From IMG/VR virus record IMGVR_UViG_3300016486_001578: DNA of 64,000 bases; one strand, given 5' to 3'. A model generated the notes under the pieces. That model saw nothing but the letters and a program-made list of their open reading frames with translations, searched no databases and had not been told where the DNA came from. Source of the DNA: a virus (Duplodnaviria > Caudoviricetes). Positions 1-64,000 of this stretch are shown piece after piece (positions within the stretch are counted from its first letter, which is position 1; every line of letters begins with the position of its first letter). A program made the translations under genes and the position numbers.

Positions 1-550
1 TGAAGATACTATTGTATTAATGACAGTTTGTGCTATGACGATAATATATTTTGAAGAGAAGAAATTAAAACAGGAGGATCAAGATAAGATAGTTAAAGAT
101 TCTAAATATATGTTAGAAGAACTTAAACTAAAAGGTGTTGGTAATGGTATAATGAAAAAGTTAGTAAAGGCTTTTCAGTCTATAAAAAACATATTTTCTA
201 TTATATCTAAGCACTTAGGAGCTGTGTTTGGTGGATTTGTTGATATGTTTTCTTATACAGCTATATTAATTCCTATAATGAATTCTATATTTTTTGTTGT
301 TGGTAAATATAATATGAACTTAGATAATTTAATAGAAAATTTCTTAGGATTATCCATTGGAGTTGGGACTATTTTTGCTAAACATGCAATGGTTGATGTT
401 ATCGATAGATTAAAAACGAAGTTCTCAATAAAGAAAAGAGTATTAGATGAGATTGGGACACCAATGGCCAAAAAGTTTGGAGATAAGACCTATGGTCTAA
501 AAAATGAACCAGAAATGCCCGAAGGTACGGAAATAATACAAGAACAATAA
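1..550 (+). CDS. Hypothetical membrane protein, probably 5'-truncated by the window edge
   Basis: The frame of ORF 20..550 is open back to the window start; it has hydrophobic segments (FSYTAILIPIMNSIFFVV). Confidence 0.55.
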   Translation, partial: EDTIVLMTVCAMTIIYFEEKKLKQEDQDKIVKDSKYMLEELKLKGVGNGIMKKLVKAFQSIKNIFSIISKHLGAVFGGFVDMFSYTAILIPIMNSIFFVVGKYNMNLDNLIENFLGLSIGVGTIFAKHAMVDVIDRLKTKFSIKKRVLDEIGTPMAKKFGDKTYGLKNEPEMPEGTEIIQEQ

Positions 551-598
551 ACTTAGATGCTATTATTTATATAATATCTAAATAAATTGTTACCGTAA

Positions 599-1324
599 AT
601 GACCCCACAACTAGAAAAAGTTTTCTTTAATTATATATTAAGGAATAAAAAATATTTCACAATAGTAAGTCCATTTTTCTTTCGAAATCCGGAGATACAG
701 TTTGTTTATGGGGTTATGATGAATTATATGAATAAATCATCTGAATCAAAAATACCAACACCAAGACAAATATTAGATATGGTGTCTCTGGAGGATAAGG
801 AGGGAAATGTAACAAAGGAGATATTAAAGTCCATACTTAAAATAGATCTAGAAGAATATAGTGAGAAAGATTTTATCTTACCTAAATTTAATGCTTGGGT
901 TTTATCAAATAGATTAAAAACAGGAACGGTTGATATAATAGAAGAAACTAGAAATTTAGAAAATATATCAGATTTCGATAAGGCGGTAGAAGCCGCAAAT
1001 AGAATAAAGGCTATTGTCGATGATATGTCTTCTACTAATTTTGTACAAGATGATGATTTAGGTTCTGATTTTGATGATCCAGATCATCATATGCAAGATT
1101 CTTCAAAATATAAAGTTCCTTGTGGATTTGAAACAATAGACCATATGCTAGGTGGTGGCTGGGATATACAAACATTGAACGTAATTATGGCTCAAACAAA
1201 CGGAGGAAAATGTTTTTTTAGTGATGGTGAGATAAATACTAGGAATATAAGCAATAAGGAAATAAAATCAATTAAAATAGGTAAAATTTTTACCAACATT
1301 AGCAAGGGACATACTAACATTTAA
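599..1324 (+). CDS. dnaB: Replicative helicase (T4 gp41/DnaB-like), N-terminal fragment fused to a 37-aa split-intein N-part
   Basis: GFETIDHMLGGG...LNVIMAQTNGGK (Walker A up to Lys) is followed at nt 1211 by CFFSDGEI (intein block A) and a stop 37 codons later. Confidence 0.9.
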   Translation: MTPQLEKVFFNYILRNKKYFTIVSPFFFRNPEIQFVYGVMMNYMNKSSESKIPTPRQILDMVSLEDKEGNVTKEILKSILKIDLEEYSEKDFILPKFNAWVLSNRLKTGTVDIIEETRNLENISDFDKAVEAANRIKAIVDDMSSTNFVQDDDLGSDFDDPDHHMQDSSKYKVPCGFETIDHMLGGGWDIQTLNVIMAQTNGGKCFFSDGEINTRNISNKEIKSIKIGKIFTNISKGHTNI

Positions 1325-1335
1325 TATATATTTAT

Positions 1336-2490
1336 ATGAATGCAAAGAAAAGATACAAGGATATAAATCTACCATTTATTTGTCCCATAAATAATAGGTC
1401 ATTTAACTCAACAAAAGGATTATCTGTTTATTTAACTAAAACACTAAAGACAGATCATAGTTTATATTATGATAAATATATAAACCACCGAGATTCTTCT
1501 TGTTTTTTCTGTGGAGAAAAAGGAAAGTTTATGTCGGCCGGTAAGGGATATAGAAATTTATGTAAAAACAAAGATTGTTTGAAAAAATCTATGAAATCAC
1601 ATTCGGTTGAGGGATTTATGTATAGAAACCTATGTTCTAAAGAAGAGGCCAAGATTTTGTTTGATGTTGAAAACGAAAGACAATTAAAGAAAAGGACAAA
1701 AACTGCTAATAAATTAAGAAAAAAAGATCCATTATGGGATAAAAAGAGAAGTAGAAATTGTAAAGAATTTTGGATAGAAAAGGGACTAACAGAAGAAGAA
1801 TCTATTATAAAAGCTAAAGAATCTATGGATGATATACACAAAAAAACATCTATTATTTTTGAATCAAATCCAAAGAAATATGCTTCTAAATATAACACAA
1901 AGATAGAATATTATTTAAAGAGAGGTCACTCTGAGGAAGAATCTTTGAATATTTTATCCGAGAGACAATCTACATTTTCTTTAAATAAATGTATAAAAGG
2001 ACATGGTGATAAAGTAGGAACCAAAATTTGGTTAAAAAGACAAGAAAAATGGCAAAAATCATTATCTGAAAATGGTAATATAAAAGGTGGTTATTCGAAA
2101 ATAAGTCAAATATTATTTTATGATATTTTAAAACATTTTGAGATAATAGAAAGAGACTCTATATTCTTTTGGACAAAGAATAAAGAACACCTTATAAAGT
2201 CTGATAAAAAAATATATTTATATGATTATACTGATACTAATAGAAAAAAAATAATAGAGTATAATGGTGATCAATATCACGCAAATCCGAGTATATACGA
2301 AGCCAATAGTTATCCGCATCCATATCACAAGAGTAATAAATATAGAGCAGTTGATATATGGGAAAGAGATAGAAATAAAATAAAATTAGCAGAAAATAAT
2401 GGATATGAAGTACTCGTTGTGTGGGATTCGGATTATAGAAAAAATAAAAAAGAAATAGTACAAAAATGCTTAAACTTTTTAAACAGTTAA
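1336..2490 (+). CDS. Free-standing putative homing endonuclease (Zn-binding N-terminus, repeats, Vsr-like C-terminal nuclease)
   Basis: It sits between the helicase halves and has CPI/CFFC motifs, F/YxxxxG(L/H)xEEES repeats and C-terminal YDY...IIEYNGDQYH...GYEVLVVWDSD. Confidence 0.8.
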   Translation: MNAKKRYKDINLPFICPINNRSFNSTKGLSVYLTKTLKTDHSLYYDKYINHRDSSCFFCGEKGKFMSAGKGYRNLCKNKDCLKKSMKSHSVEGFMYRNLCSKEEAKILFDVENERQLKKRTKTANKLRKKDPLWDKKRSRNCKEFWIEKGLTEEESIIKAKESMDDIHKKTSIIFESNPKKYASKYNTKIEYYLKRGHSEEESLNILSERQSTFSLNKCIKGHGDKVGTKIWLKRQEKWQKSLSENGNIKGGYSKISQILFYDILKHFEIIERDSIFFWTKNKEHLIKSDKKIYLYDYTDTNRKKIIEYNGDQYHANPSIYEANSYPHPYHKSNKYRAVDIWERDRNKIKLAENNGYEVLVVWDSDYRKNKKEIVQKCLNFLNS

Positions 2491-2494
2491 ATAA

Positions 2495-2527
2495 AAAAAG
2501 AGACAAATATAAAATTTGTCTCTTTTT
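2495..2527. terminator. Bidirectional intrinsic terminator between convergent ORFs
   Basis: Inverted repeat aaaaagagacaaat / atttgtctcttttt with A- and T-tracts. Confidence 0.75.
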
Positions 2528-2536
2528 ATTATTTAC

Positions 2537-2737
2537 TTATTTATCTAATTTATTCAAAATAAAGGGAGTTGCTATCAATAATGCTATTGTAGATGGTATA
2601 GTAAACCACATAGCAATTGGGAAATCTAAAACACTCTCTGAGCTAATTATTGTTGTTATTGTTAACAAACAGGCTATTAGTAAAATAGTGTATAGTACAT
2701 TTTTTTGAAAACTAAGGAATTCTTTTAACTTTTTCAT
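2537..2737 (-). CDS. Small two-TM membrane protein, antisense, inside the split helicase locus
   Basis: 66-aa ORF with two hydrophobic helices; TAATATATA motif upstream on the minus strand (2759-2767); terminator downstream. Confidence 0.6.
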   Translation of the reverse strand: MKKLKEFLSFQKNVLYTILLIACLLTITTIISSESVLDFPIAMWFTIPSTIALLIATPFILNKLDK

Positions 2738-2811
2738 ATCTTTAATATTTATTTTCTTTATATATTAAAAATTATAATCAAACAAATTATTAATATATTA
2801 TATAAATTAAT

Positions 2812-3981
2812 ATGTTAGATAATTATGAAATAATAGAAGCAGATTCTCTATTAGAAGGAAAATATGATAGACCACTATATGATAAATTTATTGAAGCTTA
2901 TGAAGTAGACAACTTAGAGGTTGATACACCAAATGGTTGGATAAAGATAGAAGGAATTGGTAAAACTATTGAATTTTATGAATGGGAAATACAAACATCT
3001 GGTGGAAAACATCTAATATGTGCAGATAAACATCTATTATATAGGTGTGATAATATGAATTTTTATAATAAAAAATGTGACATAACAGAAATATACTGCC
3101 AAGATTTGAATATAGGTGATTTTATAATGACTAAGGATGGTCCTGAGATGTTGATGGATATTTATAAAAATGGTAATAAATCGAATATGTATGATTTACA
3201 ATTATCAGAAGGCTCTAATAAACAATACTACACAAATGATATACTTAGTCATAATTCACTTTGGATGCAAAACTTTGCAGTTAGGTCTGCTGATCTTGGC
3301 TATAATGTACTTTACATTACGTTGGAAATGAATGAGCGAAAAGTTATGAAAAGGCTTGGTGCTATGAGATTGAAGATTCCTATAAATGATTATGATAAAA
3401 TGTCTAAAGATAGAGAATTTATAAAAAAGAGAATAAATTCACTTACTAAAAAAACTGGCGCAGTTGGTGGTGATTTGTTTGATAAAAAAATAGGTAAGAT
3501 AATTAGTAAATTCTGGGCTGCAGGAACTGCTAATATATCAGATTTTGATAATTACATTCAAGCACTAAAAGATAAGAGAGATATAAAAATAGATGTTATA
3601 ATAGTTGATTATATCGCTTTAATAGCACCAATTAAAGGTATTGGTTCTGATAGTCTTTATACTAAAGGGAAACAATTAGCAGAGGGTCTAAGAGCACTTG
3701 GTTCTAAATATATGTGTCCTGTTATAACTGGTGTGCAAGTGGCTAAGGATGCTTGGAACTCATCAGATATAACACTTGAGAGCGTACCTGAATCAAAAGC
3801 AATTGCAGAAACAGCAGATACATTCTTTTGTATAATAAGAACAGAAGAAATGAAAAGACAAAACTTATATAGATTTAAACTACTAAAACAAAGAGATGGT
3901 GATTTTTTAAGATCACAAATAAAATTAAACCTTAATCCAACCTTTTTGACTTTAGAGAAGGACGAATTTATAGATCAATAA
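2812..3981 (+). CDS. dnaB: 148-aa split-intein C-part fused to the C-terminal fragment of the helicase
   Basis: Hint motifs EVDTPNGW, CADKH, MYDL and YYTNDILSHN (ends 3255), then +1 Ser: SLWMQNFA...YITLEM...IIVDYI...SESKAIAETAD-type SF4 helicase motifs. Confidence 0.92.
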   Translation: MLDNYEIIEADSLLEGKYDRPLYDKFIEAYEVDNLEVDTPNGWIKIEGIGKTIEFYEWEIQTSGGKHLICADKHLLYRCDNMNFYNKKCDITEIYCQDLNIGDFIMTKDGPEMLMDIYKNGNKSNMYDLQLSEGSNKQYYTNDILSHNSLWMQNFAVRSADLGYNVLYITLEMNERKVMKRLGAMRLKIPINDYDKMSKDREFIKKRINSLTKKTGAVGGDLFDKKIGKIISKFWAAGTANISDFDNYIQALKDKRDIKIDVIIVDYIALIAPIKGIGSDSLYTKGKQLAEGLRALGSKYMCPVITGVQVAKDAWNSSDITLESVPESKAIAETADTFFCIIRTEEMKRQNLYRFKLLKQRDGDFLRSQIKLNLNPTFLTLEKDEFIDQ

Positions 3982-3998
3982 AAAATAAAATAGAATAT

Positions 3999-4895
<897 letters not shown>

Positions 4896-4987
4896 TCATA
4901 AAAAACCAATTAAAAACAAAAAACAACTATATCGGCTTATATTTTGAGTCAATATATATAGAACAAAAAAAATATAAAATATAAAAT

Positions 4988-6184
4988 ATGATAAAAGTTA
5001 TAAAGAGAAATGGTAAGAAGGAACCAGTTATGTTGGATAAAATCCTAGATAGAATAACACAACAAACATATGCGCTAGACAATAAATGGATTAGCCCATT
5101 TGATGTTGCACAAAAAGTTATAGCAGGAGTAGCTCCCAATATAAAAACATCTGTTTTGGATCAATTAGCAATGGAGACTGCTGCTTCTTTGGCTACCAAA
5201 CACCCAGATTATTCAATATTGGCCGCTAGATTGGCTATCACCGCATTACATAAAGAAACTAAAAAAAGCTTTTCTGATACGGTTAAGGATTTATATAAAT
5301 ACACAAATCCAATAACAGGCAAGAAAGCACCGATTGTGTCTAGGGAGTTTTATGAATTAGTAAAAGACAACAAAGATGAGTTAGATTCTGCTATCGTCCA
5401 TTCGAGAGACCATAATTTTGATTATTTTGGATACAAAACACTTGAGAAGTCCTATTTACTTAAAACAAACGGTAAAGTAGTTGAGAGACCACAATATATG
5501 TATATGAGAACTGCTTTACAAATATGGGGTGATAATTTAGAAAAAGTTAAATCGACTTATAACTTATTATCAGAGGGGTATTACACACATGCAACACCTA
5601 CTTTGTTTAATTCGGGCACCAATAGGCAACAATTATCTTCTTGTTTTTTATTAGATACAGAATCTGATTCTATTGAGGGTATTTTTAATACACTAAAAGA
5701 ATCTGCTCAAATATCTAAAAATGCTGGAGGAATTGGAATTTCTTTTAATAAAGTTAGAGCAAAGGGAACATATATTGCTGGTACTAATGGCTCATCAAAT
5801 GGTGTTATACCATTCTTGAAGATTTTTAATGAAACTGCTAGAGCGGTTGATCAATGCTTCACACCTGAGTCAAAAGTCATGACAGATAATGGTTTAGTAA
5901 ATATTGATGAAATTAAGAAAGGTGATTCCGTATTAACATCTGATGGTAAGTTTAATAAGGTTTTAGAAAGAAAAGAATTTATAAAAGATGAGGATTTTGT
6001 AGTAATTAAAACAAATAGTGGATTAAATAGGGTAACAAAAGAACACCAAATATTAGTTATTAGAAATCTATCAAAAGATATTGAAGACTCGGCTATTATA
6101 TTAGGTATAAAAAGTGGTGTATATAACATAGAATGGATATCTGCAAATGAACTATTAAAAAGTGATAAAATAGTAAAATATTAA
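4988..6184 (+). CDS. nrdA: Class I ribonucleotide reductase alpha, fragment 1 (ATP-cone to VDQ) plus 109-aa split-intein N-part
   Basis: VIKRNG ATP cone, ERPQ, ATPTLFNSG, LSSCF, GGIG, NETARAVDQ; then CFTPESKV... from nt 5855 with block B TKEH. Confidence 0.95.
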   Translation: MIKVIKRNGKKEPVMLDKILDRITQQTYALDNKWISPFDVAQKVIAGVAPNIKTSVLDQLAMETAASLATKHPDYSILAARLAITALHKETKKSFSDTVKDLYKYTNPITGKKAPIVSREFYELVKDNKDELDSAIVHSRDHNFDYFGYKTLEKSYLLKTNGKVVERPQYMYMRTALQIWGDNLEKVKSTYNLLSEGYYTHATPTLFNSGTNRQQLSSCFLLDTESDSIEGIFNTLKESAQISKNAGGIGISFNKVRAKGTYIAGTNGSSNGVIPFLKIFNETARAVDQCFTPESKVMTDNGLVNIDEIKKGDSVLTSDGKFNKVLERKEFIKDEDFVVIKTNSGLNRVTKEHQILVIRNLSKDIEDSAIILGIKSGVYNIEWISANELLKSDKIVKY

Positions 6185-6245
6185 TTTAATATATAGTAAT
6201 ATATACTTAGGTATATCCAAAATATATTAAATACTATTAAATAGA

Positions 6246-7148
6246 ATGATAAAGTTAACAAATGATATAGTTATAGAAAAGTTTATAAAAAAGCATGGAA
6301 ATAAATATATTTATAATTTAGTTGATTATAAAGGTGCAATTACTAAGGTTAGTATAATATGTAGAAAACATGGTTTATTTAAAATAACTCCAAATAGTCA
6401 TCTAAATGGAAGTGGATGTTATGAGTGTGGTAGAGAAAAAGTAAATGTATCAAGATTAACAAATAATGATAATTTTATAAGTAAATGTAAAATAATTCAT
6501 AATGATATTTATGACTATTCAAAAGTTGAATATAAAGGAATAAAAGAGTATGTTGTTATAATATGTAAAAGACACGGTGAATTTAAACAAAAGTCAGCAA
6601 AGCATCTACAGGGACAAGGTTGTAAAAGATGTAGTAATGAGAAAATGTTTGTTAATTTTGAAAAGATGTGTTTAGATAAATATTTAGGATACTCATATGG
6701 TGAAATGATATACAATGGTATGTATAATAAAATCATAATAACTTGTGAGAAACATGGTAATTTTGAAAAGACACCTATAGATTTTTATCACAAAGAAAGA
6801 CTTTGTCCAAAGTGTATAAATAGATGTAAGTCAAATGATGAAACAAAATGGTTAGATGAATTAAATATACCAATTGATAACAGAAATATCTATATAAAAT
6901 TTGGTAAAAAAACATTTTGTGTTGATGGAATAGACTATGATAATAAAGTAATATATGAATTCTATGGAGACTTCTTTCATGGGAATCCAAATGTTTATAA
7001 GAAAGATGACACTAATCCACTATTAAAGGAAACTTATGGTGAATTATATGATAAAACAATGAAGAAAGAAAAAATGATATTAGATAGTGGTTATAAGTTA
7101 GAAACTATCTGGGAAAGTGAATATAAAAAAGAAAAAAGAAAAATATGA
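6246..7148 (+). CDS. Free-standing putative homing endonuclease (CxxHG zinc-ribbon repeats plus Vsr-like nuclease)
   Basis: Three IxCxxHGxF...CxxC repeats; C-terminal VDG...IYEFYGDFFHGNP...GYKLETIWE; located between intein halves. Confidence 0.85.
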   Translation: MIKLTNDIVIEKFIKKHGNKYIYNLVDYKGAITKVSIICRKHGLFKITPNSHLNGSGCYECGREKVNVSRLTNNDNFISKCKIIHNDIYDYSKVEYKGIKEYVVIICKRHGEFKQKSAKHLQGQGCKRCSNEKMFVNFEKMCLDKYLGYSYGEMIYNGMYNKIIITCEKHGNFEKTPIDFYHKERLCPKCINRCKSNDETKWLDELNIPIDNRNIYIKFGKKTFCVDGIDYDNKVIYEFYGDFFHGNPNVYKKDDTNPLLKETYGELYDKTMKKEKMILDSGYKLETIWESEYKKEKRKI

Positions 7149-8408
7149 GAGATGTAATTGAAAGTGGTACTGAGTGGATTGAAGATCCAGTAGATCTTAA
7201 CTTAGATATAGACAAATTAAGATTTGAAACTATTGAAGATTTAACAATAGAAGAAATAAAAAATCAAAAAGTATATGATTTGGAGGTTGAAAACCAACAT
7301 AATTATATTGTTGATGGACTTGGATTAGTTCACAACGGTGGAGGTAAATAAGCGTCTGCTTCCACTTTAAAAAATCTGGAGGATTGCTGGGAGTTCCTTA
7401 GAGTTATTAATACTACAACGTAAAGAGTGATCTTATGCGTGAATGTTTGAAAAATTAATAAATTGGATAATCAGCAGCCGAGCATCTTAGGGATAAGATG
7501 AAGGTTCAACGACTAATGTTAGTAATGTAGAAAACAAGAAAACAACACGAGTACCAGACACATATTTTATGTGAAGATATAGTCTAAACTTATATGAAAG
7601 TATAAGAGAATAGGATAAAGAGCCTATTGTTAATACACAAATGAAACGCAAAGGAAGTATTGCTATTTATTTAGAGCCTTGGCACGCAGATGTTATGGAC
7701 TTTTTGGACCTTCGTAAAAACCAAGGTAAAGAAGAATTAAGAGCAAGAGATTTATTTTTGGCTATGTGGGTTAATGATCTATTTATGGAGAGAGTTGATT
7801 TAGATGAAGATTGGGCTTTGATGTGTCCGAATGAGTGTGATGGCCTTAATGAAACATATGGTGAAGAATTTAGAGAACTTTATATGAAATATGAAAGTGA
7901 AGGAAGATATAAAAAGGTAGTAAAGGCTAGGGATGTTTGGAATAAAATATTAGAATCACAAATTGAAACTGGTACTCCTTATATGTTATATAAAGATTCT
8001 ATTAACAGAAAATCAAACCAAAAAAACATAGGAATTATTAGAAGTTCTAATCTTTGTTTAGATGGTGATACTATAGTAGAATGTAGAGTCAATGGACTTG
8101 AAAGTGAATTAACAATGGTACAAATTGATGAAATCTTTAAATCTGGGCAAGAGATAGAAGTCTTAAGTATGGATGTTGCGACTGGTTTAAATGAATGGTG
8201 TTTAGTTGATAATTCAGGAATGACCAACAATGATGCTGAAACTATTAAAATAACCGATGAAGAAAATAACACTATTATATGCACACCAGAACATAAAGTA
8301 TGGACTAGTAATAGAGGTTATGTTATGGCTAAAAATTTAGTAGAGACAGATGAGTTAAAAATCAATAAAAAGTCGATTGTTGACAAAGGGTTATATACCT
8401 ATCTATAA
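7145..8408 (+). CDS. nrdA: NrdA fragment 2, spliced join(7145..7345,7644..8408): 64-aa IntC + GGGKRKGS...SSNL + 117-aa IntN
   Basis: VYDLEV...LVHN|GGG; intron removal restores [17 protein letters not shown] in frame; ETGTPY, SSNL, then CLDGDT...CTPEH from nt 8055. Confidence 0.88.
7346..7643 (+). ncRNA. Group I self-splicing intron (ORF-less, phage IA-like), 298 nt
   Basis: P ATTGCTGGGA 7383, Q AATCAGCAG 7469, R GTTCAACGACTA 7504, S AAGATATAGTCT 7574. P1 is exon GTGGAGGT paired with GCTTCCAC (7358-7365) with a U-G at the 5' splice site; P3 TCTGG/CCAGA; P7 GACTA/TAGTC; terminal G7643; P10 GCGT/ACGC. Confidence 0.93.
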
Positions 8409-8515
8409 AGAAGATTGGGAAAATAAATTTAAAAACAAAAAGGAAGAAATAATAAAGTTTCTTAAAAATTATAAAATTGTAAAAAATCAATATACAAAAA
8501 AAAATAAAGAATAGC

Positions 8516-9883
8516 ATGTTAAAAATAGAAAAAGTAAAAAATAGACCGGTTTATGATATAACCGTTAATAAAAATCATAACTTTTATGCTAACGATATAC
8601 TAGTACATAACTGTGCTGAGATTGTAGAAGCAACTGGAATTACTAAATCACAAAAAGATATTCTTAATAATAAGGAGTTATTAGATAGCTTGGGGTTGTC
8701 TGAATTTTATGGAAGAGAATCAGTTAATGAGACTGCGGTTTGTAACTTAGCATCTATTGCACTTCCTAAGTTTGTTAATAAAAACAAAACATATAACTTT
8801 AAGAAATTATATGATGTTGCTTATAATGCGGTTATTAATTTAAATAATGTTATTGATACAAATTATTATCCATCAGAATCTGCTAAATTTTCTAATATAT
8901 TACATAGACCAATTGGATTAGGAGTTCAAGGACTATCAGATGTTTTCTTTATGAGTGGATTTGCTTATGATTCTGAACAAGCCAAACATTTAAATAAAGA
9001 AATATTCGAAACGATATATTATGCATCCATTAAGGCTTCTTGTGACTTAGCAAAAGTTGATGGTGCTTATACAACATATGAAGGTTCTCCTATGTCGGAG
9101 GGTAAGTTCCAATTTGATTTATGGAATGTTACTCCAACTAAGAGGTGGGATTGGGATAAACTTAGACTAGAAGTTTTAGAATATGGTGTTAGAAATTCAC
9201 TAACTGGTTGTATTATGCCAACTGCATCAACTGCTAATATACTTGGTAATGAGGCCTCTTGTGAAGTACAGACATCAAATATGTATACAAGAGGTGTCTT
9301 ATCTGGAACTTTTATTTTAGTTAATAAATACTTAGTTAAAGAATTAGTTAAATTAGGAATATGGGATGATAATATTAGAAGAAAGATAATTTCTGAAAAT
9401 GGATCGGTACAGAATATTCCAGAAATACCAACGAATTTAAAGGAAGTATTTAAAACGGCATATGAAATAAAACAAAAAAATGTTATTGATATGGCGGCTG
9501 ATAGAGGAGCATTTGTTGATCAAACACAATCTATGAATATTTTCATGGATTCTCCAAACTTTGCTAAATTAACTGCTATGCATTTCCATGGTTGGGGTAG
9601 AAGAAGTTTTATGAGAGCTGATGATGGTTCTCCTATTTTGCCTAAAAACAAGGATATAAAGGTAGTTTATGATAAAGATGGAAATCCTAGATTTTATAAA
9701 GATGAGAGAAATTCATTAAAAACTGGTATGTATTATCTTAGAAATAAAGCTAAATCTGATGCTGTTAAATTTACGGTTCAAGATGATAAAAACGTTGAAG
9801 ACCAAGTTTCTGATCTAGAAACACAGATGTCTGATATTGCTTGTAGCCTTGATGATGAAGATTGTCTTGCTTGTGGGTCATAA
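8516..9883 (+). CDS. nrdA: 32-aa split-intein C-part plus NrdA fragment 3
   Basis: VYDITV...FYANDILVHN|CAEI, where +1 is the catalytic Cys of NLCxEI; VCNLASI, RPIGLGVQG, MPTAS, DQTQSMN, KTGMYYLR and C-terminal CLACGS. Confidence 0.95.
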   Translation: MLKIEKVKNRPVYDITVNKNHNFYANDILVHNCAEIVEATGITKSQKDILNNKELLDSLGLSEFYGRESVNETAVCNLASIALPKFVNKNKTYNFKKLYDVAYNAVINLNNVIDTNYYPSESAKFSNILHRPIGLGVQGLSDVFFMSGFAYDSEQAKHLNKEIFETIYYASIKASCDLAKVDGAYTTYEGSPMSEGKFQFDLWNVTPTKRWDWDKLRLEVLEYGVRNSLTGCIMPTASTANILGNEASCEVQTSNMYTRGVLSGTFILVNKYLVKELVKLGIWDDNIRRKIISENGSVQNIPEIPTNLKEVFKTAYEIKQKNVIDMAADRGAFVDQTQSMNIFMDSPNFAKLTAMHFHGWGRRSFMRADDGSPILPKNKDIKVVYDKDGNPRFYKDERNSLKTGMYYLRNKAKSDAVKFTVQDDKNVEDQVSDLETQMSDIACSLDDEDCLACGS

Positions 9884-9892
9884 TCCACTAAA

Positions 9893-9946
9893 AAATTATA
9901 AAAATCCCCATTATTCAATCAATAATGTGGATTTTTTATATAATTT
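9893..9946 (+). terminator. Hairpin/terminator downstream of nrdA
   Basis: Imperfect inverted repeat aaaatcc.cattatt / aataatg.ggatttt followed by T-rich sequence. Confidence 0.55.
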
Positions 9947-10062
9947 AAAACCTTTATATAAAAAATCCACCTTTGAAAAAAACGAAATTTGAAAGATTAT
10001 AAATATAAACACATGAAATTAAAACTTTGTGTAAAAAAATAATAGAACATAAAACTAAAATA

Positions 10063-10131
10063 ATCAGTAGTTATTTAGAGGGTTACTTCGTATGCAATTG
10101 AAAAAAACACCCACTAGAAATTTTCTCTGGT
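10063..10131 (+). ncRNA. Candidate Y-RNA-like structured RNA 1 (69 nt)
   Basis: Ends pair (ATCAG/CTGGT), inner stem TAGAGGGT/ACCCACTA, TACTTCG motif; lies upstream of a TROVE-like start. Confidence 0.5.
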
Positions 10132-10147
10132 CTTTATAAAGTTTTAA

Positions 10148-10407
10148 AGTAACATAGTAATATTCTGAGATACTTCGTATATTAGAACGGTAGTAAGAGA
10201 CTTGCCTTATCAGTGAGCCCCTAAAATTTGAGTTGAGAAATTCAAAAAATGGATCAAGATTGAGGAAAAATCTACTTCCTTTAAATAAAAAGATAGGGAA
10301 ACATCTACTTCCCTTAAATAAAAAGATAAGATGGACTATACTTTAAAAAAGTCACCAAAAATTTCTAGGAAATATTTGGGTTGCTTAGATTAGCCTTTCT
10401 TGTTACT
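10148..10407 (+). ncRNA. Candidate Y-RNA-like structured RNA 2 (260 nt)
   Basis: Ends pair (AGTAACA/TGTTACT; TCTGAG/CTTAGA), same TAG...TACTTCG...TTTCT layout as RNA 1, several internal hairpins. Confidence 0.5.
10270..10328 (+). repeat. Two 26-nt direct repeats ATCTACTTCCYTTAAATAAAAAGATA (period 33)
   Basis: 10270-10295 and 10303-10328, one mismatch. Confidence 0.9.
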
Positions 10408-10414
10408 GAGAAAC

Positions 10415-10467
10415 AAAAAATAGACCAGGATTTTGAGAAACCTCAAAATTACTGGTCTATTTTTTTT
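10415..10467 (+). terminator. Strong intrinsic terminator-like hairpin
   Basis: aaaaaatagaccag-attttgag / ctcaaaat-ctggtctatttttttt. Confidence 0.8.
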
Positions 10468-10485
10468 AATAATAAAATAAAAAAT

Positions 10486-10566
10486 ATGTCAAAATTTAAC
10501 ACAACAACAAAAAAGCAAAAAACACTAACTGAAAATTTAGCTGGTGGTCAAGCATATACTCAATCA
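10486..10566 (+). pseudogene. 5' fragment of a TROVE/Ro60-like gene, truncated after 27 codons
   Basis: MSKFNTTTKKQKTLTENLAGGQAYTQS matches, from recall, the MxKFN...NLAGGxAY N-terminus of bacterial TROVE proteins; unrelated sequence follows and a stop comes at 10632. Confidence 0.6.
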
Positions 10567-10624
10567 TTAGTGATTGCGTTTGATTCAGCACCGACTGATG
10601 GGAAATTAAACATGGTAGGCAGCT

Positions 10625-12810
10625 ATGTCTAAGATATTCTACATATTGAAGTCAGCTTTTAAGTCTGTTGTTGATTATTTCAAGAACATAAAATCTTTAG
10701 AACTCAATGGAATTAATCAGTATGTAGATTGTGGTGATGATGATATATTCTCATTTGGTGATGGAGTTACTGATAGTCCTTTTAGTTTTAGTGGGTGGAT
10801 TTATTATAGTGAAGAGAATATAAGACTATGTTCTAAGTTTTTGGGAAGTACACAAAGAGAGTATCAAGTATATATTGAGAATAATTGGTTAACATTTGCT
10901 CTTTATGGACAAGGTTCTAGTGCTAATAGACTTAGTATGATTTTTAATACAACAAGTTTAGTATTGAATAAGTGGTATCATATAACTGTAACTTGTAATG
11001 GTAATGGGTTGAATTCGGGTATGAAAGGTTTTTTAAATGGTATTGAGTTAAGTGGTTATGGTTCAAATACTGGTACTTATATAGCTATGTCACCACAAGT
11101 TTCTACATTTAAAATTGGTACAGAAGGAACAATTTTTAGTACTGCTAATATAGACCAAATGTGTGTTTGGAATAAAGAATTAAGTTTAGAAGAAATACGT
11201 GAAGCGATTCAATTAAATAGCTTAGAACAACATTCAGCTTATGCTAATTTAATCTCATGGTATGAATTTGAAGATGCAGAAATAGTTGGTACTACTTTAA
11301 TGAATAGAATTAGTGGTGCTCCTAATGCTACACTTTATAATGGAGCAACTAACTCAAAGGATATAAACTACCCTAGAACGTATCAATTAGAACCTAATGA
11401 CAATACTCCTTATGCAGAGAATGATACTGGCTGGGCATTGGACTTTGATGGCACGAATGAGTATGTAAATATACCTGATGCTGATGAGTTAAGCTTCGGT
11501 GCAAATCCTTTTAGTGTGTCAGTTTGGTTAAATAGAGACGAAATCAGAAATAAGTTTATAATAGAGAAAAAGATGAATATGATTTCAGAGGCAGTAACGC
11601 TACTAGATACTTCTTCACTTGCTATGATACAAATACAAGTAATTATATTAGAGTTACTTCTACTGCAACTGATGCTCCTGCTGGAGAATGGATTAATGTA
11701 ACAGTAACAGGTGATGGCTCAGGATTGGCCTCAGGATTAACTCTATATCAAAACGGAGTGTTAATAAGTTCAACGAATGTAACTGTAGGTACTTACGTTC
11801 AAATGCAAAATACTACATCTGATCTAACTCTTGGAAGAACCTCTGCCGCTTATGAAGGTTTGATGGATAATGTGTGTTTATTTGAGAAGGAATTAACCCA
11901 AGCCGAGGTTCTGCAGATTGTGAATGAACATCAAGTAAGAAACGAAACAGAGTTTAGTTTAGTATCTAATTTAGTTGGTTATTGGAGAGGTGTTAATTCT
12001 AGAACCGGTACTGATGGAGTAATCGATCAGTCAGGTAATGGGAATCATGGAACTATGACAAACATGACCGACAGTGATGTTGTTCTTTCAAGTCCTAGGC
12101 CTATATTCAACGAAGCTACAAAAGGTAGTACTATATTTGAGAGTGGTGATAATATAACAGTACCAAGTAATGCAGATTTTTCTTTTAGTTCAGGTGGCGT
12201 AGATAGACCGATTACTATTTGTTTTAATATACACCCAACTAGTACAGGTTTCAGAAATTTACGTGGACCGAATAAACCTGGAGAGTGGCAATTAAATGGA
12301 TATACCCTTACACAACCTCGTTTTATTTTATTTGGAACTGGTGGAAATTTATTTGTGGTATCTCCTACAAGACTTTTAGATGATATTTGGTATCAGATTT
12401 GTATTGTGTATGATGGTACTGGTGCAACTAATTCAGTTAATGCTTTTAAAATATATGTGAATGGTGTAGATGTTCCAGTAACCAATAATGGATCGGGAGC
12501 ATATACTGGAGCAATAACAAATAGTAATGATTTACAGTTTAATGATACTATGGAAAATAATATGACTGATTTTTGTGTAATTCATAAAGCATTAACACCA
12601 CCAGAAGTAGACGAATTGTACAACGACGGTTCACCTCCAGATTTAACAGAAGTAACATTTGCCTCTGACGTAAAACATTGGTGGAAACTTGATACAACCG
12701 AAGACCTAACAGTTATTGGTGGTGTTATAGACCAAATAGGAACCTCTGATGGTACCGCAATTAACATGACGATAGCAAACACAGACCTAACAGACTACCC
12801 AATAAATTAA
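10625..12810 (+). CDS. Multi-LamG/concanavalin A-like domain protein, split by a -1 frameshift near 11567-11572
   Basis: Repeated LxFDG..YV, FSxSxW, WYHI and D..++W..L motifs; ORFs 10625..11701 and 11725..12810 join if one A is added in gagAAAAAg (continuing DEYDFRGS...GEWINVTVT). Confidence 0.75.
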
Positions 12811-12820
12811 AATAAACATT

Positions 12821-13348
12821 ATGAAGTATTATATAATAGAACAAGAAAAAATAACAAAGTACCTTCCTTTAATGGAGCAGAGCTTTGGTCATCCTAATAT
12901 TAGTGTAAAATTAAACTTAGATGAGAGTAAAGGAATTATGCAATTCACAGATGAGTTAGCCCCAAAGGGATATACCTCTTATACTAATAAAGAGATTCAA
13001 GATATTCTTAGAAACTCTCAATGGTCAGAGCAACCTACTTTAACAGATGAAGAGAAGATTTATATACTAATAAAATATGGTAAAGAGTTAGTTGTTAAAT
13101 TTCAAATAGATAATACCGCTTTAATAAGAGAAGGAAGTATCACTGAGATAGAAGCCGCTCAATTAATATATGACCAAGATGTTCAAGCAGTTACAACAGC
13201 TTTACTTGCTGGTACTTTAAGAGGTGCCGCTTTTCTTATTCAAACGAGATTCTTAGATGCTAGTGGTGAGAGCGTAAAGCCTTGGGTAACTAAAGAAAGA
13301 ATAGTAGAATATTTAACTACGATAAATAATATAATTAGTAATATATAA
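12821..13348 (+). CDS. Hypothetical phage protein
   Basis: 175-aa ORF tightly coupled to the LamG gene. Confidence 0.65.
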   Translation: MKYYIIEQEKITKYLPLMEQSFGHPNISVKLNLDESKGIMQFTDELAPKGYTSYTNKEIQDILRNSQWSEQPTLTDEEKIYILIKYGKELVVKFQIDNTALIREGSITEIEAAQLIYDQDVQAVTTALLAGTLRGAAFLIQTRFLDASGESVKPWVTKERIVEYLTTINNIISNI

Positions 13349-13631
13349 TGCAAGATTTAAGTAAATATAATTCGATATTAACTTTCTTTGTTAACAATTT
13401 AATGTTAGATTTAGAGACTTTATAACCGAGAGAGATCACATAGATACAGGAGCAATGTATGCGTCTGTTAGGTTTGATATATCATCACAACAAAACACTT
13501 TTAATATTACATTAGAAGCAGAACATTATATTGAATACTTAGATAATTATCAATTCTTAAATGATTTTTATGAATTGAGTTCAACACAATTAATATTAGA
13601 TGATATGGTTACAGACAATCTATTAGAATAG
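13348..13631 (+). pseudogene. Frameshifted small ORF with an IDTG motif (possibly HK97-gp10-like neck/tail protein)
   Basis: MQDLSKY...LMLD continues in the -1 frame as FRDFITERDHIDTGAMYASVRF...; needs one extra T at gaTTTaga near 13410. Confidence 0.4.
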
Positions 13632-13817
13632 GTGTCCATTTTTATCCACGACCCCATAATTAAAAGAAATTCTTGAATGTTCCATATCCTTTATTGGTAA
13701 TAGGTTATCCATGAAAAAGTCCTTATCAATCATATAATCTTTTTCAAAATCTTTATACTCTTTAGAGAAAATAAATGATTCGTTTATTTTATTAAAATCT
13801 TTAAATCTTTTAATCAT
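13623..13817 (-). CDS. Hypothetical protein with KRFxxF..INES N-terminal motif, probably 3'-truncated
   Basis: MIKRFKDFNKINES; weakly resembles the N-terminus of the 434-aa ORF at 33085..34389. Confidence 0.55.
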   Translation of the reverse strand: MIKRFKDFNKINESFIFSKEYKDFEKDYMIDKDFFMDNLLPIKDMEHSRISFNYGVVDKNGHLF

Positions 13818-14002
13818 TGTTTTAGTTGTTTATTGTCATATTAGCCTTTTTCGACTAATATGACATCTATTATTATATATTAAATTTTTTTAAATTAAAA
13901 CAAAATTTGTATAATATTATATAAATAAAAAAAAGAATATATTATGGAAGAATTGAAACCTATGGAAAATGGTGGCCACTATTAAAATTATAGTGGCCTT
14001 TT

Positions 14003-14767
14003 TTATTGCCAAACTTTTTCTAGATTTATTTTTGATCTTATATCTATAACAATATCATCCTTTATTAAAGAATATCTTTGTAGTGGTAAGAATTCTTCGA
14101 CTATATAACTTATTTTCCTAAATTCATTTTCATCTATATCAAAGTTGAATATTTGTATTAGATTTAACACTTCTGATTCAGATAGTTTATTTTTATATCC
14201 TAAGAAATAAATAAAATCGTAAGAATATTCATTATAGATATTTTCACCTTCTTTCGCTTTCTTTATTAAGAACTTAGCTAGACTATCCTCTACTCCTATT
14301 GTTGGTAATGAATATTTATAATTATCTATCTCAAAATGGTACAATTCTTTATTATAATTTGCCATCATTCCTTCGCTTATTTTGGCGTAATTAAAATTAT
14401 CTGAATTAAATTTTATTAACTTTTCTTTATCCTCTATATCACAATGATAATTTAAAATAATTGGTTTGCTGTTTGTATATTTTACAATTTCTAGAAATAT
14501 AAACACCATATCAATACTTTTTATATCATCCATTGCATATCCTTTTGATAAATTTATACTTTTCCTTACCACATTTCTTATTTTATTTATAATAACTCCT
14601 ATTTCTTTTGTGTATCCATTTTCATATTCTTTTATATCTTCTATTTTACACTTCTTTATTTTTAATTTAAAATCTTTTTTATAGAATAATCCTTGTGATG
14701 GTAAAATACTAACATCCAAACTTTTCTCCGACTCTAACAACCCATTTATTATATCATATAATCCCAT
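14003..14767 (-). CDS. Putative baseplate hub assembly protein (T4 gp26-like)
   Basis: N-terminal LPSQGLFY motif and later D..+FI pattern; terminator-like hairpin at 13973-13998. Confidence 0.45.
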   Translation of the reverse strand: MGLYDIINGLLESEKSLDVSILPSQGLFYKKDFKLKIKKCKIEDIKEYENGYTKEIGVIINKIRNVVRKSINLSKGYAMDDIKSIDMVFIFLEIVKYTNSKPIILNYHCDIEDKEKLIKFNSDNFNYAKISEGMMANYNKELYHFEIDNYKYSLPTIGVEDSLAKFLIKKAKEGENIYNEYSYDFIYFLGYKNKLSESEVLNLIQIFNFDIDENEFRKISYIVEEFLPLQRYSLIKDDIVIDIRSKINLEKVWQ

Positions 14768-14831
14768 ATCTAATTTTATTTTTATATATTAAAATATCTT
14801 TGGGGGAGAAACTTTAATAAATATATACTTC

Positions 14832-15554
14832 ATGGTAATTGGTGGAGATTGTTTACAAAATATTAAAAAAATTGAGGATAATTCTATTGATTTAGTATTA
14901 ATAGATCCCCCATATATAATATCAAAAAAATCCAATTTCAGAAAAGTTTCCAAAGATGCACCAGATAATATAAAAAGGAAATATGATATATCAATAGATT
15001 TTGGTGATTGGGATAAAGAAGAACTAGATTGGGATTATCTATTTAGTGAATATTATAGAGTACTTAGAAAAGGCGGAACAATTGTTATATTTTATGACTC
15101 TTGGAAATCTAATGATATCCGTTATTCTGCTGATAAGAATAAATTTAAACAACCAAGAGTTGGTATATGGGTTAAAAATAACCCAGTTCCTATTAATTCT
15201 AAATTGAATTATCTATCTAATGCAATTGAGTTTTTTTATACATTCACTAAGGTGTCTAAACCGACTTTTAATTCTTCTTATGATAATGGTATTTATAATT
15301 ACCCTATCTGTCATGGCAAAGAAAGGTATAGTCATCCAACACAAAAACCATTATCACTTATTTCTGATTTAATAGAAAAACACTCAAATATCGGAGATAC
15401 TGTTTTGGATACTTTTGCTGGAACAGGAACAACAGCGCATGCTTGTTTGGTTTTGGATAGAAAATATATAGTAATGGAAAGAGATTTAGATTATCTATCA
15501 ATAATAAATAAAAGGTTATCAGAGGTAACAGAAAAATATAAAATAAAAAAATGA
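14832..15554 (+). CDS. Orphan DNA methyltransferase (N6-A/N4-C, beta class)
   Basis: GDCL, DPPY, HPTQKP and VLDTFAGTGTT in beta order. Confidence 0.92.
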   Translation: MVIGGDCLQNIKKIEDNSIDLVLIDPPYIISKKSNFRKVSKDAPDNIKRKYDISIDFGDWDKEELDWDYLFSEYYRVLRKGGTIVIFYDSWKSNDIRYSADKNKFKQPRVGIWVKNNPVPINSKLNYLSNAIEFFYTFTKVSKPTFNSSYDNGIYNYPICHGKERYSHPTQKPLSLISDLIEKHSNIGDTVLDTFAGTGTTAHACLVLDRKYIVMERDLDYLSIINKRLSEVTEKYKIKK

Positions 15555-15949
15555 TAAAAATAAAAAATTCACAATTAAATACAGAAACAATAAATTCTAT
15601 AAATAAATTAATAGAAATGGATATAAACGCATCAATAGCTTTTAGACTAGTTAGGGTCATAAGAGAATTATCAACAATAATTGAGGATAAGATAAAGATG
15701 GAAAGAAAGATCCTGGATAAGTGGATAGAAAAGGGAGAAAATGGTGAAATAATAAGACCAACGGGTGATAATGGTGAAGTAATAAAAAATTCTGTAAAGA
15801 TAACTAATAATTCTGCTTTTAATGAAGAAATGAATTTGCTTATGCAAGTTGAGAATGAAATTGATTTTAACCAAGTTAGTTTTGATGAACTTGGGCTTAA
15901 AACTGTCAAAATAAAGGATATAATGAAAATTGATTTCCTTTTCATCTAA
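15551..15949 (+). CDS. Hypothetical phage protein
   Basis: 132-aa ORF overlapping the MTase stop (ATGA). Confidence 0.65.
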   Translation: MIKIKNSQLNTETINSINKLIEMDINASIAFRLVRVIRELSTIIEDKIKMERKILDKWIEKGENGEIIRPTGDNGEVIKNSVKITNNSAFNEEMNLLMQVENEIDFNQVSFDELGLKTVKIKDIMKIDFLFI

Positions 15950-15963
15950 AAATATTAAAAAAA

Positions 15964-16197
15964 ATGATAAATAATAAGAAAGATTACCTAATGGCGCTTA
16001 ATACTATAAACTCAAATATAGGAGATGAGAAATATGATGATTTGAAAAAAGATGTCAATGAGTATGAAAGAAAAAACTTCAAAATAAGTGGTGATATAAC
16101 ACCCAATGTGCCTCCTATCGAGGTTATTAAAATAAATATTTTTACAGTTGGTTTTAATAGAATTAAGTATTGGGTTAAATCATTTAATAGGGACTAG
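15964..16197 (+). CDS. Hypothetical protein
   Basis: 77-aa ORF in the same operon. Confidence 0.5.
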   Translation: MINNKKDYLMALNTINSNIGDEKYDDLKKDVNEYERKNFKISGDITPNVPPIEVIKINIFTVGFNRIKYWVKSFNRD

Positions 16198-16227
16198 AAA
16201 TTATAAATAATGTGTAGTTCATTAGTT

Positions 16228-16236
16228 TAATATATA
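16228..16236 (+). promoter_or_regulatory. Putative phage late-promoter motif TAATATATA (representative copy of about 19 gene-proximal copies)
   Basis: Found in the sense orientation within about 60 nt upstream of starts on both strands (see findings). Confidence 0.5.
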
Positions 16237-16257
16237 ATAAAAAAGTATAAATTATAA

Positions 16258-17865
16258 ATGCCAGCTACATATAGTATATTTAATGATGAGATAACAGAGG
16301 CGACTAGAAAGCCGGATATCTATTCCGTCTTACAAGAGATACCAAATAATTCACAAAAGTTAATAAAACCAAGAGATATAAGAGATGCTTTTTTATCTTC
16401 TTGGGCTAATGCTACCTTTAAAATAACATCTAATGGATCGGATGAATATATTGGTGTGGATTCTGGTGATCCGGATAATAGAGATGTTAAGAAAAAAATA
16501 TTAATAGGTAAAAGAAGCGTAGGAACACTTGATATAATGAGTGATTCTATTATAAACTCAACAGATGCTGATATACTTTTTTATAATACAAAACCCGATA
16601 ATGTTTCACAAGATTCGACTAAAATATCATTCTTAGCTGGTACTTTTTCTAATTTATTTGCTTCGGCCCCATTCATAGAGTCGGTATCGGATGGTAGTTC
16701 GATTACGCTTAATATAGAAAATTTACAAAATTCTATTAATATATTATCATTAACTAGTAGTGTTACTATAAATAATATTTCTTTCCCAACAGTTGATGAA
16801 TCAATTAGTGATTCTGCAGTTGGTAAAATATTAAAATATTCAGGAATATTTCCTTATGGTAAATTGGTTTGGGGTGATATAACAACAGATGATACAATAA
16901 TTGGATCAACTGGATCCAATACAAATATATATGGCTCGACTGTTTCTTTAAATGGTTATCCATTAGAGTTTATAGAAGATAGATTGGTTCCTACTACTAT
17001 AGGTGGTATCGAACAAGGTATGTCTTTTTCTGCTGGGTCTTTTATAAATAATTTAGGATCAGCCTCAAATTGGCCATTGGTTGAGATAATAAGAAATATA
17101 TTGTATCCTTATATCGAGCCGGAATTATTAATATCTGTTATAAATTTAGACACAAATAATAAATATATTGAAGTAGGCGCAACTGCTAGTTTATCTATTG
17201 AGTATTCTATTACTACTTATGCTAGGGAAGATAGTGAATCTATTAGTGAATACTTTGTTAGAGATTATGGCACAAGTGGTGTTACATGGAGTGTGATAGA
17301 TAGTGGTTCTAGCCTATTGGGTGACCCAGGTGTGACTTTCTCATTTACTACAACGTACTTAGAGACAGGCACTGGATCGGTTAGTGAGGAGCGAGAATAT
17401 GCACTCTTGGTGTCCACTATAAATCCACCAACGGCATTAGATCCGAATGTTAGTAATGTTGGGTTCAGTTTTAGTGCAATTGATACATTATCTTATATAA
17501 ATCCATTTTTTATTGGCTTTTATGTAGATTTTGATATAACATCTGATATTTCATCTTTCCGTGATTTTATTTGGGACACAGAAACAACTACAATAGTTGA
17601 AGATTATCCAGGTATTGGTGGATCCATTTTTGTCCCGTACCCTGTTTTTGATCATCAGCATGTTTATTTTGCCTATCCGTCATCATATGGGTTATTGACA
17701 TCAATAAATCTAACTACTTCTTCTTCTTTTGATATTATAAACATCTTTACTTATTCGATTTTACAACCAGATTCACCATTGGATTATTATGGCGAATATT
17801 ATATATATAAAACAGAACTTGAAACTTCTATTGATGTAATTGGTAGCTTTGAATTTATATTTTAA
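16258..17865 (+). CDS. Putative virion structural protein (paralog of 17868..19322)
   Basis: S/T/G-rich and acidic; shares IRD..LS.W, YIG+D.G.P.xRD.K.KILIGK and NGYPLEF with the next ORF. Confidence 0.7.
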   Translation: MPATYSIFNDEITEATRKPDIYSVLQEIPNNSQKLIKPRDIRDAFLSSWANATFKITSNGSDEYIGVDSGDPDNRDVKKKILIGKRSVGTLDIMSDSIINSTDADILFYNTKPDNVSQDSTKISFLAGTFSNLFASAPFIESVSDGSSITLNIENLQNSINILSLTSSVTINNISFPTVDESISDSAVGKILKYSGIFPYGKLVWGDITTDDTIIGSTGSNTNIYGSTVSLNGYPLEFIEDRLVPTTIGGIEQGMSFSAGSFINNLGSASNWPLVEIIRNILYPYIEPELLISVINLDTNNKYIEVGATASLSIEYSITTYAREDSESISEYFVRDYGTSGVTWSVIDSGSSLLGDPGVTFSFTTTYLETGTGSVSEEREYALLVSTINPPTALDPNVSNVGFSFSAIDTLSYINPFFIGFYVDFDITSDISSFRDFIWDTETTTIVEDYPGIGGSIFVPYPVFDHQHVYFAYPSSYGLLTSINLTTSSSFDIINIFTYSILQPDSPLDYYGEYYIYKTELETSIDVIGSFEFIF

Positions 17866-17867
17866 TT

Positions 17868-19322
17868 ATGCAGACATATAGTTTATACATAGGAACCGAT
17901 TTAGAATCAACTAGTTATGATTTATCTGATCAATCACAGTTTAATGAAGTCTTGGATAAATTACAAGATAACGAGGTAGGTTATATTGATCCATTTGATA
18001 TAAGAGATAGTATATTATCACTATGGAGTAATTGTGTCTTTAAAGAAACAAAATCTGGATCTGATTATTACATAGGAATAGATACAGGTAATCCGAGTGA
18101 TAGGGATTTTAAGAGTAAAATTCTAATAGGTAAAGGAAATTATTATGATGATTTTTTATATACTAGTGATATGGATAATAATGATGTTGATGTATATTTT
18201 ACAAATACAAAATTAGACACCGATAATAATAATGAATTTAAATTGAGTATATTATCTGGTGATAATAGTAGCCTATTTATAAATTCACCATATATATCAG
18301 CACAATTTGTGTCTGATGTTTCTAAAATATCATTTAATATAATAAATGAATATGGTAGTATAAACATAAAATCAGATAGCGGTACAGTTTCTTTAAATAA
18401 TATATTTATACCAACAATATTGGATAGCCAATCCAATGATATAGATGGCAAATTATTACAATTATCACCATCTGGTCTAGAGTGGGGAGAAGTTTCTTCT
18501 TTCTTAGGAAACACTGCTGGTACACAAAGTGATAGCCTAGATATCTATGGTTATGTTTATGTTAATGGTTATCCATTAGAGTTCACTGATGATAGAAAAG
18601 TATCAGCACCGGTTGGTAGTGTTTTGATGGGTGAATCTTTTGATAAATTACCATTAAATGAGATGCTAAAAAGGATAGTTTATTCTTATCAATCTCCTTT
18701 ATGTAGTATATCAATACTTCCTCCATATGATTCGGGTATTATAGAAGTTGGTACAACACCCACAATAGAAATATCATATAAAATAAATAAAAAAACACTA
18801 CCAACCACAACTACTGTTTTATATAATATGATACCAAGTTCTTATCCACCAATAACAAGTAATTCATTTGAAGAAATTAATGGTATTGCTAATGGGTTGT
18901 TGATACCATCTCCTGCTTTGCCAGGAACGCAAAGTTATGAGATATCAGTTAGTGATGGATTAGAGTCTAATTCTTTTGGTATTGATTTGTCTATTGTTTA
19001 TCCATTCTTTTATGGAGTTGGTATTAATAATAACCCAAATTATAGTGGTATGTCATTTCTGATAAAACTGATAGAACTACCTTCTAATAAATCAATTGAA
19101 ATTATAGGAAGTGGTAATATTTATATAATATACCCACAAGATTATGGGACCTTGGATAAAATAATAAATGATAGTTCTGTTGATGTTATTTCTGACTTTA
19201 CACTATCTAGTATAATATACTCATCACCAGATGGTAACTGGTCATCTAAACCTTATTATTTATATAAGTCTGATAACTTATTTGTGTTCAATTCTCCTGT
19301 TATATACAGTTTTGAGTTTTAA
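17868..19322 (+). CDS. Putative virion structural protein (paralog of 16258..17865)
   Basis: Shared motifs as above, including C-terminal YP..YG.L. Confidence 0.7.
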   Translation: MQTYSLYIGTDLESTSYDLSDQSQFNEVLDKLQDNEVGYIDPFDIRDSILSLWSNCVFKETKSGSDYYIGIDTGNPSDRDFKSKILIGKGNYYDDFLYTSDMDNNDVDVYFTNTKLDTDNNNEFKLSILSGDNSSLFINSPYISAQFVSDVSKISFNIINEYGSINIKSDSGTVSLNNIFIPTILDSQSNDIDGKLLQLSPSGLEWGEVSSFLGNTAGTQSDSLDIYGYVYVNGYPLEFTDDRKVSAPVGSVLMGESFDKLPLNEMLKRIVYSYQSPLCSISILPPYDSGIIEVGTTPTIEISYKINKKTLPTTTTVLYNMIPSSYPPITSNSFEEINGIANGLLIPSPALPGTQSYEISVSDGLESNSFGIDLSIVYPFFYGVGINNNPNYSGMSFLIKLIELPSNKSIEIIGSGNIYIIYPQDYGTLDKIINDSSVDVISDFTLSSIIYSSPDGNWSSKPYYLYKSDNLFVFNSPVIYSFEF

Positions 19323-19340
19323 AAAAATTATATATACATT

Positions 19341-20447
19341 ATGTCAATATCAATAATAGATAATTTTGAGCTAGGTGCCGATAAACCGATGGATAATAGA
19401 TTTGTGGTTGGCCCAGGTTTGAAATATGAAACAAAAGCCAAAATAACACATAAATACACTGGATTAAAAACATGGGATATTAATGATGGGTTAGGTTACC
19501 TATGGAATGGATCATCTTGGGAATTAGACCCTAGCTCTGAGACAATAGCCGTTGGTCCTGGATCAACTAGTAGTATAGCTAAATTTACATCAAGTGGTAA
19601 TATTGGTAATTCGATTATGGTAGAATCAAGTGGTAAAATAACAGTTAGTGGTATTTTACAAGCTTCTAATTTAGTTGGAGCCGGTTCTAATATTACGAAC
19701 ATAAATGCTAATAATATATCATCAGGTGTTTTGAGTCTTTCTAGAATACAAGGTTCCACTAATAGTATAGTCGTTAGTAATGGTGTTGGGTTGGCCTCTA
19801 GTTGGTTATATCTAGATGATGTAACTGTTGGTAATTCAAATAAAGTAGAAATAACTAATTCATCAACTGGTAACCACTACTTATTATCATCACTAAGTGA
19901 TGGTAGTCAAGGATTGTATAAGAATAATTCGCTTGTTTATAAGCCATTAACTGATAGTTTGATGCTTTGTAAAACATCAATTGGAACAGATGGAGTTGCT
20001 CCGGATTATGGGCTACTAGTTAGTGGTAATGTTGTTTTAAGTGGGTTGAATTCTTATACAGAATCATCAACACAATCTTTTACTTTAGTAACAGATGGTA
20101 CTGGTGATATAAAATTAGACACAGGAATAACAATTCCTTATATGGGAATAATTCTTTGGAATGATGATGACTTACCTAGAGGATTTGGTATATGTGATGG
20201 ATCAACTTATTTAACACCACTTGGTACTGCTTCTTCTCCGGATATGAGACAGAGATTTTTATTTGGTGCTGGTAACGCAGTGGATGTTAATACACCTGGG
20301 CCTGAGTCTGTTGGTGATGAAAATAGTTACTATGGTTTAACCGGAGTAAGTGCTAGTGGTGTCACTGCTAGTGGAATGACACATAGTTATAGGTCAATGC
20401 ATTACATAATGTATGTTGGTTACCCGATAATAGCAACTAGTAGATAA
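19341..20447 (+). CDS. Tail fibre-like protein with a tail-collar-like domain
   Basis: G/S-rich; C-terminal GIILW...PRGFGICDG...PDMRQRFLFGAG resembles the phage tail collar domain. Confidence 0.7.
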   Translation: MSISIIDNFELGADKPMDNRFVVGPGLKYETKAKITHKYTGLKTWDINDGLGYLWNGSSWELDPSSETIAVGPGSTSSIAKFTSSGNIGNSIMVESSGKITVSGILQASNLVGAGSNITNINANNISSGVLSLSRIQGSTNSIVVSNGVGLASSWLYLDDVTVGNSNKVEITNSSTGNHYLLSSLSDGSQGLYKNNSLVYKPLTDSLMLCKTSIGTDGVAPDYGLLVSGNVVLSGLNSYTESSTQSFTLVTDGTGDIKLDTGITIPYMGIILWNDDDLPRGFGICDGSTYLTPLGTASSPDMRQRFLFGAGNAVDVNTPGPESVGDENSYYGLTGVSASGVTASGMTHSYRSMHYIMYVGYPIIATSR

Positions 20448-21136
20448 TGAAAAAGAATAGATTAAAAAATAAATTAATATTAGAATTTACTGAGTTTAAT
20501 GCACAGAGAATGGGCGCAACTAATGCGGATCTTGGTGCTCCTAATGTTGACAACCCTGGTTTATCAACTAATGCTTTTGATAAACACCAAGATTCTATAA
20601 GACAAGCTACTTCAAAGATTAATGATATTTTATTCAACATGAGAGGATCATCGGCATATTCTGGACTTAGAAGTAAACTAACACTAGATGAGCAGGATAT
20701 ACAAGGCATTAAAATATTAAAGATAGTTAAGGATAGTGTACATTATGATTTTTATATAACTATAATGATACAAGATATAAATTATTGGGGAAAAGTAAGT
20801 GATATATTTAGTCATGATCCAAAATTTACTTGTGAGGTTTTCAGGGATAATGATTTATATCAACCAAGAGAATGGGTAATAAAAACCAAAGGGTTGGTCA
20901 TAAAAACTATAAAAGAATGGTTAAAACCCGAGCCTGGTATTTATAAATTATTAAATAAAGAAGCTATTTGTTATTCTGTGGATATAGGTAGTCAATTAAA
21001 AATGACTGAGGGCATTGAGATTGAGTTAATAAGATCACATGATTATAAAATAATAGTTAAATTCGAAAATAAATATTATAATCTAGTAGATGATAATTAT
21101 ATTTACTTTAATTGGTGGTTTGAAAAAATAAATTAA
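20447..21136 (+). CDS. Hypothetical protein
   Basis: 229-aa ORF, translationally coupled; ILEFTEFN near the N-terminus. Confidence 0.7.
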   Translation: MKKNRLKNKLILEFTEFNAQRMGATNADLGAPNVDNPGLSTNAFDKHQDSIRQATSKINDILFNMRGSSAYSGLRSKLTLDEQDIQGIKILKIVKDSVHYDFYITIMIQDINYWGKVSDIFSHDPKFTCEVFRDNDLYQPREWVIKTKGLVIKTIKEWLKPEPGIYKLLNKEAICYSVDIGSQLKMTEGIEIELIRSHDYKIIVKFENKYYNLVDDNYIYFNWWFEKIN

Positions 21137-21140
21137 AATT

Positions 21141-21455
21141 ATGAGAATTAGAAAATTTAATGAATCAGAAGAAGTCGAATTATCACCAGAAAGACTAGGT
21201 GAGATTGTTGAGAGTTTAAGAGAATCACTTGACCTAATCGATAGTAACAACAAAAAAATGGATGCTTATTTAAATGAATTAAATAACTATAAAAATTCTT
21301 CTAAAAAAGGAAACGACCAAATCGACGATTCTATATCAGCATTACAAATAATAAAATCTAATTTAGTTGATTCTGTTGATAAAATAGACACAGTAATAGG
21401 TAATCTTATAAATTACGAAGAAGAAGGTCGTAAACATTTATATTCTGAAGATTAA
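21141..21455 (+). CDS. Hypothetical coiled-coil protein with MRIRKFNES motif
   Basis: 104-aa ORF. Confidence 0.7.
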   Translation: MRIRKFNESEEVELSPERLGEIVESLRESLDLIDSNNKKMDAYLNELNNYKNSSKKGNDQIDDSISALQIIKSNLVDSVDKIDTVIGNLINYEEEGRKHLYSED

Positions 21456-21998
21456 TTACTTATTAAACTTTAATTTGTAAATAGTTTTATAAATTAAACA
21501 AACTATATTATCCAATAAGCTATGTAGATGAGTATCTTCTAAACTTATACATTTTCTTGAATGTTTTACATAATCAGATAATTCCTCGAAATATACTATT
21601 GGTTCTTTTGACCTTGTTCCGGAGGTATCAATAATATCATAACCATCAACTATTCCGTGTTGTCCTTGATAAACCTCTATTAACTCATCAACCATCTCTA
21701 ATAAACTCTCGTAATATTCATTTAATGATATATGTTTAGAATATGAACCTTCATCACCACTTACTTGTAGGTGATATATATGTGCCATTTCTCTTGATTC
21801 AAATAATTTAGAGAATAATTTAACAACATCACTACATTCTTCTCCAACTATTGGTGATTCTTCTGTTTTAATCGGATAACTAGCACTTGGACCACCCACC
21901 GGCTCTTTAGTTTCATCAGTTTGAATTTCACCTATTACTAGGTCACTATCTTCGTTTATTTTATAAATACTTGGTTTTATGTTTGAAAATTTTTTCAT
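21456..21998 (-). CDS. Ferritin/Dps-like four-helix protein (phage type)
   Basis: AHIYHLQ...YSKHISLNEYYE...VDELIEVYQG...KTIYKLKF pattern. Confidence 0.65.
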   Translation of the reverse strand: MKKFSNIKPSIYKINEDSDLVIGEIQTDETKEPVGGPSASYPIKTEESPIVGEECSDVVKLFSKLFESREMAHIYHLQVSGDEGSYSKHISLNEYYESLLEMVDELIEVYQGQHGIVDGYDIIDTSGTRSKEPIVYFEELSDYVKHSRKCISLEDTHLHSLLDNIVCLIYKTIYKLKFNK

Positions 21999-22376
21999 TT
22001 ATTCGTCTTTATTTTTTAATTGGTCTAAGAATTTAAATATCTCTATACCATCATATCCCAGGGTTCTCATATCCGAATACCAATCCATTTCATCTTGTTT
22101 ATTTGGAGATATATCACCAAACTTCTCTTTATATTTTGATTCAATGTCTATGATATCTAATGATTCTGATATTAATGATGGGTCTATTCTTTCGTCTGTC
22201 TCACTAATGTCTAATATAGAATAAACAAACATATCATCAACGGATGATAATATTGAGTCTGATTTATAACCAGCTTCGCCAGTATTTTCCGCTTTTATTA
22301 TTAATTCAACTTCAACTTTTATCTTATAGAAGCCTTGATTTTCCGCGGTCTCTAATTTTTCGGTAAATTTTATCAT
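21999..22376 (-). CDS. Hypothetical protein
   Basis: 125-aa ORF with the TAATATATA motif upstream. Confidence 0.65.
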   Translation of the reverse strand: MIKFTEKLETAENQGFYKIKVEVELIIKAENTGEAGYKSDSILSSVDDMFVYSILDISETDERIDPSLISESLDIIDIESKYKEKFGDISPNKQDEMDWYSDMRTLGYDGIEIFKFLDQLKNKDE

Positions 22377-22447
22377 ATGTTATATATTAATAGTAAAAAA
22401 TAGACTTTGGTTTTTAATATATAAATCATAGAAAAAATATAAAATTT

Positions 22448-22702
22448 ATGAGATTTATCAAAAAATTTGAATCGTTTAGAGAATCTGTTACTTTGGCTGA
22501 GCCAAAAACACAACCAGGTACTAGTCCATCTCCAAAGACAAGACCAGGTACTAGACCAACTCCTAGGCCTAATAGACCTTCGCCAATAAGAAGAGATAGA
22601 CCAGCGGTTGAACCAGCACCAAAAGCAGAAGCAAAATTAAAAAAAGCAACAATTGAGAATGTAATTGAAAAATTTGCTAAATTAACAAAACAAGATATAT
22701 AA
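22448..22702 (+). CDS. Small Pro-rich protein with MRFIKKFESFRES motif
   Basis: PKTQPGT/PKTRPGT repeats. Confidence 0.7.
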   Translation: MRFIKKFESFRESVTLAEPKTQPGTSPSPKTRPGTRPTPRPNRPSPIRRDRPAVEPAPKAEAKLKKATIENVIEKFAKLTKQDI

Positions 22703-22706
22703 AAAT

Positions 22707-24139
22707 ATGAAAAATTTTAATAAGTTTTTAGAAGAAGTTTCGATAAAGGGTAATCCTGGTGTTCCCGGTGAGGGAGAAAATAAAGATGGTGATAAAGAAT
22801 ATTTATCTGATGTCGAAAAAAGAGCAAAGGATAGGTTAGGAATAACAAGACGAGATCACCCTCGTCAATATGGCCCCAGACTAATGCAATTGGTGGGACA
22901 ATCACAAAGATTGACTGCTGGAAAAGAAGAGGAATTAGAGAAGTTAGCACATGACATCATAGTTTCTAATTTTGGTGATATAATATTTGATGTTAAACTT
23001 GATATAAAATTAGTTAGGTCTGGTCAGGATGTTGCCGATTTTATGGAAGATGAGGGCGGAGGAGAACCAGAAGAACTTCCTGAGTTTGTTAATATAAAGG
23101 ATAATGAATTAATAAAGAGAATACATAAAGCTAAGTTAGGAAATAATATAATACAAGGTGAATCAAAAAATACAAAACATATACTACATAGTGATGAGGT
23201 AAAGGACGGATTGAAAGAAATATTTGGTGATGATAGTTATTCTATATTTTCTATGTGGGATGAGATAAGCAAATTGGCTGATAAAATGGATTGGTTAATA
23301 CCAATTGAAATAAAATCTGATATGATGGAGCAAGCACCAGAAGGAATGGCAGGTGCTGTTAATGTTGAGTGGGAACCAAAAGAAGAAAAAGAAGAGTCTG
23401 AGGATGAAGATGGTAATAAAGAAGGATCCGAAGAAGATTTTAATACTGAGGAACCTGATGAAATGGTTCCGGTAATAAAAGCAAGAGGTATTGATTTTCC
23501 TATGCTTTTACATGAGACTGTTAAAGGTATATATGAGCTTATTGCTTCTGTATCACAACCTGGTTTAGATGCTTCTGAGGAAGAAATAAAAAAGCACAAA
23601 CAGTTAAATTAAATGTTAGCTCATTTATGGACGAAGCAGAAGATTTTAGAACTGGTCCCGAAATAGCATCAGATTTTAGAGATTTTATAAATGAAAATCC
23701 AGATTCTTCATATAGTCCAAACATAAGAGCATTTGTTTTTGGTAAAATGATGGATGAGTCTTATATGAGCCCAGAAGAATTTTTAAAATTATTCAGAGGT
23801 ATATTAAATAAAAGTGACGAAGCTAGAAATAAAGTAGACTCTATTATAACAGAAATTGTTGATGAGTTGAAGAAATATGATCTTGGTGAGGTAATTGGCC
23901 ATGATGATGTTGATGATGAATTTGAATCTCCTGAGATCGATACAAAAGAAGAAACAGAAGTAGTTGACTATTCAGAATTGAGCCAAAGAAATTTACAAAA
24001 ATTAATTGATGATGCTTTAGATGATGGTGATTTCGATGAGGTTAAAAAATTAAGCGGTTATTTAACCGAGGGTAAAGAAATTTATCTAAAAGAATTAGAG
24101 TATATCAAAGAGGGATATAACTTACATACAAAAAAATAA
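22707..24139 (+). CDS. Acidic hypothetical protein; one gene with a -1 frameshift at A_AAA_AAG (23588-23594)
   Basis: ORF 22707..23612 continues in the -1 frame (AQTVKLNVSSF) into ORF 23627..24139. Confidence 0.65.
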
Positions 24140-24148
24140 AATATTATA

Positions 24149-26173
24149 ATGAAATTAAGTAGATATGACAATTTTTCAAATCTAAATCCAATTAATGAGA
24201 ATTTAGCAAAATCAAAGAAATTTCTTAAGAATAGATATACTTTAAGAAAGGCTGCAGAAAATTTAGGAATAATTGATGATGATTTATCATATAAAATTAA
24301 AGAGGGTGATATAAAAACATTAAGACTTTCTGATTTCCCTAGTGATAAACAAGCGGAATTGAAGTCTAAGATGAATGAAATAAGATTATCAGATGATGAA
24401 GTTAGAAATATTGAAAGAGATGATGAATTTTTAAAAATAAGGGAAGTTTTAAATAGTAACCCTGGATATTTATACCCGTTTGTTTATATGTATTATGTTG
24501 AGAAGACACCATTGGATGAAATAGAATCATTATATAAAGAAGTATTGGAGCAAAAACCGATTTTGGATAGATTAGAGTCGGAAATAGGTAAAAAATTTGA
24601 TATAAATTTTATTGATACTACTCTACCCAATGAATCTGAACACAGGACCAATTCTGAGTTATTAGTAGATGGGTTGGAAAAATTAAAGGATTATAAAAAA
24701 GTTAAAAAAATATTAAACACACTAACATCAAAACTCAAAAGAGCATATAAGGATGCTTCTGAGATGGATAAAAATGGAATGGTGGAGATAGCGGTTGCTT
24801 TTGATGATATACCAGAAACCCCAACAAAAGAAAAAGGATCAGATGGTAATTTTATAACAAAGAAAGAGAGAATTTGGAAAAATTTCTTTGGTGAGATGAA
24901 GAAAGACACTGATCCTGTATTTCCTAATGGTGAACCAAATCCTAAATTTGGTAAAATGGTTTATAAATCTAGACTTAGAAGATATGAATCTATGTCTAAT
25001 CCAATTAGGGAGTTGGTTAGATCAGCAAAAGCACATTTAGATGCCTCTATGAGTGATGGATATAATGATATGTTAGAAAAAATTGAAAAATGTAATGATA
25101 AACTTGGTATCCTAGGATGTGAAGTCAAATTTAATGAGCGTTCAATTATGATATTACAAATAAATTCATATCAAGCTAATAGAGCATTAAACTCACACAC
25201 AAACCATTGTATTGTTAATTATAATAATTATTGGGATTCTTATTTGGGTGATTATAACAAACAATATTACCTTTATAACTTTAATGTTTCTACTATGGAT
25301 GATTTATCAACAATAGGTGTTACAATAAAACCCGATAGAACTTGGCCAAGTGGTGGGTGTCAAAGTATGAGAAATAATGGAATCGGTCCTAGATTTAAAA
25401 ATATATTAAAAAATTGGGAAAAAGAATACGCCATAGAAGTTGACTTATTCGATCAATTAGAACCAATGACAGATGAGGAAATAGAAAAAAGAAAAAGAGC
25501 AAAGTTAGCGGAGAGAGAAATAGTAAAACCAGGACTTAGTATTGACCTTATAAAGCAATATGTTACTGAAGATGGTGCTGATATAAATAAAGATAACGCA
25601 GCGGCTCTAACAAACGCTGTTAACGAAGATGATTATGAAAAAGTTAAATTCTGTTTAACGCTTGGTGCTAATCCAAACTTATCTAAAAAATCAGACTCTC
25701 CAATAGCTAAGGCAAAGAATTTAGATATGATCAAATTATTGGTTACTTATAATGCCGAGATGGTTGGTCAAGTATTTGAAAATATAGTAAATGATATTGA
25801 TGCTTTAGAATATTGTTTAAAAGCAGGACTTGATCCAGATTTTGCTCAGTCTTTGCCATTTAGAAAAATCGCTAAGGGTTCTTGGAAGAGTAGAACGGAT
25901 ACCGGAATTGGATTTTTAGAACCATTTAAATTATTATTAAAATATGGAGCAAGTATAAAAGACGAGAGAGACAGAGATATGATATTAAAATGGGCAGCCG
26001 AATATAATAGAATGAATATATTAGAATATTTATTTAATGACTATGGCTATAAACCTACTAAAGATGGATTAAACGCAGCACTTAATTGGATGGCACACTC
26101 TAGAAAAATGACGGATGAAGACAAAGAAGTTATGGTTAAATATTTAAAAGATAAGATAGCAGAAATAGAATAG
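24149..26173 (+). CDS. Hypothetical protein with C-terminal ankyrin repeats
   Basis: GADIN...AL..AV..DDYEKVKFCLTLGANPN and LLLKYGAS...WAAEYNRMNILEYL. Confidence 0.75.
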   Translation: MKLSRYDNFSNLNPINENLAKSKKFLKNRYTLRKAAENLGIIDDDLSYKIKEGDIKTLRLSDFPSDKQAELKSKMNEIRLSDDEVRNIERDDEFLKIREVLNSNPGYLYPFVYMYYVEKTPLDEIESLYKEVLEQKPILDRLESEIGKKFDINFIDTTLPNESEHRTNSELLVDGLEKLKDYKKVKKILNTLTSKLKRAYKDASEMDKNGMVEIAVAFDDIPETPTKEKGSDGNFITKKERIWKNFFGEMKKDTDPVFPNGEPNPKFGKMVYKSRLRRYESMSNPIRELVRSAKAHLDASMSDGYNDMLEKIEKCNDKLGILGCEVKFNERSIMILQINSYQANRALNSHTNHCIVNYNNYWDSYLGDYNKQYYLYNFNVSTMDDLSTIGVTIKPDRTWPSGGCQSMRNNGIGPRFKNILKNWEKEYAIEVDLFDQLEPMTDEEIEKRKRAKLAEREIVKPGLSIDLIKQYVTEDGADINKDNAAALTNAVNEDDYEKVKFCLTLGANPNLSKKSDSPIAKAKNLDMIKLLVTYNAEMVGQVFENIVNDIDALEYCLKAGLDPDFAQSLPFRKIAKGSWKSRTDTGIGFLEPFKLLLKYGASIKDERDRDMILKWAAEYNRMNILEYLFNDYGYKPTKDGLNAALNWMAHSRKMTDEDKEVMVKYLKDKIAEIE

Positions 26174-26226
26174 CAAATTCTATAATTTTGATTTTATACA
26201 TTGGTATATTATCAACTGAAGTAATA

Positions 26227-27417
26227 TCAGGTTTTATCTATAATAGAATTAAATACTGTATAATTTTTATTTATAATAAATAAAAAATTATATCCTAATT
26301 CTATACACTTTTTCTTTTTTTCTTGATTTTTTTCATAGTATTTATTATAATAATAGCTAGATTTTATCTCAATAATTAAATTAAATTTACCAATATAAAA
26401 ATCTGGAAAATATTTTTTATTATTTCCATAAAATTGATAATCTAAACAGGGGCCTCTCTCTATTTCATTTATTATGTTTATACTACTTGAATGATCTAAG
26501 AAGTCCTTTTCGTATGTTCCTTGGTAATATAAGTTATTATTATATTTTGATATTTTTCTTGAATTTTTTTGTTGTTTACTAAAAAACTCTAATACTTGCA
26601 TAGGGTATTCAACACCATATCTATCTAAATTGGTTTGTTTTAATCTATTTTTAGATTCATCGGTCATGGAGTTAGATATGTATCCATATTTTTTCAACAT
26701 GGATTTCACCTTCTTATCCTTTATAATTTTTGATTTATTTGGACTATCAAACCCATATTTATATAAACTAGTTATTTTTGATTTTTCTCTGAAATCATTA
26801 GTATTCATATATGAGTGTTTATTATATTTATTTATACATGTATTTCGTCTATTAATCTTTACCTTTTCGCTTTTCCTAGAATCCTCAACACCATATCTCT
26901 CTAAATTGGTTTTCTTAGTTTTCTCTATTGTTAATTTAGATTGTAGAGAACACACAACACCATATCTCTCTAAATTGGTTTTCTTAGTTTTCTCCATGTT
27001 GTTGTAATTCTCATCACCATATCTTTCTAATTTAGTCTTCTTGGTCTTTTTAATATTTTGGTAATTCTCATCACCATATCTTTCTAATTTAGTCTTCTTG
27101 GTCTTTTTAATATTTTGGTAATTCTCATCACCATATCTTTCTAATTTAGTCTTCTTATTTTTGAATACAGCACAACTATTTGAGCATGAATATATATTAT
27201 ATTTTTTTATATTTTTTATATAACTATTGAATTGTAATTTCTTTATATTACCGCATATATCACATTCTACATTTACTAATATATTAGAACCTAGCCATAA
27301 ATCATTAGTGCCTATTATTACTTTGTCGCCTATTTTGGATAATATATTAATTTTTTTTAATTTAGATATTGTTACTGATGACTTAACATGTATCTCAATC
27401 CTTTTATCTAATATCAT
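26227..27417 (-). CDS. Putative homing endonuclease with KT(N/K)LERYG repeats and C-terminal PD-(D/E)XK domain
   Basis: CDICG, multiple ERYG repeats, YFPDFYI...IIEIKS. Confidence 0.75.
   Translation of the reverse strand: MILDKRIEIHVKSSVTISKLKKINILSKIGDKVIIGTNDLWLGSNILVNVECDICGNIKKLQFNSYIKNIKKYNIYSCSNSCAVFKNKKTKLERYGDENYQNIKKTKKTKLERYGDENYQNIKKTKKTKLERYGDENYNNMEKTKKTNLERYGVVCSLQSKLTIEKTKKTNLERYGVEDSRKSEKVKINRRNTCINKYNKHSYMNTNDFREKSKITSLYKYGFDSPNKSKIIKDKKVKSMLKKYGYISNSMTDESKNRLKQTNLDRYGVEYPMQVLEFFSKQQKNSRKISKYNNNLYYQGTYEKDFLDHSSSINIINEIERGPCLDYQFYGNNKKYFPDFYIGKFNLIIEIKSSYYYNKYYEKNQEKKKKCIELGYNFLFIINKNYTVFNSIIDKT
27004..27156. repeat. 57-nt exact tandem repeat, about 2.7 copies, inside the endonuclease gene
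   Basis: Units start at 27004, 27061 and 27118 and encode KKTKLERYGDENYQNIKKT. Confidence 0.9.
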
Positions 27418-28106
27418 TTCTCTATTTCTTTTATTTTTACTTTACAAGCAAAAATTGAATCTATTATATCTTCAATTGGGTTAGGTATACTTTTCCTATC
27501 TAATAAATGTATATAATCTTTAAGCATTTTATTTATTGGTGTTGATATATTTCCATCTAGTATAGCTTTATACATTTCATGCTTTTTGAATGATCCACCA
27601 GCCACACCATCATTATTCGTATAAATGAGTTTTGGCTTTCTTATACCAATATCTATTGGTTTATAAGATAGTTTACATGCCTCTAATTTCAGTGAACTTG
27701 GTGATATTATACTCATTTCTAATCTTGGTATATTTTTTAATAAATAAGATCTTATTAAAGTAGAAAATGATACTATATCTAATATAGATGATGTGTTTTT
27801 TGAAAAGGAATACCCCTCAATTTGACAATATGTATTTTCATTTATATTTATATATTTATTACATTTATCCAAAATCATGGTAGCTACTTCATCATAATGT
27901 CTCAATTTTATTACTTCATTTTCTGAATAATTTTTGGATTTCCGCCTATTTATGTGCTCAAATTCAACACCATGGTTATTTAATTCTTTTATGTAAACAT
28001 TATTATCTTTTTTGTTAGTAAATGATATAATTTTCATGCCCTTATCACTTTCTATATAAATAGCAGTACTATTTATACTTATATCAATTCCTATATAATT
28101 ATTCAT
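27414..28106 (-). CDS. RuvC-like (RNase H fold) Holliday junction resolvase
   Basis: Likely start MNNYIGIDIS at 28106; IEGYSF, SPSSLK and EDIIDS acidic motifs. Confidence 0.7.
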   Translation of the reverse strand: MNNYIGIDISINSTAIYIESDKGMKIISFTNKKDNNVYIKELNNHGVEFEHINRRKSKNYSENEVIKLRHYDEVATMILDKCNKYININENTYCQIEGYSFSKNTSSILDIVSFSTLIRSYLLKNIPRLEMSIISPSSLKLEACKLSYKPIDIGIRKPKLIYTNNDGVAGGSFKKHEMYKAILDGNISTPINKMLKDYIHLLDRKSIPNPIEDIIDSIFACKVKIKEIEK

Positions 28107-28325
28107 AATTTTAATTTTTCTTTTATATATTAAATTTGAAATATTAAAATTATAGCACAATTGTTGATGAATTAATTGATATACATAAAATAAAAAATCC
28201 CCTAATTTCTTAGAGGATTTCTTAGGGCTGATAAATCAACTACCACCACTTTGTTTTAAAAAACAAAGAAAAATAAATGCTAATTAATTAACATTCCTAT
28301 TTTATAGGATAAATATCTTGGAAGT

Positions 28326-28496
28326 TTATTTTTTGCTCTCTTCAACAGATGCTTGTCTATAAGGCGTTACTAATTTTTTAATTTCACCTAATGCTTTTCT
28401 AGCTCTCGTTCCTGCTACTTTAGTAGTTCCGTTATGGTTAGATTCGAATTCTTCCCATAGTTTGCTTAATTGTTCAAAGTTTTCTTGTGTTGTCAT
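28326..28496 (-). CDS. Histone H1-like (Hc1-type) small DNA-binding protein, 56 aa, absent from the supplied ORF track
   Basis: MTTQENFEQLSKLWEEFESNHNGTTKVAGTRARKALGEIKKLVTPYRQASVEESKK; K.AGTRARK...E+KKL...R..S motif. Confidence 0.75.
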   Translation of the reverse strand: MTTQENFEQLSKLWEEFESNHNGTTKVAGTRARKALGEIKKLVTPYRQASVEESKK

Positions 28497-28547
28497 TTTA
28501 TTTTATTTTTTTTTTATAACCACTTTTGTGTGGTTTATTTGTTTTGA

Positions 28548-29786
28548 TTATCCGAAAATATCTTCTGCGTCTGATATATCTGAAAATCCATTTGTCTCGT
28601 CTTCTTCGTCTTCTTCGATGGCTTTGTTGAAATTTTTCTCGACTTCTTCAATTTCATCGATTGATTTGAATCTGAAATAATCATTTACGATAGGTTCCAT
28701 TTTTTCTAAAACTTCTTGTGTGAATATTTCTGGTGTAAATAATTTTTTTAATGTGAATGATTTATCTAAATGTCTAACATACCATCTATTACCACCTGGT
28801 GTGAATGTAAATTCGCCTGTTTTTTTATCTACTAATGCTTTTCCTTTAGCAATTCCTATTTCTTCGAAAAACTCTGGTCTACAAAAAGCATCTAACCCAG
28901 TATATGCATTCATACCATTAGCAAATGATATATTAAATCTAATTTTTTTAGGCTTCGCTAATCTATTCTTTATTGTTTTAAACAATACACTAATTCCTGA
29001 TGATCCTAAATCCATATCATCTTCTTCTCCAGTTTTTAATTTAGATTTTGACATCATTCCTATTACTGATGAGGAATATAGAAGTCCGTTTCCTCCTTTC
29101 ATTACTGCTCTTGGAAATAAATCCATAGTTAAGTATGTATGGTTAGCTACTAATAATGGTATATCTAAAAATCCTAAGTCAGTGCTTATACTTCTAAATA
29201 GAGAACCAAATGCTTTAGCCTTCGTCATATCTTGTTTAACATCTCCTTTTAATAAATCCGCCTTTTCTTTATTGGATGCCATTTGTCCAAGTGAATCTAA
29301 AATAATCATTAATTTTGGTAATTCAAATCCGGACATTTTTTGGCTTTTTAAATCATCTATTAATTGTGATAATACCATATTTATATCTTCCACTTTATTA
29401 GATCTGATTAGTCTAAATTTATCGAGTGAATTATCAACTCCATATTTTGGTAAATCTTCCAAATCAATAGCTTGTTCTGTGTCTATGTATATTACCGAGT
29501 ATCCAGCTTTTTGTGCATGTTTGGCACAAGAATAGCACATAAATGATTTTCCTGCTCCGGACTCACCAGCAAATACACTAATTCTATTTGTTGCAACACC
29601 ACCTTTTAATAATCTACCGGACATTGCCGCATCGACTATATAAACTCCTGTTGTTATAAACTTCTTTTCTTTTATTTCCTTTTCTATTGTAATCGGTACT
29701 GATTTTGCAATATTATCCAATATTGTTCCGATTTTACTGAATTCGAATTTTTTATTTGCCTTAGTTGCTTTAGCTATTTTTGCCAT
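28548..29786 (-). CDS. recA: RecA/UvsX recombinase
   Basis: AGESGAGKS, YIDTE, ILDSLG, ANHTY, GGNGLLYSSS and KNR; uninterrupted. Confidence 0.92.
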   Translation of the reverse strand: MAKIAKATKANKKFEFSKIGTILDNIAKSVPITIEKEIKEKKFITTGVYIVDAAMSGRLLKGGVATNRISVFAGESGAGKSFMCYSCAKHAQKAGYSVIYIDTEQAIDLEDLPKYGVDNSLDKFRLIRSNKVEDINMVLSQLIDDLKSQKMSGFELPKLMIILDSLGQMASNKEKADLLKGDVKQDMTKAKAFGSLFRSISTDLGFLDIPLLVANHTYLTMDLFPRAVMKGGNGLLYSSSVIGMMSKSKLKTGEEDDMDLGSSGISVLFKTIKNRLAKPKKIRFNISFANGMNAYTGLDAFCRPEFFEEIGIAKGKALVDKKTGEFTFTPGGNRWYVRHLDKSFTLKKLFTPEIFTQEVLEKMEPIVNDYFRFKSIDEIEEVEKNFNKAIEEDEEDETNGFSDISDAEDIFG

Positions 29787-29888
29787 AGATTATTATTTCT
29801 TTTTACATATATATTAAGTTTTATTCCCCCCTTTCGATGTTAATTATTTAATCTTGAAAGGGGGTATAGATTTTTTATATATACCATA

Positions 29889-30605
29889 ATGACTAAAGTA
29901 GAATTCCTAAAAAGGGCAAGAAAAATACATGGATATAAGTATTATTATGTTGATTTGGTTGATAAAATAATATTAAAAGACACCATTAGTATGGTATTTG
30001 GTGGTGATTTATTCACACAGCGAGTATCTAAGCACCTTATGGGCAAATGTCCTGAGAAATCTATTAAAAAGAAGACAACCGAATCTTTTATAAAAGAATC
30101 CATATCAATATGGGGTGATAAATATGATTATTCTATTACTGAATATAATGGTTCTTTGAATAATGTTGAAATTATATACAAGGGAGTAAAATATAAACAA
30201 CGAGCTTCATCACATCTATTGGGTATGGCTCCGGAGTTTAGAAAAACCGATGAATCAAGGAGATATGATAAGATAAAAATATTTAATGAAGTCGGATATG
30301 AAGAAATAGAAGGATTCTTGAATAAGTATAATATTAATTATAAAAAGAAATTTAAAATCGACAAAATTGAATTTGATTATTATTTAATCGATAATAGAAC
30401 AATAATAGAATTTAGAGGAAGGCACCATTTTGAGCCTATTGATAATTTAGGAGGTACAAAAACATTGAGTGATATAAAGAAGTTAGATTTAGAAAAAGAA
30501 GAATGTTGTGAAGATAATTACTTGAATTTAATAAAAATTAAATATGATCAAATCGATTATGTTTATGGTATATTGTGGGATAATTTGAAAAAATTCTACA
30601 AATAA
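29889..30605 (+). CDS. Putative homing endonuclease (HG.KY.Y repeats plus Vsr/PD-(D/E)XK-like domain)
   Basis: FLKRARKIHGYKYYY and WGDKYDYS repeats; FDYYL...IIEFRGRHH. Confidence 0.7.
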   Translation: MTKVEFLKRARKIHGYKYYYVDLVDKIILKDTISMVFGGDLFTQRVSKHLMGKCPEKSIKKKTTESFIKESISIWGDKYDYSITEYNGSLNNVEIIYKGVKYKQRASSHLLGMAPEFRKTDESRRYDKIKIFNEVGYEEIEGFLNKYNINYKKKFKIDKIEFDYYLIDNRTIIEFRGRHHFEPIDNLGGTKTLSDIKKLDLEKEECCEDNYLNLIKIKYDQIDYVYGILWDNLKKFYK

Positions 30606-30845
30606 TTATCCAAATCCAAAAAAAGAATGATCATCAGGATCTGTATTTTCTTTAATTTGTTTTATTTCTTTTTCGCTTAAATTATGTATTGCCCATTTTG
30701 CTCCATTTATGAAAGCACTTTGTTTTGTAAATGTTCCAAAATTTCTCATACTATATGCCGCGTTGCTTATTTTCAAGTTAATTTCCTTTGTTAGGTCTTC
30801 TTTTATTAGGCTAACTTCTTGGTTATATTTCTTTATATGTTTCAT
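30606..30845 (-). CDS. Hypothetical protein
   Basis: 79 aa; MKHIKKYN start; AFINGAKW motif. Confidence 0.6.
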   Translation of the reverse strand: MKHIKKYNQEVSLIKEDLTKEINLKISNAAYSMRNFGTFTKQSAFINGAKWAIHNLSEKEIKQIKENTDPDDHSFFGFG

Positions 30846-30858
30846 TTTTTTTTTCTAT

Positions 30859-31437
30859 TTAAATTTTATTATCAATATATTCTTTTAATTTTAATAACAT
30901 ATAATCTGTTATTAAATCCCCAGTTACCAAGGAATCTATAAATTTATAATCAACCTTTACTGATTTGCTCATTTTTTCCGCCTTTGATCCACCGCCTTTG
31001 GATATTACTTCGTGATAATCTCCCTCGTTTAGTGGTATTATAAATGGATGGTATTTATTTACATGGCCTTTGCTTATAAATAATGGTTTTAGTCTGTATT
31101 CTAAAACATAATCTTCTTTTATTACTACACCAGCCTCTTCCTCTATCTCTCTAAATAATGCTCTTTCTACTTCCTCACCATCTTCGACTCCACCACTCAA
31201 AACAGTTACCCAATATTCTCTATCTTCTACATATTTAAATGTTGGTATGTATTCATATCTTATTAAAAATTGATTAGACTCTATGAAGTATAATATACAA
31301 ACAATCATATCTTTCTCTTTAGAAATTGTCCAATCTTCGAAATTTATTATTTCCATATAATCATTTGAAAATATAACTTCACCCTTCTCTTTCTTTTTGT
31401 TAGTATCTTTTGGTTTTAACTTAGAGAACTTATCCAT
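30859..31437 (-). CDS. NUDIX hydrolase
   Basis: GGVEDGEEVERALFREIEEEAG Nudix box. Confidence 0.9.
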   Translation of the reverse strand: MDKFSKLKPKDTNKKKEKGEVIFSNDYMEIINFEDWTISKEKDMIVCILYFIESNQFLIRYEYIPTFKYVEDREYWVTVLSGGVEDGEEVERALFREIEEEAGVVIKEDYVLEYRLKPLFISKGHVNKYHPFIIPLNEGDYHEVISKGGGSKAEKMSKSVKVDYKFIDSLVTGDLITDYMLLKLKEYIDNKI

Positions 31438-31517
31438 CTTTTTAAATATTTTATTTAAGTTATATATTAATATTTAATATCTTAAAAACAAATAGTGATT
31501 GGTGCGTTATAATTTAA

Positions 31518-32137
31518 GTGATTGATATTTTTGATAAGAAAAAATAGACAAAGAATTTATAGTTTGTCATTCTGGTGGGGCCGTTGGTTCTGATTCTTTT
31601 TGGGAATCAGAGGGAGCAAAATATGGAATAAAAACAAAAGCCTATTCATATAAAACAAAAATACACAACTCTATTAATAAAGTAGAGATATCAAGAGATG
31701 ATTATTTAGAGGGAATTAATGAGGTTAAATTGGCCAATAGAGTACTTTGTAGATATGGAATAGATAAATATATGAATCTGTTAGCTAGAAATTGGGCACA
31801 AGTTAAGTATTCTGATAAACTATTTGCAATTGGTTATATTATAAATCCTGGTGAGAAAAATAAAAGAGGTTACTATAATAAGAGCGAATTTCAATCCATT
31901 GATGGAGGCACGGCATATGCTTTCAGAATGGCTATAAATAATAATAAACCTGTTTATGTATTTGACCAGGGATCAAATAGTTGGTTTAGGTGGTCATATG
32001 TATCTATGTCATTTATAAAAACAGATACGCCAATAATTGATTGTTTAAATTTTGCTGGAATAGGCACAAGAGAGCTAAGTGAGCTTGGTATGGATGCTAT
32101 AATAAACGTATATAAAAAGACCTTTAATATTTCATAA
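31518..32137 (+). CDS. SLOG/YspA-like nucleotide-binding protein; start uncertain, apparent -1 frameshift in an A6 run at 31539-31544
   Basis: The frame upstream of the 31730 ORF reads CHSGGAVGSD; later RN, GGTAYA and FAGIGTR. Confidence 0.65.
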
Positions 32138-32153
32138 TATCGATATTATTTAG

Positions 32154-32161
32154 TATATTTG
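32154..32161 (+). promoter_or_regulatory. Bacteroidota-type -7 promoter element TAnnTTTG (also 35901+, 62352+, 62807-, 63666-)
   Basis: TATATTTG or TATCTTTG sits just upstream of ORF starts in the correct orientation. Confidence 0.55.
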
Positions 32162-32166
32162 TATTC

Positions 32167-32802
32167 ATGAGATACAGAAATTATAAGTATATTTATCCAC
32201 CACGTCCAAAGAATGCTATTAGTCCTGATGATTTAGACTTTTGGGATGATGGTTCATTGATTGCTCAGCCAAAATTAAATGGCTCAAATTCTCTAATATT
32301 CACAAATGGTGTTGATGCTTATAAAATGGGCCGACATAAACAAATTTTATCTAATTTTAAACTAGATAGTAACGAAATTAAAGATATTTATAGAGGTGAT
32401 GGTTCTTGGATGGTTATAAATGGTGAATATATGAATAAATCAAAAAGTGATGAAAACCTAGAGATTTTCAATCATAAATTGGTGGTATTTGATATCCTAG
32501 TATATAACGGAAACTATATGGTTGGTTCTAAATTTTCAGATAGAGTTGACTTAATGGATGATTTGTATGGTCAAGTAAAATCAGAAAAAGAATATCTTTT
32601 CGGAATGACTGAAAACATTTATAGAGTAAAAACATATAGAAAAAACTTTAAAGGACTATTTGATAATTTTATTAAAATAGATATGTTAGAGGGTCTTGTT
32701 ATGAAAAGAGCTAATGCTAGATTGGAGAGAGGAAATAGTGAAAATAATAACCACAAAACACAAATAAAATGCCGCAAGAAAACCAAGCTTTATAAATATT
32801 AG
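32167..32802 (+). CDS. ATP-dependent ligase-like nucleotidyltransferase (adenylation domain only)
   Basis: Motif I QPKLNG, III INGE, IIIa VFDIL, IV EGLVMK, V QIKCR; no OB domain. Confidence 0.8.
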   Translation: MRYRNYKYIYPPRPKNAISPDDLDFWDDGSLIAQPKLNGSNSLIFTNGVDAYKMGRHKQILSNFKLDSNEIKDIYRGDGSWMVINGEYMNKSKSDENLEIFNHKLVVFDILVYNGNYMVGSKFSDRVDLMDDLYGQVKSEKEYLFGMTENIYRVKTYRKNFKGLFDNFIKIDMLEGLVMKRANARLERGNSENNNHKTQIKCRKKTKLYKY

Positions 32803-32876
32803 AAAAAACAGGGTTTTTTGTTTTTAATATATAATAAAAAAGATAAAAGTATACTTAATAAAAATAAATTTACAAA

Positions 32877-33092
32877 ATGAAAAACCTAATGAAATTTGAA
32901 AACTTTGGTAATAAAAAGCCAGATATTAATACTTCTAAAAAAATAGAAATATCAGAAGAACAAGCTAATCTTTTTTCCAGTGATGTAGTTTTAAGAAAAT
33001 TAGTATCAGATGATAAAGTATCATTAATGGGCACCGAAGTTTATTATGATGAAGATTCTGTTAAAACTATATTAGACCAATATTTTAATTAA
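32877..33092 (+). CDS. Hypothetical protein with MKNLMKFENF motif
   Basis: 71-aa ORF with TAATATATA upstream. Confidence 0.6.
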   Translation: MKNLMKFENFGNKKPDINTSKKIEISEEQANLFSSDVVLRKLVSDDKVSLMGTEVYYDEDSVKTILDQYFN

Positions 33093-34389
33093 GGTACCGT
33101 TTGAGCATTGATTTTATCTCAACATTTAATGCCTTCGAATCCACATTTCCATAATCTCTAAAATATGGACTAAGTGAAATTAGATCCATTTCTTCTAGAT
33201 GATAATTTCTAAATACACCATCTATATCATCAAAATCACATAAATCATCATAATCCCATTCTTTTATCCAAGAATTATCAAATCCTATTTTATAATAAGT
33301 TTCTACTACATCATATTTTGATGTATGTTTTTTACCATCTGATCTTGTATATGTGATTTCTTTTTCTATGGTCTCTTCAAATTTTGTAAATTCAAAAATT
33401 TTACCAATCTCATCTTCAAATTCGGAAATAAGAGTATCATAGTTATCATCAACATGAGCACTCATTTCCCATTCAGCTATTGTTTGCTTTATATCTGTTG
33501 AAATCTCAGATTCATTACACATCAATTCTAGGGTTCTGTGAAACCTTTCTTTTGATACCAATTCTATAAACTTATCTTCATCTACTTCATCATTATATCC
33601 AATTATATCATTGTCTATTACAATATCTTCGCCCTTTATAGATTCCCATCCTCCTGATTCCTTTATCATAGCTCTTATTAGGTATTCTAAATTTTCTTTA
33701 TCTAGGCTATATAACATAGATTGTATGTCTGTTGGTATATAATAATGTGATTCATAACTATCCCACATAATATCTCTATTAATTATCATTTCTCTATATT
33801 GATCACTCTGTAACACCTCATTAGCTAGGTCTTCTTTTGATATCTTTAAGTAGATATTCCCATAGTTATCGGACATACTATATGACCATCCATAGTATTC
33901 AGCAACTTCTTCTTCTGTGAATTCATATAATTCTTTTTCACTAGCTATTATTGATATATAATCTCTTATTTCAAATGATTCGTCTTTAACAAAGATTCCT
34001 CCTTTAAATAATAAATTTTCTTTGTCTATGCCGTTTGGCCCATCACCATCCGCTATTTGCATCTTCCCTTCTAACTTAGATTCTATCATGTCATATATAA
34101 ATAGGAAAGAATCGGTTACATCAGCCCCTTTTGTTTCATTGTCTTCTGACCAAAATGATGTTTCATAAGCTACTGGGGTTTCTACGTTTGGTAATACCTT
34201 TTCTGTGAATTCATCATCATCATCTAAGAATCCAAAATTTATGCTTGTTTTCCATCCTTCATCCTTCATATCATATAATAGCTCACTTATGTCAATATGT
34301 TCTAATTTCCATATTTGTCCTATATCCCTTATCTCCTTTTTTGATTGTGTGGACTCTCTTATGAATTCGAGGTATTTAATTATTCTCAT
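33085..34389 (-). CDS. Acidic hypothetical protein with MRIIKYLEFIRES motif
   Basis: 434-aa ORF. Confidence 0.75.
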   Translation of the reverse strand: MRIIKYLEFIRESTQSKKEIRDIGQIWKLEHIDISELLYDMKDEGWKTSINFGFLDDDDEFTEKVLPNVETPVAYETSFWSEDNETKGADVTDSFLFIYDMIESKLEGKMQIADGDGPNGIDKENLLFKGGIFVKDESFEIRDYISIIASEKELYEFTEEEVAEYYGWSYSMSDNYGNIYLKISKEDLANEVLQSDQYREMIINRDIMWDSYESHYYIPTDIQSMLYSLDKENLEYLIRAMIKESGGWESIKGEDIVIDNDIIGYNDEVDEDKFIELVSKERFHRTLELMCNESEISTDIKQTIAEWEMSAHVDDNYDTLISEFEDEIGKIFEFTKFEETIEKEITYTRSDGKKHTSKYDVVETYYKIGFDNSWIKEWDYDDLCDFDDIDGVFRNYHLEEMDLISLSPYFRDYGNVDSKALNVEIKSMLKRYLN

Positions 34390-34401
34390 ACTAGTATATA
34401 T

Positions 34402-34434
34402 AAAAAAAGGGGGCTGATAATTCAGCCCCTTTTT
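34402..34434 (-). terminator. Intrinsic terminator
   Basis: aaaaaggggctga / tcagccccttttt stem with A/T tracts. Confidence 0.8.
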
Positions 34435-34435
34435 A

Positions 34436-35302
34436 TTAAATCATATTGAGTAATTGTGTTTTCTTTTCAGTAAACTCATCCTCGGTTAATATACCGGAAT
34501 CATATAGCTTTGATAGGCCCTCTATTGTTGATATTATATCTTCGACATTTTTATTTGGTGTTTTAGATAATTTTTTTGTATCTACTGGCATACTACTCTC
34601 CGGTAATATTTTTATAGTAGTTTTGGAAATTCTAAAATTCTCAAAATCCATATCCATAGTTTCGAATTTCTGTGATGATTTTTGACCACCTTCGACTCTT
34701 CCTGTTTCTACTTTATCCATGGATAAAGTTTTCTTAGATCTGGTAGATTTTGATTTAGTTTTACTAAGTGGGTTTGATAAATCAACATCGGTGTTCATGA
34801 TATTAGATGAATACATCGCATTTGTTGAGGTGGTATTTACCATATTACTTATGTTAGTATTGGTCCCATTCGTTTGATTATAATAAACTCCTTGTTCCCA
34901 CCAACCATTGTGATACGTTGGATATGTTTTTAGATTTATCCAATTTGTCCAATTTTCTTTTTCTATTATTTCTTCTTTATAGAATTCAACTTCTAACAGA
35001 CCATTTTTTTCTGTGGCACTAATAGAATCTTTCTCATTATCTACTTCATAAGTATTGAAAACGAATTTTTTATTACTTTCTATAAAACAATCTAAGTAGA
35101 ATCTTTGTCCTGGTCTTAATATTAATCCTGATTTGGAAATTAGTGACCCATTTAATTTTATGTTTGCTAAAACACAAGTTTTTAGTGGGTTAAAGAGTTC
35201 TATTTCAAAATACTCTTTGTCTTTTAGGAAAACTTTTCCTGATTTGATTGATTTTCTCCCTCTATCTTTAGATGAGACAATCCATGCTTTTGGTTCTTTC
35301 AT
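34436..35302 (-). CDS. Hypothetical protein with C-terminal SHOCT domain
   Basis: LSKLYDSGILTEDEFTEKKTQLL. Confidence 0.7.
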   Translation of the reverse strand: MKEPKAWIVSSKDRGRKSIKSGKVFLKDKEYFEIELFNPLKTCVLANIKLNGSLISKSGLILRPGQRFYLDCFIESNKKFVFNTYEVDNEKDSISATEKNGLLEVEFYKEEIIEKENWTNWINLKTYPTYHNGWWEQGVYYNQTNGTNTNISNMVNTTSTNAMYSSNIMNTDVDLSNPLSKTKSKSTRSKKTLSMDKVETGRVEGGQKSSQKFETMDMDFENFRISKTTIKILPESSMPVDTKKLSKTPNKNVEDIISTIEGLSKLYDSGILTEDEFTEKKTQLLNMI

Positions 35303-35409
35303 TATTTATTCTTTATTTTTTTGACCCATATCTTAATTCTTTAAAAATTTCAAAGGCACACTATTGATACCCGACATGAGTTATGAACAAATTTATATAT
35401 CACTTTCTA

Positions 35410-35862
35410 TCACTCCCCTTTTAAATTCTCTCCACATTTTGGACAAAACTTAAAATTATTATTCATATAACCACATTCTGTGCAAAACTCAGATAGAGTC
35501 GTTTCTTCTTTTTGGAATAATATAACATTTTTATTCGTCTTTTCGTTACTTGATATGGTATATGACCAACCATCTGGAGTAAGCGATGAGAATATCCTTG
35601 TTCTTTTTGCTCCTTGTACATGAGCTAATAATTTTTTTATACTTTTGTATTCTGTGAAAATTCTACAAACCTCTCTTATTGTTCTTATTATAGAAATGGC
35701 CTCATTTTTATTTGCTGAACCATCAATATTGTGAAATAAAAATGCCCATATTTCGTCCTTATTATTTATCTTCGTAAATCTAACTAAATATCTAGTATTT
35801 GATTCATTCGTTCTGAAGGAAAAGGCTCCTTCTGCTTTATTTATTTCTCTAATATTATACAT
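35410..35862 (-). CDS. Hypothetical protein with C-terminal zinc ribbon
   Basis: FCTECG...FCPKCG. Confidence 0.65.
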   Translation of the reverse strand: MYNIREINKAEGAFSFRTNESNTRYLVRFTKINNKDEIWAFLFHNIDGSANKNEAISIIRTIREVCRIFTEYKSIKKLLAHVQGAKRTRIFSSLTPDGWSYTISSNEKTNKNVILFQKEETTLSEFCTECGYMNNNFKFCPKCGENLKGE

Positions 35863-35923
35863 GTTTCTCCTATATCCTTTTTATATCTATTATTTTTCCG
35901 TATATTTGTATTAAATATTATAT

Positions 35924-37000
35924 ATGAGCGTAAAAGATTTTGTATTCGAGACCTTTATAAGGTTAACATCTAGAACTTGTCCACATGGATTTGAGGACCA
36001 GTTGATTGAGGATGTTATGTCTAATTTATTACCAAATAATATAGAAAAAGATCAGTTTGGTAATTATTTCTATAAAATAGGAGACTCAAATACCATATTC
36101 GCATCACACCTTGATACAGTTTCAAAAGAATATAAGAAAGTAAATCACTTATTGGATGATAATCTAATAAAAACCGATGGTAAAACAACATTAGGTGCCG
36201 ATGATAAAGCAGGAATGACCATTATGTTATGGATGATTAAAAATGAGGTTCCTGGATTATATTACTTCTTCGTAGGAGAAGAAGTTGGTTGTATAGGATC
36301 TGGTCTTGCTTCTAAATATCTAAATTTAGGTGATAACTATGATAAAATTATATCATTTGATAGAAGAGGAACCGGATCTGTAATAACACACCAATCATAT
36401 AGTAGATCATGTTCTGATGGATTTGCTAACGACCTTTGTTCTGAATTAAATAAAAATGGATTATCCTATACAAAAGATGATGGTGGTGTTTATACTGACT
36501 CAGCAGAGTTTATGGATAGTATTTCTGAATGCACGAATATCTCTGTTGGATATTACAAAGAACACACAAATGGTGAATACCAAGATATTGACCACTTAAC
36601 TAAGTTAGCTGATGCTTGTTTACTTGTTGATTGGGAAAACTTATCAGTTATTAGAGACTTTAAAATAAGAGAGTCTAAGCCTTATAGTTATGGTGGTTGG
36701 GGTGACTGGGATGATTTCTATAGAGATGATCCTAAGCCAAAGAAGCGTAGAAAAAGAAGAAAAAATAAAAATAATTCTAAGCCAAGAGCCTTTATTGATG
36801 ATGGATCGGGTGGTCTAGAAGAAATATTTGATGAATTATTACAAAAACAAGATGATTATATCTGGATAATAAATAAATTCGACGGTGATGTTATCACCTG
36901 GAGTGATTTAGAAGTAATAAAAGATTGCTATTTACAGATGGATGATGAGGGTGATGTTATTTTTTATGAATTCTTAAAAAGTCAATTAGTAGACGTTTAA
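35924..37000 (+). CDS. M20/M28-family zinc peptidase
   Basis: SHLDTV, LGADDKAG, GEEVG, SFDRRG and EHT motifs. Confidence 0.85.
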   Translation: MSVKDFVFETFIRLTSRTCPHGFEDQLIEDVMSNLLPNNIEKDQFGNYFYKIGDSNTIFASHLDTVSKEYKKVNHLLDDNLIKTDGKTTLGADDKAGMTIMLWMIKNEVPGLYYFFVGEEVGCIGSGLASKYLNLGDNYDKIISFDRRGTGSVITHQSYSRSCSDGFANDLCSELNKNGLSYTKDDGGVYTDSAEFMDSISECTNISVGYYKEHTNGEYQDIDHLTKLADACLLVDWENLSVIRDFKIRESKPYSYGGWGDWDDFYRDDPKPKKRRKRRKNKNNSKPRAFIDDGSGGLEEIFDELLQKQDDYIWIINKFDGDVITWSDLEVIKDCYLQMDDEGDVIFYEFLKSQLVDV

Positions 37001-37209
37001 CGGTAATTGTCTATTATTTTTGATGTTGTTATAACTTCCTCTGGAGCATTTTGTATTTCGGACTCTTCTATATCATGTGATATCCTCATAGACCTTTTTG
37101 ATATCTTTTCAACTATTTTAACTGGTGTTATCATAGAGTTGTACCAATACTCTATTAATACAATTTGCCCTTCTTCATAAAATGATTTATACTCTAGTAG
37201 AAATTTCAT
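36997..37209 (-). CDS. Small SH3/Tudor-like hypothetical protein
   Basis: 70 aa; MKFLLEYKSF start; TAATATATA upstream. Confidence 0.55.
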   Translation of the reverse strand: MKFLLEYKSFYEEGQIVLIEYWYNSMITPVKIVEKISKRSMRISHDIEESEIQNAPEEVITTSKIIDNYR

Positions 37210-37327
37210 AAGTTATATATTATAATAACAAAGTTATAAATATAAATTGTGGAATTTTTGATTTTTTAGAGCATCGGTAATATGGGTATGTTGTAAAAAA
37301 TAATATATTATAATAAAAAACGTTCAT

Positions 37328-38074
37328 ATGCGGAAAAAAAATAATTCAACCAAAAAAGAAGATTTCAAAGAAGATTTTAAACTAGTGCCGGAATTTAGCA
37401 TAAATTGTAAATTTAGAAATAAAAAACAAAAAGAATTATATAATACAATAATAGATAATCGAATAACATTTATAAGAGGAGCCGCAGGTACTGGTAAAAC
37501 ACTAGTCTCTTTGTTGACTGCATTAGGATGTTTGAAAAATAAAAGCATAAATATAGACCAGATAGTTTTAACTAAGCCCATTGTTGAAATAACATCTAGT
37601 CGAAATGGACTAGGTGCTCTACCTGGTGATGTTAATGAAAAAACACTGAGTTATTATACACACTTCTATGATAATCTAATAAAATTAATAGGCAATGAAA
37701 CAACAAAACATCTAAAAAGTAATGGATTTATTAAAGAAACGCTTTTAAATTACTTAAGAGGATCTACATTTGGTAAATGGGATTCCAATGGGAACCCAAT
37801 TGGCTCTTTCTGTATCTTTGATGAGGCACAAAATTGTTCAAGTGTTGAAATGAAAACATTTATATCCAGAATGGGTGAGGAATCTAAATTAGTTATAATG
37901 GGTGATTCTGACCAAATCGATTTAAAACTTGGTCGTAATGAGAAATGTGGATTAGATGATGCTTGGGATAGATTATCTGGAATAGATGGAATAGGTTTTT
38001 TTGAATTTACAGAAGATGATATAGTAAGAGACCCCTTCTTAATAGAAATAATGAAGAGATACAAAGAACAATAA
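37328..38074 (+). CDS. phoH: PhoH-family ATPase
   Basis: GAAGTGKT, LGALPG, YLRGSTF, DEAQN, SRMGE, GDSDQID and DIVR. Confidence 0.95.
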   Translation: MRKKNNSTKKEDFKEDFKLVPEFSINCKFRNKKQKELYNTIIDNRITFIRGAAGTGKTLVSLLTALGCLKNKSINIDQIVLTKPIVEITSSRNGLGALPGDVNEKTLSYYTHFYDNLIKLIGNETTKHLKSNGFIKETLLNYLRGSTFGKWDSNGNPIGSFCIFDEAQNCSSVEMKTFISRMGEESKLVIMGDSDQIDLKLGRNEKCGLDDAWDRLSGIDGIGFFEFTEDDIVRDPFLIEIMKRYKEQ

Positions 38075-38082
38075 TATATAGA

Positions 38083-38337
38083 TTGAAAATTATATTAAAT
38101 ATTTTGGAAAATCAAAAAATATCTGATAAAAAAAATAAATTGTTATATAAATTGATTTTCGCAGAGAGTGATGAATTTAATATAGATATTGCTGATTATG
38201 TGTCGGATATTTATGATTATGATGATTTTGTGTCGGATATCAAATCTATATTGAAAAAATCTAAGGTTGTTGTTATTAGTAGTGATGTTAAGCTTGATAG
38301 CAAAACAGCAATTTGGTATTTAAAAGTTAGGAAGTAA
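38083..38337 (+). CDS. Hypothetical protein
   Basis: 84-aa ORF with an internal D(Y/F)VSDI duplication. Confidence 0.55.
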   Translation: MKIILNILENQKISDKKNKLLYKLIFAESDEFNIDIADYVSDIYDYDDFVSDIKSILKKSKVVVISSDVKLDSKTAIWYLKVRK

Positions 38338-38341
38338 AATT

Positions 38342-41300
38342 ATGTGGGCATATAGTAGTGATTATAATAGGTGGGAGAAAAAAACTAATAATTTAAATTT
38401 AGATGAATTTCAATACTTTAAGCAAGAAATGGACTCATTTAGATTTTATTCTAAATGTTTAAGTGGTTCTTCTTATATACCAATTAATGATACTTCGGAT
38501 ATTTATGATATACTTACCGATCAAAAGCCAAAAAATTGGTATATTGGTAATACGTCCTCGCAATATTCTAGTTCTCAGATACCAAATGAGTATGCTGAAA
38601 ATATAATAGGAACATCATCTGAGTATTATAAAAAATACCTACCAGAATATGGATTAACTTTAAAGAATTTATTTACTCCTGAGAGAATAATAAAAGATTC
38701 TATAGATAATTTCATCTATGTTGACTTAGCTACAAATGAACAATTATCTGACTTATATGATGAGGTAATAAATAGAAAAATAGATGGTGTTAGGCTATTT
38801 GAGGGTAGCAGAGTACTTATTAAGAACCAAAAATCAAATGTTGTTATATCTAGTTCGGTTGATCCAGATGATTATTTTATTTCTGAATATACGGAAATAA
38901 ATACAGTTGGAACAAACACCGAATACGAGTACTACAATGAAGATAATGGAATATACATTTACTCTGATAATATATTAGTCAGAGAGAGTGACTTGGATAT
39001 TTATGAAAATTGTGTTAGGTTTAGTGTTTGTGTTAAGATGGGAACTAATAATGCAGGTAAACAATTCCATTTATCTAGATTATTAAATGGTTATTATCCA
39101 AATACATTAGAAAACAATCCTATTTTATTTAAGGAGAAAAAAAATTGGGTAATAAGAAATAAAGTTGATTATAATAATCTATTCGATATAAATTACTATG
39201 GTACACTAAAACACGGAACTCAATCTTATGAGTTGGGTGGTATAACCTACTCAATTCCAGAAAGGACAATTTCAATTGGTGAGTTTGGTGTAATTATAAA
39301 TAACCAATCATCATATTCTAATATTATTAGAAATAAGTATAAGGTTAATCTTAGAAGTATAGGCCAAACAGATGCTTATTATTGGATAGTTGGTGATGAT
39401 GGTACACTACTAAGGGTAAGAAAACATGATTTTAATATAGAAAATATAGAAGTTGATTGTAAGTGTCCTAGAAAAAATGTAACCACAAATTTAAGATCTG
39501 TTTCTTTTTTCAATAATCTAAATGGAGTAGTTGTTGGTGATCTAAATACTATATTAATAACAAATGATGGTGGTATAAAATGGGAAAGGCACTTAATAAG
39601 CGCCTTTGACGCTTTCTATTATAATAAAGTTTATTTTAATGATATTAATAATTTCTATATTGGTGGAAACAATGGCGTTTTTATACATTTTAAAAAAGAT
39701 ATAAATAATTGGACAGCATATAAAAGAAGAATATCTAAATTTATTGATGATGAGGATGAGTTTTTGTTGGTTGATAATATAAATGATATATTAAAAACTG
39801 ATGTTGATACTTGGTCACCCTATTATCAATTTTTTACACAATCTACATCGACTAACAAAGAGTTGTTATTTTTGGTAACTGATAATAATAATATCATTTT
39901 ACATGATATAGATAACTCAATTCCATTTCATACTGATTTTATGTATTTAGAAATGGATGATATAGATTATGGTGATATAAAGACAATCGAAAAAAGGTTT
40001 GGTGAAGATAAATTCTACTTTACTGGTTATGATAAGATCAATGAGGAATCTGGTATATTTTCTTTCCAGTTGTCTAATTTCGATAGTATAGGATTTGGTA
40101 ATTCATTTTCGAATAGGATATACTCGACATTCAGTGCTTATTTTGAGTCCGATAGTTATCCAAATGATATTTTTGATTATAAAGGTGATGAGCTAATTTT
40201 ATCTGGTAATAACTCAATGTTATTATCATCGACCTATAGTGCTACATTTAGCTTTTCTAATATAGATGATGAATTAGAATCTAGGTTAAGGTCAAAATTA
40301 TTATTTTTGGATTATGATGTAGCATCTAAATTAAACTTTTTTACAGATGAAGGAGAATATAGGCTACCAAGTTCTGTTGAATTTGGATTCACACAATCTA
40401 TAAATAATTACTTTGGTTTCGCCCCGATAGTACATCCGAGTGAATCTCCTAGTTTTTTGACACAATCGGAAATAAATTGGTGGGAATATTGGAGAGATTC
40501 TGAATCCACTTTTGAGTATTATTCTTATCCTCAACAAATGACAGATGCTACAAAGGTTTTAATATCTAGTTATTTTTCAACAACAGATTCTGATATTGAT
40601 GAGATGGTAATAAATACTATTTCAAAAAATTCATCTGATATATTAAATCTAGCACCGACTATATTGGATGCTGGACATAGTAGATTTAATGGATTACTTT
40701 CCTCCCCTATATCTTCTCCCATAATTGATTATGATATGTATTTATATGATTATTTGATGGTCATAAGAACCAATGCTACGAATAACTTAGTAGCTGAGGT
40801 TGGTGATATGATTAGATTAGAAAGTGATGAAGTTATGGATAACTTTTTAGTAAATAAAAAAATAACATTGGGTGCCAATTCATACATATATCTATTCTCT
40901 GAATTTAGCGATGGAGTAATTAATTCTTTGGTGAATTCTAGTAATATTGTAGTTAAGAATCTTAATAAATTCTCTGATATGATTGAACTAGAATATAGAT
41001 TTAATTTACACCCTATATCAAATGGTTATGATCTATATGTAGATGATCAAGATTTTGTTGAAATATCTGCAAAGTTTAATAATTTAACATCTTATTATAA
41101 CCTAGGAACACAAATATATGGCAACTTAGGAACACAATCAATGGTATATAAAGATAGATTTTTGAAATTCGGATATAAACCAACTTACAATTTATTGGAT
41201 TACCTAGAAGGAATAAATGATAGTTTAATAAATGCTAAATTCTCAAAAAATAAAGAATTTTTATCTATGCCTATTTATAATAATATTCCTGTTGGGTCTA

Positions 41301-43450
41301 ATCCGGGATATTGTTATATTGATTATAATTTAGATAATAATAATAAATTAATATTTGGCTCAGACTTAGAGTTTGAATGGAAGAGTATTTTTATAAACAC
41401 ATTTATTGATATTAAGATATATGATGGTATTGATATAATCGAAACGAATAAGCTATTGGTTATTAATAAATATTATGATGATGTTAATGATTTATTTGTT
41501 GTGGAGTTCCATAGGGAAATTAATTATACAAAAGGAGTTGTAATTAATTCAATTGATATAATATCAAGGAGAACATTATTGGAGATAAGTGATGATTTAA
41601 AATATTTAAATAATATACAAAGACCTTATTCACAAAATGAATATGTTGGCGGAACAACACAATCCGGTCAAATTTGGAATGTTTCATATTCTACTTTAGA
41701 GAAGGAATTGAATTTCAAAGTAAACACTGATTCTTACTCTAAGGTATTACTATCTGATAATGATATAGTTAGTTCTATAAGTGGTTTAATATATACAGAT
41801 TTCAGGGGAGACCTTTCGTTAAATATAACACAATTGGAGTCTGAAGTAAACATCGATATATCTAATACTAGTGATTATTTAGGAAAAGTATTGATATCTT
41901 GTTCTGAGGAACATAAATTAACAACCGGAGATGGTGTTGTTTTATCTTTTATTGGTGGAACTGGTTCTTCTGAAGAACTAAACAATCAATATTTTGGTTA
42001 CCAAATTGTAAATTATATAGACCCATATAGTTTTTATATTGATGTTCAATACGGATCCAATATATTTGTTGGTAATGATTATGGTTCAGTTACTTATATA
42101 AATAGGGATCCATTTTTAAACTATCAGCCAGTTGATATAATTGATGTTGGTGTTGATAAAAGAGGAAAAATATCTGTTGAGTTATCTCCAAAAAATACCA
42201 AATTATATGGTGATTTGTATAAGTTGATAGATGTTGATTATGAAAAATATAGATTTAGGCTAGTAGGGAATTTAGATATAGAGACATTGGCTAAAAATTA
42301 TCAATGGATATATGAAGCTGAGATATCAGAAGCTGTTATTGGCACTGATGAAAATGGTTTAATTTGGTATAAAGGAATATGGTCTTGTGGTAGATGGTTT
42401 GGTGGAACTTGGGTATCTGGTAGTTGGCTATCTGGTGATTGGTATGGTGGAACTTGGGATTCTAAGATGATAAAGGATAATTATATATCCGTTGAAGTAG
42501 ATGATAGATATTCAGATAATAAACAATCTATATGGTTTGATGGTAGATGGTTTGATGGTGATTGGAAAAATGGAACTTGGGTATCCGGTAGGTGGTATGA
42601 TGGAAATTGGTATGATGGTATATGGAATGATGGTATATGGAATGATGGTACTTGGAACAATGGTAACTTTACTGGTGGTATATGGGTAGATGGTGATTGG
42701 AAATCAGGTATATTTAGTGCCTTAAATGCTCCTGCTTATTGGTTGGATGGCAATTGGGAATCCGGTGATTTCGAAAATGGTATGTGGTTTAATGGTAATT
42801 TTGGATCCAAAGATAAAGAGTCTAAATTTGGAACAAAATCATATAATAGTAGGGCCGCTATATGGAAATCAGGTAAATGGATCAATGGATCTTTCCATTC
42901 TAGGTTAAATTTAACTGAAGATGGGGATTATGATGTTTCTAATATACATAAGTATTCGATTTGGTATAGTGGTGAGTGGTTTAATGGTGATTTTTATGGC
43001 GGTGTTGCTTATAATATGGACTTTAAATCAGGAACTTGGCATGGTGGTATTTTGGAAGAACTTAATATAATTGGAATGACTGGATCTTTGACGACTAGTG
43101 ATAATTATTTTGTTATAGATAAGATAGCCGAATTTAATACCGGTTATGATATATCTATTATAGATAATCAAATAGGTGGTACTTATTCATCTATGGGTAA
43201 TAATACAACACCTGGTGAGTACAAGGTTTTATATTCAACCGAGGATTTATCAACTAACACTACAAAAATATATGTTGATGAGATAATACCATTTGATGTG
43301 GTGACAGGTTCTTCTACTGGCCTTAAGCTGGTAAGTAAATTTCGAAATTGTAATTGGAAATCCGGTATATGGACTAATGGTATTTACTCCAAAGGAAAGT
43401 GGGAAGGTGGTATATGGTATAATGGGATATTTTCCGGTACTTGGATGTAA
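38342..43450 (+). CDS. Large putative virion protein (tail-fibre-associated motif, BNR/beta-propeller-like repeats, C-terminal WxxGxW repeats)
   Basis: IDGV...RVLIKNQ...NGIY; VGDDGTLL, TNDGGIKW; many W/FxxG pentapeptide repeats. Confidence 0.75.
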   Translation: MWAYSSDYNRWEKKTNNLNLDEFQYFKQEMDSFRFYSKCLSGSSYIPINDTSDIYDILTDQKPKNWYIGNTSSQYSSSQIPNEYAENIIGTSSEYYKKYLPEYGLTLKNLFTPERIIKDSIDNFIYVDLATNEQLSDLYDEVINRKIDGVRLFEGSRVLIKNQKSNVVISSSVDPDDYFISEYTEINTVGTNTEYEYYNEDNGIYIYSDNILVRESDLDIYENCVRFSVCVKMGTNNAGKQFHLSRLLNGYYPNTLENNPILFKEKKNWVIRNKVDYNNLFDINYYGTLKHGTQSYELGGITYSIPERTISIGEFGVIINNQSSYSNIIRNKYKVNLRSIGQTDAYYWIVGDDGTLLRVRKHDFNIENIEVDCKCPRKNVTTNLRSVSFFNNLNGVVVGDLNTILITNDGGIKWERHLISAFDAFYYNKVYFNDINNFYIGGNNGVFIHFKKDINNWTAYKRRISKFIDDEDEFLLVDNINDILKTDVDTWSPYYQFFTQSTSTNKELLFLVTDNNNIILHDIDNSIPFHTDFMYLEMDDIDYGDIKTIEKRFGEDKFYFTGYDKINEESGIFSFQLSNFDSIGFGNSFSNRIYSTFSAYFESDSYPNDIFDYKGDELILSGNNSMLLSSTYSATFSFSNIDDELESRLRSKLLFLDYDVASKLNFFTDEGEYRLPSSVEFGFTQSINNYFGFAPIVHPSESPSFLTQSEINWWEYWRDSESTFEYYSYPQQMTDATKVLISSYFSTTDSDIDEMVINTISKNSSDILNLAPTILDAGHSRFNGLLSSPISSPIIDYDMYLYDYLMVIRTNATNNLVAEVGDMIRLESDEVMDNFLVNKKITLGANSYIYLFSEFSDGVINSLVNSSNIVVKNLNKFSDMIELEYRFNLHPISNGYDLYVDDQDFVEISAKFNNLTSYYNLGTQIYGNLGTQSMVYKDRFLKFGYKPTYNLLDYLEGINDSLINAKFSKNKEFLSMPIYNNIPVGSNPGYCYIDYNLDNNNKLIFGSDLEFEWKSIFINTFIDIKIYDGIDIIETNKLLVINKYYDDVNDLFVVEFHREINYTKGVVINSIDIISRRTLLEISDDLKYLNNIQRPYSQNEYVGGTTQSGQIWNVSYSTLEKELNFKVNTDSYSKVLLSDNDIVSSISGLIYTDFRGDLSLNITQLESEVNIDISNTSDYLGKVLISCSEEHKLTTGDGVVLSFIGGTGSSEELNNQYFGYQIVNYIDPYSFYIDVQYGSNIFVGNDYGSVTYINRDPFLNYQPVDIIDVGVDKRGKISVELSPKNTKLYGDLYKLIDVDYEKYRFRLVGNLDIETLAKNYQWIYEAEISEAVIGTDENGLIWYKGIWSCGRWFGGTWVSGSWLSGDWYGGTWDSKMIKDNYISVEVDDRYSDNKQSIWFDGRWFDGDWKNGTWVSGRWYDGNWYDGIWNDGIWNDGTWNNGNFTGGIWVDGDWKSGIFSALNAPAYWLDGNWESGDFENGMWFNGNFGSKDKESKFGTKSYNSRAAIWKSGKWINGSFHSRLNLTEDGDYDVSNIHKYSIWYSGEWFNGDFYGGVAYNMDFKSGTWHGGILEELNIIGMTGSLTTSDNYFVIDKIAEFNTGYDISIIDNQIGGTYSSMGNNTTPGEYKVLYSTEDLSTNTTKIYVDEIIPFDVVTGSSTGLKLVSKFRNCNWKSGIWTNGIYSKGKWEGGIWYNGIFSGTWM

Positions 43451-43478
43451 TCCATTTCTATAAAATAATATATATTAT

Positions 43479-43838
43479 ATGATTAAGAAATTTAAGACAT
43501 TTAATGAATCAACAGACATAGTTACTGATAGTAAATATGAGCGGTTATCTAGTGATATAAAAGAAATGATAGAATCTACAATAGAGAATGTTGGGGGTGA
43601 TTATAAAACATTTTTAGATTCTTTCAAGAAGGATCCAGAGGATTATAAAATAGAAGGACTTATAAATGATTCTGATATTTATGATTTCTATCTAAAAAAT
43701 AGAAATGATATTGATGAGATTTTAAATGATATTAAATTTTTTGATGAGATACCAACCGAAAATAATTCATTTGGTTTATATGAATACGTCATAAAGGGAA
43801 CCGAGAGAGCCATACTAGAATTAGTAAATAATCTTTAA
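43479..43838 (+). CDS. Hypothetical protein with MIKKFKTFNES motif
   Basis: 119-aa ORF. Confidence 0.7.
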   Translation: MIKKFKTFNESTDIVTDSKYERLSSDIKEMIESTIENVGGDYKTFLDSFKKDPEDYKIEGLINDSDIYDFYLKNRNDIDEILNDIKFFDEIPTENNSFGLYEYVIKGTERAILELVNNL

Positions 43839-43901
43839 TTCTTATTATTTAGTGAGGTGTGTTTAATAAATATATATAGTATATCAAAATAAATAAACCA
43901 A

Positions 43902-46589
43902 ATGGCAAATACACCACTTTATAAATCTTTAAAAACAAACGGAACAACATTTTACGCTTTTCCTGGCGCGGCAGAGGATATAAGTGCGGCTTACCAAAAT
44001 GAAAACTATAAAATGTACTTTTCTAAGTATGTTTTATTAGATTTACCAACACAAAATACATCAACTGATCCTAAATATTTTGATTTCGATGAATCTTTTA
44101 ATAAATCTTCCAATGCTACTCCGGCTAGTAACTTTAATGAGTCATTAGTAGAATCACTTAGAAATTATATAGCAAACCAAGAGGTCGTTATAAGAGAGTC
44201 TAGATTAAATAATACAGAGTATTATTATAATACAAATGCTCTAGAAACAACAACTGAAAAAATATTTTGGAAATGGTGTAAAAAGCTTAATATAATAGAT
44301 TTCGAACCAGCTATTCCAAGTGATGAATATTTTGATAATTTAGTTGAGTTTGAATCAAAGGATATAAATGATGATGAGTATTTCCCGGAATATTTATGGA
44401 AAGAAAGAGAGGTGGTTGATTGGGCAACATCTTATTATTATCAATCCGGAGAATCTGGATTTTTAACTAATCTAGAGATAGAACTTAGTCAAAACTCAAA
44501 TTATAAAATAGGAGATGTTATTAATATTTATAATGTTGAGAACTCAACAATAATTGATAATGATAGTGGTGATGATATATCCGATATATCATCAGAAGAA
44601 GGAATACAAACAACTATTTTAAAGATAATTGAACAATCAGGCACACAGAACCAGAGAATAGTTGTTGATTTAGAGAGTTATTTAGGTAGAGAATTAGAGA
44701 CAACTGGTCAATCTAGATTAGTTTATAATAGATTAGTTAGATATATCGGTGAGGTAACTGGTATCTCAAATGTACAAGAGGCCAATAGATCATATACCGA
44801 GGTACATGCTCATATACCAGATCATACAGGAGAAACACCGGATATTTTATTTAGAACAATGACTGATGTTAACTATAAACCGAATCTAACATTTCCTATA
44901 ATACCCAGTCAATACCAACCAGAAATTCTTGGTGCTGAATTTTTTAATTCACCAATAGTTAATACACCACAAAATTACCCAGGTTCTTATTTTGGTCAAT
45001 TTGATACTTTAGATTTTACATATAAAACCTCAACCGGTGATCAATTAAGAAGAAGTGGAGATTATTACGGAATAAAGGGCGATACGAATAATATAGAAAT
45101 AGATGGTTCGACTTTAGATGGACTAGGTCTTAATTTTAATACAAGTCATTATGTTAAGATGAATATACCAAATAGGGTTGTTACAAATTTTGACCAATTT
45201 AATGCACTTGAAGTAAATAATGAACCACCAAAAGATTTTGAATTTAATGCAATATTGTGGTACTATACGGTAGAAGATAATAATGGAAATTCTACTAGTA
45301 ACTTATATGGAATATCATTTATCGATAATCCTAATAATAATCCAGTTGATGAAGAAATTGGACTTAGGTTTCCGCTTATTAAGAAATTAGTAACAAATGG
45401 TGAGCAAGATGGTACATCATATGCTTTTAATTTGAGTTTGAACTTTAATATAATAAATGAGAACCCAAATGAATCTTATAACCCAGAAGCTATAAATTCA
45501 CTATTCAGTATGAATTTATTTAATAAAGCTATGTCTAGTTTATCATCAACGAATGATAGTTTCTTAAATACCTTGGCCGAACAATCAACAATAAAAGAAG
45601 AAATAACCAACTTAAAGGGTCTTCTTTATTCACAAACAGACCTAAGTGTTATAAATGCTAAGATTATAAATTTAGAAAGGTTACTGAGGCTATATTCTAC
45701 TAATCAATTAATTGATAGTGGATCAATAAGGGTAAATCAAATAGCCGGTAATCCACCATCTATCTCACTTACTAGTATAGATACTGATTATTTTAGAGTA
45801 GATAACTTAAAAACTAGTGATTTGTATAATTCACAAGGAATAATTCCATTAAATTTAACGGTGCCTACTAATAAAAGTTTTTTAATAAATATATCAAACG
45901 ATGATAATATAGATTTAGAATTACAAGATGGAGATAAATTAACTATAATACTTGATAATGATTTGAGTATAAACCAATCAATGGATATAAACATAACGGG
46001 TAGTGTTGATTCTTCTGAAAATAAAAGATTAGATATATATATGGTTAGCGATGCAGGATCTTTGGATGAGACACAATCAGAGGTCTTATTACTGGGTAAT
46101 ATTGATCTTCCTGTTTTTTATAATACAAATACGCAATTACCAAATCCAGCATATCTATGGAAAGATTTCAAATTTGAAATAGATTTTGATGAGCAGATAT
46201 ATTTGGATTCATCTAATAAATTAAAAATACCACTTAGTGGAAATACTTATTTATTGAATAACTCATTAAATGATGGTGATGTCCTTTATTTGAATAACCT
46301 ATTCCTTGGTACATCATCTGTTTATGACTTTTCTGGACAATATACCATAGACTCTATTGAGGGTCTTACAAGCTCTTATATAACTCTTGATATATCAAAT
46401 AATTTAGATTTTGTTACTACATATGAAAATGAGACCTTTCCTTATGTTATACACGAATCATCATATACTATATTATCAAATAAACCATACTTTTCTTTAA
46501 ATAAAGGATTGAATGTGAAAGTTACAAGAGTATCGAATTCCGCTGAGCTAAAAGATAGATATAAACTAGATACGAATGAAATAACCTAA
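43902..46589 (+). CDS. Large putative structural protein
   Basis: 895-aa acidic N/S/T-rich ORF in a virion gene neighbourhood. Confidence 0.7.
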   Translation: MANTPLYKSLKTNGTTFYAFPGAAEDISAAYQNENYKMYFSKYVLLDLPTQNTSTDPKYFDFDESFNKSSNATPASNFNESLVESLRNYIANQEVVIRESRLNNTEYYYNTNALETTTEKIFWKWCKKLNIIDFEPAIPSDEYFDNLVEFESKDINDDEYFPEYLWKEREVVDWATSYYYQSGESGFLTNLEIELSQNSNYKIGDVINIYNVENSTIIDNDSGDDISDISSEEGIQTTILKIIEQSGTQNQRIVVDLESYLGRELETTGQSRLVYNRLVRYIGEVTGISNVQEANRSYTEVHAHIPDHTGETPDILFRTMTDVNYKPNLTFPIIPSQYQPEILGAEFFNSPIVNTPQNYPGSYFGQFDTLDFTYKTSTGDQLRRSGDYYGIKGDTNNIEIDGSTLDGLGLNFNTSHYVKMNIPNRVVTNFDQFNALEVNNEPPKDFEFNAILWYYTVEDNNGNSTSNLYGISFIDNPNNNPVDEEIGLRFPLIKKLVTNGEQDGTSYAFNLSLNFNIINENPNESYNPEAINSLFSMNLFNKAMSSLSSTNDSFLNTLAEQSTIKEEITNLKGLLYSQTDLSVINAKIINLERLLRLYSTNQLIDSGSIRVNQIAGNPPSISLTSIDTDYFRVDNLKTSDLYNSQGIIPLNLTVPTNKSFLINISNDDNIDLELQDGDKLTIILDNDLSINQSMDINITGSVDSSENKRLDIYMVSDAGSLDETQSEVLLLGNIDLPVFYNTNTQLPNPAYLWKDFKFEIDFDEQIYLDSSNKLKIPLSGNTYLLNNSLNDGDVLYLNNLFLGTSSVYDFSGQYTIDSIEGLTSSYITLDISNNLDFVTTYENETFPYVIHESSYTILSNKPYFSLNKGLNVKVTRVSNSAELKDRYKLDTNEIT

Positions 46590-46628
46590 TTTTATATTTT
46601 AATATATAATATAAATTAATCAGAATTT

Positions 46629-47456
46629 ATGGCTTGTGGAAATTCACTCTTTGGTGGTAATAATAATTATATAAAAGTTGGAAATGGTCAACTTATTGCT
46701 GTTGAGGGCGCTAATACAGCCGAAAAACTAATACTTTCGGATCTAAGAATACCATATACTCAGTTATTGAAAGGTAGGGTAATTTTAAAAGCTGGTCAAG
46801 AAGATTATTTAATGAATCACTTAGGTTTAGGTGATAATGTTACTTTTATAACAATAAAAGCTACATATAATGAGAAATCATTAGAGACTGATAATTATAT
46901 AATTTGGAAAAGATATGATGATTTATTTCACCCATCACAAATGGGTAAATTAATGATACTTACTGGTAATTCAACAAACAGAATACCACAACTTTATCTT
47001 ACCAACCCAAATCCTAACTATGATGTTAAGCTAGATATTATGGTCGCTATAATTGATGATGTGGAATCATTTTTTAATTATGATCCGGTTGTTTATTTTA
47101 CAGAATATGTAACACTTGAAAACACAGAATATAACGAACCATTTAATACTACTTTGGGTGATTCGTTTGGTGCTACTATTTCTTATGGTGCTCAACCAAT
47201 ATACAAGGACGAATTAACCTATTTATTTATAGATGAGGTTAGAGATTTAAATGGTATTACTATATCAACGACCAGTTCTAATTTTATTTTAAAGGATTAT
47301 TTTGGTTATGTAACACCGTCTGTTACTGGGGTAGGAACATATTCCTTAACATTTGATATAACTGATGATTATGGTAATTCTGTTCCTGATAATAAATCTT
47401 TGTATATCATAGTTAGTATAGGAAACACAGGTGGTACTGGTGGAACAGGATCATAA
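46629..47456 (+). CDS. Putative structural protein with C-terminal Ig-like segment
   Basis: VGTYSLTFDITDDYGN motif. Confidence 0.6.
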   Translation: MACGNSLFGGNNNYIKVGNGQLIAVEGANTAEKLILSDLRIPYTQLLKGRVILKAGQEDYLMNHLGLGDNVTFITIKATYNEKSLETDNYIIWKRYDDLFHPSQMGKLMILTGNSTNRIPQLYLTNPNPNYDVKLDIMVAIIDDVESFFNYDPVVYFTEYVTLENTEYNEPFNTTLGDSFGATISYGAQPIYKDELTYLFIDEVRDLNGITISTTSSNFILKDYFGYVTPSVTGVGTYSLTFDITDDYGNSVPDNKSLYIIVSIGNTGGTGGTGS

Positions 47457-47471
47457 TAGATAAAGATAAAT

Positions 47472-48428
47472 ATGATAAAGAAGTATAAAGAATTTATAAA
47501 TGAAAATTTTAACTCTTTTGGAGAAGAAGTAGAATCAAAATATCAAGATGATTATATTAAAAATATAGTAAATAGATATATATCTACTGTTGATCCTGAT
47601 ATTAGGATATCTAATGCTATAAACTCTCTGGACGAAAAAACAATAAGGGAAATAAAATCACAAGTTGATAATTATTTAACCAATGGAATAGAAGAAAAAG
47701 AAGTTGAAGTAAATACATCTGTTGAATTAACCGAATCGGTTGATGTTTTGGAAAATGAAGTAGAGACCTCATATTCCGGTAAAGGAGTTTTTAAATCTTT
47801 TCTAAAATCTTTAACTGCTTTTGGTAAAAATGAAAATCAGATTAGACATGATATATGTCCTGATGATTTTTTGATTTATTACCAGTTGGATAATAACAAC
47901 AAATCCGATGTTGCTTCTGTTTTTTCTAGATTTAGGTCACTTAATTTAGATTTTGAATCTGTTGGTGATAATGTTATATTGTATTTTGGGATAAGAATGG
48001 ATTCGTATTTCGAATATGGTATGTCCGATGGTTCTAATAAAAAAATAATAGGTAAATTTAAAATAAACAAATCAACTATAAATTGGATATCAGGATTGAA
48101 TTTAAAGTCCGCTAAATCATTAAAATCAATTCTATCTAACTTGGATTATAAAAATATTAAAACATTATATAAAATAAAAAGTGATATAAAAAAATATGAA
48201 CCCGGTAAATATGAAAATAAATCACCCATTTATATAAATGATAGAGTTATTACATTTGGTTATTATGGTATTGGAAAATGGATAGATGGTAAAATGGATA
48301 ATGATGATTACCTTAATATGAAGAATAATATTAGCGAGTGGATAAATACAAAATCCTGGGGTGATAAGGTCACTTTTGGTGTTGTTGCTAAATCATTTTG
48401 GTTAAAAATTTACATTAAACTAAAGTAG
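47472..48428 (+). CDS. Hypothetical protein with MIKKYKEFINE motif
   Basis: 318-aa ORF. Confidence 0.7.
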   Translation: MIKKYKEFINENFNSFGEEVESKYQDDYIKNIVNRYISTVDPDIRISNAINSLDEKTIREIKSQVDNYLTNGIEEKEVEVNTSVELTESVDVLENEVETSYSGKGVFKSFLKSLTAFGKNENQIRHDICPDDFLIYYQLDNNNKSDVASVFSRFRSLNLDFESVGDNVILYFGIRMDSYFEYGMSDGSNKKIIGKFKINKSTINWISGLNLKSAKSLKSILSNLDYKNIKTLYKIKSDIKKYEPGKYENKSPIYINDRVITFGYYGIGKWIDGKMDNDDYLNMKNNISEWINTKSWGDKVTFGVVAKSFWLKIYIKLK

Positions 48429-48463
48429 TAAAAACACATATAATAAATAAAATAAAATAAATT

Positions 48464-48727
48464 ATGTCAATTAAAGAATCATCAATAAGAGATTACATAT
48501 CAAATATTGATTTCCGAAACGAATGGAGTATGAAATCTATAAGAGAAGATATGAGAAAATTCCTCGGTGAAGAACCGGGAATAGATGTGCATTACAAAAA
48601 AGATGTAATGGTAAATGAGTTCAGTGGATCATCAGAAGAAATTTCAGGAGTTGATAAAATAGAAATAGTATTCTTTGATTTAGATGATAAGTTTAAGAAA
48701 TTAGAATTTTTAGTAGGTGGAGTCTAA
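48464..48727 (+). CDS. Hypothetical protein
   Basis: 87-aa ORF. Confidence 0.6.
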   Translation: MSIKESSIRDYISNIDFRNEWSMKSIREDMRKFLGEEPGIDVHYKKDVMVNEFSGSSEEISGVDKIEIVFFDLDDKFKKLEFLVGGV

Positions 48728-49040
48728 GGAAAATAAAATATCAGTTGATGTTTTGGATTATTTAGGAAAACATGAAGATGGTATTATATCTCTAATATCA
48801 CTTGGTTATCTTGATAGTTTCTATGAAGCTACTTTTTTCTATACAAACGATTTAATAGCATTGACACCGGATGATAAATTAGAAGATTTACTCGGTTGTA
48901 AGATTGAAGATTGGGTTGGTTATCAGGAATTAGTTTTTGATATTCTCAAAAGAGTTGTTCCATTTGATCAAATGATCAATATGGTTGATGATTTTTCTCC
49001 CGAAAAATATGGAATATTCTTAACACAATCTAATATTTAA
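48717..49040 (+). CDS. Hypothetical protein
   Basis: 107-aa ORF with a GTG start. Confidence 0.55.
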   Translation: MESKENKISVDVLDYLGKHEDGIISLISLGYLDSFYEATFFYTNDLIALTPDDKLEDLLGCKIEDWVGYQELVFDILKRVVPFDQMINMVDDFSPEKYGIFLTQSNI

Positions 49041-49093
49041 AAAACCAAACATTTCTCATTTAATATTATATAATTAAAAAATAATATCAATGA

Positions 49094-49387
49094 ATGATTA
49101 TAAAAGAAATAGGAATAAGGGGATTTAAATCTTATGGTAATAATGAACAAAAAATAAAATTAAATATAAACAGTGGTGAATTAATACTACTTTCTGGAGC
49201 AAATGGTTCTGGTAAGTGTGTTGATGAGTCAACACTAATAGATGTACAAATAATTGATTTTGAGCCTAATTTAGAAAATTTAGAATTTTTAGACAAAACG
49301 GATGAGGGAAAGAGGATTTTTCTATATATAAAGAAATCTAATAAATCCTTGTATGAAAAAATTGAAAAATTTAGAAAAGGTCAATAA
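49094..49387 (+). CDS. sbcC: SbcC/Rad50 (T4 gp46-like) N-terminal fragment plus 56-aa split-intein N-part
   Basis: IRGFKSYGN...LLSGANGSGK, then CVDESTLIDV at nt 49217. Confidence 0.9.
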   Translation: MIIKEIGIRGFKSYGNNEQKIKLNINSGELILLSGANGSGKCVDESTLIDVQIIDFEPNLENLEFLDKTDEGKRIFLYIKKSNKSLYEKIEKFRKGQ

Positions 49388-50633
49388 AAAATCACTTAAT
49401 GATTATTTATTGGACTTCGAACCATCTATAATCGATGGTTACAAAAATATGTTCACAGATTCAGATTTTAAAAAGGGTAAAACCTCTTTTCTTTTGTATT
49501 TGAAGTCTAAGATAGGAATGCCTAAGATAGGCAGGAATAGCCTAAATTATTGGCTATCAAGGGGTTGGTCCATTGAAAGAGCAAAAGAATTTAGAGTTAG
49601 GATTAAGGGCGATCCAGAAAAATCACCAATGAATATAAATTTTTGGATAAAAAAGGGATATACCGAAGAAGAATCAAGATTTAAGATAAGATCCCAAAGA
49701 AAAATGAATATAGAGTATTGGTTATCAAGAGGATTTAATGAGAATGATTCTAAATTAAAGGTTAAATTGTTTCAATCAGAACAAAGTAAAAAAATAAATA
49801 AAAAGAGGTTACTTAATCCAGAAAAATATGATGATATAAGTAATAACCAAGTTAAATATTGGCAAAAAAAAGGTTATTCCGAAGAAGAATCAATTAAAAT
49901 GGTTAGTAAAAGACAATCTACCTTCTCTAAGAAAATATGTATAGAAAAATATGGAGAAAAGAAGGGAATAAAAATTTGGTCAAATCGACAAAAAAATTGG
50001 ATGAAGTCGATGAAAAGTTCAAAATATAATGGAGTTGATGGTAAATCAATCACAATAAACGAAAAGATAAAAAAATATGATATAGATAGATTGGTAGATA
50101 GTTTATCAATAAAAGATAGAGAATATTTTAAGAAAATATTTATAAAATCAAAAACCATAGAAGATTTTATATACAACTATAGTTCAAAATTTATCACAGA
50201 TGAAATATCACTATATAGAATACTATTACCCATTAAGCGAATGAAACTATTACAAGTGTATTATAATACAGATGAGAGTTATATAATGTCATTAATAATT
50301 CCAAAAATTGCTAGAGTTAAATCTAAGTATTCTTATATATCTTGGATAAATAATCATGTTTGTCGAAGTGATGGTGAATATATATTAGCCAGCTTCCTAA
50401 TAAAAAATAATTTAGAATATACATATGAAAAAACATATGAAGATAGTAAATATAGGTGTGATTTCTACTTAGAGGATTTTGGAATATATGTTGAATACTT
50501 AGGTATGAAACATGACACTTATAGTAGAAAAATTAATTTTTTAAATAAAAGAAAAATCAAACATATAGCCTCTAGTGATATAGAATATATTAAATCAAAG
50601 ATAAAAGAATATGTTAACATTAAAGATAGGTGA
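49353..50633 (+). CDS. Free-standing putative homing endonuclease (YWxxxG repeats plus PD-(D/E)XK domain)
   Basis: Four (Y/F)W..(K/R)G(W/Y/F) repeats, KRQSTFS...CI, C-terminal RSDGE...CDFYL...YVEYLG; overlaps both sbcC halves. Confidence 0.8.
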   Translation: MKKLKNLEKVNKKSLNDYLLDFEPSIIDGYKNMFTDSDFKKGKTSFLLYLKSKIGMPKIGRNSLNYWLSRGWSIERAKEFRVRIKGDPEKSPMNINFWIKKGYTEEESRFKIRSQRKMNIEYWLSRGFNENDSKLKVKLFQSEQSKKINKKRLLNPEKYDDISNNQVKYWQKKGYSEEESIKMVSKRQSTFSKKICIEKYGEKKGIKIWSNRQKNWMKSMKSSKYNGVDGKSITINEKIKKYDIDRLVDSLSIKDREYFKKIFIKSKTIEDFIYNYSSKFITDEISLYRILLPIKRMKLLQVYYNTDESYIMSLIIPKIARVKSKYSYISWINNHVCRSDGEYILASFLIKNNLEYTYEKTYEDSKYRCDFYLEDFGIYVEYLGMKHDTYSRKINFLNKRKIKHIASSDIEYIKSKIKEYVNIKDR

Positions 50634-52554
50634 TTTATATGAATTATCAAAAAATATAAATATTTTAGAATCAGACATCCGTGTATCTACCCCAGGTGGA
50701 TTGAAAAAGGTTTTTGCTGTTGATATAACAGCAAAAAATAGCGATGTGTTTTCTATAAAAGTTAATAAACATGAACTACTTTGCTCACCAGATCATCTAA
50801 TAAGATCAGAAGATATGTGGGTTAAATCTAAAGATTTAAAAATAAATTCCGTAATAGATACAAAATATGGCAAACTTACTGTTAAGGAGATATCAATTTT
50901 GGATATAAAGAGTGATTTGATGGATTTACATGTGGATGGTAGTGAATATTACACTAATGATATAATTAGTCACAACTCATCACTATTAGATTCTTTTGAC
51001 TTTACTCTATTTGGTAAAGTCAGGGGCAAAAAGAAAAAGTGGAGCACACTATCAACACTCGTTAATAGAATTAATGGAGAATTACTTAATTGTATAAGTT
51101 TCAACTCAAATGGAGTTGATGTTGAGGTAAAAAGAGGAATATCACCAAATAAACTGGAGCTTTGGGAAAATAATGTTCTAAATGAGAGAGCGGGCAAATC
51201 AAATATTGATGAAAAAATAGAAAAATATGTTGGTATGGATATTGAGACATTCAAATCATTCATTTCTATGTCTATAAATGATTTTAAGAACTTTATATCA
51301 TTAACAAACGAAGAGAAGAAAATATTACTCGATAAGTTATTTAACTTAGAGGTTATAAATATACTTAATAATATTCTGAAAGAAATAAACAAGGATAATA
51401 AAACAAGGATGGCTATACTAGACTCTGAGATTCGAACATTGGAAGAATCTATATCTTCTATGCAAATTTCTATAAAGAAATCTATTGAAAAGGAGAAACT
51501 AAATACAGAACAAGAGTTGGGAGAATTAGTTTCTTTGGTTGAGTCCAAGAAATCTGATTATATAACTATAAAAGAAAAGGTTGAAAAAGTAAAAGACAAA
51601 GAACAGATACTAAAAAAAGAAATTGATATAGAAAATAGGCAACTAATTAATATACAAAATGATGTTAAGAACTCAAATAGAGAAATATCATTATATGACT
51701 CTGGTAAATGCCCTACTTGTTCTACCGATTTTAATACAGACCATTTTCTAAACCTCAGAAGTTTGTTGGTCGAAAAAAGAGATGGTCATAATCTTCTTTT
51801 AGAAGAAGTTAAAACAAATATATCTAATATAAAGGCTAAGCAAGTTAAATTAAGGTCTATTGGTGATAAGATAAATTCATCATTTAGTGATATTAATTAT
51901 CTATTAAGAAGTTATAAATCAAAAATAGATGAATTAAAATCTAAAAGTAAAGATAAAAAAGATTCTGTTAATGTAGAAGAGTTTGAGAAGACAATTTCAG
52001 AAATGGATGAAAAAAAGAATAATTCACATACAAAAATTTCTGATTGTAAAGAAAAAGAATTATATTATAAAGAATTGAATAGAATTCTTAGTGAAGGCGG
52101 GGTTAAAAAATCCATAATATCTGGAATAATAAAGCCAATAAATCACTTTATTGATGAGAATGTTAAAAAAATGAGATTACCTTTTGTTGTTAAATTAAAT
52201 GAGACATTCACTGCTGAGATAAAATCATTAGGTTCTAAAATAGAACATGATACATTATCAACTGGTGAGACAAAAAAGATAAATATTGCTATTTTAATAG
52301 CTTATCTTAAGTTAATAAGAACTAAGAAACACATAAATATATTGTTTCTAGACGAGGTTTTCTCTTCAATTGACTTGGAGGGTATTGACTCTATACTAAC
52401 GCTCTTAAAATCGTTTGCAAACGACTACAACATAAATATATTCGTAGTACATCATGCCATTTTAAGCCAAGAAATGTTTGATAGAATAATAAGTATAAAT
52501 AAAGATGTTTTCTCTTCAATTGAAGAAATAAATTTAGATGAAAATTATGGATAA
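50611..52554 (+). CDS. sbcC: 122-aa split-intein C-part plus SbcC/Rad50 C-terminal fragment
   Basis: VSTPGG, CSPDH, LMDL, YYTNDIISHN (ends 50976)|SSLLDS; coiled coil with CPTC zinc hook; LSTGE signature and LFLDE Walker B. Confidence 0.92.
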   Translation: MLTLKIGDLYELSKNINILESDIRVSTPGGLKKVFAVDITAKNSDVFSIKVNKHELLCSPDHLIRSEDMWVKSKDLKINSVIDTKYGKLTVKEISILDIKSDLMDLHVDGSEYYTNDIISHNSSLLDSFDFTLFGKVRGKKKKWSTLSTLVNRINGELLNCISFNSNGVDVEVKRGISPNKLELWENNVLNERAGKSNIDEKIEKYVGMDIETFKSFISMSINDFKNFISLTNEEKKILLDKLFNLEVINILNNILKEINKDNKTRMAILDSEIRTLEESISSMQISIKKSIEKEKLNTEQELGELVSLVESKKSDYITIKEKVEKVKDKEQILKKEIDIENRQLINIQNDVKNSNREISLYDSGKCPTCSTDFNTDHFLNLRSLLVEKRDGHNLLLEEVKTNISNIKAKQVKLRSIGDKINSSFSDINYLLRSYKSKIDELKSKSKDKKDSVNVEEFEKTISEMDEKKNNSHTKISDCKEKELYYKELNRILSEGGVKKSIISGIIKPINHFIDENVKKMRLPFVVKLNETFTAEIKSLGSKIEHDTLSTGETKKINIAILIAYLKLIRTKKHINILFLDEVFSSIDLEGIDSILTLLKSFANDYNINIFVVHHAILSQEMFDRIISINKDVFSSIEEINLDENYG

Positions 52555-52921
52555 TATAAATGAACTTATAAGAGAGGTTTTTAGTATAGATTTTTATAAA
52601 AAATTGTATATGAAAGCAATGCCAAGACAAAAAAATATTGCTGCGGTTTTACAGAGATATGAAGATGCGGCTAGGTTTAGAGATAGAGAAAAAAATGCAG
52701 ATTCAGTGAATTCTGTTTTATATGACTTTGAAATACATAAAATGGATGTTAATAAAACAAATTATTACTTATCAACCCCAGATACAACAAATAAATATCT
52801 ATATTTAGAGAAGCTATTTATGGAAAAATTTACTATACAAATTAGAGGAATGTCTGAGCAATCTTTGATTAAAAAACTAAGAGGATATAATATATCAAGG
52901 ATATTTGATGAAAAAGAATAA
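52538..52921 (+). CDS. Hypothetical protein (paralog of the next ORF)
   Basis: K.IA...QRYEDA...RD.E motif shared with 52905..53234. Confidence 0.6.
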   Translation: MKIMDNINELIREVFSIDFYKKLYMKAMPRQKNIAAVLQRYEDAARFRDREKNADSVNSVLYDFEIHKMDVNKTNYYLSTPDTTNKYLYLEKLFMEKFTIQIRGMSEQSLIKKLRGYNISRIFDEKE

Positions 52922-53234
52922 TATGGAAAAAGGAATAGATATTATGATAATTGATAGGTTAGAAGCAACTAAGAATAAGAAAATAGCAGTTGATATTCAA
53001 AGATATGAAGATGCTACTAATCAAAGAGATAAGGAAAGATCAATCGACTTGGAGATATACTCAATCCTTAGTGGTGAAGTCGGTGAAGACAATGTAATTA
53101 ATCCCATTGATGTCATAGAATATATAAACGAATATTTATTAGAGAAGTATGGTTTAACTATGGCGAATAGTAGTGAATTATTACTTACACTGATTAGACA
53201 AATTAAGTTAGGAAAAATATTAGAAAATGAATAA
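52905..53234 (+). CDS. Hypothetical protein (paralog of the previous ORF)
   Basis: KKIAVDIQRYEDATNQRDKER. Confidence 0.6.
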   Translation: MMKKNNMEKGIDIMIIDRLEATKNKKIAVDIQRYEDATNQRDKERSIDLEIYSILSGEVGEDNVINPIDVIEYINEYLLEKYGLTMANSSELLLTLIRQIKLGKILENE

Positions 53235-53262
53235 ATAAATATATAAAATAAAAAAGAAATAA

Positions 53263-53451
53263 ATGTTAAAGATAATAGTAGGAAAAAACGAATCAATAGA
53301 TAAGGCAGTAAAAAGATATAAGAGAAAATATGATAGCACTAAGATGTCTAGAGAAATAAGAGACAGAAGGGAATTTAAAAAGAAATCTGTTAAGAAAAGA
53401 GAAGAAAAACAAAAAGCGATCTTCATAAGAAAGAAGTATGGTGAAGACTAA
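53263..53451 (+). CDS. rpsU: Phage-encoded ribosomal protein bS21
   Basis: IIV..NESIDKAVKRYKRK......EIRDRREFKKKSVKKREE, 62 aa. Confidence 0.88.
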   Translation: MLKIIVGKNESIDKAVKRYKRKYDSTKMSREIRDRREFKKKSVKKREEKQKAIFIRKKYGED

Positions 53452-54164
53452 TGGATAGAAATAAAGATTATTATAAAATATTAGATATCCCAAGAGATTC
53501 TGATAGTAATAAAATAAAAAAAACTTATTATAAGCTATCCTTCAAACACCACCCGGATCAAAATAAAGATGTTGATGTTGATCTATTTAATAAAATAACA
53601 GAGGCGTATAAAGTTTTATCTGACGAATCCAAAAGGGATGAGTATGATAAGAAATCTAAATGGGGCCAATATTATAATGAGTATTATGAGCTATTTGATA
53701 TTGATATCGAACTAGACCATGACTATAATAAACAAAAAGTAGAAGATTTTAGAAAAAACCAAGTCTATAATATTCAAATAGAAGTTGATCCTGATACTTT
53801 TGATGGTAACTTGGAATATGAAAGGTGGGTTAAGTGTAAGTCTTGTGACGGAGCTGGCAAAGACCTCTCCTCAAAGATTGTCATAAGAGATAATGATGGT
53901 AATGTAGTTAAAGTTTTTGATGGCGAGGATGGTTGTGATTTCTGTGATGGTACTGGAAAAGACTATAGGGATGAAGATTGTAATTTTTGTTTTGGTAAGG
54001 GAAAAGTTGGCTTAAATAATTGCAAAAGTTGTGATGGTGAAAAAAGAATACTTGGTAATCAAAAATTAAACAATATAAAACTAACCAGCGATAAAACGAG
54101 AATAGAGTCCATGGGTCATTTTTCGAGAGACGGTAAGGTTGGTTACTTATTAATCACCTATTAG
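53451..54164 (+). CDS. dnaJ: DnaJ-like co-chaperone (J domain plus CxxCxGxG zinc finger)
   Basis: DYYKIL, HPD, AYKVLSD..KR..YD and four CxxCxG repeats. Confidence 0.9.
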   Translation: MDRNKDYYKILDIPRDSDSNKIKKTYYKLSFKHHPDQNKDVDVDLFNKITEAYKVLSDESKRDEYDKKSKWGQYYNEYYELFDIDIELDHDYNKQKVEDFRKNQVYNIQIEVDPDTFDGNLEYERWVKCKSCDGAGKDLSSKIVIRDNDGNVVKVFDGEDGCDFCDGTGKDYRDEDCNFCFGKGKVGLNNCKSCDGEKRILGNQKLNNIKLTSDKTRIESMGHFSRDGKVGYLLITY

Positions 54165-57100
54165 ATTTTTACCCACCTCATTTAATACTTCATTTGTTAC
54201 TACTATATTAATAGAATCAAAGCCGATATTTGATTTATCAACAAAGATATAATCATTTTTTACAAAATTTATATATGGTGATGTTCCTTGTAGTGGGACT
54301 TGAACACTTGTATTTATATTTGTGCCATTGAAGTATTTAAAGAATGGTATCATGTCTACCTCATATAATTTTAAGTTATTTATTACAAAACTTGATTGAT
54401 TCTCTCCATAATAACCATTTCCTCTGAATACCATAGATAAATTTCTCTTATTAAAAAAATACTCTACCTTTTTGGTTTTTGGAGTTAATACATGGTGTAT
54501 ATTTTGATACACTGGTAGATGTGTTGATATAACATCATATAAACCTGTGCTAAATGTACCAATATCCGCAAATTCTCTTTTAGTATAATTTAAATTATTG
54601 AAATGTATTAATGGTTCGTTTCTTAGGTAATATTTATTTGTTTTTACATATACAAATGGATCAAATGGTGGGAATGCCGTCTCTTCTATATAACCAAACC
54701 CAGGTGATATTACTATATCACTGAAATAACTATCGATAATATCACTTTTAACTAAATCAAATTCAATAATACTATACCTACTTTTTGAAATATTGTCTAA
54801 ATTTCTATTTACTTCTATTGTTGGGTCTGATATATCTAGAACACCACCTCCAAGTTCGGCCTCTACTCTAAGCTCCTGTCCTAATATTGGATATTGTCCA
54901 TAGTTATTTGTTCTTGAGAATGTTATTGAGAATGCGCTTGATTTAGAATATGTCCACCCAAGATCTAAGAAGTCACTACTATTAACTCCAAAGTATTCCG
55001 TAAAATTAGAAGAATCTCCAATATAATCACTAAATATCTCATACTTGTTTCCTAAATTATATATTCTATTATTTAGTGAATATGAATCTCTAAATTTTGA
55101 CTTACTAGATAATACATCATTTGTTGGATATCCATATAAATTGTTTTCTGAATAAGTTCTCTTTGATACTCCATCGAGTATATTTTGTGGTTTTCCTATA
55201 TTAACAGCACTATCATCATCATATATAGTATCTATCCAAGAATTATATATAAAAACATCCGATGAAATTGTCGAATCTACTGATGTTATTGGTGATATAT
55301 TTTTGCTATCAAATGACATATTTTGTATTATACCATTTCTTATTTCTGTAAAAACACTACCATCTTCATTTGATTGAGGAGATCCGTATTGTTTTTCTAC
55401 CACTATTCGATGTTCATCTATTATTTTTATTACACTAGTTTCTCCATCATAACTAGAATTTACTGATATATTTGATTTTGATATATCAACAGAATCTCCT
55501 ACTTGTAGATTATGTTTTGATGAGAAAGATAACCCTAATTTACTTGGTAATATATCATCATATCTAAATGTTTGACTAAACGATCCAGATATATGTTTTT
55601 CCGAGTTAAAATGACCTCCATCAAATCTACCATCTATCCAATTTGTATTATACATCTCTGTTATTAGTGGATAACCTTTAAATAATCCATTATTCCAAAC
55701 ACCACTAAAATAACCATTTAAGAAAGCGCCAGACAACCAAATATTCTTTGTTACTCTTATCCTATGTAGATTTGAGTCTTTTTCTATTCTTCTCACCGGA
55801 AATTGAGTTTCTATCTCTACTTCTATAAATGATAGATTATCGTCAATTGTTCCTATATTTATTATTCTATATGAGTCTTTCAATAGCCTCCTTTTATTAT
55901 TTATATCTATTGATATTATATTACCAATAGATACGGAATCTCCTATATTAAACTCATCTACTAATTCCTTTCTACCACTTATATTGATCCTCCATCTTAT
56001 ATCAGAAAATACCTTTATGGATTTTATTATTTCATTAAATTCTTTTACTGATTCGTCTTCTCTCCAACCACTATTCCAAACTCCATTTTCCCATATTCCT
56101 GCTTCAAATCTACCATTTCCTATTTTACTTGTTACCTCAGAGGTTATAACATTACCATCATCTGAATTACCACTACCATATGATATAATAAATGAAGCAT
56201 CATTTAGTACCACATCATTAAATGATATATTTATTGGGGAAGCAGAGAATATTTGATTATTTGCTTCGTGATAACCACCTTCTATCTTTAGGTCGGATAT
56301 CTTTATATGTGTTAATAAAGGTGAATCCGGTGTATCAGCAACAATATATAAGTATTTGTTTCCTTTTAGACCATATGATAAGAAAGTCTCATTTTGTGTT
56401 ACGCTTTTTAAAAGAAAGCAATTATTTATAAAATTTTGGAATTCAACTATTGTATTTCCTATAAAAATAACATCCGATATATAGAAATTTACTCCAGCAT
56501 TTATATCATTATTGGGTAGTGCGAATTTAGTAAAAGTGAATTCGATATTAAATATTTGAAAATCTATAAATTTATATAAATAATTTAGATCATTATCAGA
56601 TGTTAGTTTACCATTAAATATGGATTGTGTTAGATTAAATGCTGGTGCTTTATCATCATACCAATAATATGAGTTATCACTTCCTCCATAAAACCAACCA
56701 CTGGATCTATTTGGTTTTTGTGTTGAAGATTGGTTTTGTACAGCATCGCCTATCCAAGAATATCCATTTACGCCCCAATCTATCTGGAATATATCTGATC
56801 TTAATATGTTATACCCACTTGGGTCTATGAATGATGATGTTGCTGTGTGTCTGCAATAATCTGTTGTTGATATATCTGATGGTGGTTTACTATATAAATA
56901 TAAATAACCGTCTGGGTTTGTAGCAAGTGGCCATAGACCTGCGTATTCACTTATATCAAAGCCATCATCAACACTAAAAAACATAGAATCACCCCAATCA
57001 GTAGAAGTTGATATATACTCAGTGGCTGCTCCAAAATTAGCAAGTCCATCTACTTTTAGCCTAAATACATAGTCCTTATCTGATCTGAATATTAATTCGG

Positions 57101-57200
57101 GACCAGAACTAAGTAAACTATTTTCATCCAATAGGTCATCTCTATATATTTCACTAGATGGTGCATCAATGTACCATCCTGATTCGTTAATCCAAGGCAT
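54150..57200 (-). CDS. Large putative virion protein with WxxG repeats
   Basis: 1016 aa; GIWENGVWNSGW and GVWNNGLF. Confidence 0.7.
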   Translation of the reverse strand: MPWINESGWYIDAPSSEIYRDDLLDENSLLSSGPELIFRSDKDYVFRLKVDGLANFGAATEYISTSTDWGDSMFFSVDDGFDISEYAGLWPLATNPDGYLYLYSKPPSDISTTDYCRHTATSSFIDPSGYNILRSDIFQIDWGVNGYSWIGDAVQNQSSTQKPNRSSGWFYGGSDNSYYWYDDKAPAFNLTQSIFNGKLTSDNDLNYLYKFIDFQIFNIEFTFTKFALPNNDINAGVNFYISDVIFIGNTIVEFQNFINNCFLLKSVTQNETFLSYGLKGNKYLYIVADTPDSPLLTHIKISDLKIEGGYHEANNQIFSASPINISFNDVVLNDASFIISYGSGNSDDGNVITSEVTSKIGNGRFEAGIWENGVWNSGWREDESVKEFNEIIKSIKVFSDIRWRINISGRKELVDEFNIGDSVSIGNIISIDINNKRRLLKDSYRIINIGTIDDNLSFIEVEIETQFPVRRIEKDSNLHRIRVTKNIWLSGAFLNGYFSGVWNNGLFKGYPLITEMYNTNWIDGRFDGGHFNSEKHISGSFSQTFRYDDILPSKLGLSFSSKHNLQVGDSVDISKSNISVNSSYDGETSVIKIIDEHRIVVEKQYGSPQSNEDGSVFTEIRNGIIQNMSFDSKNISPITSVDSTISSDVFIYNSWIDTIYDDDSAVNIGKPQNILDGVSKRTYSENNLYGYPTNDVLSSKSKFRDSYSLNNRIYNLGNKYEIFSDYIGDSSNFTEYFGVNSSDFLDLGWTYSKSSAFSITFSRTNNYGQYPILGQELRVEAELGGGVLDISDPTIEVNRNLDNISKSRYSIIEFDLVKSDIIDSYFSDIVISPGFGYIEETAFPPFDPFVYVKTNKYYLRNEPLIHFNNLNYTKREFADIGTFSTGLYDVISTHLPVYQNIHHVLTPKTKKVEYFFNKRNLSMVFRGNGYYGENQSSFVINNLKLYEVDMIPFFKYFNGTNINTSVQVPLQGTSPYINFVKNDYIFVDKSNIGFDSINIVVTNEVLNEVGKNLIGD

Positions 57201-57232
57201 AAACTATATATTAATTTATCATTTCTTAGTTA

Positions 57233-60200
57233 TCACGCACTCAATCCGGTTGAATTACCGCCAAAATAACTATATTGTGTTCCTGATTCCTGGAAAATAT
57301 TCCAAAGATGACAATTTGAATTTTCCGACCAAGACATTCCTCTAAAAATTAACTCCCTTTGGAAATCATCATCGACCATTCCATCATAACTAACATAAGA
57401 TCCATTCCAATTTCCATTTTTCCATATACCATTTTTCCAAAAAATATTAAAAGCATTCATATATTCGCATATACCGTTTTCCCATATCATCCCATATGAA
57501 CTACCTATGTCAAATACCCCGTTTCTCCAATGTGATATATAAAAATCGCTATTATTTAATTTTCCATTTTCCCAATAACAAGTTGAATCATCTAAATTAA
57601 AACTTGGGCTAAATGATCCATTTCTTAGAACATATGGATTAAAAGAACTTTCTATAAAATTACCTCTTTTAAATATACCATCTAACCAAACAGAGTTTCT
57701 GAAATAAGAGTTATCATGCTTAAAGTCGCCTGATAACCAAAGTGCATTTTCAAATATAGCTTCTTTTTTAGTTCTTTTTATTTTGTTTGACTTATCATCT
57801 ACATCACTTACTGATCCATCCCTCCATAAACCATAATATGATTGTGTGAATGAGTTAACAAATATCGATGCATTATCACTTGGTGATGAGCCTCCGTGTG
57901 CTGATGTTGTACCAGATCCATTAAAATATCCATATTTAAATTCTCCTCTATTCCATACTCTTCCTACAAATTTTCCTCCATTGAATGTTCCTTCGAACCA
58001 GGTAGAATTTGTTCCGGTTGACTCATTTCCAAATATACCATCATTGAATGTTCCATTTCTCCAAGAATAACTAGCTCCATCTGATATAGAATTACTATTT
58101 GTCCATCCATATCCTGATGTAAATTTACCACCATTGAATGTACCGTTTTCCCATTTTGCCATAGATATGAACTCACCACCATTAAAGGACCCATTATTCC
58201 ATGTTGCTTCATTTCCTGATTTTTTCTTTTTAAACTGAACATAACTTGATTGTTCATAAACTCCGCTATCATCTGCTATTGTAAAATTAGTCCCATCTAA
58301 AAAAATAGCTTGATTAATTGATATTGAACCACTTCCTCCATCAACTATGCTCCAAAAGTTTGCATTTCTTTTGAAATTACCAAACTTAATTGGCAAAGCA
58401 ATTGAATTATTAACAGTTGCACTTGTTGAAGTGTTATTGTTTAAATAAACATTTAAAGTATCTTTGTATGTATTTACAACATTAAAGGGGAATGTATTTA
58501 TTAAACTTCCATTTTCATATACTAAAAATTCTAAATCACCGCAAATAAATGGTAATGTAAGGTTTAATGTGGTCCCATTAATTTCACTTTCTATAAACCC
58601 ATAGGAGTTAATTATAGCATCTATTAACTCATTAACATTAGTCATTGGAGTATCAAGTTCAAATATATCTGTATATATTTTTAAGTAATACGATATGTTC
58701 CCTGTATTGTTAAATGTTCCAAAATTGAAATTTAAAGAATATTCATTTAATTTATCTAAGTTATTTGTATCATCTGAATACCAATTTATAAAATAAACAC
58801 CATAATTTGTACCAAAAACACCATCATTAAAAACACCATCATTCCAGAAAATTGTTGAACCAGATAATCCATATTCGCTCACATCTGATGCTAATATATT
58901 TGCATTTTCTACTGTTGTGTATTCTATATAAGCATTATAAATACTTGTATCTATTGATCTTATATTCTTATCACCTATTATACCACCATGTATTTCTCCA
59001 TTATAGAACTTAGAATAAGCAAATTTTCCTCCAACAAATGTCCCGTTTTCCCAATCTGATTTTAACATATTACCACCATTGAACCATCCATTTCTCCAAG
59101 AATATCTATTATTTGCTGATGTTGTTTCTCCACTTTTATAATAACTCTTTATTCTATCCATGTCATAATAACCATATTTGGTGTTTGGTAGACCATTGAA
59201 GCTTCTATTATCATAGAATATACCATCATCGAAGGTTCCATTAAACCAAGTGGATTCTCTGAATATACCATTTGAGAATGTTAGTCCTTTCCAAATGCTT
59301 CTGAATACCACTCCATTTTTAAACTCATCACTTCCGTTATTGAATGATGAGTGCAAATAGGTAGATTTTGACAAAATATTACCCGTGTCCTTAAATAATG
59401 AATCGGAAACTACCAATGATTTTATTGAATCAGAATTCATAGGTAGTGCTCTTGTTGTTATGAAATCATCATTCTCTATTAGAGAGTTTGTTATATAAGA
59501 TCTTCTGAATATACCTGATTTTATTTTAGATGAGTCTATTTTTGTACTATGAACATATCCATATCTAATATTCGTATCAGGTGAGCTGAATGTTCCTGAT
59601 GTATCTAGTAGTGTTGATATTATATTAGTTTTAATTTCTTTTATTGATAAAATCCCGGTTATTTTAAAATCATCATTATTTATCTTATATGTATCTCCTA
59701 ATTTGGTCATGTTTCCGGTATTATCTTCATAATATACATTATTTAGATATACTATATTTCCTTTTTTTAGAGAATCTGTTGTTGATTCAAAATTACCAGA
59801 AGAAAATCCAGAATTTGTTGTTATTTCTAATATCGAACTAGATGTTATTGGGGTTATGTTGTATTCACCATTTTGTGATAAACCATCCCACATAACTACA
59901 TCATTATTAAACTCTATATGATCACCACTTATCCAATCACTTGTTTCTATTTTACCACTTTCAAAATCCGCATTCACTATTGATGCATTTGAAATATCAA
60001 CTATGTTCCTTATTTTATTTGTTAGTGTATTACTAGATGTTGCTGAGAGGCTTATATCGTTATTTAATTCTAATCCATAATTTGATATTTCACTAGATGG
60101 TGAGTTTACACCCCCTGATATTGGATTGGAATCTATATCAACAATAGATACAAATATATCTATTGAATATTTTTTTTCTAAATTTTCCTCTATTACCTTT

Positions 60201-62284
60201 GTATAATATGTTGCTGTTGTATTATATGACCAATCATTGTCTAATGGTGTTGATACAAAAGCAGACATTTCAATTCCTCTTTTATAGAAACTATTTCCTA
60301 TTGACACATCTCCTTCATAAAAATCAACATACTCTGTCCAAGTTGATAATTTAAACCTTTTATTGAAAAAGTTAAGCGGGAATCTAGACTCATCATTTAG
60401 TTTTAATTTAAGATAAAAGTTATCACCGATTTTTAATTTATTATAGCTATCTTCAGATATATAAAATTTATATATTTTATGTGTTACTTTTGGTATTCCT
60501 GATATTAAATTTGCTGCTAATTCATCATATCCTAATATTTCTATATTCTCATCACTTAAATATTTAGAATCTTTTATTAATGACTCTCTATAGTTTGAAT
60601 TTATAGATTTTATATTATCAAATTTTGAATTATCTGATCTAGAATTTATTACATCAGTGTTTTTTATATAACCAGTTTCTAACAAACTATTTATTATAAC
60701 ACCACCATTTATATTAAATGTGTAATTGCTTTGTGTTCCTAATTCATGATTTTCTAATATAGAATATGTTACCCCGTTTCCTAATATAGAATTATATATC
60801 GTTCCATTATTAAATATTATATCATTTATATCAGAATCTATAACATAATTATAACCCCACCCATTATTGTTTGGTGCTCTTAATTTTTGATATGGTAAAT
60901 CATCTTTAAACTCTGATACATGACTATCAGGTAGAGTATAAATAGAATCCATGGTCCCGGATTCCCAATTCGCATTCATTAATGTTCCTAAGTTCCAGGT
61001 GGCTGGGTATCCTTCCCATTTTATTCTTTTGTCTTGTGTTCCAAAAATACCAGAGTTCCAATCTCCTTTGAAATTACCTTCTCTAAAGTTACTTTTAGAT
61101 ATAAAGGCCTCATCATATTCTTTGTTTATCACCCATTTTGATGATAATTCGTCATATTTATATACTTTTCCTTCTTTGAATTCAACTACCTCACCACTCA
61201 TTGAGTATGTTAAATTTCCGTTGTTTATTCTAAGGTTGCCATTTGTGATGTATGATGTGTTTAGAGCATCTGAATAAGATCCCACTATTAAGTCTGATGT
61301 TATATCCATCCAAACTTGCTCATCATCTTTTACAAAAAAACCATCAGATGGTATTCCACCATTTGCTCCCCATCCACCAATTGGGGCATAACTTGTGTTT
61401 GAATAAACTATATTATTGTGATTTTTATTAAATTTATAACTAAATGAAGCACCCCTTGTTGTTATTTGTTGGTTAAAATATTTATAATCATCTTCATTAT
61501 CAATTATATATAAGTTTATGAAATTATCGACCTCATCATACTTAAATGGTGACTCTCCGGTATAGTCTATATCTAGTGCTATTTTACACTTATCTATGAA
61601 TAAAACTTTGTAACCATCTCTTTTTGCTCTGTATTTATTCTCTTCAATTAAAGAACCACTATCATAATTTCCATTTAATATAAATACTCTATCACCTTCT
61701 TTTAATCCGGTATTAACTTCTGTGTAAAATAATGTCTTATCAAATCCTTTATATTTATAAGGCTCTACCCAATTTAATAATCTAGGACTACTTGATTTAT
61801 CATTTTCTATTTTTAGACCATCAAATGGGTCATTTATATTCTCTATTGTTTTATTTGGTGAAATGTCTTTTACACCAACTAAATTTATGTTATTTCCAAA
61901 TTTAAACATATCCAATGCACTTAATAGGCTTGGTTTCTTTAAAATTATTTCCCTTAGTGTCGGTTTTTTAAATGGTATATATGTTATGTTATTTATCTTG
62001 GTTTTACCTATGATTATACTTAGTGCGTCATCTTGGTATTTTAGGTTTTTCAAATCTAATCTAGTCTTGTCTAACCTATTTTTATCATCATTATAATTAA
62101 CCAGTTCATTTAGTGATAAGTTAAATATTTTTGATATCCTTCTTAGTAAGAAATTATTAGGTAATATTATACCCTTTTCTATTCTAACGTATCTTTTTTT
62201 GAACATTTTGAGACTATTGGACATCTCTTTTATAGAAATATTCTTACTCTCTCTTATTTTCTTAATATTTGAACCGATTGACAT
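57233..62284 (-). CDS. 1683-aa protein: N-terminal XRE-type HTH fused to a WxxG/FxxG-repeat virion-like body
   Basis: IGSNIKKIRESKNISIKEMS...IEKG...P....L.RISKIFNLSLNELV followed by many W/FxxG pentapeptides. Confidence 0.7.
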   Translation of the reverse strand: MSIGSNIKKIRESKNISIKEMSNSLKMFKKRYVRIEKGIILPNNFLLRRISKIFNLSLNELVNYNDDKNRLDKTRLDLKNLKYQDDALSIIIGKTKINNITYIPFKKPTLREIILKKPSLLSALDMFKFGNNINLVGVKDISPNKTIENINDPFDGLKIENDKSSSPRLLNWVEPYKYKGFDKTLFYTEVNTGLKEGDRVFILNGNYDSGSLIEENKYRAKRDGYKVLFIDKCKIALDIDYTGESPFKYDEVDNFINLYIIDNEDDYKYFNQQITTRGASFSYKFNKNHNNIVYSNTSYAPIGGWGANGGIPSDGFFVKDDEQVWMDITSDLIVGSYSDALNTSYITNGNLRINNGNLTYSMSGEVVEFKEGKVYKYDELSSKWVINKEYDEAFISKSNFREGNFKGDWNSGIFGTQDKRIKWEGYPATWNLGTLMNANWESGTMDSIYTLPDSHVSEFKDDLPYQKLRAPNNNGWGYNYVIDSDINDIIFNNGTIYNSILGNGVTYSILENHELGTQSNYTFNINGGVIINSLLETGYIKNTDVINSRSDNSKFDNIKSINSNYRESLIKDSKYLSDENIEILGYDELAANLISGIPKVTHKIYKFYISEDSYNKLKIGDNFYLKLKLNDESRFPLNFFNKRFKLSTWTEYVDFYEGDVSIGNSFYKRGIEMSAFVSTPLDNDWSYNTTATYYTKVIEENLEKKYSIDIFVSIVDIDSNPISGGVNSPSSEISNYGLELNNDISLSATSSNTLTNKIRNIVDISNASIVNADFESGKIETSDWISGDHIEFNNDVVMWDGLSQNGEYNITPITSSSILEITTNSGFSSGNFESTTDSLKKGNIVYLNNVYYEDNTGNMTKLGDTYKINNDDFKITGILSIKEIKTNIISTLLDTSGTFSSPDTNIRYGYVHSTKIDSSKIKSGIFRRSYITNSLIENDDFITTRALPMNSDSIKSLVVSDSLFKDTGNILSKSTYLHSSFNNGSDEFKNGVVFRSIWKGLTFSNGIFRESTWFNGTFDDGIFYDNRSFNGLPNTKYGYYDMDRIKSYYKSGETTSANNRYSWRNGWFNGGNMLKSDWENGTFVGGKFAYSKFYNGEIHGGIIGDKNIRSIDTSIYNAYIEYTTVENANILASDVSEYGLSGSTIFWNDGVFNDGVFGTNYGVYFINWYSDDTNNLDKLNEYSLNFNFGTFNNTGNISYYLKIYTDIFELDTPMTNVNELIDAIINSYGFIESEINGTTLNLTLPFICGDLEFLVYENGSLINTFPFNVVNTYKDTLNVYLNNNTSTSATVNNSIALPIKFGNFKRNANFWSIVDGGSGSISINQAIFLDGTNFTIADDSGVYEQSSYVQFKKKKSGNEATWNNGSFNGGEFISMAKWENGTFNGGKFTSGYGWTNSNSISDGASYSWRNGTFNDGIFGNESTGTNSTWFEGTFNGGKFVGRVWNRGEFKYGYFNGSGTTSAHGGSSPSDNASIFVNSFTQSYYGLWRDGSVSDVDDKSNKIKRTKKEAIFENALWLSGDFKHDNSYFRNSVWLDGIFKRGNFIESSFNPYVLRNGSFSPSFNLDDSTCYWENGKLNNSDFYISHWRNGVFDIGSSYGMIWENGICEYMNAFNIFWKNGIWKNGNWNGSYVSYDGMVDDDFQRELIFRGMSWSENSNCHLWNIFQESGTQYSYFGGNSTGLSA

Positions 62285-62369
62285 TTATGAAGGAACTTTT
62301 TGTTATATATTATATTTCAATTAGTTTCTATGAAACATAAACAATTTGTAGTATATTTGTATAAAAATT

Positions 62370-62501
62370 ATGGACTTTAAAAAATTATTAAATAAGTGGA
62401 ATATAAATTGTGATATCAATTTAATCCTATCTATGTGGAATGAGCCAAATAGACACTATCATAATTTAACACACCTCTATGAGTGCATCATTATAAATTG
62501 A
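62370..62501 (+). pseudogene. Truncated 5' fragment of an HD-superfamily phosphohydrolase
   Basis: MDFKK...WNEPNRHYHNLTHL (EPxRxYHxLxH motif), with a stop before any HD dyad. Confidence 0.55.
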
Positions 62502-62792
62502 TTTTTCATCTTTTATAATATCATCATATAATTTTTTTGCTGATTTTAAAACCTCCTCTCCTCTTTTGTAGGGATCTGGTCCAAGATCAAATTTGAATTT
62601 TTCTTGGACTTCAGACCACTTAGTTCGTTTATTGGTGTTATTATCAATAAAGTCATACATATCGACACAATGTATGTCAACCTTGAGTCCTTTTGTGCTT
62701 GTGACGTAGTTATCTTCATCATCTAGATATGAGTATGCTCCATCATAATATCCTGGCTTAGGCTCTACCGAAATAGGTATTCCACCGTGCAT
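62466..62792 (-). CDS. Hypothetical protein, possibly 3'-truncated
   Basis: 108-aa ORF with PGYYDG motif; overlaps the HD fragment convergently. Confidence 0.55.
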   Translation of the reverse strand: MHGGIPISVEPKPGYYDGAYSYLDDEDNYVTSTKGLKVDIHCVDMYDFIDNNTNKRTKWSEVQEKFKFDLGPDPYKRGEEVLKSAKKLYDDIIKDEKSIYNDALIEVC

Positions 62793-62851
62793 TCTTTATT
62801 AGAATACAAATATATATATATTTATATTGAGTATTCCTAATTTTGTTCAAT

Positions 62852-63256
62852 TTATTTTAATAATTCTGAAACTAATCTATTAACAAGTCCTCTATCCGCA
62901 GGTAAATTTGCAAATTCTTTCATGAATTGACCCATATTTTTAGCACCAGATTCGTGTAATGAGTTAACTTTTTCACGAATTTCATCTTCTGTCATTTGTT
63001 TTGGTAAATAACTTTCGATTATACTAAGCTCTAAAATTGACTTTTCATCATTAGAAATGGAAATGGTTTCTTTTAGAGATTTTCCCAATTTATTTAAAAT
63101 TTTAGTAACTTCTCTATCAGATAGTCCCTCAGATCTCTTATTTTTCTCAATAGTTTGTATTTCTGCTTTAACAACAGAAAGTAAACTCTTCTTAACCATT
63201 TCTCTGCTCTTAAAAGCAACTATGAAATCTTTGTTAATTTTTTCTTTTAAAGTCAT
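62852..63256 (-). CDS. yqeY: GatB/YqeY domain protein
   Basis: LKEKINKD...AFK...ELSIIESYLPKQMTEDEI...MGQFM. Confidence 0.88.
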   Translation of the reverse strand: MTLKEKINKDFIVAFKSREMVKKSLLSVVKAEIQTIEKNKRSEGLSDREVTKILNKLGKSLKETISISNDEKSILELSIIESYLPKQMTEDEIREKVNSLHESGAKNMGQFMKEFANLPADRGLVNRLVSELLK

Positions 63257-63302
63257 TTTATTTTATTTTATTTGTTTATTAATTAAAAAATATAAAAGTT
63301 TG

Positions 63303-63600
63303 GAACTTCTAATAAGGTTGGTCGGAATCCTAGAACCTTCTAATTAATGTATAATTAGAATTTAATCCTTATTTTTTAGTGAACTAATCACTTGGAATTA
63401 CCTTTTAATGGCTTTCGCCTTCTTTAAGTAGTGTTACCATTCTACTAATCTTTAACTTTTATACGTTGGAATTATTTCTATATTATATCATTATTATACT
63501 CAAACACCAACATATCTGAGCACCACACCTTTCTATCTTATCTTTCCACGGGAAATGGCACTCCTGAATGTAGGAATCCAAAAACCCGCCAAGGTAGTTC
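63303..63600 (-). ncRNA. Candidate ~300-nt structured non-coding RNA
   Basis: No credible ORF; minus-strand ends pair (GAACT/AGTTC; TTGGCGGGTTTTTGGA/TCTAGGATTCCGACCAA); GGC-GAAA-GCC hairpin; TATCTTTG promoter element upstream. Confidence 0.45.
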
Positions 63601-63731
63601 ATTGTTTTTTATTAAAGTGTGTTAATTTATTTACCAACTACTTACTACCATTTCGTATTCTTATACAAAGATACACCAAAAGTTTCTAATAAAAAATAAA
63701 AAAGGATTTATTTTTCTTAATATATAATAAT

Positions 63732-64000
63732 ATGAAATTTTTATCAGTATATGAGGCATTTAAATCGAATACGCTATCTAAAGTACAGAAATTTATTAAA
63801 AAAAATCTAGACAAAAGAGCTGGTGATTTGTTCCTTGATCAAATAAAATCAATGGGACATAAACTAGATTTACCAATTAGTGAGATTGAAGAAAATGATA
63901 TAACTTATTTAAATTCTAGCTTAGCAAAAAAGGTAAAAATACCCGAGGGGTGGGTTGGCTCGGGTGATGATGCTATCTATGCTATTAAATTTTGGTTTTC
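63732..64000 (+). CDS. Hypothetical protein, runs off the window end
   Basis: MKFLSVYEAFKSN... open to 64000; TAATATATA at 63718. Confidence 0.65.
   Translation, partial: MKFLSVYEAFKSNTLSKVQKFIKKNLDKRAGDLFLDQIKSMGHKLDLPISEIEENDITYLNSSLAKKVKIPEGWVGSGDDAIYAIKFWF

Follow-up and report, generated by a model that had tools for sequence, protein, structure and literature searches.

Four unrelated split inteins break three DNA-metabolism genes of an uncultured giant phage into seven pieces and are probably mutually orthogonal

A 64,000-nt stretch of viral DNA (the window) carries four split inteins, and this raised the question of whether they form a natural set of orthogonal trans-splicing elements that selection keeps apart or whether each is an element of its own. 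Within 51 kb of one genome, three DNA-metabolism genes are broken into seven pieces, with one intein in a DnaB-like helicase, two in the class I NrdA and one in an SbcC-like ATPase. The four N/C pairs that the initial annotation had listed (37/148, 109/64, 117/32 and 56/122 amino acids, with S, G, C and S at +1) were returned with identical numbers by a script (Table 1). Each host gene consists of consecutive ORFs on the same strand, and after removal of the inserts in silico, the exteins rebuilt the intact orthologues, aligning without gaps over all four junctions with intein-less genes. At the sequence level, these junctions are stronger evidence for inteins than the Pfam matches to Intein_splicing, Hint or Hint_2, which were found in five of the eight halves (E values of 0.002 to 4e-6), all of them under the curated cut-offs.

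All four inteins have the class 1 signature of Cys or Ser at position 1, a (T)xxH block B and a terminal His-Asn: the first residue is Cys in each, block B reads CADKH (helicase), TKEH (NrdA 1), TPEH (NrdA 2) and CSPDH (SbcC), and the C-terminal ends are SHN, VHN, VHN and SHN, respectively. The +1 nucleophile of this class (Cys, Ser or Thr) is present after the helicase (Ser), NrdA 2 (Cys) and SbcC (Ser) inteins and absent after NrdA intein 1 (Gly). A free-standing endonuclease ORF separates the halves of the helicase, NrdA 1 and SbcC inteins; the NrdA 2 halves in the window have none.

Table 1. Coordinates of the fractured genes, intein halves and associated features in the window
Feature	Position	Strand	Remarks
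DnaB-like helicase N-half	599..1324	+	PHROG 19 DnaB-like helicase, E 1.6e-14
Helicase N-extein	599-1210	+	Ends GGK, inside Walker A
Helicase IntN, 37 aa	1211-1321	+	Block A only
Free-standing endonuclease gene between helicase intein halves	1336..2490	+	Vsr-like by motif E..GD..H...W.S.Y
Helicase C-half	2812..3981	+	IntC, Ser+1, DnaB_C extein; Pfam DnaB_C, E 1.7e-12
Helicase IntC, 148 aa	2812-3255	+	Blocks B (CADKH), F, G (SHN)
NrdA piece 1	4988..6184	+	Pfam ATP-cone, Ribonuc_red_lgN, lgC, Hint_2, Hint
NrdA ATP-cone and N-extein	4988-5854	+	Up to VDQ
NrdA IntN1, 109 aa	5855-6181	+	Cys1, block B (TKEH)
Free-standing endonuclease gene between IntN1 and IntC1	6246..7148	+	Treble-clef zinc-finger repeats, Vsr-like C-terminal domain
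IntC1 and exon	7145..7345	+	Pfam Intein_splicing 125-155/155, E 4e-6
NrdA IntC1, 64 aa	7145-7336	+	Ends VHN
9-nt exon after IntC1	7337-7345	+	Codes GGG, hence +1 = Gly
Group I intron, no ORF	7346..7643	+	RF00028, 59.5 bits (cut-off 50), E 1.1e-14
NrdA middle extein and IntN2	7644..8408	+	Pfam Ribonuc_red_lgC 75-213, E 1.2e-56, and Intein_splicing
NrdA middle extein	7644-8054	+	Ends SSNL
NrdA IntN2, 117 aa	8055-8405	+	Block B (TPEH); PDB match NrdJ-1 intein, E 6e-12
IntC2 and NrdA C-extein	8516..9883	+	Pfam Ribonuc_red_lgC, E 7.8e-103
NrdA IntC2, 32 aa	8516-8611	+	Ends VHN; Cys+1 next (CAEI, thiyl-radical Cys region)
UvsX/RecA-like recombinase	28548..29786	-	PHROG 97 UvsX-like, E 1e-50; Pfam RecA, E 6.7e-8
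SbcC-like N-piece	49094..49387	+	Pfam SMC_N and AAA_23, residues 3-42
SbcC-like IntN, 56 aa	49217-49384	+	
Free-standing ORF between SbcC intein halves, overlapping both	49353..50633	+	Presumed homing endonuclease
SbcC-like IntC and C-extein	50611..52554	+	PHROG 77 SbcC-like, E 1.1e-57; Pfam SbcC_Walker_B
SbcC-like IntC, 122 aa	50611-50976	+	Blocks B (CSPDH), F, G (SHN); Ser+1 next

The helicase N- and C-extein matches abut in approximately 30 loci with an uninterrupted gene, and the split point is identical in relatives lacking the endonuclease gene. The arrangement of helicase IntC and helicase is common to 410 protein clusters, and the C-half piece has a dN/dS of 0.17. Compared with PDB sequences, the helicase IntC matched CatC, a consensus atypical intein (E value of 5.7e-4), and the PDB matches listed for its AlphaFold2 model (pLDDT 77.5) were all inteins or other HINT-fold domains (E values of 5e-6 to 5e-5), headed by gp41-1, VidaL and Cat. 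The SbcC IntC likewise matched the PDB sequences of gp41-1 and CatC, and its layout recurs in 27 protein clusters. The SbcC-like N-extein comprises 41 amino acids and ends with GSGK inside Walker A; joined to the C-extein, it runs end to end with the intein-less SbcC of three relatives (GNGKSSLLESF in G003-G005).

The short IntN without block B and the long IntC with blocks B, F and G place the helicase (37/148) and SbcC (56/122) inteins beside the atypically split inteins AceL-TerL, GOS-TerL, VidaL, PolB16 OarG and the consensus Cat (PDB 6dsl, 6vgv and 8cpn; PMC10189870). However, those reside in terminase, UvsX and PolB rather than at the Walker A motifs of a helicase and SbcC, their IntN measures 15-37 amino acids against 37 and 56 here, and the inteins of the window share only ~20-24 % identity with them.

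The intervening ORFs are partly related. Those of the helicase and NrdA 1 cassettes have phrog_22677 in common (E value of 7e-21 for the helicase one, which also gave a weak Pfam match to REase_MTES_1575, E value of 0.009), and their C-terminal domains are 29 % identical. The NrdA 1 ORF further matched the PHROG 681 endonuclease (E value of 3.8e-33), PHROG 559 and Pfam DUF723 and DUF4379. The SbcC ORF, which had neither a Pfam nor a PHROG match, is 42 % identical to the helicase one over a 100-amino-acid middle region, and a 39%-identical homologue occupies the equivalent position in one relative (G002). Vsr-like (EDxHD) homing endonucleases are known from fractured genes (Dassa 2009) and from I-Bth0305I (PMC3239194); the E..GD..H motif of our Vsr-like ORFs was seen by eye, and their search against PDB sequences gave no match to I-Bth0305I.

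For NrdA, the joined exteins align without gaps with an uninterrupted copy (L006) at both sites, reading VDQGGGKRKGS and SSNLCAEIVE. The IntN2-IntC2 gap is 108 nt in the window and 900-970 nt in relatives, where an endonuclease is present. IntC2 is 89-97 % identical in relatives (dN/dS of 0.03). Between fractured copies, dN/dS was 0.03-0.22 for the intein halves and 0.05-0.07 for the NrdA exteins, rough values given that dS exceeds 1 and is near saturation. Purifying selection acts on the three-piece NrdA in no fewer than three lineages (the window, L001 and L002/L003), in which it has therefore stayed functional; consequently, its two inteins cannot react predominantly with each other.

Canonical protein splicing requires Cys, Ser or Thr at +1, and NrdA intein 1 is therefore not filed as a canonical class 1 intein. 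The VHN end followed by GGGK is invariant in L001-L005, so that Gly occupies +1 in all six split copies, the window included. Because no nucleophile stands at +1, trans-splicing by this intein is unproven, and the circularisation of the middle NrdA piece through IntC1 and IntN2 that had been envisaged in the initial annotation, likewise unproven, would require this missing nucleophile. The three Gly codons form an exon of their own, as a group I intron starts 9 nt past the intein and cuts IntC1-GGG off from the remaining middle extein; its removal joins GGG to KRKGS. The intron scored above the Rfam gathering threshold, its P1 helix, drawn by eye, pairs exon GGUGGAGGU with intron GCUUCCACU and places a U-G pair at the splice site, and its terminal G lies at position 7643. 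An Rfam search of the entire window at gathering thresholds returned nothing, and the intron appeared only in a 500-nt search. Intron-like sequence lies 3′ of IntC1 in all five relatives.

The Gly residue could mean that NrdA intein 1 ligates nothing and serves only as a non-covalent clasp or cleaves, NrdA then working as associated chains. We regard this as rather unlikely. It fits the demands of canonical chemistry and the presence of Gly+1 not only in the six split copies but also in many contiguous copies with LAGLIDADG that occupy this site in another phage clade, and in Aeromonas phage Aeh1 the pieces of a split NrdA are known to assemble unligated (PMC3045599). On the other hand, Cys1, TKEH and the terminal His-Asn have been kept, with dN/dS values of 0.10-0.22 for IntN1 (58-83 % identical to L001-L005; the dN/dS values against L004 and L005 were discarded owing to indel misalignment) and 0.15 for IntC1, which argues for retained chemistry. 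Moreover, the contiguous copies, unless excised, would leave an insert of ~360 amino acids at the conserved QGG motif, and one locus (L065) carries Ser+1 at the same site. A-type bacterial intein-like domains can reportedly splice without a +1 nucleophile. At the other extreme stands the proposal that the four inteins are a naturally orthogonal set and that three chains are joined into NrdA in vivo by tandem trans-splicing in a fixed order, with ligation at Gly+1 proceeding without a C-extein nucleophile; we consider it unlikely. If true, such ligation would define a new mechanistic class of inteins and would block circularisation of the middle piece.

The co-residence of the four inteins would be spurious if the window, an uncultured and assembly-derived sequence, were a chimeric metagenomic assembly of inteins from different phages. 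We rejected this as barely credible. Positions 9-49 kb of the window are collinear with the near-complete relative G003 (from ~189.7 kb down to 120.9 kb) and, save for one inverted block, with G004, and the collinear stretch ends beside SbcC; these two and G005 span 436-483 kb and are 95-98 % complete. GC content is uniform over the window (26-31 %), and three of the four inteins recur together in independent contigs, namely the helicase and both NrdA inteins in L001-L003 and the helicase, NrdA 2 and SbcC inteins in G002. The placement of the four pairs in one genome was thus supported, and the window belongs to the AT-rich genome of an uncultured jumbo phage. Among phage records, megablast detected no close relative.

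Over the stretches read, relatives carry zero to three of the four inteins. The helicase intein occurs alone in L012, L013, L033 and L042 and in split form beside an intact NrdA in L089, NrdA intein 1 alone in L004 (with an intact helicase) and NrdA intein 2 alone in L027, while approximately 30 loci have none. A Pfam intein scan of five relatives gave 0, 1, 2, 3 and 7 matches, the zero belonging to a 95%-complete relative. Since relatives hold any subset, the four are not a fixed, co-adapted set, and their combination is recent and variable. The helicase and NrdA 2 inteins occur together in eight of the nine loci with NrdA intein 2, above the expectation under independence, so separate gain and loss is not strictly shown for this pair; shared ancestry or linkage (the genes lie ~1.7 kb apart) may account for the excess.

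Several features suggest that the four inteins are mutually orthogonal. The joined inteins are pairwise 25-37 % identical, with BLASTP similarity at block level only, and they follow two split architectures, with block B in IntC (helicase and SbcC) or in IntN (both NrdA inteins). In 8 of the 12 non-cognate pairings, block B would be missing or doubled, and the remaining 4 are architecturally possible. Judged by their sequences, the two within-class pairs are still at risk of cross-reaction: IntC1 and IntC2 share 47 % identity over their last 32 amino acids, and the IntC halves of the helicase and SbcC inteins, for which the split falls in one common loop, share 30 % over 115 amino acids. The net charges of IntN/IntC are +3/-14 (helicase), -1/-12 (NrdA 1), -12/+2 (NrdA 2) and -2/-3 (SbcC). 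The strongly acidic character of both IntN2 and IntC1 speaks weakly against this cross-pair, and IntN1 with IntC2 is not disfavoured; as a specificity code, however, charge complementarity was too crude and was dropped. In published matrices, mutual orthogonality was seen for 15 of 16 split inteins (Pinto 2020, PMC7090010), and gp41-1, gp41-8, IMPDH-1, NrdJ-1 and Npu DnaE gave no splicing in any of 20 heterologous pairs (Romero-Casanas 2024, PMC11168065). Overall, the four inteins are probably mutually orthogonal.

The initial annotation had reasoned that cross-pairing would yield aberrant products, which is sound, and that selection must therefore enforce orthogonality, which is unneeded: at 25-37 % identity, and with divergent inteins orthogonal by default in the published matrices, no special selection is required. 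Its idea of a natural orthogonal set holds for co-residence, is not supported as a fixed set and is unproven for intein 1 with its Gly+1. The fuller version, in which selection keeps the four apart and deliberately makes dNTP supply, helicase loading and end-processing, but not recombination, dependent on splicing, appears improbable. All four do reside in one genome, the middle NrdA chain bears halves of two inteins, so that cross-reaction would be harmful, and the three-piece NrdA has persisted under purifying selection in the lineages named above; the recombinase, as had been stated, is a single uninterrupted UvsX/RecA-like ORF. Nevertheless, relatives hold any subset, including the near-complete one without a Pfam-detectable intein, divergent inteins are orthogonal without co-residence, and inteins in general favour genes for replication, repair and nucleotide metabolism (PMC4760082). 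We found neither a regulatory element nor a condition sensor, nor any evidence for splice-gated regulation. Promoters did not help to argue for co-expression of the pieces, which we infer, and this line was dropped: a sigma-70 scan found 64 sites, fewer than the 75 in shuffled sequences, and ATTATATAAW, seen upstream of three pieces, occurs at 19 sites against 9.3 ± 3.9 expected, neither clearly enriched nor gene-specific.

We favour, with a probability of roughly 75 %, the reading that the window holds four unrelated fractured-gene cassettes, separately gained and lost, whose orthogonality is a by-product rather than the outcome of co-adaptation. Each cassette would be a selfish element that invades DNA-metabolism genes; three retain an endonuclease gene between the halves, and the one at NrdA site 2 would have lost its own here. 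Host protein function would most likely be restored by protein trans-splicing, which the helicase, NrdA site 2 and SbcC inteins could perform by the canonical class 1 route (Cys1, block B His, terminal His-Asn and Ser or Cys at +1), while NrdA site 1 would have to use a non-canonical ligation or else only hold the pieces together. Orthogonality would then follow from deep divergence together with two incompatible split architectures.

The fractured-gene layout itself has been known since 2009, and it is likely that the four do not cross-react. Dassa 2009 (PMC2677866) described gp41-1 to gp41-8, NrdA-1 to NrdA-7, NrdJ-1 and IMPDH-1, in which, as here, two same-strand ORFs each bear an intein half and enclose an endonuclease gene of the Vsr-like or GIY-YIG type, in phage DNA-metabolism genes such as a gp41-type helicase and NrdA. 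Their NrdA site, immediately before the thiyl-radical Cys, is our site 2, and their gp41-7 lacks an endonuclease, as our NrdA 2 does. However, co-residence was invisible in those short metagenomic fragments, whereas four cassettes share one genome here. The split of the helicase and SbcC inteins precedes block B, away from the canonical position, SbcC lies outside the eight host types, and NrdA site 1, with its Gly+1 and adjoining group I intron, was not described there. In Aeh1, nrdA is likewise broken by a mobile endonuclease gene, mobE, and yet functional (Crona et al. 2011, PMC3045599), but its pieces assemble without intein or ligation, whereas intein halves with conserved catalytic residues flank the breaks here. 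The orthogonal sets of Pinto 2020 and Romero-Casanas 2024 were assembled by humans from unrelated sources and tested, whereas the present candidate set is natural and co-resident; the three-piece NrdA is a natural counterpart of tandem trans-splicing with such sets.

Split inteins that do not cross-talk are useful for assembling proteins from three or more pieces. Four in one phage, two of them in one seemingly functional enzyme, make promising candidates for a ready-made orthogonal set; the short-IntN architecture of two of the four suits peptide synthesis. For the phages themselves, the varying subsets in relatives indicate that split-intein cassettes come and go freely in giant phages; they further indicate that a phage can get by with an essential enzyme that is encoded in three chains and whose gene also contains an intron.

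Recomputation by script returned half lengths and +1 residues (the first residue of the C-extein) identical to those initially annotated for all four split inteins, which interrupt the DnaB-like helicase (hel), NrdA at two sites (nrd1 and nrd2), and the SbcC-like ATPase (sbc). The host genes matched Pfam DnaB_C and PHROG 19 (helicase), Pfam ATP-cone and Ribonuc_red_lgN/lgC (NrdA), and the SbcC-like PHROG 77, and Cys at position 1, the block B His, and the terminal His-Asn were present in all four inteins. When the helicase IntC was modeled with AlphaFold2 (pLDDT of 77.5; 27-sequence alignment), all listed PDB matches of the model were inteins or other HINT-fold domains, with gp41-1, VidaL, and Cat on top. 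Despite the weak Pfam intein/Hint matches of the individual halves (E values of 0.002 to 4e-6), the insertions are exact: the joined exteins aligned without gaps to uninterrupted orthologues. After in silico removal of the inserts, the NrdA exteins were gapless against the uninterrupted locus L006 (VDQGGGKRKGS; SSNLCAEIVE), as were the SbcC exteins, whose junction reads GNGKSSLLESF in three near-complete relatives; for the helicase, the matches of the N- and C-exteins adjoin each other in approximately 30 loci.

Split inteins and associated features of the window
Feature	Coordinates (strand)	IntN/IntC (aa)	+1 residue	Remarks
hel (DnaB-like helicase)		37/148	Ser	
nrd1 (NrdA site 1)		109/64	Gly	
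nrd2 (NrdA site 2)		117/32	Cys	
sbc (SbcC-like ATPase)		56/122	Ser	
Endonuclease-type free-standing ORF	1336-2490			Between hel halves
Endonuclease-type free-standing ORF	6246-7148			Between IntN1 and IntC1 (nrd1 halves)
Group I intron, no ORF	7346-7643			298 nt; RF00028, 59.5 bits (cut-off, 50)
Homing-endonuclease-like free-standing gene	26227-27417 (-)			DUF7487; PHROG homing endonuclease
UvsX/RecA-like gene	28548-29786 (-)			One intact gene
ORF	31730-32137 (+)			Without any match
ORF	32167-32802 (+)			ATP-dependent DNA ligase domain
Endonuclease-type free-standing ORF	49353-50633			Between sbc halves

The initial annotation placed the four inteins in one genome segment, and as far as testable, their origin from one genome was supported by collinear relatives and by the same inteins occurring together on independent contigs. 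The GC content was 26 to 31% along the entire window, which is AT-rich and phage-like. An NrdA query recovered 80 IMG/VR loci, and the close clade of relatives comprises phages of 436 to 483 kb that are 95 to 98% complete. Between 9 and 49 kb, the window was collinear with the related genome G003 and, except for one inverted block, with G004, and the collinearity with both ended adjoining SbcC. The hel, nrd1, and nrd2 inteins were found together on independent contigs (L001 and L002/L003), and the relative G002 carries hel and nrd2 (L020) plus an sbc split intein with its endonuclease.

The four inteins had been proposed to form a naturally orthogonal trans-splicing set kept so by selection. 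Orthogonality was gauged here by four proxies. When joined, they were 25 to 37% identical, with BLASTP similarity confined to blocks. Block B lies in the IntC of hel and sbc but in the IntN of nrd1 and nrd2; given these two architectures, eight of the 12 non-cognate pairs would have either zero or two copies of it, and the sequences leave four as architecturally possible, namely hel with sbc and nrd1 with nrd2, each in both directions. The IntC halves of hel and sbc were 30% identical, and similarity between their IntN halves was recognizable at Cys1 only. IntC1 and IntC2 (the IntC halves of nrd1 and nrd2) were 47% identical over their final 32 aa, making nrd1/nrd2 the pair most at risk of cross-reaction. 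Three-piece NrdA occurs in at least three lineages diverged to dS > 1, with an extein dN/dS of 0.05 to 0.07, and such persistence would be unexpected were the middle piece lost through cross-splicing at an appreciable rate. The predicted circularization of that piece, by IntC1 with the IntN of nrd2, would depend on a nucleophile at +1, a position occupied by Gly. In published work, 15 of 16 split inteins were orthogonal (PMC7090010), and splicing occurred in none of the 20 heterologous combinations of gp41-1, gp41-8, IMPDH-1, NrdJ-1, and Npu DnaE (PMC11168065); these studies show orthogonality to be the default for divergent split inteins, and special selection for it is not needed. The residual cross-talk that did occur is noted to concern mostly atypically split inteins (PMC7090010), a caveat for hel and sbc. 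We consider the four inteins likely to be mutually orthogonal, with a probability of roughly 75%.

A co-adapted set is disfavored because the relatives hold differing subsets of these inteins, including none (approximately 30 loci). We found hel alone (L012, L013, L033, and L042), nrd1 alone with an intact helicase (L004), nrd2 alone (L027), and hel with nrd2 (L019-L021 and L041). The helicase IntC layout occurred in 410 protein clusters and that of SbcC in 27. Eight of the nine nrd2 loci also carried hel, an association possibly due to common descent or to the linkage of the two genes at a distance of 1.7 kb. Related genomes differ sharply in their intein load: when five of the relatives (G001-G005) were scanned with Pfam intein profiles, 0, 1, 2, 3, and 7 matches were obtained, the lowest count coming from a genome that is 95% complete and the highest from a fragment that is 28% complete. 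The pattern argues that the inteins are mobile cassettes gained and lost among relatives. A 617-kb JGI contig (L089) combines a split hel intein with intact NrdA, and the helicase neighboring the DnaB-like gene contains a contiguous Hint domain. In relatives, a further split intein (DE/CLHP...) interrupts another helicase, encoded upstream of the DnaB-like one (L012:1951, L013:1951, L038:580, and L042:3837); the corresponding helicase of L089 is the one with the contiguous Hint domain.

A C-terminal nuclease domain is common to two of the three endonuclease-type ORFs, and a middle region of 100 aa is likewise common to two. The gap between the nrd2 halves was 108 nt in the window (8409-8515) versus 900 to 970 nt in relatives, presumably an endonuclease gene; nrd2 of the window thus looks like an intein that lost its endonuclease and retained the split. 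The split point of each intein was constant whether the endonuclease gene was present or absent. As initially annotated, recA is uninterrupted; the homing-endonuclease-like gene lies about 1.1 kb from it, with one ORF between. Elsewhere, a ligase may be encoded in two adjacent ORFs (31730-32802), the ligase domain being found only in the second.

At NrdA site 1, IntC1 is followed by three Gly codons only and then a stop. The group I intron, which starts 9 nt after the insertion site, was found by searching 500 nt alone and was missed by the whole-window Rfam run at the gathering threshold. Read by eye, P1 is formed by exon GGUGGAGGU and intron GCUUCCACU and places a U-G pair at the splice site; the terminal G is nucleotide 7643. 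A 39-nt stretch (7571-7609) shared 97% identity with the record of a crAss-like phage and looks like a conserved intron core. Intron removal joins GGG to KRKGS, restoring VDQ-GGGKRKGS, so the +1 residue of nrd1 is truly Gly. All five relatives with nrd1 (L001-L005) have VHN/GGGK and the intron. In L001 (4271-5218), approximately 945 nt separate GGG from KRKGS, versus about 298 nt elsewhere, and the endonuclease gene between the nrd1 halves is absent; this intron may carry an ORF. Split Gly+1 inteins at the VDQ/GGG site thus number six in the jumbo-phage clade, an intron following each. In a different phage clade (contigs mostly of 15 to 66 kb), contiguous LAGLIDADG-bearing inteins at this site (L047-L065) also have Gly at +1, with the exception of L065 (Ser); the Gly+1 inteins at this site form a family. 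The nrd1 halves showed a dN/dS of 0.10 to 0.22, i.e., purifying selection; nrd1 is constrained, yet the canonical third step is impossible with Gly+1.

The helicase and NrdA hosts and the layout match the 'fractured gene' arrangement of Dassa et al. 2009 (PMC2677866), whose NrdA site is site 2 here, and two of the four inteins are atypically split, like AceL-TerL, VidaL, and Cat (PMC10189870). No paper in our literature search described a phage genome carrying four natural split inteins or an enzyme that is naturally assembled from three chains, which is not proof of absence. The initial annotation is confirmed and its interpretation supported in part. The co-residence of the four adds a new and unusually dense case to this known kind, and its truly odd component is the Gly+1 intein.

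Follow-up and report, generated by a model that had tools for sequence, protein, structure and literature searches.

A class Ia nrdA gene of a salt-lake giant phage in three open reading frames with two predicted split inteins and a group I intron

Layout of the locus and the joined reductase

The nrdA gene of a salt-lake giant phage was found in three open reading frames, 4988-6184, 7145-8408, and 8516-9883, of the window (i.e. the whole 64-kb stretch of viral DNA that was analyzed). No second nrdA was present inside the window. The features of the locus are:

4988-5854, + strand: extein 1, NrdA residues 1-289, ending ...ARAVDQ (Pfam PF03477, PF00317, PF02867; tblastn)
5855-6184, + strand: IntN1, 109-aa N-terminal half of intein 1 (CFTPES...KIVKY, then stop) with Cys1 and block B VTKEH (Hint_2 and Hint matches; alignment)
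6246-7148, + strand: free-standing homing-endonuclease gene, 300 aa (phrog_681 "endonuclease", 3.8e-33; phrog_559)
7145-7336, + strand: IntC1, 64-aa C-terminal half of intein 1 with blocks F and G, ending ...GLVHN (Pfam Intein_splicing positions 125-155; alignment)
7337-7345, + strand: exon-1 extein codons GGT GGA GGT (Gly-Gly-Gly), the first being the +1 residue of intein 1 (sequence)
7346-7643, + strand: group I intron, 298 nt, no ORF (RF00028; covariation)
7644-8054, + strand: extein 2 (exon 2), KRKGS...SSNL, 137 aa (PF02867 positions 75-213, 1.2e-56)
8055-8408, + strand: IntN2, 117-aa N-terminal half of intein 2 with Cys1 (CLDGDT) and block B TPEH, then stop (Pfam Intein_splicing; alignment)
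8383-8514, + strand: remnant, 3' end of a GIY-YIG-like endonuclease gene (blastn against relative L003)
8516-8611, + strand: IntC2, 32-aa C-terminal half of intein 2, VYDITVNKNHNFYANDILVHN, ending ...ILVHN (TIGR01443 intein_Cterm; Pfam)
8612-9883, + strand: extein 3, CAEI...CLACGS (PF02867 positions 189-514, 7.8e-103)

The three exteins tiled the uninterrupted 850-aa NrdA of LR756502.1, a related huge phage with the same synteny as the window. They were placed by tblastn at residues 2-291 (82% identity for extein 1), 295-432, and 432-850, and the Gly codons at 7337-7345 supplied residues 292-294. When joined, they gave 852 codons without any frameshift or internal stop, and the GGG|KRKGS exon junction was in frame. 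Extein 1 comprised the ATP-cone, the all-alpha domain, and the start of the barrel (first 72 profile positions in Pfam). PF03477, PF00317, and PF02867 covered positions 1-514 over the three pieces, and TIGR02506 also matched. All hallmarks of a class Ia RNR alpha subunit were present: ATP-cone, all-alpha domain, ten-stranded barrel, N-x-C-x-E loop, and C-terminal Cys pair. Both SSNL|CAEI and CLACGS were found in the extein sequence, and the +1 Cys of extein 3 is the Cys of the active-site loop N-x-C-x-E. The first-pass annotation had described three separately translated pieces, halves of two different split inteins around a middle extein of about 140 aa, and exteins that together give an uninterrupted class I NrdA. 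All its coordinates held: the middle extein measured 140 aa once GGG was added to the exon 2 part, the intein halves were matched by Pfam, Hint, and TIGR01443 profiles and by alignments, and the joined product was collinear with the LR756502.1 NrdA and matched the Pfam RNR profiles.

The same annotation had raised sequencing error at the stop codons 6182-6184 and 8406-8408, which follow IntN1 and IntN2, as a possible flaw. Both stops occurred at the same places in six related viral contigs, and Logan contigs from other studies covered 5526-6301, 5873-6658, 6936-7936, 7417-8459, 7662-8445, and 7785-8443 with no differing letters. Because the six relatives and the independent Logan contigs reproduce them, the stops are genuine and not errors. 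Single-base omissions in one low-depth read set (X3) were disregarded. Read joints such as 5694/7802 and 7832/9107 were rejected as intein-less alleles; their sides were 21-31 letters long with 90% likeness, and they were taken for conserved RNR stretches from other organisms. A promoter and terminator scan gave results no better than those for shuffles, and no Shine-Dalgarno sequences were visible ahead of the nrdA pieces.

Inteins, intron, and endonuclease genes

Intein 2 (8055-8405 plus 8516-8611), which is unrelated to intein 1 and lies just ahead of the catalytic Cys, carried every class 1 feature: CLDGDT, TPEH, VYDI...NHNF, and VHN|C. IntC2 scored 37.2 bits on TIGR01443 intein_Cterm (cut-off 15.6), and the net charge of IntN2 was -12. 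The last ~20 residues of IntN2 were unlike those of the relatives, which is attributed to the adjacent deletion described below. Judged by its residues, intein 2 (SSNL|C...HN|CAEI) is canonical.

Intein 1 has the junctions VDQ|C...HN|GGG. It presented the class 1 motifs Cys1, block B T-x-x-H, block F Asp and His, and a C-terminal His-Asn, but its +1 residue was glycine instead of the Cys, Ser, or Thr of that class. Cys1 and the Thr and His of block B were invariant across aligned split copies of IntN1, as were the block F Asp, the terminal HN, and GGG across copies of IntC1 (net charge -12 in the window). The same Cys1, T/H, D, and HN residues were invariant in 13 contiguous mini-inteins of 32-44% identity. 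The window and each of the six relatives had HN|GGG, and a large metagenomic family of RNR inteins at the same site showed glycine at +1 in 67 of its 95 parsed cluster representatives, 64 of them with HN. Some contiguous Gly+1 inteins at the site carry endonuclease domains of at least 300 aa, and one contiguous relative, P0004, scored 44.2 bits on PF14890 (cut-off 35.8). Upon tblastn of intein 1 against 50,697 phage records, only LR756504.1 matched at this site, and no cultured phage did.

An AF2 model of a Gly+1 mini-intein adopted the HINT fold with a pLDDT of 90.6. Its nearest solved folds included the Clostridium thermocellum BIL domain 2lwy (rmsd 1.5 Å), 6y75, and gp41-1; a PDB sequence search with the mini-intein returned nothing useful. 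Complex prediction for IntN1 plus IntC1 gave 0.54 against 0.00 for the best control, which was rated "weak support" and may reflect likeness to solved split inteins. Of 80 solved complexes 58 reached the mark applied, as did 2 of 110 mismatches; at values of 0.60 or less, only 7 of the 80 and both mismatches did so. Contact agreement between runs was at least 92%, and partner pLDDT was at least 63.

The VDQ|GGG site lies in what we take to be the RNR specificity loop (loop 2). This loop relays specificity information between the effector and active sites. Splicing despite a non-nucleophilic residue at +1 is not known to have been demonstrated for any true intein. With Gly at +1, the canonical branched ester cannot form, and, going by the residues at the junction, standard trans-esterification is impossible for intein 1. 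Three ways around the glycine were considered and rejected. The boundary cannot be shifted, the extein being complete with no spare residue; no exon exists that an alternative 5' splice site could use to give a Ser or Cys codon at +1; and a downstream Ser as nucleophile would be without 1,2-amino-alcohol geometry. The likely fates of intein 1 are ligation of the BIL type (thioester, Asn cyclization, aminolysis) or cleavage leaving a nicked enzyme. No report on Gly+1 inteins was found in the literature, the library being limited and its silence weak evidence of absence.

The intron begins 9 nt downstream of the intein 1 junction, and an in-frame stop stands one codon into it, so that the ORF 7145-7351 without RNA splicing reads IntC1 followed by GGGK and a stop. 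The group I intron of the first-pass annotation was corroborated. A local scan with Rfam RF00028 gave 59.5 bits over model positions 1-253 (E = 1.1e-14; gathering score 50); scanning the whole window against Rfam at gathering thresholds, default filters on, returned no match. RNAalifold on six sequences yielded 79 pairs, of which 31 showed compensatory changes on both sides, located in P3, P5, P6, P8, P9, and P9.1. P1 (GGAGGU:GCUUCC), with the U.G pair at the 5' splice site, was invariant in its pairs in the six sequences, and its 5' strand GGAGGU lies within the exon-1 Gly codons. The internal guide GCUUCCAC was located at 7357-7364, the P10 guide GCGU at 7351-7354, and omega-G at 7643. With the splice sites dictated by P1 and P10, the reading frame and the conserved GGGKRKGS motif are both recovered exactly. 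An ATG at 7641-7643 is in frame with KRKGS; relatives L001 and L008 have CTG in its place at the 3' splice site, which leaves their exon 2 without its own start codon. An endonuclease-like ORF lies within the same intron in L003. Megablast matches of "95-99%" were set aside, as they came down to 39 nt of intron core shared with a crAss-like phage. From sequence and covariation, we regard 7346-7643 as a genuine group I intron and infer that it is spliced.

Both inteins have the layout of naturally split inteins in fractured genes. The halves of intein 1 lie in separate ORFs on one strand with the endonuclease gene 6246-7148 between them; those of intein 2 flank an endonuclease remnant. The 6246-7148 product has zinc-ribbon repeats and a C-terminal nuclease motif, E-x-x-G-D-x-x-H-x-N-P, and its C terminus is homologous to the endonuclease in the upstream fractured dnaB. 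Its stop overlaps the start of IntC1 (ATGA). Pfam and NCBIfam profiles left a Vsr or EDxHD fold unconfirmed, and searching PDB sequences with the endonuclease brought no useful match. The gene is present in L001 and L004 and absent from L003 and L007. Between IntN2 and IntC2 the relatives hold an intact GIY-YIG-like endonuclease gene. By blastn, window 8383-8620 matched L003 6671-6909 (82%), about 850 bp of L003 (5820-6670) corresponded to 57 bp in the window, and the ORF 8377-8514 matched the C terminus of the relatives' homing endonuclease. Deletion mapping thus indicates that the intein 2 endonuclease gene was deleted in the window, leaving a remnant.

Related genes and known systems

The arrangement is not unique to the window: nrdA is encoded in two, three, or four polypeptides in relatives, accompanied by the intron and as many as three split inteins. 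The related series spans none to four elements, with gain and loss of endonucleases, and an apparent hand-over of an endonuclease occurred between the intein and the intron 9 bp apart. Across related huge phages the elements form a presence/absence mosaic, of which the window shows one state. In interrupted alleles pN/pS was 0.04-0.17 for exteins, 0.10-0.53 for IntN1, 0.12-0.26 for IntC1, 0.15-0.30 for IntN2, and 0.03 for IntC2, the ratios being rough with dS near saturation. These values point to purifying selection on exteins and intein halves. Neither LR756504.1 nor a relative of 347 kb with a completeness rating of 100% had any PF02867 match besides the interrupted nrdA.

Dassa et al. (2009; PMC2677866) described the fractured genes NrdA-1 to NrdA-7, gp41, NrdJ, and IMPDH from the GOS metagenome. 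Like the window, these have N-extein-IntN, a free-standing endonuclease gene, and IntC-C-extein on one strand, with endonucleases of GIY-YIG and, putatively for the window, Vsr-like types common to both. The GOS NrdA site directly before the thiyl-radical Cys is that of intein 2; the charge pattern of intein 2, with a negative N-half and a positive C-half, is also that of GOS NrdA-2. In contrast to the single break per GOS locus, the window has two plus a group I intron and relatives have three; the endonuclease gene of intein 2 has been lost, and the loop-2 site with its Gly+1 junction is not among the GOS sites described (PMC2677866). In SPbeta, too, one phage RNR large-subunit gene requires RNA splicing plus protein splicing, but the intein there is contiguous within one polypeptide, whereas the window has split inteins, three polypeptides, and just 9 nt between the intron and an intein junction.

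The RNR alpha intein of Cafeteria roenbergensis virus (CroV), an InBase entry in the supplement of Green, Novikova and Belfort 2018 (PMC5784728), shares its insertion site and intein family with intein 1 (VNQ|CFTPDTP...NHNYLTSSGIVHN|). It differs in being contiguous with an endonuclease domain and in having Ser at +1 (SGRRKGS), which is canonical. Type A BIL domains, e.g. C. thermocellum BIL4 (Dassa 2004; Aranko, Oeemig and Iwai 2013, as cited in PMC4031507), resemble intein 1 in their HINT fold, Cys1, C-terminal His-Asn, and lack of a +1 nucleophile. BILs reside in variable bacterial surface or secreted proteins and are not mobile with homing endonucleases, unlike the intein 1 family, which occupies a conserved site of an essential enzyme. 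By sequence and host context intein 1 is not a type A BIL; it is allelic to the CroV intein, the modeled Gly+1 mini-intein is only 18% identical to 2lwy, and the Pfam call is Intein_splicing. In Aeromonas phage Aeh1, an endonuclease gene likewise interrupts nrdA, and separate chains, NrdA-a and NrdA-b, make up the enzyme, but without intein or ligation, short insertion-derived tails holding the chains (Crona et al. 2011; PMC3045599).

Proposed maturation and rival explanations

We give about even chances to the reading that a class Ia nrdA, colonized by three selfish elements, still works by means of RNA splicing, trans-splicing by intein 2, and BIL-like ligation by intein 1. The elements would be a split intein accompanied by an endonuclease gene within loop 2, a group I intron, and a second split intein devoid of an endonuclease. 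Self-splicing of the intron at 7345/7644 would yield a 321-aa middle chain, IntC1-GGGKRKGS...SSNL-IntN2. Canonical trans-splicing by intein 2, a reaction we infer from residues that are seen, would rebuild the N-x-C-x-E loop. Intein 1 would then unite chain 1 and the middle chain: Cys1 would form a thioester, cyclization of the terminal Asn would free H2N-GGG..., and this unhindered amine would attack the thioester. The product would be native VDQ-GGG, obtained by the route proposed for type A BIL domains. That aminolysis route is described in PMC4031507; for type A BILs such ligation has been proposed, and it has been demonstrated in trans using a BIL that was split artificially. The "two protein-level joining steps" of the first-pass annotation find no support in that form, as intein 1 is without Cys, Ser, or Thr at +1; its AVDQ-GGGKR junction is inaccessible to the canonical mechanism and needs BIL-like aminolysis, or is never formed. 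Unspliced mRNA would give a 68-aa IntC1-GGGK decoy, so enzyme yield should be limited by the efficiency of RNA splicing.

The step at intein 1 attracts the strongest competitor. RNA splicing and intein 2 ligation may occur while intein 1 never ligates, the active enzyme being nicked in loop 2 and held together non-covalently; intein 1 would dock the chains, let the barrel fold, and then cut at both junctions or stay attached. The exclusion of the canonical branch intermediate by Gly+1 speaks for it, and conservation of Cys1 and HN is expected equally if intein 1 merely cleaves both junctions, so dual cleavage fits it as well as ligation does. Cleavage products outweigh the spliced product in type A BILs (PMC4031507), and phage Aeh1 has an active NrdA made of two chains (PMC3045599; PMC2677866). 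Yet the Ser+1 allele of CroV shows that the family ligates when able, and Gly+1 in many contiguous inteins would make a permanent nick the rule over hundreds of lineages. The nick would, moreover, fall in a loop that general knowledge of class I RNR associates with specificity information. We consider a nicked enzyme unlikely, though a serious contender.

It is improbable that the gene is decaying under attack by selfish elements and no longer yields an active reductase, the phage using host RNR. The heavy load of such elements and the loss of one endonuclease gene would suit decay, and degeneration under intein load has been described for nrdA genes of Campylobacter phages (PMC3653736). Against it, pN is far below pS for all exteins and both inteins in interrupted alleles, the 852 extein codons are intact, the catalytic intein residues and the intron core are all conserved with compensatory intron changes, and the complete relative has no other RNR alpha. 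Less credible still is a locus without RNA splicing, in which the 298 nt would be a spacer, exon 2 would be translated from the ATG at 7641 to give four polypeptides, and IntC1-GGGK would be useless. The position of that ATG in the KRKGS frame and the failure of the whole-window Rfam scan are compatible with it. The local score above the gathering threshold, the compensatory changes in six helices, the exact return of the frame and of GGGKRKGS at the P1/P10 splice sites, CTG in place of ATG in L001 and L008, and the endonuclease-like ORF inside the L003 copy argue against it.

Returning to ligation at both inteins, the locus would be the first described natural gene to need one RNA splicing and two (in relatives, three) trans protein-joining steps, a natural counterpart to engineered multi-fragment ligation with orthogonal split inteins; the literature searched, limited and weak as evidence of absence, gave no report of a natural gene with two split inteins, or with several plus an intron. 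Somewhat short of even, in our estimate, is the chance that intein 1 is a natural split intein ligating to an N-terminal Gly without a side-chain nucleophile, within a three- or four-fragment ligation gated by RNA self-splicing. If such ligation is true, true inteins would gain a fourth mechanistic class and protein ligation a tool that leaves no scar, and the Cys/Ser/Thr junction requirement, the main scar of intein technology, could be lifted. With its two chains, the Gly+1 split intein is a clean system in which to ask if ligation by true inteins can proceed in the absence of a C-extein nucleophile. Output of phage RNR would depend on intron splicing efficiency, a possible regulatory point. 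The relatives' series displays the life cycle of these elements within one gene.

Architecture of the three-piece nrdA gene

The three nrdA pieces claimed in the first-pass annotation matched the ORF list of the window exactly, and the elements of the locus are listed here.

Elements of the nrdA locus in the window
4988-6184: piece 1, encoding the ATP-cone, the all-alpha domain and RNR barrel profile positions 1-72, then an N-intein
End of piece 1, after ...NETARAVDQ: IntN1, a Hint-type N-intein of 109 aa with Cys as its first residue
6246-7148: endonuclease gene, 300 aa, matching phrog_681 (3.8e-33)
7145-7351: IntC1 ORF, a 64-aa intein C-half with VHN at its end, followed by GGGK and a stop
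7644 to 8408: extein 2, KRKGS...SSNL (barrel positions 75-213), then the second N-intein, IntN2 (CLDGDT...)
8516-9883: piece 3, a 32-aa C-intein ending VHN, then CAEI...CLACGS (barrel positions 189-514)

The stop of the endonuclease gene overlaps the start of the IntC1 ORF. In a related huge phage, LR756502.1, nrdA is uninterrupted (850 aa) and its gene order is that of the window (DnaB C-terminus, acidic protein, nrdA). Its NrdA tiled the window exteins with residues 2-291, 295-432, and 432-850, and the gap in this tiling is closed by the three Gly codons at 7337-7345 of the window. As had been proposed, conceptual joining of the exteins yielded an uninterrupted NrdA of 852 codons, collinear with the LR756502.1 protein. 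The stops ending pieces 1 and 2, which the proposal needed to be genuine, are no sequencing errors: the same stop positions were found in six viral contigs retrieved via IntC1 and in LR756504.1, and salt-lake metagenome contigs from other studies covered both stops and the whole intron with zero differing letters.

The group I intron postulated within the middle piece was missed by an Rfam scan of the whole window and was detected by a local scan (RF00028, full model, E = 1.1e-14, 59.5 bits where the gathering score is 50). In P1, GGAGGU at the exon end pairs with GCUUCC (7357-7362), and the splice site carries a U.G pair; P10 can form between GCGU (7351-7354) and ACGC of exon 2, and G7643 is the omega-G. 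RNAalifold analysis of this intron and those of five relatives gave 79 pairs; compensatory changes affected 31 of these and were located in P3, P5, P6, P8, P9, and P9.1. Intron sequence and covariation predict RNA splicing at 7345/7644, a join that restores GGG/KRKGS, the conserved loop motif, in frame. The intron 3' end includes the ATG at 7641; because the related loci L001 and L008 have CTG instead, exon 2 is no independent gene there. Within the intron core, 39 nt at 7571-7609 (P7/P9 region) match a segment of the crAss-like phage cr108_1 at 97% identity, and the core is ~74% identical to introns of Staphylococcus epidermidis phages.

Fractured genes with split inteins (Dassa 2009, PMC2677866), an intron plus an intein in one phage RNR gene (SPbeta), and a CroV-type intein at the loop-2 site (PMC5784728) are known, as is BIL chemistry (PMC4031507). 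Our literature search found no paper on a natural gene combining two or three split inteins with an intron, and none on a true intein followed by Gly.

Glycine at the intein 1 junction

Canonical protein splicing requires Cys, Ser, or Thr at +1. Of the two protein-level joinings that had been claimed, the one at intein 2 is predicted to be canonical, since its residues (Cys1, TPEH, VYDI...NHNF, VHN, and the catalytic Cys at +1) are those of a textbook intein. Intein 1, however, lacks the canonical nucleophile. Its C-terminal junction is HN/GGG, and the first C-extein residue is Gly because the extein is complete without a spare residue.

The HN/GGG junction was invariant in six of six relatives and was also present in P0004, a metagenomic full-length NrdA with a contiguous mini-intein and no intron. 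An exhaustive HMMER search with the P0004 intein and its flanks retrieved 460 cluster representatives (E ≤1e-10). Among the best 150 of these, 95 could be parsed: 67 had Gly+1 (59 of them with Cys1 and 64 with HN) and 28 had Ser+1. All ten representatives looked up were metagenomic. The loop-2 inteins of RNR alpha (P0004-P0154) form a very large family with a Gly majority (GGGKR, GGKR) and a Ser minority (SGKR, CroV type), comprising mini-inteins of 129-180 aa and endonuclease-domain forms of 300-450 aa. The published CroV intein, VNQ/CFTPDTP...GIVHN/SGRRKGS, is of the Ser+1 type (PMC5784728, supplement 3). Thirteen mini-inteins sharing 32-44% identity showed no variation at Cys1, at Phe2, at Thr and His of block B, at Asp of block F, or at the terminal His-Asn, which indicates selection on the chemistry of both thioester formation and Asn cyclisation. 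The model of one Gly+1 mini-intein (pLDDT 90.6) matched HINT structures, including a BIL domain of C. thermocellum (2lwy, rmsd 1.5 Å), Tetrahymena BUBL BIL2, and the gp41-1 intein; these rank too closely for the model to prove that BILs are its particular kin.

Type A BIL domains likewise lack a +1 nucleophile (PMC4031507, citing Dassa 2004 and Aranko 2013); their ligation is proposed to proceed through thioester formation, Asn cyclisation, and attack by the freed amine, although cleavage products predominate. By analogy, intein 1 would form the thioester, cyclise its Asn, and be resolved by attack of the freed Gly amine, and such BIL-type ligation seems the most likely course. Gly-Gly-Gly at an N-terminus offers the least hindered amine there can be, and a nucleophile of this kind also resolves the sortase thioester. 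The main rival is that intein 1 cleaves at both junctions; the enzyme would then carry a nick in loop 2, and its chains would stay together non-covalently. A non-covalent two-chain precedent exists in Aeh1 NrdA (PMC3045599). BIL-type ligation and dual cleavage are not told apart by the conservation of Cys1 and HN, which is compatible with both.

With regard to pairing of the halves, the N-halves of inteins 1 and 2 shared merely 17-21% identity. Intein 2 occupies the same insertion site as the GOS fractured NrdA genes (PMC2677866) and has a charge pattern in common with them (N-half -12, C-half +2). IntC1 carries a net charge of -12, so its pairing with IntN2 inside the middle chain looks disfavoured. 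Complex prediction for IntN1 plus IntC1 scored 0.54 (best control 0.00), with contact agreement of at least 92% between runs and partner pLDDT of at least 63. It was rated as weak support. Of 80 solved complexes, 58 reached the mark, as did 2 of 110 mismatches; at ≤0.60 there were only 7 of the 80 plus both mismatches. The score may stem from likeness to solved split inteins.

Mosaic of interruptions and probable use of the gene

Judged by sequence, with element presence scored against the uninterrupted gene, the nrdA interruptions in the relatives form a mosaic.

Interruptions of nrdA in the window and in related viral loci (L001, L003-L008)
L001, L008: intein 1 and intron present, inteins 2 and 3 absent; 2 chains
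Window: intein 1, intron, and intein 2 present, intein 3 absent; 3 chains
L006, L007: intein 1, intron, and intein 3 present, intein 2 absent; 3 chains
L004, L005: intein 1, intron, intein 2, and intein 3 all present; 4 chains
L003: intein 1, intron, and intein 2 present, N-half of intein 3 seen before the contig ends; 4 chains, the last piece off the contig

Intein 3, a third split intein (L003 7519-7854; L004 6882-7244; L007 5511-5846 and 7482-7560), sits at MPTAS/TAS(I/A)LGNE and comes with a large endonuclease gene of its own, which encodes 541 aa in L007. L004 derives from a 201-kb record that contains all four extein pieces and hence a four-polypeptide nrdA. Two relatives of piece 1, P0001 and P0002 (817 and 819 aa), bear an extra contiguous LAGLIDADG-type intein (QLSS/C...AEN/CFL) at the redox-pair Cys, with the same split IntN1 following downstream; this site, SS/CFLL, is a fourth intein position in this nrdA lineage.

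Endonuclease genes come and go across the relatives. The one between the intein 1 halves is missing from L003 and L007. For intein 2, L003 and L004 have the gene intact; in the window it is deleted, ~850 bp being replaced by 57 bp, and the endonuclease 3' end remains at 8383-8514. In L003, the P5-P6 region of the intron houses a 206-aa endonuclease-like ORF (4279-4896) with a zinc finger, an HTH, and a C-terminal E-x-D-G-x-x-H motif. There the intron has the ORF and the split intein 9 bp upstream lacks an endonuclease gene, whereas the window shows the reverse, which suggests that a single nuclease serves both neighbours.

In the interrupted alleles, pN was far below pS. The ratios, which are rough because dS is near saturation, were 0.04-0.17 for the exteins, 0.10-0.53 for IntN1, 0.12-0.26 for IntC1, 0.15-0.30 for IntN2, and 0.03 for IntC2. 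No second nrdA copy was found within the 64-kb window, and the interrupted gene accounted for the only PF02867 matches both in LR756504.1 and in a relative of 347 kb with a completeness rating of 100%.

Neighbouring genes

A conserved 298-aa protein (3999-4895) with a poly-Asp/Glu N-terminus and the C-terminus ...KYNLNKLNNIDFL had zero Pfam or PHROG matches; all relatives have it between dnaB and nrdA. Upstream, the replicative helicase gene (DnaB/gp41-like, 599-3981) is likewise fractured by a split intein, which is atypical in that its N-half is short and its C-half long.

Elements of the helicase locus in the window
599-1324: helicase N-piece, ending ...TNGGK/CFFSDGE..., with a short N-intein of ~35 aa
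1336-2490: endonuclease, 384 aa, with 30% C-terminal identity to the nrdA endonuclease
2812-3981: helicase C-piece, opening with a C-intein of ~147 aa that ends SHN/SLWMQNF...

Follow-up and report, generated by a model that had tools for sequence, protein, structure and literature searches.

A split intein followed by glycine in the Q/GG motif of a phage RNR alpha, with a candidate route for its splicing

The nrdA gene of a tailed virus (Duplodnaviria, Caudoviricetes; IMG/VR record IMGVR_UViG_3300016486_001578) is interrupted by a split intein whose first C-extein residue is glycine. The window, by which we mean the whole stretch of DNA analysed, is 64,000 nucleotides long, and the intein lies in the Q/GG motif of RNR alpha (the slash marks the insertion point), which, following the original prediction, we take to be specificity loop 2 of NrdA. 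Whether this is a functional natural split intein, maintained by selection and spliced with Gly+1 in the manner of a type A bacterial intein-like (BIL) domain, is a proposition that we judge to be evenly balanced. In the reviews of the field (PMC4031507, PMC7765530), steps 2 and 4 of intein splicing have Cys, Ser or Thr at +1 as their nucleophile, and BILs, which lack it, are treated mainly as cleaving devices of variable bacterial proteins. A mobile intein family that keeps Gly+1 through deep divergence in phages and bacteria implies either a ligation route that no true intein has been shown to use or many organisms living with a permanently nicked RNR; each would add something new to the biology of inteins and to RNR regulation.

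The locus is made up of the following features.

4988–5854, plus strand: nrdA piece 1, the N-extein, 289 aa, ending ARAVDQ; ATP-cone, all-alpha domain and barrel positions 1–72 (Pfam PF03477, PF00317, PF02867 1–72; translation).
5855–6184, plus strand: IntN1, 109 aa plus stop, with Cys1, block A CFTPESKVMT and block B VTKEH, ending IVKY and stop (translation, Pfam).
6246–7148, plus strand: free-standing endonuclease gene, 300 aa, between IntN1 and IntC1 (phrog_681 "endonuclease", E 3.8e-33; phrog_559; Pfam DUF723, treble-clef repeats).
7145–7336, plus strand: IntC1, 64 aa, with an acidic, conserved N-terminal part, block F VYDLEV..QHNY and block G GLGLVHN (translation, alignments, Pfam and PDB profiles).
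7337–7345, plus strand: first C-extein codons GGT GGA GGT, for Gly+1 to Gly+3, which double as the 5' strand of intron helix P1, with the intron 5' splice site right after U7345 (sequence, covariation, contigs of other runs).
7346–7643, plus strand: group I intron, 298 nt, without an ORF, starting AAATAA, its terminal G within the ATG at 7641–7643 (Rfam RF00028, 59.5 bits, E 1.1e-14).
7644–8054, plus strand: nrdA piece 2, the middle extein, ending IIRSSNL (Pfam PF02867 positions 75–213).
8055–8408, plus strand: IntN2, 117 aa, of canonical split intein 2 at the thiyl-radical Cys site, SSNL/CLDGD (translation, Pfam; the NrdA site of Dassa et al. 2009).
8516–8611, plus strand: IntC2, 32 aa, ending ILVHN, then Cys+1 (CAEIVE), an internal canonical control (translation, Pfam).
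8612–9883, plus strand: nrdA piece 3, the C-terminal extein (Pfam PF02867, 345 bits).

In ORF 4988–6184 the N-extein runs through ARAVDQ straight into CFTPESKV, followed by VTKEH and a stop after KY, and ORF 7145–7351 crosses its junction to end in GGGK and a stop. The uninterrupted nrdA homologue in LR756502.1 includes VDQGGGKRKGS, which places the insert precisely at the Q–G boundary, with no residue gained or lost, and makes glycine the +1 residue. What the original prediction had read in the sequence, a Cys after VDQ and a TKEH block B in IntN1 and a VHN end before GGG in IntC1, is borne out by these translations. The element is thus an in-frame insert at a conserved site, absent from the LR756502.1 orthologue and with an endonuclease ORF between its halves, and contigs from other runs carry an intein-less allele in the same samples. 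At 7337–7339, where a Ser, Cys or Thr codon would have overturned the earlier reading, the window has GGT, and bases 7336–7399 are identical in contigs of three other sequencing runs (X3, X4, X5); sequencing error at the Gly+1 codon is excluded.

Held against a class 1 intein, the element has a HINT domain carrying blocks A, B, F and G (matched by Pfam Hint_2, Hint and Intein_splicing; PDB profile matches to inteins and a BIL; halves modelled as one complex), Cys at position 1 in nine of nine loci, and the C-terminal His-Asn, as VHN, in all 50 IntC clusters that reach the junction. It departs from that class at the first C-extein position, where Cys, Ser or Thr is expected and Gly stands in the window, in the same 50 phage clusters and in 91 of 91 bacterial loci. 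When the IntN profile was searched against the PDB, the top match was 2LWY, a type A BIL domain, with E 4.2e-5 against 7e-3 for the gp41-1 intein, the match to 2LWY covering blocks A and B only; for the IntC profile ordinary inteins were best, and the Pfam PT-HINT scores of the halves lay under that family's cut-off. The modelled complex of IntN1 and IntC1 scored 0.77 against 0.01 for the best of three controls, on a scale where 58 of 80 solved complexes and 2 of 110 mismatched pairs attain the mark, with runs agreeing in at least 93% of contacts and a partner pLDDT of at least 72, and with Gly+1 and Gly+2 in the modelled interface. The model supports the idea that the intein halves bind each other, though its pass may reflect no more than likeness to solved split inteins. 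An extra residue in block G of IntC1, fitted to Gly+1, was considered as a further peculiarity and rejected: canonical inteins such as Npu DnaE share the same spacing.

The stop after GGGK does not mark the end of the C-extein; it is the first stop in frame within the group I intron that begins at 7346. That intron gave no match when the whole window was scanned with Rfam at gathering thresholds; in a sensitive search of 7250–7750 it scored above the RF00028 gathering score of 50. In eight of eight loci its 5' splice site has a U.G pair; it also has a terminal G and covarying helices, with compensatory changes in 38 of 81 pairs; P10 covaries with exon 2, the ATG being replaced by CTG or CAG in loci L001 and L010. 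The cmscan placement of P1 inside the IntC1 coding region was rejected in favour of G7338–U7345 pairing with G7358–C7365, on the strength of the U.G pair and covariation. Together P1 and P10 covariation set the exon junction as GGT/AAR. As read from the sequence, IntC1 would be fused to the rest of NrdA only once this intron has been removed by RNA splicing. When IMG/VR was scanned by exact pattern for alleles with the intron alone (VDQGGG running into the intron start), none came up, which is weak evidence.

More than 50 phage lineages and no fewer than 91 bacterial species have the Gly+1 junction. Among IntC proteins clustered at 90%, 50 of the 55 clusters listed end in VHNGGG, the other five being truncated or frameshifted calls, and the same end occurs in nine fetched loci; a search for IntC1 fused directly to its extein, or for a contiguous close relative, gave only N-extended ORF calls. 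The original prediction had proposed tabulating the +1 residues of other inteins at the site, and Gly+1 proves to be recurrent there: among the best 150 of 2193 profile matches, RNR inteins from metagenomes that are contiguous and occupy this site comprise 12 with Gly+1, 11 with Ser+1 and one with Cys+1. Bacterial genomes yielded no loci to a profile search with the phage IntN; a back-translated NQCFAP[ED]T pattern found carriers from at least six phyla, and in the RNR genes with a readable junction HN/GG is present in 91 of 91, the terminal Asn in 91 of 91 and the block B T..H in 90 of 91. On the intein tree the +1 state changes just twice, against a shuffled mean of 10.2, the Ser/Cys+1 inteins forming one sister clade and Gly+1 occupying every other deep branch. 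Comparison brought out no residues that consistently distinguish Gly+1 from Ser+1 inteins, and with a single G/S change on the tree no causal reading of such differences is possible. The entry "Avin RIR1 BIL" is presumably an InBase listing; "RIR1 BIL" was not found in a literature text search. Green, Novikova and Belfort 2018 (PMC5784728) tabulate Gly+1 RNR inteins of giant viruses in their supplement, and a text search of the main text finds no mention of glycine.

In some of these organisms the host gene appears to be the only one of its kind. In Thiolinea disciformis DSM 14473, whose RNR intein is 378 aa long and whose spliced junction would read VNQGGKRK, and also in a complete Pseudomonadales chromosome, no class I/II RNR alpha other than the Gly+1-intein gene was found, and no class III gene either; in LR756504.1 (636 kb) the fractured nrdA gives the sole RNR alpha barrel matches. 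These sole-RNR genomes are the one, indirect, line of evidence on excision with ligation of the flanks. The split pair is small, and T. disciformis DSM 14473 is an example of a cultured carrier.

Codons drift at the fixed catalytic residues across nine diverged loci: Cys1 is TGT or TGC, the block B Thr uses four codons, both His are CAC or CAT, and the Asn is AAC or AAT. Because Cys1, TxxH and His-Asn stay invariant through this drift, the element is likely to be functional. Among 49 IntC sequences that are 51–98% identical, 21 of 66 columns are invariant, and dN/dS is about 0.33 for IntN, 0.19 for IntC and 0.09 for the N-extein of intein-bearing alleles, values that are rough because dS is saturated. 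These patterns support intact catalytic motifs under purifying selection, in agreement with the earlier expectation that the motifs had been kept by selection. The endonuclease gene is present in seven of nine loci, and in the two that lack it (L003 and L005) the intein halves are still intact despite the loss. With a GIY-YIG/Vsr-like family in question, the endonuclease matched generic phage endonuclease PHROGs and zinc-finger repeats; its C-terminal 110 aa had no Pfam match, and a PDB search with the whole protein gave a single insignificant match (E 0.083).

We propose that the reaction would run as follows. IntN1 and IntC1 would assemble into one HINT fold, and splicing of the group I intron from the mRNA would fuse IntC1 to the middle NrdA fragment. 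Cys1 would form a thioester at Gln-1, and the terminal Asn, helped by the penultimate His, would cyclise and free the C-extein with a Gly alpha-amine. The intein and the already docked RNR barrel would keep this amine beside the thioester, which it would attack directly to leave a native Gln-Gly peptide bond. The junction, its conservation, the selection and, in several genomes, a host gene that is the only RNR detected are observed, and every chemical step of this Gly+1 route is inferred; RNR probably has a glycine-compatible maturation route. A broader proposal, to which we give somewhat less than an even chance, is that Gly+1 inteins at the RNR Q/GG site make up a fourth class, by mechanism, of true mobile inteins, ligating efficiently without a +1 side-chain nucleophile, and that the huge-phage form trans-ligates onto an N-terminal glycine without leaving a Cys, Ser or Thr scar. 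A split intein ligating onto glycine would, if real, be a tool for protein engineering, since the need for Cys, Ser or Thr at the junction would be removed.

Ligation has a serious competitor, in which the halves bring the NrdA fragments into contact and then cleave themselves off, with hydrolysis of the Cys1 thioester and cyclisation of the Asn, to leave a nicked, non-covalent NrdA. Canonical inteins mutated at +1 mostly just cleave, and cleavage without ligation would explain the conservation of Cys1, TxxH and His-Asn just as well. Type A BILs also lack the +1 nucleophile, and are reported to splice by aminolysis in the part of the 2014 review (PMC4031507) that cites Dassa 2004 and Aranko 2013; the same review has cleavage products dominating, and a 2020 review states that type A BILs cannot ligate (PMC7765530), both of which count against ligation. 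Fragments NrdA-a and NrdA-b of phage Aeh1 are fully active as a non-covalent pair (PMC3045599), and the naturally split NrdJ of P. aeruginosa is likewise known to function from fragments that associate non-covalently. These known functional RNR splits, however, lie elsewhere in the protein, and the special tails that Aeh1 needs are absent here, the flanks being those of the uninterrupted homologue. The nick would moreover fall within the loop that the original prediction called the specificity loop, in its conserved QGG motif, and the long retention of Gly+1 in a sole RNR over many phyla would need a nicked loop to be tolerated everywhere. On balance we regard self-removal without ligation as unlikely, with a weight that is still considerable; aminolysis and association with self-cleavage, the two routes that the original prediction had offered, are both live options that the sequence data do not separate.

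The other explanations fare worse. That the halves associate without any chemistry, the enzyme working with the reassembled intein on its loop, draws on the same complex model, whose pass may come from likeness to solved split inteins, but association alone would not hold Cys1 and the terminal Asn fixed through synonymous codon turnover in 50 of the 55 phage clusters listed and 91 bacterial loci, and a domain of 173 to 380 aa fixed in the loop would probably block loop function; we consider it improbable. A dead relic, whose +1 nucleophile was lost while nrdA decayed or became redundant, could account for the loss of the block F His from some contiguous Gly+1 members and for about ten bacterial loci with short or broken ORFs. 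It has to contend with the low N-extein dN/dS and with the deep and stable position of Gly+1 on the tree, and the family is large and in some genomes occupies the only RNR detected, so it is no dead relic; we hold this reading to be close to refuted and give it very little credence. Least credible of all is an error of sequencing or assembly, or a change at the RNA level that gives a Ser, Cys or Thr codon. The data refute it: no support for either was found, and beyond the contigs of the other runs there are dozens more, assembled separately and of several origins, that agree. An alternative RNA splice site making a Ser codon was likewise rejected, because P1 and P10 fix the junction and the contiguous, intron-free members are Gly+1 as well.

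The preferred reading, aminolysis by the freed glycine, is best placed beside the systems that resemble it. Inteins with Ser+1 or Cys+1, such as the CroV RIR intein (InBase; PMC5784728 supplement), share the insertion point, [VI][ND]Q/C...HN/xG[KR]R, and belong to a sister clade of the same intein family; there Ser or Cys takes the place of the first Gly of QGG, so the textbook mechanism is usable. Giant-virus RNR inteins with Gly+1 (intein 1 of a Pandoravirus, Cedratvirus A11; PMC5784728 supplement) occupy the same site before a C-extein that begins GGGKRKG or GGRRKG, and are contiguous, whereas the window intein is split. The fractured genes of Dassa et al. 2009 (PMC2677866) have the same order, with the host N part and IntN, an endonuclease gene, and IntC with the host C part, which corresponds here to ORFs 4988–6184, 6246–7148 and 7145–7351; all seven of their NrdA loci lie at the thiyl-radical Cys site, that of the second intein here, and that paper describes neither the Q/GG site nor Gly+1 nor an adjacent group I intron. 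NrdA of phage Aeh1 (Friedrich 2007; Crona et al. 2011, PMC3045599) is likewise split by a mobile endonuclease gene and active from separate polypeptides, but it has no intein motifs, is assembled by short tails made by the insertion, and is split at another site. Type A BILs, such as that of Clostridium thermocellum (PDB 2LWY), are like the window intein in their N-terminal Cys, C-terminal His-Asn, HINT domain and want of a +1 nucleophile, and have a proposed route of thioester formation, Asn cyclisation and aminolysis. The HN/G junction has the His-Asn end and non-nucleophilic flank by which type A BILs are defined. BILs, however, lie in hypervariable stretches of bacterial proteins that are not conserved and are often secreted, are not mobile inserts in a conserved site and have no link to homing endonucleases (PMC4031507, PMC7765530), whereas the window element sits with a homing endonuclease in the invariant QGG motif of an essential enzyme, RNR alpha, and is mobile, naturally split, and nearest to ordinary inteins in its C half.

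The class I RNR alpha gene (nrdA) is present in the window as separate pieces, laid out as follows:

4988-5854: nrdA piece 1, 289 aa, ending ARAVDQ and continuous with IntN1
5855-6184: IntN1, N-terminal half of split intein 1, 109 aa, with Cys1, block A CFTPESKVMT and block B VTKEH
6246-7148: free-standing endonuclease gene, 300 aa (phrog_681, E 3.8e-33)
7145-7336: IntC1, C-terminal half, 64 aa, followed by GGT GGA GGT AAA TAA
8055-8408 and 8516-8611: IntN2 and IntC2, a second, canonical split intein (HN/Cys) that links the last nrdA piece

Glycine as the first C-extein residue (+1), the observation on which the original prediction was built, is confirmed by an uninterrupted homologue, by relatives and by independent contigs. 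The huge-phage genome LR756502.1 carries an uninterrupted nrdA orthologue, which places the insert exactly at Q/G, and LR756504.1 has the same split layout with LVHN/GGGK. IntC1 as a protein query gave 55 clusters, and all 50 in which the junction was reached end VHNGGG(K/E); nine loci, retrieved together with flanking sequence, each have A(V)DQ/C, VT.xH and VHN/GGG, then an intron. Bases 7336-7399 are identical in contigs from three other salt-lake runs. The same samples hold an intein-less, intron-less allele (...GATCAAGGTGGCGGAAAAAGAAAAGG, DQGGGKRKG; window 7660; loose contig ends, runs X2, X4 and X5), so that empty target sites coexist with the invaded allele; some of its contigs are at much higher depth.

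The stop codon after GGT GGA GGT AAA is part of a group I intron, which a sensitive search matched to Rfam RF00028 (59.5 bits, E 1.1e-14), and in the spliced RNA IntC1 is continuous with an nrdA extein stretch running to ...SSNL. In P1, G7338-U7345 pairs with G7358-C7365, and the splice site is marked by a U.G wobble. The intron has G7643 as its terminal G, and AAA CGC AAA GGA opens exon 2. Over eight diverged loci 81 pairs are kept, 38 of them with compensatory changes, and covariation also links P10 to exon 2. The loci differ in the triplet ahead of the 3' splice site (ATG, CTG or CAG), hence exon 2 is no ORF with a start of its own in L001 and L010, two of the related phage loci. Such an ORF-less intron lies exactly 9 nt past the intein site in every split Gly+1 locus examined (window 7337-7643; L001, L004-L013), which is why each IntC ORF terminates after GGGK or GGGE; contiguous Gly+1 inteins, bacterial and metagenomic, are without it, and an exact-pattern scan of IMG/VR found no intron-only allele. 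The co-occurrence could come from co-conversion during homing, or from one endonuclease target being protected jointly by intein and intron.

Other features of the region deserve mention. Only 107 nt, without an endonuclease, separate IntN2 from IntC2 (8409-8515; +1 Cys). In related loci this second site is empty (L001, L007, L008), is occupied by a contiguous intein (L004), or has its intein halves separated by an ORF (L006, L009, L012). A DnaB-like helicase ORF (2812-3981) has at its start a lengthy C-terminal intein portion that ends HN/S, which brings the split inteins within a 10-kb stretch to three. The N terminus of IntC1 is about 25 aa longer than in typical C-inteins (7145-7220, residues 1-27); its acidic stretch ranks with the best-conserved parts of the protein, and residues 18-30 fall within the modelled interface.

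No substitution is seen at Cys1, the block B Thr and His, the block F Asp, the penultimate His or the terminal Asn, although their codons vary synonymously, and 21 of 66 IntC columns are invariant among 49 sequences that are 51-98% identical. Rough dN/dS values, with dS saturated, are 0.33 for IntN, 0.19 for IntC and 0.09 for the N-extein. The endonuclease gene has been lost in L003 (3894-4069; gap 173 nt) and L005 (4867-5000; gap 134 nt). Despite this loss, both intein halves there are intact with all catalytic residues kept. In LR756504.1 (636 kb) the sole RNR alpha barrel matches come from the fractured gene. A complex model of IntN1 with IntC1 scores 0.77, the best of three controls 0.01; 58 of 80 solved complexes attain the mark used, as do 2 of 110 mismatched pairs. 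Contacts agree between runs to 93% or more, and partner pLDDT does not fall below 72. The model thus supports binding of the halves, though its pass may merely mirror likeness to solved split inteins.

Searching 1.84 billion representatives with the IntN profile gave 2193 matches, and among the best 150 are many RNR alpha proteins in which a contiguous intein occupies this very point, [VI][DN]Q/C. Where C-terminal junctions were located among these 150, +1 is Gly in 12 (HN/GGGKR, GGKR, GGRR or GGVR), Ser in 11 (HN/SG[KR]R) and Cys in one. On a tree of 32 inteins from the Q/GG site, Ser/Cys+1 forms one clade (SH-aLRT 94) and Gly+1 occupies all other deep branches, the split phage clade included; two state changes are required (shuffled mean 10.2). 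Five metagenomic proteins (P0086, P0097, P0104, P0137, P0168; IntN profile E ~1e-13) carry tandem HINT domains joined ...VHN/KGG(G)/CF.., forming BIL-like arrays in which Lys follows His-Asn.

A back-translated NQCFAP[ED]T pattern, run on one genome per bacterial species, hit at least 120 loci. In the 91 with a readable junction among the matches listed, the intein is about 378 aa long, terminal Asn is present in 91, His-Asn in 87 and block B T..H in 90, and GG[KR]R follows directly in all 91. By record titles the hosts are Proteobacteria, Chlamydiae, Verrucomicrobia, Actinomycetota, Acidobacteriota and Thermomicrobiales; cultured carriers include Thiolinea disciformis DSM 14473, Halochromatium salexigens DSM 4395, a Chromohalobacter and a Halomonas. 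In four inteins the penultimate His is replaced, by Arg (L088, L129; VRN/GG) or Ser (L107, L133; VSN/GG), and Halochromatium salexigens DSM 4395 carries one of them. Thiolinea, Halochromatium and a complete Pseudomonadales chromosome each show no class I/II RNR alpha other than the interrupted gene, and no class III RNR was found in the Thiolinea or Pseudomonadales genome; an enzyme-blocking insert could hardly persist where the interrupted gene is the sole RNR.

The sequence evidence shows a working element under selection and fits ligation and double cleavage alike. We favour aminolysis of the type A BIL (bacterial intein-like domain) kind, at roughly even chances: Cys1 would form a thioester, Asn would cyclise, and the freed Gly amine would attack the thioester. 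It is favoured because precedent exists, the amine of glycine is the least hindered, the two loop ends would stay together on the docked RNR barrel once Asn has cyclised, and the extein flanks are the same as in the uninterrupted gene, without Aeh1-like tails. Double cleavage, with NrdA held non-covalently, is a serious rival of appreciable but lower probability, given that NrdA and NrdJ are able to function as fragments and that cleavage is the main outcome for BILs. An inert clamp fits the data poorly and is improbable; a dead relic, again a poor fit, is very improbable, and a sequencing error, which fits no better, can be given practically no weight. Non-canonical splicing, or association with self-cleavage as in Aeh1 NrdA, had been proposed: the working, selected element stands, and the interpretation is supported only in part since both mechanisms remain viable.

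According to reviews, the nucleophile of steps 2 and 4 in intein splicing is a +1 Cys, Ser or Thr, and BILs are the HINT domains without such a residue. Type A BILs retain His-Asn, with thioester formation, Asn cyclisation and attack by the freed amine as the proposed route, and their cleavage products predominate (PMC4031507); a 2020 review (PMC7765530) still describes BILs as residents of hypervariable stretches in proteins that are not conserved. Among solved structures, the IntN profile best matches the type A BIL 2LWY (E 4.2e-5), above the gp41-1 intein, and the IntC profile matches ordinary mini-inteins. The element is the phage representative, naturally split and next to an intron, of a very large Gly+1 intein family that is already partly catalogued; our literature search found no analysis of the missing +1 nucleophile. 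In their 2018 supplement (PMC5784728), Green, Novikova and Belfort list C-exteins beginning SGRRKG for the RIR intein of the giant virus CroV, at the same RNR site, GGGKRKG for intein 1 of a Pandoravirus and GGRRKG for Cedratvirus A11, and a search of the paper's main text found no mention of glycine. The Azotobacter chroococcum genome paper places an nrdJa intein at residues 321-690 and, in its passage on this intein, does not remark on the +1 residue. The split intein with a free-standing endonuclease has the 'fractured gene' layout of Dassa et al. 2009 (PMC2677866), whose NrdA loci, seven of seven, lie at the thiyl-Cys site, the site of intein 2 in the window.
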